Source: Seison nebaliae (taxonomy: Eukaryota). From it: 32,465 nucleotides of DNA. Numbering within the stretch: position 1 is the stretch's first letter; each line of letters opens with the position of its first letter. Positions 1 through 32,465 of the stretch are shown one piece after another. Where the stretch lies: positions 1-32,465 of the forward strand of contig JALJEE010000329.1 of the NCBI GenBank assembly GCA_023231475.1, in the 5' to 3' direction. The translations under genes were made by a program, and so were the position numbers. The notes below the pieces were generated by a model. That model did no database searches and was not told the origin of the DNA. It worked only from the letters and a program-made list of their open reading frames with translations.

Positions 1-99
1 TGGAAGACGCTTTATCGGTGACATCTAATTTTGATTTGTCTTATCACGTTCCTGAAGCACTCAAGCATTTTATTGTAACGGGCAGGAACCTAATCTTAA

Positions 100-120
100 A
101 TAACTCCTTTAAGGAGTTAT
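100..120. repeat. Perfect palindrome ATAACTCCTT-T-AAGGAGTTAT (10-bp arms)
   Basis: Read directly. It lies next to the dispersed repeat copy at 125-197. Confidence 0.85.
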
Positions 121-124
121 CTTT

Positions 125-197
125 TTTTCTTTTTAATTTACCCCGTGAGGATTTGCTATAAATAAAAAAAAAATATAGCATAGCATTATCATTACAA
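125..197 (+). repeat. Dispersed repeat, copy 1 (similar to 31362-31422)
   Basis: TTTTCTTTTTAATTTaCCCCgtGAGGA..TATAAATAAAAAAA..ATAG.ATAG..ATTA...ATTACAA matches the segment at 31362-31422 in the same orientation. Confidence 0.6.
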
Positions 198-1914
198 TAT
201 AACGAAATTAAAAAAAATAAATTCGATTCTAAATGTGGAACTTTCGCAACTCCAAAGTAATTATTTCCAAAAAGAATATTACTTCAATGAAGTCTCCAAG
301 ATTAAGAAATATAATAATTTATAAGTTATACTTCGTTACTCATTCATTCTTAGTTTAATAAAACTGGAAGTTAATATTTCTTTCACAATTTTATTTATTT
401 TCATTCATAAATTATTTGAATATGATGAATAGAATGATAAGAATTCAACACTTGTTAATAAAATTTAGACACTTCATAATTATGAGACATTTCCAGATAA
501 TTTACAAGTAATGTAAATTGTGTCAACATAGAATAATAAAAAATTTTTGTTAAGATTATCAGAAATTTCAAATCAGAAATTTCATAGACATTTAGTCACT
601 AATTAAATTAACGTAATAATATAATTAATCAGAAGGTAAACGAGAAAAACTCGAATAAAATAATAAATGAGTAATAATTGTGTAGGAGTTGAAAAAGTGA
701 TGACGATTGGAACGGAATGAAACCAAATGAACATTAAAAAATATATGTTTCAGCTTCGTTTTACAAAAAAAAACAAGAAGGAGGTCGATAAGAATAAAAT
801 TGGTGTAAAATTTAGCGAGTGAATGTGAGAGAATGGACAGATTGAAAATTAATTGGAAATGTTCAATATCGTTTGATGGAATGATCTGAAAAAAATTATT
901 AGTAATTCAAATCGAATGACGAGTGTCTAGACGAGAAGATTCTAGAAAGAATGTTGCGCCAGAAAAATTGTTTTATCTTTAAACAAATATCAACTTGGAT
1001 TGATCGGTTAATTATTTAGACTTTCTTCATGGACGAAACTTGTTTGTTTAGAGATTAAATTTATTTTTATTTGTTAAGTAACCGTATTATCAGTTAACGA
1101 GTAGATATTAATGAGAAATTTCTCGATTTTTAATTTATGAAAGATTTTATGTTCGATATTTACATGGGACAAGATGCTAACGTTTTAAAAGTAAGTTTTC
1201 ATTATGATGGTAATGAAATGTTGTTGATGAATGGTTTGACGATTTTAACGTAATAATAATATCTCCCGATGGTTAATTGGCTAGAATAATTCTTTTTCAT
1301 TTCATTCGTTCCATTGATAATTTGATTAATTTCTTCTTGAATAATTTCCTCGAATGTTTTCCGTTTGGCAAATTATCATAATTTTAGTGCTAATTCAATA
1401 TATGTCTCTATCTACAAAAACAATTTTTTATAGTTTTCTTCTCACTTCTATCAACAAAATTATTCTATGGAACAGTTCCCAAAGGACAATGTTTCTTCCT
1501 TCTTGAAATATAGAGTTATTGTATTATTAACAGTTGTTTTTCTATTGACTATTAGTTGGAAGAATGTTAGTTGTTTATGAACTACAAAGAATTATATTGG
1601 TGTAGTAGAACAACAAGTTTGATTAATAATGACAATCGCTAGAATTCGCAGATGACCTTCCAAGACGAAATTCTTTAATCGTCAAATTATCATTCTTATA
1701 ATCATCAGCTAATGATAAGTAGCGACGAATGAGAAAATGTTTTTTTCTCAAGAGTATTCTCAATTTCTTTCTCCTAATATGTATTTTGTAATTTTTACAA
1801 GTACATGTAATCTTTAATTCGTATATCTTCTCATTCTTCTCAAACTATTTCTTTCCATCATCATTTTGTGCAATTACTAATTTTTTCTTCTTCAGATTTA
1901 TTCCTCCCATAATC

Positions 1915-3198
1915 ATGAATGACGATATTAAGAAATATGACGAAGAGTTACGTAATGAAGCTTTGTCTTATCACATTGATCCAGAACCGGGTAAATTGAG
2001 TGTGATATCGAGCAAGCCACTTCATACTCAGAAGCATTTGTCTTTGGCTTATTCGCCTGGAGTGGCTTATCCGTGTTTAGAGATATCTAAAGATCCGAAA
2101 ACTTCTTATCAATATACATCTCGTGGTAATTTAGTTGGAGTGATTTCGAATGGAACAGCCGTTCTGGGATTGGGAAACATCGGAGCAGCAGCATCAAAAC
2201 CAGTGATGGAAGGGAAAGCGTTATTATTTAAGAAGTTTGCAAATATCGATTCATTCGACATAGAAGTTGAGGAGACGAATATCGAAAAATTTGTTCAAAT
2301 TGTTAAAGGAATAGCAATAACTTTTGGAGGTATAAATCTGGAAGATATTAAGGCACCGGAATGTTTCGAAATCGAACGACGCCTCATCGAAGAATTAGAT
2401 ATTCCAGTCATGCACGATGATCAACATGGAACGGCTATTATTACAAGTGCCGCATTAATCAATTCATGTCGATTATTAAAGAAAAATATATCGTCATTGA
2501 AAATTGTTGTTGTTGGTGCTGGAGCGGCAGCGATTCCATGTGCTCGAATGTACAAGACAATTGGAGTGAAAAATATTTATATGATTGATTCAAGAGGATT
2601 AATAACTGACGATCGACAGAATTTAACTAGTTATAAAAAAGAATTCGCTTGTCCATCAACCGAAACGAAAGAATCAGTTTTTCAAAATGCTGATGTTATT
2701 TTAGGATTAAGTTTCCCCGGTACTTTCACCATCGATGATATTAAAAAGATGAATAAAGAATGTATCATTTTTGCGTTAGCTAATCCAACACCAGAATTGT
2801 ATCCGAATGAAATTAAAGAAGTACGACCAGAAGCTATCGTTGCAACAGGACGAAGTGATTTCGATAATCAAGTGAATAATGCTATTGCTTTCCCTTATAT
2901 CTTCCGAGGAGCGTTAGATTGTCGAGCGAAACATATTAATATGGAAATGAAAGTTGCAGCAGCTGAAGCAATTGCCGAATTAGCACGAGAAGAAGTACCA
3001 GCAATGATTCGTCAAATATTTGGAAAGAAGATATCATTCTCAAAAGATTATATCATACCGAAACCGTTCGATAAACGTCTATTAACGAAAGTATCAATAG
3101 CAGTAGCGAAAACAGCTCTATCTACCAAAGTAGCACCGTCAGATTTCGATTTAGATGAATATCAAACAAAATTAGAAAAAATGGAAGAAACATCATAA
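1915..3198 (+). CDS. maeB-like: Bacterial-type NAD(P)-dependent malic enzyme (MaeB malic-enzyme domain without the PTA domain), 427 aa, intronless
   Basis: Motifs [81 protein letters not shown] and [11 protein letters not shown] are typical of the prokaryotic small-subunit/MaeB family. They are not those of animal ME1-3. Confidence 0.93.
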
Positions 3199-3257
3199 GA
3201 AATTTTAATTTAATCGTAACAAAATAATTTAGTGTTGTTGTGAGAATTTTCTTTAAA

Positions 3258-4978
3258 TTATTCTTCTCTTTTCATCATTTCTTCAATCTCGTCAATTGTT
3301 CTCGGCACTTTCGTTAGTAATTCATTCCCGTTATAATTTATGTAAACATTGTCTTCAATTCGTATCTATATAAATAGAGTTATTGAAAAGTATTTTTTAT
3401 AATAAATTTTATTATTCTTTTATTACTAACACCACCAAATGATCGATATTCATTAATTTTATCGAAATTTAAATATTCTTTCAATTCTTCGTCCATTTCC
3501 GCTTCTTTCAATAAATGTTCGATGAAATAAATTCCTGGTTCGATGGTGAGAACCATTCCCTTTTCCAACGGACGATTTAATCGTAATGATTTCAATCCTC
3601 GTTCTGTCGATCTCTTCTCATCATTATGATTCTTATATCCACCCACATCGTGAACATCCAAACCCATCAGATGTCCCAAACCGTGAGGCATAAAAATACC
3701 ACCAATTCTTTTCTTAACCATGTCAGATATGATGGAATTTTCCTCTTCATTTTCCTTATCCATTTCGTATGGATCTGATCCATATGGTAAACCGTCGACG
3801 GTGGTACATTCCCCTTCATTCGTCTTCTTTATTGGAAGATGATTTTTTGTCTTCTTTACGAGACCTAAACGGAATAAATGTCGCAATTGAATGGCGTCAG
3901 CTAAACAATGTAGTTTCGACCATTCCATTCCTGGTTTGGCTACTTTGAACACTTGTCTATTCGCTTCCAAAACTGCCAAATAAATATTTTTTTGTTTCTC
4001 TGTAAATTTTCCGTTTGCAGGAAATGATGTGGTAATATCGGAAGCGTATCGATAATATTCACCACCCATATCGAAAAGACACATATCATTATTTTTAATT
4101 AATTTCGAATTAGGCTTACCCGAATGACCATAATGAAGGATTGATCCATTCGTTCCAGTTCCACAAATGCAGGTATAAGAAACGAATCTCATTCCTCCTT
4201 TCGAATAACAATAATGAAGGAATTCACTTTCCATTTCATATTCATATCGTCCCACTCGAATATTCTTCATCACATGACAATGCGCTTCACTGCTGATTTT
4301 GTTCGTATATCTTAAAATTCTCAATTCTTCATCTGATTTTATCAATCGACATTCCACCATCACTCCATGAAGAATCTTCTCATCAATCTCAACATTAGGA
4401 AGACCTTTCAAATATTTCTCATCAATTTTTAATGGCGTTTTCAATCCACTATCTACATTTCTACCATTCAAGAAATAAAGTTTCTTCACTTCTAATTTCT
4501 CTTTCAAAAATTCCACCATTTCACAATCATATAAACAATCCGCTACGGAATAATATTCCTTAAATTGTTTATTAGTCATTAAAGCACCCATCCATGTGGC
4601 ATAAGCTTCAGGTAATTTAGGAGAAAATAAGAATGATTTACCACTTCCCAAATCAATGGCACCGAAAAATCCAGGATCCGTAACACCAAACGCCCAATGG
4701 AAGAAAGTTTCCTGACGGAATAGAATGTCGACATCACTACAATAGATCGGTTGTTCCTCGCCTCCTTTCAACCAAATGACATGGCCAGAAAAATTGTATT
4801 TATCATCTGATGATATCGTTTTTTTTATTGAAGCCATTAATCTCTTTCGATTGTTACCACATAAACCTTTAATATCGATCGGTAACGTATCATTACCCAT
4901 CCAATATTGGGATCTATTATTAGTGGACAATAAGAAATTTCAGTAAAAACTATCAAACTTTTTTTCCGTTTCTGACAT
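3258..4978 (-). CDS. PEPD: Xaa-Pro dipeptidase (prolidase). Exons 4978-4959, 4913-3431, 3365-3258
   Basis: Motifs FRQETFFHWAFG, LHYGH, FDMGGEY..YASDIT, PHGLGH.MGLDVHDVGG and LTIEPGIYF. A 45-nt intron supplies the ATG exon (MSETEKK). A 65-nt intron restores the conserved GG|IRIED...LLTKVPRT C-terminus. Confidence 0.93.
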
Positions 4979-5628
4979 TTTTTTAAAAATTTCTATCTAA
5001 TTTAAGAAATCAAAAAATATTGTACATTTCGTAAAACAAATTTTATTCAAAATAAATCGAGACGAACTAAATTACTTGGATTACTATATAAGTTTCGAAA
5101 GTAAAAGGGAAATCTCATTAACTTTATGTTTCTTAATTTCGACACTTATGAGAGGAATGAGAGGAAAATATTTAGAAATTGTTAGTTAATTATAAATTGT
5201 ATAAATATGACATTTGTTTGACGGGAATTGGGATGATGAGATGAATTAAAGTCCATTACCTCGAAGTCAATGAGATAAGTCAAATGACTTATCAAATCGA
5301 CATGTTTAAAATTGAAATTTTTATGAAATATATACAAAATTTACTTTTATTAAATTAACAAAAAATAAAGTTTTCAAATTTTAATTTAACTATCTTCATA
5401 AAGATCGAAATTGAAATAGAATAAGAAAATAATTATGAATATTTTTCAAATGTATGAAGATATTATTAAAAAATGAAAGCCAAATTTTTAAATCAGAAAA
5501 TTCTAGTTAATTTGATGAATAATAACCGATGAGTTATTTTTGGGTGACTCTATGGTGATTCATGTTACTATGACGATTATATTGCCATCTTCAGAAACTT
5601 TAAAAAACAGAATACGCATGAAAGTCAG

Positions 5629-8600
5629 ATGAATAAAATTGAAGATTATCATATACTTCGAGTCATTGGCGAGGGGTCATTCGCCAAAGTATACAGCGGA
5701 CGAAAAGTTGGTGGTCTAAAAGTTAGTTCTCAACTTTGTTCGAGATTGACAATGTAATTGAATTAGATTGTTGCTTTGAAAGCGATAGTGAAGAAAGGTA
5801 AATCATTGAAAGATTTGAAGACATTGAAAAGTGAGATTGATGTTTTGAAGAATGTTAAACATCCGAATGTCATTCAATTATTCGATTGTAAAGAGAATTC
5901 GGAAGAACTTATTCTCGTAACGGAATATGCTGAGACGGATCTCCATACGATATTGAAAGATGACAAATTTTTTGAGGAAACTGAAGTGAGGCGATTAACG
6001 AAACAATTAATATCAGCTCTTCATTTTCTCCATTCCAATCGAGTACTACATCGTGATTTGAAACCTCAGAATATTCTCTTGTCGAAAGATGGCAATGTAA
6101 AACTATGTGATTTCGGTTTCGCTCGTTTGATGAGTTTCGAGACGATGGTCGTCACCTCAATAAAAGGAACTCCCTTATATATGAGTCCGGAATTGTTGGA
6201 AGAAAAACCGTACGACCATAATGTGGACTTGTGGGCTTTGGGCTGTATCATATTCGAAATGAGAATAGGTCAACCTCCATATTATGCGACAAATTTGTAT
6301 CAATTAATGAAAATAGTTTTGAAAGAAAATATCAAATGGCCATCGAAAGATGTCATGAGTTCTGATTTACAAAGTCTATTAATGCAGTTATTAGAGAGGA
6401 AACCAGAGAACCGATTAACTTGGCCACTTTTATTAGATCATCCTTTTGTGAAGGATGATGGTGATATAATTTTACATTCGTTCGACATATCGAAAGCTCC
6501 TTTAACGGCCGAATTAACAGAAGAACAACGTAATCGAAAGAAGAAACAAATCAAACAATACGAATTAAGAGGATCATCTAATTCGGTATTGGCTAAAGCT
6601 CGACGTCATTATCAGAATGAAACTGAAAATAAAAAGAAACAGAAATTACAATTCGTCGAGAAACAGAGAGAACAGCAAAAGAATCGTATTGCTCAATTAG
6701 CAGCGAAGAATTTTAAATCGGAAACGAAGAAAACAGAAACTGTGAAAGTAAACAAATTAGATGAGACTTTGAAGAAATCCGATTTGGACGAATCGACAGC
6801 GACATTGGCACCTCAAAATAATGAGCAAGAATTAGATTCGATTGATTTGGAACAGATAAATTATAAATCGAATAAAAAAGAATCGTCGTCAGCACCAACA
6901 ACAAATCGTAAAGCTGAATCTATTAAGAATGAGGAAGGGGATGATGATAATTATGAATATATCGATCATGAGAATCATGAAGGAATGGTGAGGAATGAAA
7001 CGAATGAATGGTATACATTATTTGAACGACTAATGTTACTTCATAATGATATGGCGACAGCGGAGACGGATGAAGGAGCCTTACAATCCTTCCAAGAAAT
7101 GGATTCGATAATAATTCCCTTAATATCCAACCAGAAATTCATTGAACAATTTAATGAGATTCTCGAACATAATTTCTTATCATTCAACGAATCCATCAGT
7201 CGATATTTGAACAACGGTCAATTGGAACAATTGATTAATAAGGACCATGTCCAAATGACGAGTAACTTCTTAACGAATCTCTTACATATTGCTCATCTGA
7301 TGTTTCTCCATCTTTTGAAACGACAACAAATGGAAAATGATGATATATATGTGAAACAATTACTCGACTTTCTATACGAACAACAGATATTTGATTTGAT
7401 TGTGAACGAAATCCATTTTCTCCTTCATGGTAATGAGACGATGGATAAACAAATGAATCGAAATGATATTCAAACACTTCTTAATCAAATGCTATTAAAT
7501 GTTCCGAATATTCGAGATGTTCTCTTCGAATCAGTCAACTTCTGTCAACTTTTCCAACAAATTGCACCGTTAGCTAATTTATATTATTCGACGTTAACAG
7601 AATCGAATTATAATATGAAATTCGATCGTGAAAATGATTTCATGAAAAAATTGACAAATCGACATATCTCCAATTTATTGAAATTATGTCGGTCAATGCA
7701 ATCAATATGGAACTTATCGATCATGATCAATATCGATATGTTTCTCTATCAATATTCATTATGTATATTCATTCAAATATTCGAACAAATCGAACAACAA
7801 CCGTTGACAATCGCCAACGAATTCTTCAGTTTCATCTGTCAAACTGACAAACAATCAAAAACTGATTCAATTACTCAATTGAAATCGATTATTACAATCG
7901 CCCTCATTCCATTCACATGGCAAATGACGAGAAATGAGAACAATAAATTTTCGTTGATTCAAACAACGAAAAACCTGGGAAATTTTCAGGAAATCCAATT
8001 CGAAAAATTGTCGTTAGAAGAATTGGAATGTGAGAATATCACTCAATTTAATCATCGATTGAACACCGTGAAAAATTTAGCGGCGACATTGTTAACTGCA
8101 ATGACATTTATGCAAATCGATCATCGAATTGATATAGATCATTATTCGAAAATTCATCCGAATTATTCGAAAGATATCGAATATTGTCGTTGTCAATTCC
8201 GAAATAATATTCAAGAAATATTTGAATGGAAATCTAGCGAGAGATCATTCCCGATAAATTATTCGCAGAAATATGAAATGACGAAAATCATCAGCAGGAA
8301 ATTTGCTGATGGACAACTAAATATTTCAGATTTGTTATTCGATCTCCATCAACCACTCTCCACTTTATCGACGATATTCAAATTTTTGTATTCCTGTTGT
8401 CAGACGTCGAAAGAATTCTGTCGCTACACTCAACGATGTCCTTTAAAGCGATTAATGTTGTTCACATCGAATGTTCCAAGTACAATAAATTATAATAACA
8501 ATAAAGAAATAAGAAATTTATCTTTGCTCCAATATTTTAGTTTGCGACTTTTGGTTTCTCATTTTATTAAGTTTTGAGGAATTTTTAACATTATTTCTTT

Positions 8601-11600
8601 CTAGAGTTCTGCTCAAAACGAGATGGATAACGAATGTTTAAAATTGAGATTGGAAGCATATGAATTATGTACACATTTATATACCGTATGTATATTGAAC
8701 AATCCTGAAGATATTTCTCAAATGTTAAAATTTCCATTTATTTCAAATTTTAATTTCATTTCCAATTTTAGTGATATCAAAATTTGTAATTCACTTTATT
8801 TGAATGGGAGGACGAGTAATATTTGTGGGGGAACATCATTATTATATGGAAGTATTTTAAAGATTATCGATAATCAAAACAGTTCATCAATCCTCATGAA
8901 CATGGGGAAAGGAAAATCGAATAATCTGTACGAATTCAATGAGAAATCAGATCCATTATTCCAATATCTGAACTCGAACGAAGACATCGATATTATTCGT
9001 GATTTGTTAGATGAGAATCAAGGAATTATTATCAATCAAATGGATATTATGAGATCGCTGACTATCGCATTAGCTCCAACAAAGAAACGGACGAATTCTT
9101 TCGAGGAACGAGATTCATTAATCGATGAAAATGAATATATCAAATTATTGATCGATGGAAATTGGAGGAAATTATTCTTTCATTATTATGTCGAATCGAA
9201 TAAATCGAATAATAGTGAACGACGTGGTAGTACGTCGACGGGAAGCAACTCTTTAACATCATCATCATTGGTGGTACCATTGATTCCATTTCCATATAAA
9301 TATGGTGTTGTTGATGGAATTATTTTATTATTACATGCATTATTCGTCGATGAGAATGATTATCTGATGCAGAATGCTTTATTATTCCAAACGGATATTT
9401 TGAATTTACTCGCACAGAAAATTTATCCGTTATTATCATGGTATCGGAATAAAGATTCTTGTGACTTACCACAAAATATCAGTCAATTAAAATATCGATT
9501 CGATCCGTTGTATATGAATGCAATGTCAATTCTCCCCTTATTTCAATTCATTTTTAAGATTTGTGATGATTCTATGAATAATTGTCATACTTTACTTTTC
9601 GGGTTATTCACCGAAAACAAATCGGAGGAAGTCATGTCAACCGATCGAAGTGATACTGATTCGGGAATACAAAATGAATCGAATGCAATTAACGATAATA
9701 ATTCATCTTCATCTTTATGTTTATTTGATCTGATTACGTTAATGATCGATCCAAATATTCTCATCAGTTTATTATTCGAATTGAATGAATATGAGAAGAT
9801 TTCGCAACGATTATCCAATGCTTCAATTACACCGATCTCTTCCAGAATTGCTAATGATTTGATCGAATTAAGAAATCCATTTATGAATATGACATTTAAT
9901 AATTTCTTAAAATTCTCTCATATGCACAATGTTGGAGTGAAGGATTTGTCCGAAAAGATCGTTTCCAATTTATTTCATTCGATTTCCATTATTCTTTGTA
10001 TGCCATTCACTTTATCATATAGCGGTTTTCATTCCTTTCAATTTTATTCTTTTTAAGTTTATATTATTTTTATTTCTTCAGATGAATCGATGAAACAATT
10101 AATTAAACAGTATTATATTGATAAGAAACATTTCCTCTTATCGAATTGTCTGAAGACAATTATCGTTTTACATAATCGAAATATTCCATTCGATATCAGT
10201 GAACCATTGACGATGATGTCGTATCTTTTACGTTTATACGGAAAGGAAATATTGGAACATAATCAGAAGCATTTATTTCAAAGGAAAAAACGTGAAAGTC
10301 CATTTATCAAAGATGTGAAAACGTTCAATAATCTCATTACAAAATCACAAATTATAAAAAAAATATTTTTGTATATTTGGATTATTAATCGATGTTCTAC
10401 ACAAAACACTCAGACGAAAAATAAAAAAGTGGAAATGTATTCGAAGAAGATTTTCAATAATGTTGGTGAATATGAACAGAATTTCTTCTTGACTACCCGA
10501 ATTAGTGAAGACACGTTGAAAGATGAAGATTTTTCAGATTTATCTCAGAAAAAGGATTTGGAGAAATCGATAAGATTACAAAATATTATTACATCCGATT
10601 CATTATCAAAATCATTAATCTTTAGTCTATTTCAAAATATATCAGATGATATGGAAATGAGTGACGATGGTAACGGAAATAACAAATTATCAAATCCAAA
10701 AACTTCATTACGATATTCGTTGCTGAAAAAGAAACTGAATAATGTGAATGATTCTAATATCATTCAAAAATCACTTTATGATTTCCTCTCCATCTTGGAA
10801 TATTTGTTGAGATTGTTCGTGAAGAATCCATTGCACGAAATGACACAACAAAAGAATGATTTAAAAGAGAATGTTTCAATGATTATTTTCAATTCATTTG
10901 AAACGTTCAAATCCATCATCGATTTACTCACAATGGGAATTGAAGGAAAAAATAAAGTTTTATTATTGTCCTCCATCTGTCAACATTCCGATGAGAATCT
11001 AATGGCAATCTCATTTTCTATCGTCTCCCAATTGATTTATATCCAATCAATAATTAATCAACGAATAAATAATAAAGAGAAATCTCAATGTATCTTACAT
11101 AGATTGATGTCAACAAGTGATCTTGAGAAATATTCTTCATTCTTTTCCTTAGATGACCATCCGTTCTCCATGGATATTATCGTGTCAAATTATATGCCAT
11201 ATATTCTCAGCAAATCGTCTCAATCCAAATTATCGATGAAAGTTCAATTAATATTCCATTTATTCATTTTTAAATTTATCATTATTAATTTTTTCTTCTT
11301 CTAGTGGAGTATTATTGTTCTTTATGAAATGATTTATTTTATGGAACATTTATATTACGTGAATAAGAAGATAGTTGAGAATTATTTCATTTTCGAATCA
11401 ACTCCATCCACAACGATATCGAAAAACAAATTGAATATATTCCAATTATACAACATACTCCAATTACCGTTAGTTGATGATATTGTGATGAAAGTGAAAA
11501 TCAAATCATTGGGTTAATAATAAAATTTTCCGATAATGATTACTTAACATTCTCCTTTTCAGAAATATTGGCAAAATTAGCAATTATCCTTCCGGATTTC

Positions 11601-12572
11601 TCGAAATATGTTCGGAGTTCGAGTAGATCGTCGAGTGGTCGACCGACAAGTTCTCGACCGGTTTATCGTTCAAGAAACAGTGAGATTTCGAAAGATGAGA
11701 AATGTATGAATGATCATTTTGCTAATTCTCAAATATTTCGACAACTTTCTCGAATATTTATCTTTCTTATCAGTCTATTACCGGAGGAGAACATCTCCGA
11801 ATCGTACATATCGAACGAAGAGATTCGATTACAAATTTGTATTTTGAACGTTCTCGTCAAATATTGTGAAAGAGATGATGCCATGATCTTTGTTTTTCCC
11901 ATATTAATACAGACGAATATTATGAAATTATTACATTCGGATGACGATTCTCAACCAACTCATTCACGGAGAACATCAATCGATTCAATAAATGGTGAAA
12001 AGACACCATCGATTTCCACTCTAAATCGATTACATGTCAGATTGAAAGTATTATTTAATTATTATATGAAGAAAACTGGAAGATTACGAGCATCTTCTCA
12101 AAAATCTCTTAATGGAATCAAATCCACCATCTCATCATCTTCATCATCAATTTTATTACATCCTGCAAATGATTCCATAATCCATTCAACTGATTCCAAT
12201 GTAACACAAATTACCGGTACCATGAGAAAATATGCAATTAATCGACCCGATTCCTGTAGAAGTGACACATCAAAATCTAATACGAACTTAACAAGAAAAC
12301 CACCCGCCAAATCGAGAACGAATATCAAATCTGCGAATAATCGTCAAAATTCTTCTATGGTTTCTTCCGTTTCTTCATCGAAACTTACGACAGATACATG
12401 TCGATTAGATGATGGGAATTCGTTGAAAATTGAAGGAAAATCAATAAAGAAATGTTTAACAGAACGACGAATACTTTCCGCTCGTACTCCCAGATCGATC
12501 GCTTCTCCCAGAAGTAGAAGTCGCTCAAATTCATCAGCATCAGATCGTCGTCCAAATTTATCAGTTCGGTAA
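5629..12572 (+). CDS. STK36: Fused/STK36 Ser/Thr kinase, ~2,200 aa. Exons 5629-5721, 5767-8553, 8605-8723, 8772-10024, 10082-11241, 11305-11512, 11563-12572
   Basis: Exon 1 supplies IGEGSFAKVY. It is followed by VALK, HRDLKPQN, DFGFAR and the STK36-type TSIKGTPLYMSPELLEEKPYDH..DLW. Five ORFs join in frame through GT-AG introns of 45-63 nt. The 8724-8771 intron is 3n and stopless, so it is less certain. Confidence 0.85.
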
Positions 12573-12641
12573 TATAAAACGAAAATTTTTTTGGTAATTT
12601 ATATAAAAATTTTTGGTGTTTTAATTTTTCGTACAAAATAT

Positions 12642-14495
12642 TTAAGTCAAATTTTTCGGTTGAATTCGCATGCTCTTTTTTTTCCTCCATTTCTTCATAC
12701 GTACCATTAAATTTACGACAACTGAAAATTTCCTAATTCTGCCTTTCTTTAATCGTTCCGAATAATATAAATTCCTCAATTTCGTCGCATCGATTGTTGA
12801 TTGGAGTTGATGTAATCGATTAATGTCGACGAGAGAAATCGCTTGAATTGATGTCCGATGAAACGGATGATGATTGTCGATCTGACTATTATATCTCTTT
12901 GATGTTTCACATAAACTATAAACATTTCTAGATATTCCATTCTCTTCTTCTGTGTGAGAAGATGATCTGGAAAGTGATTCTGTCGTCGATGTTGATGATG
13001 AGGAAGAAGAAGATGATGATAATGATCGATTTAATGATGGTTTATTGCTCTTCGAATTATTTATGAAATTCGCACTCTTCTTCACTTTTGTTGATAAGGG
13101 AGTAGGTGATTGAAATCGTTGACGAATGTATTGACGGAAATGTGGAGTTGCTAAACAATACACAAGAAAATGGAATGCATGATGGATATGGAATAATAAT
13201 TGTGCGATGATATAAAACCGATTACATAAACGCAAATCATTATAAATTATATTCGTTTCACTTAATTGATGAATGAAAACGATTGGTGTACATAGAATGA
13301 TGAAAAAGACGTCGAGTAGAATTAATGTTATGGCGACTTGTTTCCTAGTGGAGGAAGTGGTGCTCAAACTTTTTTGGAGCGTTGTGGAATAACTGTCATT
13401 TCTCAATTTTTTTCTCGTCGTCATATATGAGGTTAATGGTCGAAATCTTCGATTTTTCGCACTCAATTCATTGTCAATCTCTACTTTCTTTATGGAACCG
13501 GACCATCGTTGAAAAATTTTCTGTTTCGTATGATTCAACAATGTTTGTCGACTTTGATGGACACGATGAATAATAGCTATTGAACTGATTGACATGAGAA
13601 TGAATGGGAGATAAACATAGATCATTGCATCTGTATGTACCCAGATTTTGGGTAGGAATGATACGATTTGTTCATCGAAACCACAAAGTAAACAAATCCC
13701 TTTATTTTGATAACCATCAAAATATCGTTCGTTATCTGATCGATTTTCGATTTTTTTAGTTCCATTCTTCTTGTTAGTGCTGTTGAGTTTCAGTTGTTCA
13801 ATAAATTTTAGAATTAATAAAGTAATACTATTCGTCTTGTTATTGTCGAATTGGAAATGTTTGAGAAGGTCCAATAAAATGAATCCGGTTTCCGTCAAAT
13901 TATGAGGATCGGCTGTGATATTACTGATGTTGGAAGTGGGGATAAGACTTGATTCTTTAACGATATTAATTCGATAAAACATAAGAATAGGAGTATTAAT
14001 GAGAGACATCACAATAATCATAAATAATACGATTCTACAAATCTTCTTCCTGAATGAAAATATGAATGCATTCGTATGTTTCATAACAATCACCATTCGA
14101 TCGATTGCCAATCCGATCAATATCCATGAACTGATATCAGTCAAGACGTAGCCCATATATGCATGTAATCGACATCCCCAACTTCCATATAATATTCGAA
14201 CATCCTTCCCAAAGAAGTATCCCGCGATCGTTCTCGGAGCATAAATTACAATCAAAGCGGAATCGACGGTACCTAAACAAGCGAACCATCGATATGCTCT
14301 CATACGTCGTAGATGTTTGAGTCGTATGAGAATACAAGTAACGAGAATATTCCCGATAATTCCAAATGCAATAATTGGTATGAAAAGATATCGGAGATAT
14401 AGAATAAAATTGTCATCCTGGTACCAATGAACTGGATGTACACAAATCGGATCACTTTCCACAAATTTCTGATCAATCGCCTTTTCGATGTCCAT
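12642..14495 (-). CDS. Class A (rhodopsin-family) GPCR, FMRFamide/neuropeptide-receptor-like, 617 aa, intronless
   Basis: Seven hydrophobic segments. TM1 GIIGN, TM2 LGTVD, Cys at the top of TM3 (GCR), TM3 SSW...LAIDRM, TM5 YLPF, TM6 FIILCTP, TM7 FLVYC plus helix 8 (F)R. Long Ser-rich C-tail. Confidence 0.88.
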   Translation of the reverse strand: MDIEKAIDQKFVESDPICVHPVHWYQDDNFILYLRYLFIPIIAFGIIGNILVTCILIRLKHLRRMRAYRWFACLGTVDSALIVIYAPRTIAGYFFGKDVRILYGSWGCRLHAYMGYVLTDISSWILIGLAIDRMVIVMKHTNAFIFSFRKKICRIVLFMIIVMSLINTPILMFYRINIVKESSLIPTSNISNITADPHNLTETGFILLDLLKHFQFDNNKTNSITLLILKFIEQLKLNSTNKKNGTKKIENRSDNERYFDGYQNKGICLLCGFDEQIVSFLPKIWVHTDAMIYVYLPFILMSISSIAIIHRVHQSRQTLLNHTKQKIFQRWSGSIKKVEIDNELSAKNRRFRPLTSYMTTRKKLRNDSYSTTLQKSLSTTSSTRKQVAITLILLDVFFIILCTPIVFIHQLSETNIIYNDLRLCNRFYIIAQLLFHIHHAFHFLVYCLATPHFRQYIRQRFQSPTPLSTKVKKSANFINNSKSNKPSLNRSLSSSSSSSSSTSTTESLSRSSSHTEEENGISRNVYSLCETSKRYNSQIDNHHPFHRTSIQAISLVDINRLHQLQSTIDATKLRNLYYSERLKKGRIRKFSVVVNLMVRMKKWRKKKSMRIQPKNLT

Positions 14496-15076
14496 TATCA
14501 GTATGTGCGGAATGTAAAGGAATAGACTGAAATGACTTCATTCTCTATGCTAAGAGTGGTATGAATTCGTCTTATCTTATCAGAAAATCGAATTTTCATT
14601 AATTATTTTCGTTCTTCAAATTAAAATTTTTCTTTTATTAAAATCCTTTCACATTTCATTGCGTCACTGAACGATGTAGGTTATTGGCCATTTGAAAATT
14701 GAATGAATGAATGTAATTTAATTAAAAAAAAACCTCGTTCACTATCTTTCCGATCATTCATCGCTAACCAGGAAATATCAGTGTGATCAGGAAATAAAGA
14801 AACGTCTTATCAGAACAAATTAAAAATTATCTAATAATTGAACAAATCTCGATCTCAAATTATTTGACCAAATAAAACTTCGAAATAATGTTATTACTTC
14901 ATCGAAATAATTCAACGTCGAGAATAGGCGAAAGATAACAATTTTTTGAAGTAAATTTCATATTATTTGTTTGTCGTGTGAATAGGGTCGAATTAATTAA
15001 ACAAGAATGAAAGTATTATTAATTTTTATCCATCTCTTATGTAATTTTGAAAAGAGATTAAATTCATTTTATCATA

Positions 15077-15790
15077 ATGATCGATTACGAAATATACTTT
15101 CTCAATAAGAATTTCTCACATTATTTCGAACGATTCAATCTGATTTGCAATCTCAATAAAGTGCCAGAGAGATATCGTTCCGAAATATTGTTCAGTCATT
15201 TATCGGCTGCAGCTATGCAATTCGTTCTGAGGAAATGTAAGACGATTTCTTTCGTCGAAACATATACCTCATTCGTAAATAAACTCTTTAAAGTTCTCCC
15301 AAATAATCCGATAGAAAAAGTAAATCAATCCTTCTACAACACGAAACAAACCAATAGTGAGAATGAGATGGAATATCTCTCCAGATTATTCCATTTAAGT
15401 AATCGATTACTCTACTCTCAAATTAATGCTAATATTAATATGGAAATATTTAAACAATTCATTTTTGGAATGAATAACAAATATTTACGATCCACCATCA
15501 TCGATTCGAATGTGCGAGATCTAGAATCATTGGAACAATTCTTAGACAAACAACCGCGAAGAACCAGATCGAAAATACGTCGGATGATTACATCACCAAT
15601 TGAATCGACACATGGAATGTTCAAACGCTCCACTAGTCGCTTAAGGGAATTTGCAAGAAGTCGAAGTCGAACTAAATCGCCAAAACCGAATATTCGACGA
15701 GTGGTTGATGAAAATTATTCGAATAAAATAATTTCCGATGATAAGAAAAACGGTTGGATTCTTCCCGATTCAACCAAAAGTTTTTCTTAA
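15077..15790 (+). CDS. Solitary Ty3/gypsy-type Gag (capsid)-like protein, 237 aa
   Basis: N-terminal F.HYFERFNLIC.LNKVP....EILFSHL, an MHR-like FYNTKQ...E...EYLSRL..L, and QFIFGM....LR resemble retrotransposon Gag capsid domains. The ORF is intact, with AATAAA at 15813 and 15832. No pol gene or LTR is nearby. Confidence 0.72.
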   Translation: MIDYEIYFLNKNFSHYFERFNLICNLNKVPERYRSEILFSHLSAAAMQFVLRKCKTISFVETYTSFVNKLFKVLPNNPIEKVNQSFYNTKQTNSENEMEYLSRLFHLSNRLLYSQINANINMEIFKQFIFGMNNKYLRSTIIDSNVRDLESLEQFLDKQPRRTRSKIRRMITSPIESTHGMFKRSTSRLREFARSRSRTKSPKPNIRRVVDENYSNKIISDDKKNGWILPDSTKSFS

Positions 15791-16377
15791 ATGATTTCCT
15801 TTTAATTATTTGAATAAATTTCAATTTGACGAATAAAAAGTTTATTGTTTTTCTGCTGACTAATAATTAATAAACTGTTCTTTTATTGACGAGAAAGTGA
15901 AAATGACATTTCAAATTAAATAAAAAAAATTAAAATTAATTTTAGATTGGACATTAGAATTTAATGGGAATATAATCATTCTATTTTGAGGAGAATGATG
16001 ATTGTGAGTTTCAATCTAATATTCATCATTTATTTTTGGAAAGGACAGCTGTAATTAATTAAAGAATGGAGCAGTTAAGAACTGGAAAACTGGATGAAAT
16101 ATTTATTATTTCTTTCTTTTCTTTCTTTCGATATGAGGCATTCACTGATGATGTAACATAAGCACACATATTGATGATGTTCATTGCTAAAGTCGATTGA
16201 GTAAAGTATATACACATATGGTGAGAAAGTAGAATTAGTTGATGTTCCTCTTCCTTCTCTGCCTTTTTCATCTTCAACATTTGTCAATTTCACTTTCTCT
16301 ATCATCTGCATGAGAAAATGCTTCACCAATATTCAGTCAACACATAAGAGTTTTTCGAAAAAAGAACTGAAAAAATA

Positions 16378-18141
16378 ATGATTCGTTATATTCTATTGAG
16401 TTGCGTACTCTCTTTTATTCCGATCGCTTCCAAACGGGTCATCAAACTAATCATCAACGACAATAATGATATAGTGAAAGTGGAGAATTTGTTGAATTTG
16501 AATAAAATCAATTGGACCGAATTGAAAGAGGTCGATCTGGATAAAATCGAAAGTCTCAAATACAACGAGCATATCAATCGATATGTCTCCATCTATTTCT
16601 CTCCGATGGACACCAATTGGACTTCCATCAATTACAAACGGAAATTATTGGCATCAATTCGATACGAACATAACAACGGATCTAGCCAAATTCGAAATAT
16701 CAATTCTAACGATTTCTCATATTTATTGAATTATGTTAGAATTTGTCTTCTTTCGTTTCTTGAAAATTCCCTAAAGGATTTATTGAACAATGGAACAGCG
16801 AGTAACTTAAACGAATGGATTGAAAGCAAATCATCTGAACAGATACTCATACTTTGCGTCTTCAATCGATATGTGATGGAATTCAATAAATTCTTGTTAT
16901 TTCTCAATTCATCATCGTTGACGTTGCCCTATAAAGTTTGTCTTAACCAAATTTGTGGGCTCAAATTAAATTTTAAATTATTTCCAGTTCTATTCAAATG
17001 TTTTCAATTTATTACAAAACCTGTACGTTTATGAAAAAACGGAAAGAAATTTTATGGATATCAAACGACAATCTCATGCTATTTGTCAGACATGTGGTAT
17101 CTGTCATCATAATAAAACGAGAGTTAACCCGAAGATCAAACATATGAATATGACCATAAAAATGACGCAATCTAAAAACCATAAAAATTCCACTCATATC
17201 ATCTCTAAGGAATTCAATTCGAATTGGTTGTCTATCGATTTTTCTCAGACATTTACTGAAGACGAATATTGTTTGACATTGCCGTTATTGATCCATAAAC
17301 AAGAAGAATATCTATTTGAACAAGACATGAGTCATTCGAAGAATTTCTATGAAATTTGTTACAAAAATTTCACATATTGTTCTTCCTTCAATTGTGTCGC
17401 CTATTTTCGAAGTGTGCAAAAATACGAGTCATGTTGCAAGAAGAATATTTTCTTCGATCGAAAGTTAAAATTTTCTAGATTTGTTTTGTCAATTTCAATA
17501 ATTTTCCAGATTGGTTGAATGGTGGAAGAAGTCGTCAAATGACATTATTAACAAATGTAATTCGACTTTAAAATTATATAATTATTGCAAATTTATTTCA
17601 ACACCTTTCTCCAACTCCAATTCCAAAAATATCGTTTATATTCAATATAATAAGTACATCGAATGGATATCATTAGCTATCATTGTTCTCATAACATTCA
17701 TCATCGTATTGTTGTTACTCTATTGTTGTTTATCGTTCGTTCGACGATATAGACAACGATATCCTTTCAACACCAATCGATCGACGGTTAGACACATTGA
17801 ACGAGTTGCAGCACTTTCCTCCACTGATGATCACCGAGAAGTATCATATGTTCGGAAATATCCACGTCAATTTTGAAAACTTATTAATTTTCTTTCTCCC
17901 ATTTTTCTATCCTCTCCATCACAATACGGTTATAGAACAACATGAAAAGTCGTCGATCGAATCCATCCTTTTTCGAAAGATTCAGACGATGGAGGTATCA
18001 AAATCGAAGAACACCCTTCAATTATGTTCCTGTATCTCCAAATATAGCAGGTTAGATTCTTACTAAAATTTTCTATAATAATCGGAATTATAAAAAGAAA
18101 CGAGATTGATGGATTCGTCGGATGAGGAAGGTCAAAAATGA
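16378..18141 (+). CDS. Orphan single-pass type I membrane protein. Inferred exons 16378-16734, 16777-16935, 16988-17463, 17510-17849, 17936-18050, 18098-18141 (an unspliced form would stop at 17876)
   Basis: Signal peptide MIRYILLSCVLSFIPIA, Cys-containing ectodomain, and TM WISLAIIVLITFIIVLLLLYCCLSFV followed by RRYRQR. Three ORFs join in frame through GT-AG introns of 52 and 46 nt. The first intron and the 3' exons are less certain. Confidence 0.65.
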
Positions 18142-18356
18142 GGAAACATCTCTTTGGACAACACACTCGAATTGACAATTTCAAATCAATGAAAATTAGC
18201 AAATTTATACCTTATAATCATATACAGACCGTTGTTTCTTCGGCATGTTCTTTTTACATCATCAACATCTTCATTATCGTCATTTTTTTAATGAATTTTT
18301 ATCATAATAAAGAAATTTAAAATAAAAATTTTGTTAAATTTATTCGTCGTCTTCAA

Positions 18357-19648
18357 TCATCCACCCCCAAAATCATCAGGGAAACACCGAAATTCTTGTG
18401 ATATTATTAGATGAATGGGAAATTGTGGTGTCTCTTCCACAAAAATTTCGACGGCGCTAAAAATAAGATAAACAAAAAGATGGTGAATTTCTTCTAAATC
18501 ACCTAAAAGAAACTTAATTGATTTGTTTATATTAAATTTAACAGTCGAATTCATTCTCTCAATCATCGGATAAACAATCTATAAACATGTAAACAAAAGA
18601 ATGATCAGTGAATGACATTTATCGATGAGCAGAAACCTCCAATTCACATAATGACAAAGTCAAATGGAAATCATTCGTTGAATTGAGGAAATGTTCATTT
18701 TCATTAAATTGTAGTTTAGTTGATAAACAATTTTTATCGGAATTATTACTGTTGTTCTTCTTATTGTTCGTTGAGTGTTTGATGTATAAATTTTTCGAAT
18801 TATATTTCATTTCCATTTCACCTAAATCTGATGAGGGGAAACTGTTTAAAATTTCTCTAATTTTCCTGAAAAAGAAAATTAAGATGAACATTTGGAGGGA
18901 GAATCGGTTGAGAAAAGTGTGTAGACTTTAAATTCCATACCATCAGATAATCATCTGGGAAATTGACGTTTCTATTCTCTTCATTCCGACATAAAAGATT
19001 AATAAAAATTTTATATCTTATCTTCATATCTTGAAGGAAAAGGATTCGGAATTAGACGAATTTGATGAAAGTTTAACTGTGTACATCCTTTAGTTGGAGA
19101 ATGAAGTCATCACTGCGATGTCCTTCAGTCATTATAACACGTAATTCTTTTGCTCCACCCACATCCACATATGACGAGAAGAATTTGCCAATGCTCTATA
19201 ATTTTTATTTCAATGAGAATTAGACAATTTTCATTCCATATAATTTTTTAAGATTAAATTCCAATTCCTTGGAATGTGCATGGAACCTACTAACTTTCCC
19301 TTCGATGGAACATGACACAAATCGCGTAGGAAAGGAATATGTAATTCTTTTAAATATTCTTTTATCCAATTTGATATTCACTGAAGATTCATTATAAATA
19401 TTCGTTGTGCTAATTCTCAACTATTACATTAATTCCGGTCAATATTCGTTTGAGTTAACAAGAAAAATTTAAACATTCTCATTATCATTGTCATAAGTGA
19501 AAGTAATTAATGAAGTAAATCGACCTAAACATAAAATTATGCGATGGAACACTTGGAAAATGGGAAGAGATTGAAATTAATAAATGAATCAAAAATACAA
19601 ACGATTCAGATAAGATTCATGATCAATCATCAATTCCAATCGACCCAT
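18357..19648 (-). CDS. RAD9: Divergent Rad9 (9-1-1 checkpoint clamp subunit), ~287 aa. Exons 19648-19603, 19551-19475, 19420-19295, 19195-19078, 19029-18927, 18865-18637, 18578-18514, 18456-18357
   Basis: The spliced product MGRLELMIDHESYLNLFHRIILCLGRF...LRISTTN..ESSVNIKL.KRIF...VSCSIEGKSIGKFF...FILQLKD.HNMKIRYKI...IREILNSFP...LSTKLQF...LTLSLCELEIVYPMIERMN is colinear, by eye, with the Rad9 PCNA-like fold. All intron phases are consistent. Confidence 0.72.
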
Positions 19649-20008
19649 CAAGCGTGTATTGAAAGAAAAATAAAAAGATAATTTAGTGGAAATCCATTAA
19701 CACGTTTTAGTGAAGCCATTTATCAAAATTGTTTGTCGCATTTGTAGAATTGAATTAGTCGTAGAAAATTACTAATTCCATCCGAATGACTTGACAATGG
19801 ATTTCCTATGAAATATTCTCCAATTATTTCAATGACGTTATCAAGAATGGAGATGGAAAAGAAATTTTTCCGATTTTATGTTCAGTCATACTTGATTAAT
19901 TCCAACTGATTAATTTGTTTCGACTCTTTATAAAATCATTTTCAGCAATGAAAATAGAATATTTTTTCATTTTAGTCATTTGAGAAAAGAATTCGGGTGA
20001 AATTTAGG

Positions 20009-21758
20009 ATGATTTTCAATTCGATCTTTCCATTCTTTCTCATATCAGTCACTCTCCTAATCAATAACGAACCAACATTCGCCTTCTACGATTTGGGACA
20101 TGCCAGGAAATATTTAACGGAAGAGATTAGTAATCTTCTTTCCAGTTTAATTCCAAAAGGAAATATTTTGGAGAATTTGGATATAAAAACGAATGAGATA
20201 ATTCCCGAATTTCCTCAGAATTCCTATGACGATGAAATTGTAGCAGATAATCATGAAACAATTTCTCACAAACCATACGAAGAGAAAGACAATGATTTGA
20301 GATTTCCCGTCGAATTGACAGATGTGGAAAGGAAGATCATTTCGGATCTCAATTCTCAACAACAATCAAATGAAACATTCCGAGTCAAGAAGAAGTCTCA
20401 TAATATCATCGATTATGAGTCACTTGTCATTAATGCGAAGAAGAATTTCCTGTCGAAATTCCGTACACTTTTCCTCGATCAAATGAACATGACATTGTCG
20501 CCACAACAAGGTGTCGATGCCAATCTAATAAGGAATCTTTATCCGATTAAAACTTTCTTGAAAACGAGACCATCTGATGGAAATCGTTTAACTGACGTCA
20601 GTAACGATTTTCTCAAACCAGATGTTAATTATCCATCTCAAATTTCTATTTTTTCGTGTCGAGGTTAGTGAAACTGTTTCAGACTCATTTTCGCATATCT
20701 GAGGAAATCTTATTAATTTTCTTTTTTTCCAGACGAAGTCGAACGGAAAATTTTCAAATTCAATTTACCTTCATATATTCGTGATGGGAAAGTGGAACTG
20801 CATGCAGCTCGTTTATGGATTTGGGTGAAAAGTAACGAAGAGAAATATATGATGAAACCAGTGACGATGCAAATCAATTTGAAGGTTGGTGATCTTAAAT
20901 GGATTAGTTTCGCTACTCCACAATACGAAGCGAAAGAGTCGTGGACAGAATTACCATTAATTTACAATCATCAAATATTGCGAGAGAAAGGACAGAAACT
21001 AATTCCAATGATGAGTATTCGGGAGAAGAATCCTTTCGCTCACAATCCATCAATCCAAATCGAAATTATTTGTCTCTTGAATAAAGATGAGGATTGTATT
21101 CGATTACCAAAACTAGCGACTAATGCTCAATTGGAAAGTGACGGGGAATCAGTTCGTTTTTTAAAATTAAAAATTTTTTCATTATTTTCATATATTTTAG
21201 GCGCAACCGATATTGAATATTCTCCAAGAATTGAGTCATACTCAAATCGAGAATATGGAATCGGGATTGGAATATATGAAGATGCAAATCAATCGGAAAC
21301 ATCTCACAAAAGATTATGAGAAATATCGGAAAATGTCCAAATGGGAGAATAAGAGAAAAAAGCGTTATGTTGAAAGTCGAAGTCGATGCAACAATTATCG
21401 ATTGAGTAAACAATGTGAGAATGATGATAAGTGTGTATGGTTATTCAACGAAGGATGTGTGGAACGATGTTCAGCGAAGAGCCATTGTTGTAAAATTCCG
21501 ATACGAATCAATTTAGATTTGTTGGATATTTCGGGAATTATCGATCCTGCCATTATTCACACAGCATATTGTATCGGATTATGTGGTCTACATATTTCCA
21601 ACAGTCTCGCCACTTTAGTTGATGCAAAGATCAGTGGAAGAAAATTATGTTGTGCACCTACAGAAACTGATCCAATCTATGTGTATCGCAGTATCAAAGG
21701 AACCGTCTTGTCAAATCAAATCAAAGACGCAATTGTTCTCGATTGCAAATGTATCTAA
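20009..21758 (+). CDS. TGF-beta superfamily ligand, activin/inhibin-beta/myostatin class, ~543 aa. Exons 20009-20663, 20733-21151, 21201-21758
   Basis: Signal peptide, prodomain (FKFNLP...AARLWIWV...SWTEL...QPIL), furin site KRKKR, and cystine knot CC...CIGLC...CCAP...CKC. Introns of 69 and 49 nt join three ORFs in frame. Confidence 0.88.
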
Positions 21759-22252
21759 TATTGACGATGAGGAAATGAATGGAAACGAACACTTCTTTTC
21801 TTTAATTCAACACTTTAATTATTGAACCAACATATTATGGTTATTTACTCAATAAAAGAAAACTATTTCCTTCATCTTCTCACTATCTTGTCATTTTGAA
21901 TTTATGATGAAATTTTATTAGATTATGAATATTCTAAAACTCCTTGAGAATTTCATTAGAATTTAATTTTTTGAAAATTATTCATATTCCAATTCATAAA
22001 TTTGTTTAAGGAGAGAGTTGGTGAATTTATTTGAAAAATAGAAAACGAAAAATATTTTCAGAAAAAGGAGAATTTTCTAAAGTTTATTTGATGGATGTTG
22101 TTGTGCAATTCTTTTTTTTCTTTCATCGTCGAAAAATGAGTAATAAATATACACGAGGAAATTTTGAGATGTTCTCTGAAGATAAAAACGTCGCTTTTCA
22201 GTTGATTTGTTCTAGAAGTAAATTTCCTAATCGATATATATAGATAACATTT

Positions 22253-23383
22253 TCAGAATATTAAGGATTTTATTGATTTCTTCAATTTTCTTGATAGATA
22301 ATTCAGAGACTTCCAAGGACCTGCCGTTACTATTCCTTTCATCGTTTGACCAGTTGACGACGATCGAACAATTTGTTGAATGGAATCTCTTAAAATTAAC
22401 GACATTTGTTGGTCACGTGATAACAATATGAGAATTTCATCCATATCTCGATAGCCTCGATGTGTCAATGATTTGGTGCGATAAGCGAGACCGTTTCGTG
22501 ATGATATTCCATATTGATGACAACGTAACCAGATCGTTCTCAACAAATAATTTGGTAATCGTCTAAGACGTTCGTAGATGTTTTCCTCATCGAAATCTTG
22601 AGTGAAAGTGGCGTTCAAAATAAAGTCGGTCGTTTCTTTCTTATTGTTCGATAACAATAATCGTTTCGCATCAGTTGTATTCCATATTAACGATTTATCG
22701 TTCGCTAAAATATTCGAATAAATTTTGAAAATGTTCAATCGATTCGATTGGAGAATTTTCCGAATTTTATGTCGATCTTCTCCCAAACCAGGAATGATCA
22801 TTCGAACGTCGCCGGAATATGATAGAGAAATGATGGTTTCCAATAATTTATCGATTGTAACATCTTCTTCGTCGAGTAACAATAAAAGTGAAGTATCGAT
22901 TGCTGCTTGTAAATTGATGCGTAAGGCAGTGGACAATTCGGAATTACCAGATGACGGTGGAATGATCCATTGGACTGGTTTGTGTAATCGTCCGGCCATA
23001 TACAAATATTGCCATTTGATCAAATCCTGTATCAAATCATAAGTATCGATAACTCCATATTTGATGAGATGACCATTTTCCATTTGTACTAAAGTATTGT
23101 AGAGAACAGCAGCACCATAATATCGTTGGACATTGGTAATTCGTTCACTTCCACTCCATCGTAAAGGAATGGAAGAATAATGAGTTGAATGTAAATTTAA
23201 ATTATGTTCATGAAATTTCTTCGTATCATCAACAACGAAAATGAAATCGATCATATCATTCTTCTTTGGATGATGTTGTTGTTGTTTTGATGGAGTTGTA
23301 GGAAAGACAGCTGATCCATAAGCGAAGGCCGCTCTGAAATTATATTTAAAAGATTGTACGATCTGTCGATAAATGGAAGTCAT
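22253..23383 (-). CDS. TAMM41: Mitochondrial phosphatidate cytidylyltransferase Tam41
   Basis: AFAYGSAVF, MIDFIFVVD, HYS, IKYGVI...L..DL..W..LY.AGRLHKPV, ISLSYSGDVRM..GED..K and QTMKGIVTAG..KS..Y...KL.K. The first ATG is at 23383; the ORF track begins at an upstream TTG. Confidence 0.92.
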   Translation of the reverse strand: MTSIYRQIVQSFKYNFRAAFAYGSAVFPTTPSKQQQHHPKKNDMIDFIFVVDDTKKFHEHNLNLHSTHYSSIPLRWSGSERITNVQRYYGAAVLYNTLVQMENGHLIKYGVIDTYDLIQDLIKWQYLYMAGRLHKPVQWIIPPSSGNSELSTALRINLQAAIDTSLLLLLDEEDVTIDKLLETIISLSYSGDVRMIIPGLGEDRHKIRKILQSNRLNIFKIYSNILANDKSLIWNTTDAKRLLLSNNKKETTDFILNATFTQDFDEENIYERLRRLPNYLLRTIWLRCHQYGISSRNGLAYRTKSLTHRGYRDMDEILILLSRDQQMSLILRDSIQQIVRSSSTGQTMKGIVTAGPWKSLNYLSRKLKKSIKSLIF

Positions 23384-23458
23384 TATCAACGACAAGAACT
23401 GTACAAATCGTTCATGAAAATAAAAGAGATGTCTCAAACGAACATTTGACGTGAGTGG

Positions 23459-23490
23459 AGAAAGAAAGAAAGAGAGAGAGAGAGTGTGAG
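23459..23490 (+). repeat. Purine (GAAA)/(GA)n tract upstream of the TAM41 start (pyrimidine tract on the coding strand)
   Basis: AGAAAGAAAGAAAGAGAGAGAGAGAG read directly. Confidence 0.7.
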
Positions 23491-23799
23491 GGAAAAAGAT
23501 TTATTCCAACAGGTCACTCATTTCCGCAAATCTGAACAAAAAGAAAATGAAAAAGAAACAGAAAATTTCATAATAGAATAGAAATGGAAGATAAAGTTAA
23601 TTTGAATAAATAAAAATTTTTTCATGGAAAATCTTTCTCGTCATCGACTATCCGAGAATTCCAGAGAACACATGTATACGAATGAAAATATTTGAAAGGA
23701 GAAGTGAATGGTAAATCATCAACTCGACATATATTTTCGTAGAAACATTTCCATAAATATGGAAATTTTTTCATATTATATCCAGAATCTAAATTGGAA

Positions 23800-25923
23800 T
23801 CACTTTCTACTATCAGCAAGTACCTCATCGTAAAAACTAAAAAAAAAAGAGAAGATTTCTTATGGGAATCGGACGGAAAAAAAAAGAAACCTTTCATTAT
23901 TATGAATATGATTTCCTCCTAATATTACCTGACAATTAGAACTATCAACATTCTGGTTAAAACGATGTACAGCCAACGACTCTTCATATGTTACACCACC
24001 AACGATAAAAATGATGATTTCCTTCGGTCTAATTAAAAAAAATATTGATTGGAAAGAAATTCTATAAAATTAAAACGAACTTAAAATTCGTGTTTGATAA
24101 CGAGAAATTATCGGTGACAAATGGATAATTTTTTAAAGATAATTTCCCTCTCCAAATCGAATCCATTATCGTAGTGATGAGAGGCTGATGTTGAAGCAAT
24201 GCATTCTCTACACCCTAGATATGAATAGAAAAAAATGGGAAAAATTACAAAAAAGGTCAATTTAATGATGTTAATTATCGAATTTGAACTTTTAATCCTT
24301 TAATGATTTTCTTTGCTCGATTAACAGTGAATGATTTCAAGAAGATATCCGATTGTCTTGACTTCTTCCCACCATAACTAACGATATGTTTCATGACCTA
24401 AGAAATGTGTTGAAAGTTAAAATATTTTGAGAATGTTCAATAAGAAGAATAATATAACGTCCATATATCGTTCGTCGAGTTGTCGTGCACGTAAAGTTTG
24501 AGCAAAATTGTTTAATTGAGAATTCTCATTCTCATATCTCAACGAATAAATACTAAGAATATTTGTGATATCGGATTGTCGAAGAATGTCCTTCATCTCC
24601 TTCTTTCCACCTTTCTCGATATCGGTCGATATATTCACATTATCATCATCTCCAATTTGTGACGTGGTTGTTGTTGTTGTTGTTGTTGATTTTTGTAAAT
24701 TCAATTTTAATAATTCTTTAATTTTCGAATTGATATCTTGTTGATCTCCATCTGATGCCAATTGTTGTTCCAATTCGGAGACGGACAATAATGAAAATTT
24801 CTGAACTAAATTCGACAATTCACTCACTAAATTGACGTGTCGTGCCACCGTTCCAGAGAGACGTTTATATTCAGGAAAGTCTTGTATGAATTTTTTCATA
24901 TCTTGAATACTCTCCACTTTCTCTTGTTGTTGATGTTTTCTCTCGTAGAATTTCATGAAATTACTGATATTCGTTCCGATCTCTCCAAAATCCAGATACA
25001 TATTCTTCTCATAAAACTCGTCATTTAATGAACTGAGAACGATTTCTGGTGTGTCGGGATTATTGAGAACGACACGATTATTTTTAATAGTGAGTAGATT
25101 GTGTACCATTGCTTGATATGTCCATTGATTGAGTAATGGAGTCACAGTATCTTCTTTGCGATCGATAATGAGAATTAATGATTTTTTCGAATGATCATTA
25201 TTTGATTTGTCGTTTGGTTTGAATAAATTTGAATGTCGATTCATGAGATGATTGAGAGAGATAGCTAACGATTTGCATGATGGTGACGATTCTTGATATC
25301 TGATCAATGCACTTCGATTTAATGATAATAATATGGAGAATAATCCGAAGCAAGTCCTCTTCTGATAATTAGCCGTCCACTCACCAAATTGACGACATAA
25401 TGGAATGTTCAATGTAAATAGATGTGGCGACACTGAATAATAATCGGCGTGTAATTGCATCACATTCCTCACCACTTCGTATTCGTCATGTTCGGCGAAT
25501 TTCCGAATATATTCCATCTCGATAACATTTGAAAAATCTAAAACGTTCAAATTTCATAAATAAAAGAAATAACTGAAAAATTAAACAGATATAATATGAA
25601 TCATATTTGGGTTGTGCTAATTCGGTGCACAAATGATGAATGTTCTGATCAGTCGGACGTATGAAACACAGACATTTCATTCCACGAATAACGTCTCTGT
25701 TCGGTTTGGAGATGAGATCGAATAAGAAAATCTCTTTCGATATCAATTCCGATTGACTGTAAACGAGTGAAACGATACCAATCTGACGTCAACAATTAAT
25801 CGTCTAAATTAAATAAATAAAAGAACGAACTGTTTCCTCGTCCATGAGGAGAACCTTCATTCCATTACCACATTGTGTATAAATGAGTTTGATGTATTCC
25901 CTAATCGCATCAATCAAATTCAT
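23800..25923 (-). CDS. VPS45: Sec1/Munc18 protein Vps45, ~594 aa. Exons 25923-25831, 25782-25587, 25537-24459, 24397-24290, 24214-24081, 24028-23891, 23836-23800
   Basis: MNL..AI.EYI......GMKVLLMD.ET, YSQSEL..KEIFLF, C.CFIRPT, IDRKEDTVTPLLNQWTYQAMVH, KGLKGVEN...QHQP and IIFIVGGVTYEE. Six GT-AG introns of 48-75 nt, all in phase. Confidence 0.94.
24668..24688 (-). repeat. (ACA)n microsatellite encoding a poly-Thr insert in Vps45
   Basis: The GTT repeat on the + strand translates as STTTTTTTTSQ. Confidence 0.85.
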
Positions 25924-26158
25924 TTTTTCAAACACAAAATCTTCTTTTCCAACTCATCAAATCCGTTTATCTATAAGTTGTTATTTTCCTCTCGTGAGAA
26001 CGAATTGAAAGGAAATCTTTTCTTGTTGGAGGTATTTTTATTGAAATTTAATTTCTTCCCACTCCCATGAACTACTCGAATGGCAACAAAAAAATTTATT
26101 TTCTCTTATTTTTTTCAATTTTGAAATTACAAAAATTTTTGGCTTCACATCGAAAATC
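25924..26158. promoter_or_regulatory. Putative bidirectional promoter shared by VPS45 and WDR12
   Basis: The divergent ATGs are only 235 bp apart. This is a positional inference. Confidence 0.55.
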
Positions 26159-27770
26159 ATGTGTGGGGAAAAATCGGATGATAATTCATCATTACTTCAA
26201 ATATCTTTCAAGACTACTGACGACAAGTTGATATTTTTTCTACTTCATTTTCTTCTAATTTCTCTTTCATAGATTACAAGTGAATTCTGATGCCATTGCG
26301 GTGCCAGGAATATTCACCACAAAAAATTTCGATGAATTAATTCAGAAACTTCGTTCCACATCATCCAACGACCAAATACAATTAATTCAATTCAATTATT
26401 TTATTAAAGAAATTCCTATTGAAAATAATTTTCCTTTTATCGATTTTTTGAAGAAGAATGAAATTCCTGTGGAATTAATTACAGAAATACATTATGAAAT
26501 CAAAAAAGATATAAAAGTAGATAATCGAATAAAGACGAATGATTGGATCTCTTCTATTCATTCACTTGATTCTTTAATACTCTGCGCTCTCTATGATAAT
26601 AGTGTATTGTTATTGAATGAGAAAGGAGAATATATCGCCACAGCAACTGGTCATCGAGCGGCTGTCAAATGTGTGAAATGGATAGATAATCATCAGCATG
26701 ACGGTAATATGTCAGGAGAATTTATCTCATCTTCTGATGATGGTAATTCCATCGTATGGAAATGGAATTGTATGTCTAATTCATCAGACGAAGATGAAAA
26801 TATGGAATTGTCTTCTACGAAATACAAAAACGATTTCCAATCACTTAATGTCTGTAAAGGACATACTAAATCGGTTTTAACTTGTTCGTTCGCCCACAAT
26901 AATAGTGATCGAGCATATCGTAAATTGGTGACCGGTGGTTATGACAGAACGATAAAATTATGGAATATCGGTTTAATTTTTAATTTTAATATCTCATTTG
27001 AAAATTATTAAAAAAAAATTTAAAAAAATTTAAATTTATTTGATTATTTAAAGACTTTTTCGACGAGAAAGTTGAAGAATCATCAGCGAAAAAGAAGAAG
27101 AAAGATATCGATATTGGAACGATTGTTTCAATTTTATTTTCAATTTTCCATCTTATTCTTTTAGAGACCTTTAATTACATTAGATGGACACAATGATGCA
27201 ATCACCTGTTTACAATGGACATCGAATAATTCGAATAAATTATATTCTACCTCATTGGATCAGTCGATGAAGATGTGGGATATCGAAGAATGTAAGACAC
27301 TTCAAACAATCGTCTACTTTTATTTTCATTTGTCTTCCATAATCAAATTTCTTCTAGCGCAAATTACAAGGACTATTATGTCTAGATGAAAAACATAATG
27401 AAATATTAGTGGGTGCTACTGATGGGAAAATTCGATTATTAGACATGCGTGCAAATGAAGCTGTCAATTTCTTCGTTTCCAATGAACAAATTTTTACGTC
27501 ACATCGAAATTTTGTGTCAAGTGTAAAATGGTTTAGAAACGAAGATAATCAATTCCTGTCTGGTTCATATGATGGACAAGTGAAAATTTGGGATAAAAGA
27601 AAGTTTTTTGTTTTAATAAAAAAAAATTTTATTTTACTATTTTTAGTCGAAAGAAACCTCTGTCCAACATCATCGGACATGAAGGAAAAGTTTTGAGTGT
27701 GGAATCGAATAAAAATGATAAAATATTCAGTGGAGGCGACGACTGTTTCCTTCACATGTACTCCAAATGA
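26159..27770 (+). CDS. WDR12: Ribosome biogenesis WD40 protein WDR12/Ytm1. Exons 26159-26226, 26273-26970, 27054-27124, 27165-27311, 27358-27602, 27647-27770
   Basis: N-terminal NLE/ubiquitin-like domain (LQISFKT...F.YFI....I...EIHY), DWISSI, YD, GH...VK.V.W, basic KKKK loop, RPLITLDGH, SH..FVSSVKW, SGSYD..VKIWD.R and GHEGKVLSV...SGGDD. Five in-phase introns of 40-83 nt. Confidence 0.9.
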
Positions 27771-27800
27771 ACAGAATTTTATTTAAATTTTTTTATGTAA

Positions 27801-28793
27801 CTAAGAAATTGTTGTTTCGTTTTGTCTCGTTGAATATTCAGAGAAATTAAAATCAGTTTCATTATTGAATTCATTATCATCCATTACTATTTTATTTCCA
27901 TGAAGTATTCCATATTTTCTTAACTCATGATGTTCCCAGAACTCGTAAAAATATGACGATCGATGGTTTGGAATTTCCGATTGTTTATTTCTCATAAATT
28001 TTATCGTATCGTCAATCCAACCAATATATCGATGAATTGATGTAAATATAGTTATCATCCGATGATTTTTTGTCATAGTTCCAATGGCGGAAAAACGACC
28101 ATATTTATTGCCACAAAATATTGGACCAGTCGGGTCAACCATCTTTGACGCTTTCCACCAACTTCCTCCCAATACACATAATTTATTTTGTTGATTCTTT
28201 CCGAATTGATCACAAATAAAATTGGAGACAATTTTAACATAACGATCTTTTAATATCCATCCTTTTTTCTCGTCAGCCACCCAACTAGCTATCCAACATT
28301 TCTTCGAAAATTGATGATTCTCATAAGCTTTCGGTAAACAAATTGGCATATTCGACGACTTTTTAGTTAGCCTTAAAATCGCTATATCATTATCAAAAGT
28401 TTCAATATCGAAATTTTCATGCACATACATATCGACAATTCCATAAGTTTTATTTTGGGAGAATTTCGATTTGATTCCATCCATCACCACTGTCATTGAC
28501 GTAATGTCCACTTCATATTTTGTTACTAAGTTCATCAGACAATGAGCTCCAGTCAAAACAAACTGTTCACTGATGAGTAAACCTCCACAAATATTCACTC
28601 GATTTATTTGAACAGATACGACCCACGGCCATTTTCCTTCTGTAACGAAATTTCCACGAACAATACTGTGATCAAAGAAACGGTTACAATTTCTTCCCAA
28701 ATTAACAATGCCGCATGTGGTAGAAAGAGTCGATAGAGGATCGATAATTAAATTGAAAAGAATAAAAAATAAGAAATTTTTGAGTTTTCCCAT
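27801..28793 (-). CDS. Secreted trypsin-like serine protease homolog, predicted inactive
   Basis: Signal peptide, CG, IVRG, WPWVVS, CGG.LI, TGAHC, NDIAILRL and PICLP. The GDSGGP motif is replaced by VDPTGP. Confidence 0.88.
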   Translation of the reverse strand: MGKLKNFLFFILFNLIIDPLSTLSTTCGIVNLGRNCNRFFDHSIVRGNFVTEGKWPWVVSVQINRVNICGGLLISEQFVLTGAHCLMNLVTKYEVDITSMTVVMDGIKSKFSQNKTYGIVDMYVHENFDIETFDNDIAILRLTKKSSNMPICLPKAYENHQFSKKCWIASWVADEKKGWILKDRYVKIVSNFICDQFGKNQQNKLCVLGGSWWKASKMVDPTGPIFCGNKYGRFSAIGTMTKNHRMITIFTSIHRYIGWIDDTIKFMRNKQSEIPNHRSSYFYEFWEHHELRKYGILHGNKIVMDDNEFNNETDFNFSEYSTRQNETTIS

Positions 28794-28851
28794 TTTTATT
28801 ATGATTCAGATGGAAATTAGAAAATATTAATTGTTTAAATTTCTTCATTTC

Positions 28852-29709
28852 TCAATTTCTTTCAAGTGATAAACTGACGTGCATTATATGATCCCAATAT
28901 TTCTGGAAATACGGAGATTTTCGAAAATCAATTATTGGTCCTGATCGATCCACATAATTAATTATTGATTCGATCCATTTTAAATAATCGATAACTCGAA
29001 AAAATATCAACATATTATCTGTATTGTTAGAGAGAATTCCTATGAGAGTATAATGTCCATTTTTCAATGGAAACATTATCGGTCCGCCAAAATCTGAAGG
29101 TGTTGGATGATAATTCTCCACAAAAGAACAAAAAATATGATTATCATTTTTCTTTTGATTATGTGCTTTCCGACAAATATAACTGTCATAAATGGTCATT
29201 TTCTTCTGTTTCAAATGAAATTCATGTTCTTCGTCCTTCTTTCGTTGCCAACTCAAAAACCAACAGCCATCTCTTTTCATGACATAATCTCGAACATGTG
29301 GTAAACAAACCGGCATTTTCTCAGTATCATATTGAACACGTAACAGAATTAATTCATTAGTTCGATTAGTAGTCGGATAATGAAACATATCTACTACAGT
29401 ATTATTCTGATTATTTGTGGAATTTATAGTTATTTCTCCTAGTAGGACCGTTATTCTTCGGATGTCAATCATCATATCATCTCTCTTAACACAATTCTCA
29501 CTAGTTAGTATTAATTGTTTACTAATTATCACTCCTCCACATACGTGGAATCCATCGATTTGAATAGATATCATCCAATCCCATTCTTTATGGAAACTCC
29601 TTTTACCCTCAAATTGACCACATTTTAAAGGTAGACCATTCCCTACTAAAATGACGAACGAAAAAATTAAGAATATTTTATGAAAATTGTATAAATAGTG
29701 GATCCTCAT
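28852..29709 (-). CDS. Secreted trypsin-like serine protease homolog, predicted inactive (tandem paralog)
   Basis: Signal peptide, CG, WDWMISI, CGGVII and PVCLP. TAAHC becomes TSENC, DIA becomes ELI, and GDSGGP becomes SDFGGP. Confidence 0.85.
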   Translation of the reverse strand: MRIHYLYNFHKIFLIFSFVILVGNGLPLKCGQFEGKRSFHKEWDWMISIQIDGFHVCGGVIISKQLILTSENCVKRDDMMIDIRRITVLLGEITINSTNNQNNTVVDMFHYPTTNRTNELILLRVQYDTEKMPVCLPHVRDYVMKRDGCWFLSWQRKKDEEHEFHLKQKKMTIYDSYICRKAHNQKKNDNHIFCSFVENYHPTPSDFGGPIMFPLKNGHYTLIGILSNNTDNMLIFFRVIDYLKWIESIINYVDRSGPIIDFRKSPYFQKYWDHIMHVSLSLERN

Positions 29710-30131
29710 TGTTTTAACGTCGAATGATTTAGATTTTAACTAATAAAAAATGTCATTGTTCAACATTTAACTCAATCTCATATTCCTTTTTTGAAAAGAT
29801 TTCAAATATAAAAAAATTTTCCCGATCTTTATGTAAACACTTCAAAAACATGAACACAAAATATTCCATTCATTCGACTGTCATTTATCGCTAAAAATAC
29901 AATGACAATTATGAATGAGATTGATACTATTAGATTCACCCCAAATTACTTTGCCCCCCCAAAAAAAAAAATTGAAGAGAAAAATAAGATTTTAAGGGGT
30001 TTTTCCTCATTGAAAATAAGCGAACTAGGGTTCATTCGAAAGAGCATAAAATTCTCTTTCGAATGCATATCATATCATCTAAAAAAATTCAATATTAATA
30101 TTAAAATTTTAGGATACAAGTTGGACTTTTA

Positions 30132-30777
30132 TTTTTTTTCGATTTCAAAAAATTCAACTATTTTGAATTGCTGTGCGCTAGATGTTACTTATCCAAATTT
30201 GATAAGTCAGGCATAATTAGATAGCCACGTTCAAGTTCTATTGCCAAAAAATTTTTTGAGTTAAAATTTTAATTTTTAAATAGAAATTAAGGCATTTTTT
30301 AAAGGTAACTTTTGTCAAATTTCCTTCAATTTTTCTATATTTTTAGAACTCATTAAGGGAATAAAATCCAGACACATCGCCGTAAAATCTTGTCATATCA
30401 GGAAATTTCTACTTTTTATTCCTACATTAAGAAATTCCTATATGTCGTAAAGAGAAAAACTACATGTGTCTGGATTTTATTCTCTTAATTATTTTTATTA
30501 TTATTTATTAATTAAAACTCCCGTCGATATAAATCAGAAAAATAAGATCTTAATGAGTTCTAAAAATATAGAAAAATTGAAGGACATTTGACAAAAGTTA
30601 CCTTTGAAAAATGCCTTAATTTCTATTTAAAAATTAAAATTTTAACTCAAAAATATAGATTTGGCAATAGAACTTGAACGTGGCTATCTAATGATGCCCG
30701 ACTTATCAAATTTGGATAAGTAACACCTAGCGCACAGCAATTCAAAATAGTTGAATTTTTTGAAATCGAAAAAAAAA
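30132..30777. mobile_element. Foldback/MITE-like element with long inverted arms (~30132-30377 vs ~30464-30777)
   Basis: Near-identical reverse complement over ~245 bp, e.g. GAATTGCTGTGCGCTAG / CTAGCGCACAGCAATTC and TAGCCACGTTCAAGTTCTATTGCC / GGCAATAGAACTTGAACGTGGCTA. No transposase. The repeat is certain; the TE identity is inferred. Confidence 0.75.
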
Positions 30778-31361
30778 AAATTCCATCCAAGAATGAATAT
30801 CCAGATTGGTTAAGAACGTTGCTTACCGATGTCGTTTCGTTTGAAGAAATTGAAAAGAAAATTTATGAGGAAGAAAATAAAGAGAAAAAAGATGAAATGT
30901 TATTAAACTATTACACAAAATTTATGGGTATCCAAAGAAGTAGATATAATCGATTATATCGAGGAAAATTAAAAGGGAAAAAATAAATAAACTCGAAACA
31001 TCTTTCAGTCCATTCGCCATTCTATTACTCACTATCTAATTTCTTATTATTCGAACATTGTGCTACTTTTTGAAATAATATTTCCATCAACTTTGTAACC
31101 AAAGTATTTATGTCGATGAATTTTTTTACGATGAATCGATGAAATATGATTATGTAGAAAATGAGCAGTGAAATTGTGATTTTTCGTATAAAAGTTTGCC
31201 CAACTATTAGTTTAGCTCTAGTACCTCTAAGTTAATACCTAATAATTTCAATGTCGTCGAATAATACTGACCAACAATTGTATCCTGTTAGACATCCCAG
31301 TTAATGCGAAAGAATAGAATTAATGAAGCTGTTCTTATTACCTCCAATTTCAATTATCCTA

Positions 31362-31422
31362 TTTTCTTTTTAATTTCCCCAGAGGAAATTATAAATAAAA
31401 AAAATAGATAGATTAATTACAA
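31362..31422 (+). repeat. Dispersed repeat, copy 2 (similar to 125-197)
   Basis: TTTTCTTTTTAATTTCCCCAGAGGAAATTATAAATAAAAAAATAGATAGATTAATTACAA resembles 125-197. Confidence 0.6.
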
Positions 31423-31749
31423 ATTTATATTAAATAAATTATTTTTTCTAACAAAGTCTATTATCTTTTGTAAGTCTCTATTTTGACATTTGTGTTGTAA
31501 ATATAAATTAATTTTAAAAAAATACGTTTTTTTATTATTTTTGAAAACTGAGAAAATAATTTATAGAATATAAAGTAGTATTAGTAATATACGTATACGT
31601 ATAATGTTAATTAATCTTAATTTCCTACAGTAGTAATAATTCTGAGACACTTTTGGTTTTTTCTTGGTATTTTATCTGTTAAAATAAAAAATCGTGATTC
31701 GAAAATAAATGATGAAAATAACTTATTTCCTTTATTCTCTTTGATTGAT

Positions 31750-32155
31750 GGACAGCCGAAAATCGAAGCGCACATTGGTACCCAGTGAAATTTCGTTGAA
31801 CCTTTGAATCACCGAGATTTAACAACAATTATTTAACTTCCCATTTCTTTATCAGATCCGGACCATACAAGAGGGAGGAACCAGTGCCAGGCCCACTAGG
31901 TCAGATGGGGCCCCTAGGTGTGGTCGACCCAATGATCAGATATGATGACAACTGGGCCAAAGTTGTCATCGATACCCTATAGGTCCTGTCCATCTCGGAA
32001 ACAGCTCAATGGTTGTCATTGAGATATCCAGACAATCAATAATCAATGATTGGACCACAACTTACCATCTTTGGGATGACCTAGTGTCGCCAAGAAGCAA
32101 AGATCATCCCACCGTCGTTTCGCCGGATCTGCGCAATAGTATATGCGCGTGAGTG
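31750..32155. other. GC-enriched island with several hairpins; either a decayed retroelement fragment or a structured RNA
   Basis: Visibly more GC-rich than its flanks. 10-bp stem at 31944-31970. CAGATCCGG / CCGGATCTG inverted pair near 31853 and 32131. The minus strand encodes LFPRWTGP. Confidence 0.4.
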
Positions 32156-32465
32156 ATTAATTTCTGAAAAGAAAATTATCTTAAAAATGGAATTGAAAAG
32201 TTTAACTTTATCAAAAAAGCGCATTATAAAATGGGAAATTAAAATTATTCGTTCTTTATATATTATTCTATATCTTTCTTTTTATAATGAATTTATAATA
32301 AATAGGTTATAAATAAATTATTAAAATTTAAATCCAGATAATTTTTTTATTTTTAAAGTTGGCAAAAGAACATGAATAAAATAGAATAGAAACAAAACAA
32401 CGATTATAATCATAATGTTTAATAGTAAAAAAAGATGAGTAAAATAAATAAATTTTATCTTTTAA

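Follow-up and report, generated by a model that had tools for sequence, protein, structure and literature searches.

A bacterial-type malic enzyme gene in the genome of the rotifer Seison nebaliae, probably acquired from Campylobacterota

The closest described counterparts of the protein discussed here are the stand-alone malic enzymes of about 420 amino acids found in Campylobacterota, where those of Sulfurimonadaceae (P0007) and Halarcobacter ebronensis (P0090) are 65-66% and 64% identical, respectively, to a malic enzyme (ME) that the rotifer Seison nebaliae encodes. The Seison protein is like these enzymes in its length, domain pair and C-terminal end, in a 2-residue deletion and in the residues K241 and R234, and it is unlike them in its animal genome and host codons, in the splice acceptor that precedes it and perhaps in being extended at the N-terminus. 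Another eukaryote with a small malic enzyme of prokaryotic type is Entamoeba histolytica, whose enzyme reportedly has a transfer history. The Entamoeba protein (3NV9) nevertheless belongs to a distant subgroup, with 34% identity by structure, and its host is a protist. Animals themselves have ME1, ME2 and ME3 (3WJA, 9AYI, 8EYN; pigeon 1GQ2), which resemble the Seison protein in the reaction and in active-site geometry (PMC7902834) but are homotetramers with subunits of about 550-600 aa and are 20-21% identical to it by structure. In the hybrid MaeB enzymes of Escherichia coli and Bdellovibrio (8JZO, 9M2I, 6ZN4, 6ZN7), the catalytic domain is about 55% identical to the Seison protein, hook region included; the latter, however, has no PTA domain, so that neither acetyl-CoA allostery nor a hexamer is expected.

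Gene transfer is well known in the desiccating, asexual bdelloid rotifers; Seison lives in the sea and reproduces sexually, and transfer candidates might be listed in a 2023 annotation paper on its genomes. Among Syndermata, foreign genes in rotiferan genomes have been described for bdelloids and acanthocephalans, with non-metazoan candidates put at 4.8% in Pomphorhynchus, 6.4% in Rotaria and 1% in Brachionus (PMC7310846). In the Syndermata transfer literature that was examined, Seisonidea are unscreened, and neither a Campylobacterota donor nor a malic enzyme is named. Seison, a marine rotifer, is described as living on Nebalia crustaceans (PMC8351084), and in the available text of that paper the word "horizontal" is used solely for plot lines. 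In a term search, "malic" was absent from the main text of PMC8351084, PMC12256650, PMC7310846 and PMC12690905, as well as from two supplementary files of PMC8351084 and one of PMC12256650, while PMC13320244 names malic enzyme solely as a ligand class. No paper describing the Seison ME gene, or any animal malic enzyme of prokaryotic type, was found in a literature that included few subscription papers. The transfer of bacterial genes to rotifers is a known process, of which the Seison gene is a well-supported new case.

The DNA analysed here is a stretch of 32,465 nucleotides of contig JALJEE010000329.1 (hereafter the window), in which the gene and its surroundings are arranged as listed in Table 1; the protein database lists the contig's products under Seison nebaliae, as SNEBB_009617 and SNEBB_009618. 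The best explanation of the locus, to which a probability of roughly 85% is given, is that Seison nebaliae carries an intact bacterial-type ME gene that goes back to an old transfer from Campylobacterota, has taken on host-like codons, probably undergoes splicing at the 5' end and is predicted to encode an NADP-dependent enzyme. The habitat of Nebalia is low-oxygen, sulfidic sediment, where Campylobacterota are common. The source of the gene would have been DNA of a bacterium living in sediment or as an epibiont, with Sulfurimonadaceae or Arcobacteraceae as its relatives; the gene would have gained a host promoter through the splice acceptor at 1895, and purifying selection would have retained it.

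Table 1. Features of the malic enzyme locus and its neighbours (positions in the window)
Feature	Positions	Strand	Remarks
First coding exon, public gene model	951..1006	+	Reproduces the stored 452-aa product exactly
GT-AG intron, public model	1007..1895	+	889 nt; donor GTT as in host introns
Splice acceptor (cis intron or trans-splice site)	1874..1895	+	Branch-point-like motif, pyrimidine tract, CAG
Malic enzyme ORF	1915..3198	+	427 aa; stand-alone small-subunit, MaeB catalytic-domain type, without PTA domain
Gap between convergent stops	3199..3257	.	59 nt; bridged by single contigs in 4/4 runs
Animal PEPD (Xaa-Pro dipeptidase)	3258..4978	-	Introns 3366-3430, 4914-4958
Protein kinase gene, intron-containing	5776..12572	+	Pfam: Pkinase only; exons of 330-930 codons, short introns

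The original prediction described an intact frame of 427 aa, and the ORF indeed runs without a single stop or frameshift. A Pfam search of its product finds PF00390 (102 bits) and PF03949 (91 bits), both over cut-off, and this domain pair within about 420 aa, with the end falling after the hook region, places it among the stand-alone enzymes of Campylobacterota type. When solved structures were searched, bacterial MaeB scored 470-474 bits and large-type chains 32-66, in line with the earlier assignment to the MaeB type rather than to ME1/2/3; the protein does not group with the animal malic enzymes, which at 42-66 bits lie far below bacterial MaeB. A monomer structure model (pLDDT 76, pTM 0.78, with residues 1-31, 43-80 and 106-125 below 50) likewise has the MaeB catalytic domain as its best fold match (E 2e-45), human enzymes following at about 1e-20. 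The NCBIfam model for hybrid MaeB, NF009501, is covered over positions 3-423 of 764, with 499.6 bits against a cut-off of 1178. Two other identities were considered and rejected, namely a hybrid MaeB (ME-PTA fusion), as the C-terminal PTA domain is missing and the stop comes directly after the ME domain with PEPD 59 nt on, and an animal ME1, ME2 or ME3, as the protein has neither their subunit of about 550-600 aa nor sequence closeness to them.

It is next to inconceivable that the gene came down by vertical descent from a small malic enzyme of ancestral eukaryotes or of mitochondria and was lost in other animals. Entamoeba does have an enzyme of the small type (3NV9), and distant eukaryotic copies could hide below the best 120 of 8,000 candidates; yet the Entamoeba chain reaches 231 bits where bacterial MaeB reaches 474, the ME gene product is 65% identical to bacterial proteins while the adjoining PEPD is 44-49% identical to those of other animals, and ME carries a phylum-specific indel.

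The guess that the gene resembles those of Campylobacterota has been borne out by the best matches, by three trees and by this indel. The best 120 of 8,000 candidates consist of the protein itself and 119 matches at 60-66% identity, among which nine have Campylobacterota names, two are called "bacterium" and none is named as a eukaryote; no full-length match in these best 120 exceeds 66%. Neither a 50%-cluster search nor a look-up by name of 10 proteins, eight from its 150 matches and two from the best 120, showed a eukaryote, though most are unnamed. The best three of 80 named genome loci are from Sulfurimonas, Arcobacter and Halarcobacter, and Campylobacterota predominate in the three best Atlas clusters. 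A C-terminal end like that of the Seison protein is seen in 4/4 Campylobacterota loci, while 73/76 others have a tail of PTA length. A homologue was found in 194/251 Campylobacterota genomes, and in the 150 that are listed the open frame measures 403-482 aa, which leaves no room for a PTA domain, so that all are stand-alone, in keeping with the earlier remark that the length and PTA-less C-terminus recall this phylum. The 2-residue deletion, which lies before the NADP-binding loop, is shared by Seison and 27/33 Campylobacterota loci (one intermediate, five unscored) and by 114/118 top matches (the remainder unscored except one), and is found in 0/76 other loci (70 with the long form, six unscored). 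The direction of transfer, from bacterium to animal, follows from the distribution of the gene, in one animal as against most of a bacterial phylum. No second seisonid copy above 72% identity was seen among 120 listed short proteins, and none of 80 metagenome loci was more than 66% identical; a control search with PEPD gave no close seisonid copy either, so that these blanks carry no information.

In trees of hand-chosen subsets, all unrooted and composed without eukaryotic small-type enzymes, Seison falls into a 39-row clade with rows of Arcobacteraceae and Sulfurimonadaceae type (86 rows, quick LG+G4, SH 95), a 24-row clade (57 rows, careful LG+G4, support 94/66) and a 16-row clade (35 rows, quick C20 mixture, SH 95), the last with 11 named or phylum-drawn Campylobacterota and four unnamed rows. 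Its sister differs among the three trees, with moderate support. The end branch is long (0.47-0.60), and none of the starred clades that span half the rows or fewer in the careful tree includes Seison, so that more than one donor family is possible. In AU tests, whose groups were chosen once the trees were known, a position with Bacteroidota (p = 0.0014) and one with six unnamed hybrid MaeB representatives (p = 0.0055) were rejected, and a tree holding all 39 stand-alone Campylobacterota-type rows together without Seison was not (p-AU 0.073).

A foreign gene whose immediate donor was not a member of Campylobacterota, being instead an unsampled bacterium or a protist that owned the gene first, is unlikely. 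It would account for the long end branch, for a best full-length identity of 66% in the best 120 of 8,000, for the sister position to the whole group that the last AU value allows, and for two unnamed stand-alone representatives inside the Campylobacterota part of the tree. Against it stand the shared indel, the equal length and the same C-terminal end, together with the three trees and the mainly Campylobacterota composition of the three best Atlas clusters.

The neighbour of the gene was claimed to be an intron-bearing animal PEPD, with 59 bp from stop to stop, and both points hold. The PEPD stop occupies 3258-3260, two introns are given in Table 1, and the public model, which begins at 5118 on the minus strand, adds a third (4997-5067); among the best 120 matches listed for PEPD, those named by organism are all animal, at 44-49% identity apart from the self match. 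The kinase gene beyond it is one that we take to be STK36/Fused-like, and its 5' part shares read-built contigs with ME. In 4/4 runs, the whole ORF, the junction, PEPD and the kinase start lie on one contig, namely X1 (118-9000, depth 14.1), X2 (1317-9000, depth 27.8), X3 (118-8277, depth 27.9) and X4 (1313-9000, depth 27.1), each with 0 mismatches and 0 gaps. These are short-read contigs over 1-9000; no more than two samples and two studies lie behind them, and the assembly itself may come from one of the four runs. In X2-X4, the adjoining contigs have depths of 25.5-27.3, near that of the ME contig, which answers the earlier call for coverage equal to the flanks, and the stretch is present in 5/7 sequencing runs listed, with no RNA run named among them, an absence that carries no message about expression. 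The ME gene is in the animal genome, linked to PEPD.

A chimeric assembly or epibiont contamination is barely credible for this locus. Wild-collected animals were sequenced with bacterial DNA present (PMC8351084), ME lies near a contig end as the first gene, with host genes on one side only, and the linkage comes from short-read contigs only. Nevertheless, a single unbranched contig per run joins ME to PEPD and the kinase in 4/4 runs at neighbour-like depth, so that the junction does not look like the assembly error the original prediction allowed for, and codons and CpG are unlike those of all 33 bacterial homologues compared. There is also no bacterial gene beside ME in the window, where the longest frame at 1-1900, ME's own apart, has 93 codons. 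A repeat search around ME showed no element ends, just short AT-rich chance repeats, and the window has no Rfam match and no tRNA.

Other features of the window may be recorded here. At the contig end, 1-175 is a multi-copy repeat with many loose ends and a depth of about 400-1,100, compared with 14-28 for single-copy DNA. Over 3271-3371, in the last PEPD exon, runs X2 and X3 have an additional low-depth contig (about 4) with 9 differences in 101 nt, whose probable source is the genome of another seisonid, for instance the second lineage that PMC8351084 describes for this species. The other genes, by Pfam, encode a rhodopsin-type receptor, a TGF-beta ligand, Tam41, a Sec1 protein, a WD40 protein and two trypsins. 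The last are tandem intronless trypsin-like genes, 58 nt apart (27801-29709, minus strand), and, by eye, both are without the usual catalytic serine motif. An intronless ORF of 237 aa at 15077-15790 (plus strand) has no Pfam match and, judged by eye, may be similar to a retrotransposon gag-like protein. At 16378-17876 (plus strand), a gene with short introns encodes a cysteine-rich, single-pass membrane protein with a signal peptide, its first ORF having no Pfam match. Within 30079-30560, an identical 23-nt acceptor-like string occurs at 30346 and 30560 on opposite strands, which suggests an inverted repeat or a small foldback element.

The composition of the gene is evidence of host residence that is independent of the read contigs. 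With 13 host exons and 33 Campylobacterota homologues as controls, the codon log-likelihood of ME, host versus bacterial, is +0.13 per codon, within the range of the 13 host exons (+0.06 to +0.21), while 20/20 Campylobacterota genes with GC3 <0.30 are negative (-0.04 to -0.21). The host-like codon usage that had been claimed therefore stands up to low-GC bacterial controls, and low GC alone is not sufficient to produce it, because these controls are equally AT-rich. The CpG observed/expected ratio is 1.44 in ME and 1.45 in the host, as against 0.11-1.20 in the 33 bacterial homologues, and CGA makes up 9/15 arginine codons in ME, compared with 41% in the host and 8% in the bacteria.

Relative to the bacterial homologues, the Seison protein has retained 119/122 near-invariant columns and 23/100 variable ones, and it departs from the bacterial set at 12 positions where at least 95% of that set agree. 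Fourfold sites are saturated, with 29-39% identity to six close homologues. Residues kept while synonymous sites became host-like would point to long purifying selection, at least partly after the transfer, although part of the amino-acid divergence could predate it and have arisen in an unsampled donor. The description of the gene as ameliorated fits these data, as synonymous sites and CpG are host-like and the frame is intact. That the insertion is real but silent, or has died recently, is very unlikely: recently silenced genes can remain intact, but here the synonymous sites became host-like while the frame and 119/122 invariant residues were kept, and a strong acceptor stands at the right place.

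This acceptor has its AG ending at 1895, 19 nt upstream of the ATG at 1915. With matrices built from 18 introns of 40-75 nt, hand-picked within the window, it scores 13.29, which is rank 4 of 2,566 unannotated AG sites and better than 17/18 leave-one-out scores of host acceptors; an acceptor as strong occurs in 0.9% of 676 overlapping intergenic 60-nt windows. Because it is so strong, something is very likely spliced onto 1896, be it an exon, coding or untranslated, or a trans-spliced leader, the donor being less sure. Rotifers have been reported to use a spliced leader, Seison not being mentioned in the available text (PMC3795323). An acceptor closely preceding the ATG is not a general property of host genes, since among 13 start sites surveyed (two of them mis-set) only ME, PEPD and the TGF-beta gene score at least 8. 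The gene had been called intronless, which is right for the ORF itself and probably wrong for the gene, given the acceptor at 1895 and the 889-nt intron of the public model.

In this public model, the stored product of the locus (P0002) is 452 aa, 25 longer than the ORF, and is matched exactly by exon 951-1006 and the GT-AG intron 1007-1895. Together with 1896-1914, the exon encodes a 25-residue basic, amphipathic N-terminal extension with a net charge of +3 and a peak hydrophobic moment of 0.78, which is a possible candidate for a mitochondrial presequence. The introns of the window (for example 3366-3430, 4914-4958, 8554-8604 and 11242-11304), at 40-75 nt, mostly begin with GTT and not GTA or GTG, an unusual donor preference. 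A GTT start is seen in 17/18 hand-picked host introns against 39% of background GT, a count that is partly circular, as GTT-like donors were preferred during picking.

It is possible, though doubtful, that the same transfer was followed by the gain of this intron and presequence, with exon 951-1006 being real, so that the enzyme would be imported into mitochondria and take part in anaerobic malate dismutation. This reading is a special case within the best explanation, and its mitochondrial import is the main alternative to a cytosolic role. The public model has precisely this exon and intron, the donor is GTT as in 17/18 host introns and in the public-model PEPD introns, nothing like the +3 amphipathic extension occurs in 12 bacterial alignment rows, and malic enzyme is placed on the anaerobic map of invertebrate mitochondria (PMC6856725). 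On the other hand, the intron of 889 nt is more than 10 times as long as the 40-75 nt of the 18 host introns. Its donor at 1007 is just third of 82 GT sites scored at 200-1860, where others score equally well and none at the usual intron distance from 1895 is good, and an in-frame coding exon is achievable from 17 GT sites upstream of ME. The same annotation also gives PEPD a short upstream exon, which adds 23 residues before the likely start at 4978 and, as in ME, has an acceptor shortly before the ATG. A short first exon on both models suggests a habit of the gene finder.

As for the function of the enzyme, the key residues of Bdellovibrio MaeB have been described as Y52, K107, E149, D174 and the motif 207-212, with D233, R242, K250, N300 and V330 as further ones (PMC7902834). 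The aligned equivalents in Seison are Y46, K101, E143, D168, G201-A206, D225, R234, K241, N290 and V320, and all ten sites are identical save one Ser-to-Ala change in the nucleotide motif, so that the catalytic Tyr, Lys, Glu and Asp and the GxGxxA nucleotide motif are present in the ORF protein. K241, R234 and D225 correspond to the NADP-specifying K250, R242 and D233 of Bdellovibrio, and K241 and R234 are both found in 151/151 compared sequences. K250 has been shown to bind the NADP phosphate, with glutamine in its place in an NAD enzyme, and residues outside the pocket also shape cofactor choice (PMC9764414). Taken together, these residues speak for NADP rather than NAD as the cofactor.

By homology to the MaeB catalytic domain, which in isolation is an active dimer insensitive to acetyl-CoA (PMC7902834), the Seison protein is predicted to be a Mg- or Mn-dependent homodimer that converts L-malate to pyruvate, CO2 and NADPH in an NADP-dependent reaction. 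In this putative mechanism, Y46 would come from the partner subunit, K101 and D168 would serve as acid/base, E143 would form part of the metal site, and K241 and R234 would select NADP. Acetyl-CoA insensitivity is predicted because there is no PTA domain. The likely role would be a cytosolic supply of NADPH and pyruvate, and, within the best explanation, translation from the ATG at 1915 combined with such an NADPH-supply role is given somewhat better than even odds.

A bolder proposal, that the bacterial ME replaced the animal large-subunit enzyme, acquired both an intron and a mitochondrial presequence, and today carries out an anaerobic malate-to-pyruvate step, is rather unlikely. The Seison genome has been reported to be without about 40% of metazoan core genes (PMC12256650). 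Since ME belongs to central metabolism and animals own a version of it, the question is whether the bacterial gene is an addition or a replacement; if replacement were true, a bacterial enzyme would have displaced a core animal one, and the case would be much more interesting if Seison were without animal malic enzymes or if the extension were mitochondrial. Through its 5' acceptor and possible presequence, the locus would offer a simple example of how a gene of bacterial origin becomes connected to expression and targeting in an animal. An adapted bacterial gene that is anchored in the Seison genome means that the uptake of such genes extends to this lineage, with Campylobacterota as the probable donor.

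Follow-up and report, generated by a model that had tools for sequence, protein, structure and literature searches.

A near-universal GTT start to introns on a Seison nebaliae contig points to a changed reading of donor position +3

Results

Introns of seven genes in the window

The window analysed here is a single contig of Seison nebaliae (JALJEE010000329.1, 32,465 nucleotides). It codes for proteins that NCBI lists for this species, and introns were placed in seven unrelated genes on both strands. PEPD, on the minus strand, has introns at 3366..3430 (donor GTTAGT) and 4914..4958 (GTTTGA, kept in one of two isoforms), both placed by transcript alignment and by the NCBI model, and a 5' intron at 4997..5122 whose donor, GTTAAT at 5122, is given by two rows of one transcript path. 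An alternative donor for this 5' intron, GTTCGT at 5067 (4997..5067), appears in the NCBI model only. On the plus strand, the introns of an STK36/Fused-like kinase at 5722..5766 (GTTAGT), 8554..8604 (GTTTCT), 8724..8771 (GTTAAA), 10025..10081 (GTTTTC), 11242..11304 (GTTCAA) and 11513..11562 (GTTAAT) were placed by the NCBI model P0241 and by a predictor blind to position +3.

An unnamed plus-strand gene starting at 16378 has introns at 16936..16987 (GTTTGT) and 17464..17509 (GTTAAA), and a further plus-strand intron lies at 18051..18097 (GTTAGA; acceptor at 18097 or 18104), all three called de novo and by the blind predictor. A probable intron at 17841..17935 on the same strand was excluded from the counts; the preliminary description had left its donor ambiguous between GTA at 17841 and GTT at 17850, to which GTC at 17866, the predictor's choice, is added as a third candidate. 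Transcript alignment placed the introns of an unnamed minus-strand gene at 18457..18513 (GTTTCT), 18579..18636 (GTTTCT), 18866..18926 (GTCTAC, kept in one of two isoforms), 19030..19077 (GTTAAA), 19196..19294 (GTTAGT), 19421..19474 (GTTTAA) and 19552..19602 (GTTTGT).

A plus-strand gene of the TGF-beta family, assigned by Pfam TGF_beta, has introns at 20664..20732 (GTTAGT) and 21152..21200 (GTTCGT), called de novo and by the blind predictor. VPS45, on the minus strand, has introns 1 to 6 at 25783..25830 (GTTCGT), 25538..25586 (GTTTAA), 24398..24458 (GTTATA), 24215..24289 (GTTCAA), 24029..24080 (GTTCGT) and 23837..23890 (GTTTCT), each placed by the NCBI model and a transcript. Finally, exact mapping of the database protein P0242 and the blind predictor placed the WDR12 introns at 26227..26272 (GTTGAT), 26971..27053 (GTTTAA), 27125..27164 (GTTTCA), 27312..27357 (GTCTAC) and 27603..27646 (GTTTTT) on the plus strand.

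Donors are almost exclusively GTT

The donor set thus comprises 34 entries, namely 31 GTT, two GTC and the one with competing donors. Among the 33 clear donors, GTT accounts for 31 and GTC for two (18926 and 27312), while GTA and GTG are absent (0/33). All intron positions of the preliminary description were borne out by transcript alignments, mapped proteins or de novo calls, all of them GT..AG, as were its two GTC donors and its near-universal GTT; its 30 GTT donors became 31, since at the 5' end of PEPD a single acceptor (4997) is paired with two intron donors (5122 and 5067).

The evidence falls into three tiers. Among the transcript alignments listed, 16 donors are fixed, comprising 15 GTT and one GTC (16/16 GTY), and all 16 gaps have the GT..AG termini of U2-type introns; at 11 of these junctions there is no shift ambiguity, and each of the other five allows a single GT..AG placement. 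None of these alignments covers the kinase, WDR12, the TGF-beta gene or the gene starting at 16378, whose donors belong to the other tiers. Twelve donors (11 GTT and one GTC) come from annotated or database proteins that map exactly to the window, and five, called de novo in this analysis, are all GTT.

A predictor given no information on +3 returned GTY donors in strong genes in 33 of 35 cases in Seison versus 20 of 64 in a bdelloid-like rotifer locus, L093. It placed 22 of 26 known introns exactly, eight of the 26 having been in its training set, and its 76 calls overall, which include spurious low-scoring genes, were divided among GTT (45), GTA (13), GTC (13) and GTG (5). A cruder longest-ORF script produced false GTG and GTA calls and served as a lead only.

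Donor anatomy and base composition

The usual U2-type donor consensus is GTRAGT, with a purine at +3. No Seison donor has a purine there (0/33), and the introns were therefore filed as a variant. They are 40-126 nt long (median 52), and their bodies are 49.8% T, 30% A and 36.7% purine, with T following 49% of internal GTs. Taking this composition as the null, the probability of at least 31 T among 33 donors at +3 is 5.8e-8 and that of no purine is 2.8e-7; for the transcript-supported set alone (rows listed) the corresponding values are 2.4e-4 and 6.6e-4. T-rich composition alone was accordingly rejected as the cause of the GTT excess (p ~6e-8). C is seen twice at +3 where about seven were expected (p = 0.018), so T is favoured over C.

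Degeneracy from +4 to +6 had been claimed, and it holds for +4 (A 11, T 15, C 6, G 1) and +6, which are loose, but not for +5, where a purine stands in 25/33 donors (G 12, A 13) and T in 3/33. T is found at +8 in 21/33 and at +9 in 24/33. At the exon end, -2 is A in 20/33, and -1 is A in 17/33 and G in only 8/33, in agreement with the claim that the last exon base is often A or T. On average, the donors match 4.2 of the nine positions of the canonical U1 target. On the acceptor side, -3 is T or C in 29/33 and is preceded by a T-rich run, giving a pyrimidine-rich 3' end with YAG. Most introns carry a loose branch-like motif in their last 40 nt, of a kind that chance alone is also expected to give in AT-rich DNA.

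A U12-type identity was rejected, as A at +3 and the TCC run are both absent from the donors; the U12-type donor, in its GT and AT-AC forms, is RTATCCTT. The AT-AC form is ATATCC (PMC3033335). An introner or transposon-derived family was likewise rejected, since five of the six VPS45 intron positions are common to L093; the Seison introns compared by eye also appear unrelated to one another.

Comparison with bdelloid-like rotifer loci

Of 80 VPS45 loci, three were rotifer-like and genomic; one of these (L041) was dropped as a duplicate of L093, and the other 77 loci stood outside the donor counts. The outgroup was therefore two bdelloid-like loci, L093 and L088, with 18 donors in all. Spliced alignment, when run on Seison VPS45, recovered five of six true introns and made two false calls.

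The bdelloid-like loci resemble Seison in their short, AT-rich introns (17 of 18 being 47-61 nt), weak -1 G, purine at +5 and loose +4 and +6, with +4 being A in eight, T in eight and C in two. The weak -1 G, the loose +4 and +6 and the short length are thus common to bdelloids and nothing special to Seison. In contrast, however, their donors are mostly GTA or GTG (13/18), with GTT in 5/18 (28%), against no GTR donor in Seison (0/33; Fisher p = 1.8e-8). Position +3 is the sole position that clearly differs between the two donor tables, which points to one contact.

At the five shared VPS45 positions, L093 has GTR in 5/5 and Seison GTT in 5/5, indicating that old introns were recoded at +3. The L093 counterparts are GTGAGC for intron 1 (GTTTCT in L088), GTAAAT for intron 2 (likewise in L088), GTAAAA for intron 3, GTATGT for intron 4 and GTATGC for intron 5, while the position of intron 6 is absent from the bdelloid-like loci.

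Avoidance of decoy donors and searches for small RNAs

Across 18 kb of coding sequence, sense-strand decoys of the form A|GTA.R number 12 against 29.5 expected and those of the form G|GTA.R 11 against 21.8, while A|GTT.R decoys in the same sequence number 26 against 41.9 and are low on the antisense strand too; GTA decoys are avoided in sense coding sequence at least as strongly as GTT decoys. GTA in a donor-like context occurs 146 times in sense versus 203 expected, and 195 versus 203 in antisense, in a test that leaves codon-pair bias uncontrolled and in DNA where TA is depleted generally.

Three sequencing runs (X1-X3) showed no splice joints, as expected of DNA, which says nothing on expression, and the run search listed no RNA run. 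An Rfam search of the window gave no match. Viral contigs gave no U6 match and five U1-pattern matches, none Rfam-confirmed, and a U6 search of GTDB contigs returned 19 loci, all from other eukaryotes.

Discussion

It is likely that the code by which the splicing machinery of Seison recognises the start of an intron has changed, probably via an altered small RNA. Of the lineage-specific rewiring of donor reading put forward in the preliminary description, the changed reading of +3 is supported by the transcript-fixed junctions, the blind predictor and the recoding of GTR to GTT, whereas length-based definition of 45-60 nt introns was rejected as the cause, as equally short bdelloid-like introns keep GTA. 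Extrapolated from one 32 kb contig, the GTT pattern presumably holds genome-wide in Seison, and its GTT introns are presumably spliced by the major (U2-type) spliceosome.

The GTY donors might best be explained by an Entamoeba-like change of Seison U1, in which A replaces the conserved U opposite +3, a proposal that we hold tentatively and with slightly less than even confidence. With A instead of U at nucleotide 6 of U1, GUU would pair and GUA would be mismatched, and the excess of T over C at +3 means that an A partner fits better than a G partner. As rotifer donors appear already tolerant of some GUU (5/18 in the bdelloid-like loci), a gradual switch would be allowed. U5 loop 1 would recognise the exon end, which is rich in A (A at -2 in 20/33), and U1/U6 the purine at +5, as happens in other rotifers. 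Entamoeba, the one documented lineage with U at +3, has a changed U1, which we count in favour of this U1 change. Against it stand the canonical U1 retained by the majority of lineages whose donors shifted, the continued avoidance of GTA decoys, unexpected if U1 were blind to GUA, the looser +4 to +7 of Seison compared with the strict Entamoeba consensus, and a sample of one contig with an outgroup of two loci.

The avoidance of GTA decoys would sit better with a canonical U1 that still engages GUA, followed by a later step that takes only a +3 pyrimidine through the U6 ACAGA box or the Prp8/SNRNP27/METTL16 machinery, a reading that we consider the main rival, though rather unlikely. In its U6 version, the G of ACAGA lies opposite +3, where U or C could pair with it, unless this G has itself changed to A. 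GTA decoys are depleted in sense and not in antisense, as if recognised yet harmful, but this support comes without codon-pair control and TA is scarce generally. Donor shifts without a U1 change are the commoner outcome among lineages, SNRP-27 of C. elegans acts on +3 besides +4 (PMC11347140), and GUUUGU could pair better with an unchanged U6 ACAGA, according to the available text of Roy and Bowser (bioRxiv 10.1101/2022.06.08.495308). A G partner should, however, favour C, which is scarce at +3 (p = 0.018), and the effects of METTL16 and SNRNP27K centre on +4, where Seison resembles the bdelloid-like set. It is more doubtful still that +3 pairing has been relaxed, or U1 reduced or lost, with proteins (a diverged U1-C or LUC7, or a U-binding factor of the TIA1/Nam8 type) picking the U-rich starts of short, intron-defined introns. 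The poor match to the U1 target (4.2 of 9) and the T at +8 (21/33) and +9 (24/33) agree with such selection, as do the absence of ~36% of BUSCO Metazoa genes from S. nebaliae (PMC8351084) and, from the available part of the same preprint (bioRxiv 10.1101/2022.06.08.495308), the highly diverged U1-C of Entamoeba and the U1 loss it cites in Cyanidioschyzon. The signal is nevertheless limited to one position, with T at +5 in only 3/33, unlike a U-tract, and bdelloid-like introns are as short and AT-rich yet kept GTA.

Least probable is that the machinery is unchanged and that the pattern reflects T-rich introns under relaxed selection, a bias of reader or annotation, or something local to this contig. 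Intron bodies are indeed 50% T, with T after 49% of internal GTs, GTT already makes up 5/18 of bdelloid-like donors, and the sample is one contig. However, A, the ancestral base, forms 30% of intron bodies but occurs at +3 in 0/33, and transcript-fixed junctions and blind predictor agree, as do seven unrelated genes on both strands.

Whether in Seison the reader of the 5' splice site has been recoded, for the first time in an animal, through a change opposite +3 in the otherwise invariant U1 5' end or the U6 ACAGAGA box, with introns moving from GTR to GTT in step and convergently with Entamoeba, seems to us evenly balanced. The literature searched held no report of a GTT-type donor shift for Seison or another animal. 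Few features of splicing are as conserved as the +3 purine and its reader, the U1 sequence, and a case in an animal with several introns in each gene would mean that the spliceosome had changed along with thousands of old introns. The evolutionary route can be tested through intermediate relatives (bdelloid-like, 28% GTT) and the genome and RNA data that are public, and the Seison lineage may be misjudged by gene finders that learned donors as GTRAG.

Comparison with known systems

Other lineages have departed from the usual donor in different ways. In the Saccharomycotina, the accessible text of one study links +4 A/U switches to METTL16 and SNRNP27K, with U1 and U6 boxes invariant and little variation at +3 (PMC10581693); as in Seison, one donor position shifted at the level of a lineage, there +4 and here +3. 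Fritillaria borealis, like Seison, is an animal whose splice-site code is off the norm, in its case genome-wide. Within the part of the report available, 95% of its introns escape GT/AG, its U1 5' end, U6 box and U5 loop 1 remain conserved, and the evidence points to U2AF paralogues and to changes in m6A (PMC13326754); Seison keeps GT-AG. Thecamonas and Micromonas have shifted donors and kept a canonical U1, as given in the available sections of the Entamoeba paper, which calls matching machinery changes elusive and whose +3 example is an intron-poor protist (bioRxiv 10.1101/2022.06.08.495308).

That example is the closest parallel. Entamoeba donors are GUUUGU(U), with a co-evolved U1 AACAAAC (ACAAAC), in the text available from Roy and Bowser (bioRxiv 10.1101/2022.06.08.495308). 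Its donor is strict (GUUUGU in 87.9-89.5%), both +3 and +4 are changed, and its U1 is known, whereas Seison, for which donors alone are seen, is an animal whose genes carry several introns each, and in its donors only +3 is fixed and +4 and +6 are loose. The strict Entamoeba consensus from +4 to +7 is absent from Seison donors, with T at +4 in 15/33, G at +5 in 12/33 and GTTTGT itself in 2/33. Both, as far as the Entamoeba account available extends, are host-associated organisms with AT-rich genomes, and both have U instead of the conserved purine at +3 in nearly all GT-AG introns, in Seison at 31 of 33 donors.

Donor sites in the Seison contig

The window DNA is AT-rich and eukaryotic (GC 26-37%); Seison is a seisonid rotifer. 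Sequencing runs containing the window behave as DNA. Protein searches identified PEPD (SNEBB_009618), VPS45 (SNEBB_009626) and a kinase of 2,209 aa (SNEBB_009619), which we take to be STK36/Fused, each with 100% identity to a Seison nebaliae NCBI protein. When these annotated proteins were mapped exactly on the window, all the introns of PEPD (three), VPS45 (six) and the kinase (six) began with GTT, while WDR12, mapped exactly from database protein P0242, contained four GTT introns and one GTC intron. Transcript evidence was taken from the GMAP table of Trinity transcripts in supplementary file 2 of PMC8351084, in which at least 12 rows under one contig label had coordinates matching the window. 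Among the rows listed, six provided at least 16 introns (15 GTT and one GTC, every one GT..AG); shift ambiguity was absent in 11 of the 16, and the other five each had a single GT..AG placement. Four genes (the kinase, WDR12, the TGF-beta gene and the one starting at 16378) were without transcripts among the listed rows. Transcript aligners prefer GT..AG, and we know of no bias of theirs toward any third intron base. De novo calls added five further introns, all GTT.

The preliminary description held that donors were almost all GTT, and this was borne out, with 31 of the 33 clear donors GTT, the other two GTC, and 16 junctions fixed by transcripts; one ambiguous site at ~17841-17866 was excluded from the count. 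Against the intron-body composition (T 49.8%, A 30.0%, C 13.5%, G 6.7%), the probability of at least 31 T among 33 at +3, the third intron base, was 5.8e-8, and that of zero purines 2.8e-7. Restricting the calculation to the 16 transcript-fixed donors gave 2.4e-4 and 6.6e-4. To rule out selection of donors by eye, a predictor was built without any +3 term. Of 26 known Seison introns, eight of which had served for training, it found 22, and in Seison genes scoring >40 it called 29 GTT, four GTC, one GTG and one GTA. Three of these calls (the single GTA, the single GTG and one of the GTC) fall in a 5' extension of the TGF-beta gene that is regarded as false. The GTT pattern is genuine, with good support on this one contig.

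Elsewhere in the 33 sites, A was commonest at the exon end (-3, 18; -2, 20; -1, 17, with G at 8), and the donors were mixed at +4 (T 15, A 11, C 6, G 1), +5 (A 13, G 12, C 5, T 3) and +6 (T 18, A 12, C 3), with ordinary acceptors (TAG 22, CAG 7, AAG 4). Since one GTC and one GTT intron were each retained in one isoform, retention was uninformative about GTC.

Comparison with bdelloid-like loci

Scanning metagenomes with an alignment of bdelloid VPS45 yielded 80 loci, three of them spliced with bdelloid proteins as best matches; one, L041, duplicates L093. We infer from the alignments that L093 and L088 are of bdelloid origin. VPS45 of L093 had 11 introns (eight GTA, one GTG, two GTT) and that of L088 seven (four GTA, three GTT), and the two together differed from Seison in donor class (Fisher p = 1.8e-8). 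The +3-blind predictor called 36 GTA, 13 GTT, 8 GTG and 7 GTC on L093, or 28, 11, 7 and 7 without the 11 training introns, again unlike Seison (Fisher p = 5e-10). The Seison donor pattern is distinct from that of the nearest relatives sampled.

Five of the six Seison VPS45 introns share codon and phase with L093, where the donors are GTG, GTA, GTA, GTA and GTA and those of Seison all GTT, indicating that old introns were recoded; L088 spans two of the five, its donor being GTT at one and GTA at the other. A new intron family was rejected, as these five Seison VPS45 introns sit at positions common with L093. The bdelloid-like donors had A 8, G 5 and T 5 at -1, A 8, T 8 and C 2 at +4 and G 10, A 6 and C 2 at +5, and 17 of the 18 introns were 47-61 nt long. 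Seison's other donor oddities are common to these loci, and clear separation is confined to +3.

Possible mechanisms

PMC3033335 gives the conserved U1 5' end as AUACUUACCUG, and PMC10581693 places U1 position 5 opposite donor +4, so that position 6 lies opposite +3. By analogy with Entamoeba, Seison U1 is predicted to carry A at position 6, and such a U1 change may underlie the +3 recoding, a reading to which we give somewhat less than an even chance. The scarcity of C at +3 (two observed against ~7 expected, p = 0.018) is more in keeping with an A partner than with the G of U6 ACAGA. Against a U1 change, U1 stayed unaltered when donors shifted in yeasts, Thecamonas, Micromonas and Fritillaria.

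Selection at a later step, in which U1 is normal and GUA is engaged and then rejected, appears rather unlikely. Also counting against a U1 change are donor look-alikes (decoys) in 18 kb of coding sequence, which were compared with synonymous-codon shuffles. GTA decoys numbered 146 against 203 expected on the sense strand and 195 against 203 on the antisense; sense-strand GTA followed by any base and a purine was found 12 times against 29.5 after A and 11 against 21.8 after G. GTT decoys were scarce chiefly after A (26 against 41.9 and 24 against 37.0, the former pattern being scarce in antisense too), GTG decoys were not depleted, and another run of the comparison was similar. These counts suggest continued engagement of GUA sites, which a normal U1 combined with rejection at a later step would produce. 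The test is small, covers many patterns and ignores codon-pair bias. That +3 is read at the protein level seems improbable, and that the machinery is unchanged very improbable; all these mechanisms are ones that we infer.

snRNA loci in bacterial MAGs

Nineteen U6 matches in GTDB genomes (L006-L024) had eukaryotic snRNA/SRP/5S/tRNA clusters on the same contigs (17 scanned), a pattern suggestive of eukaryotic contamination in these MAGs. At L006 (8028-8187), as at L007, L011 and L021, contigs assigned to a bacterial MAG carry a eukaryotic snRNA/5S/SRP repeat. The U1 in this repeat, matched by Rfam, lacks the canonical 5' box and differs at several pairing positions, and is possibly a second variant U1, from another eukaryote.

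Other features of the window

An intronless malic enzyme of 427 aa (1915-3198, + strand) had a Pfam match and NADP-dependent closest solved relatives (E ~1e-140); its relatives are presumably of the bacterial MaeB type, and it is a candidate horizontal transfer. In the 5' intron of PEPD (4997-5122, - strand), the donor lies at 5122 by transcript against 5067 in the NCBI model, and the annotated 22-residue N-terminal extension may therefore be wrong; the ATG at 4978 agrees with homologues. A rhodopsin-family GPCR without introns occupies 12642-14495 (- strand). VPS45 and WDR12 form a head-to-head pair with 235 bases between their starts, and a single assembled transcript (22001-26154) covers VPS45 and the downstream same-strand TAM41, reflecting either co-assembled overlapping UTRs or a two-gene transcript. 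A tandem trypsin-family pair (27801-28793 and ~28852-29710, - strand), with one unspliced transcript row each, lacked by eye the catalytic Ser motif in both members and the His in the second, and these missing residues make them likely inactive protease homologues. A long inverted repeat (30128-30357 and 30549-30780, arms 97-98% complementary) resembles a foldback element. The beginning of an ORF (30720-30986) overlaps with its right arm, and this ORF weakly matches mitochondrial ribosomal L37 (E 0.003).

Relation to known donor systems

Animal donors are mostly GTA or GTG, and in nematodes and flatworms GTT donors make up a minority. A literature search, mostly without subscription papers, found no report on Seison splice sites or of a GTT-dominated animal. 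In the part of the Seison genome paper available (PMC8351084), introns are mentioned only under gene compactness, and the accessible parts of PMC10125929, PMC10639083, PMC7310846, PMC11347140 and PMC6294511 contained no Seison or acanthocephalan donor data. The pattern is apparently new to the literature; its recoding of +3 is like that of Entamoeba, in the case of Seison in an animal.
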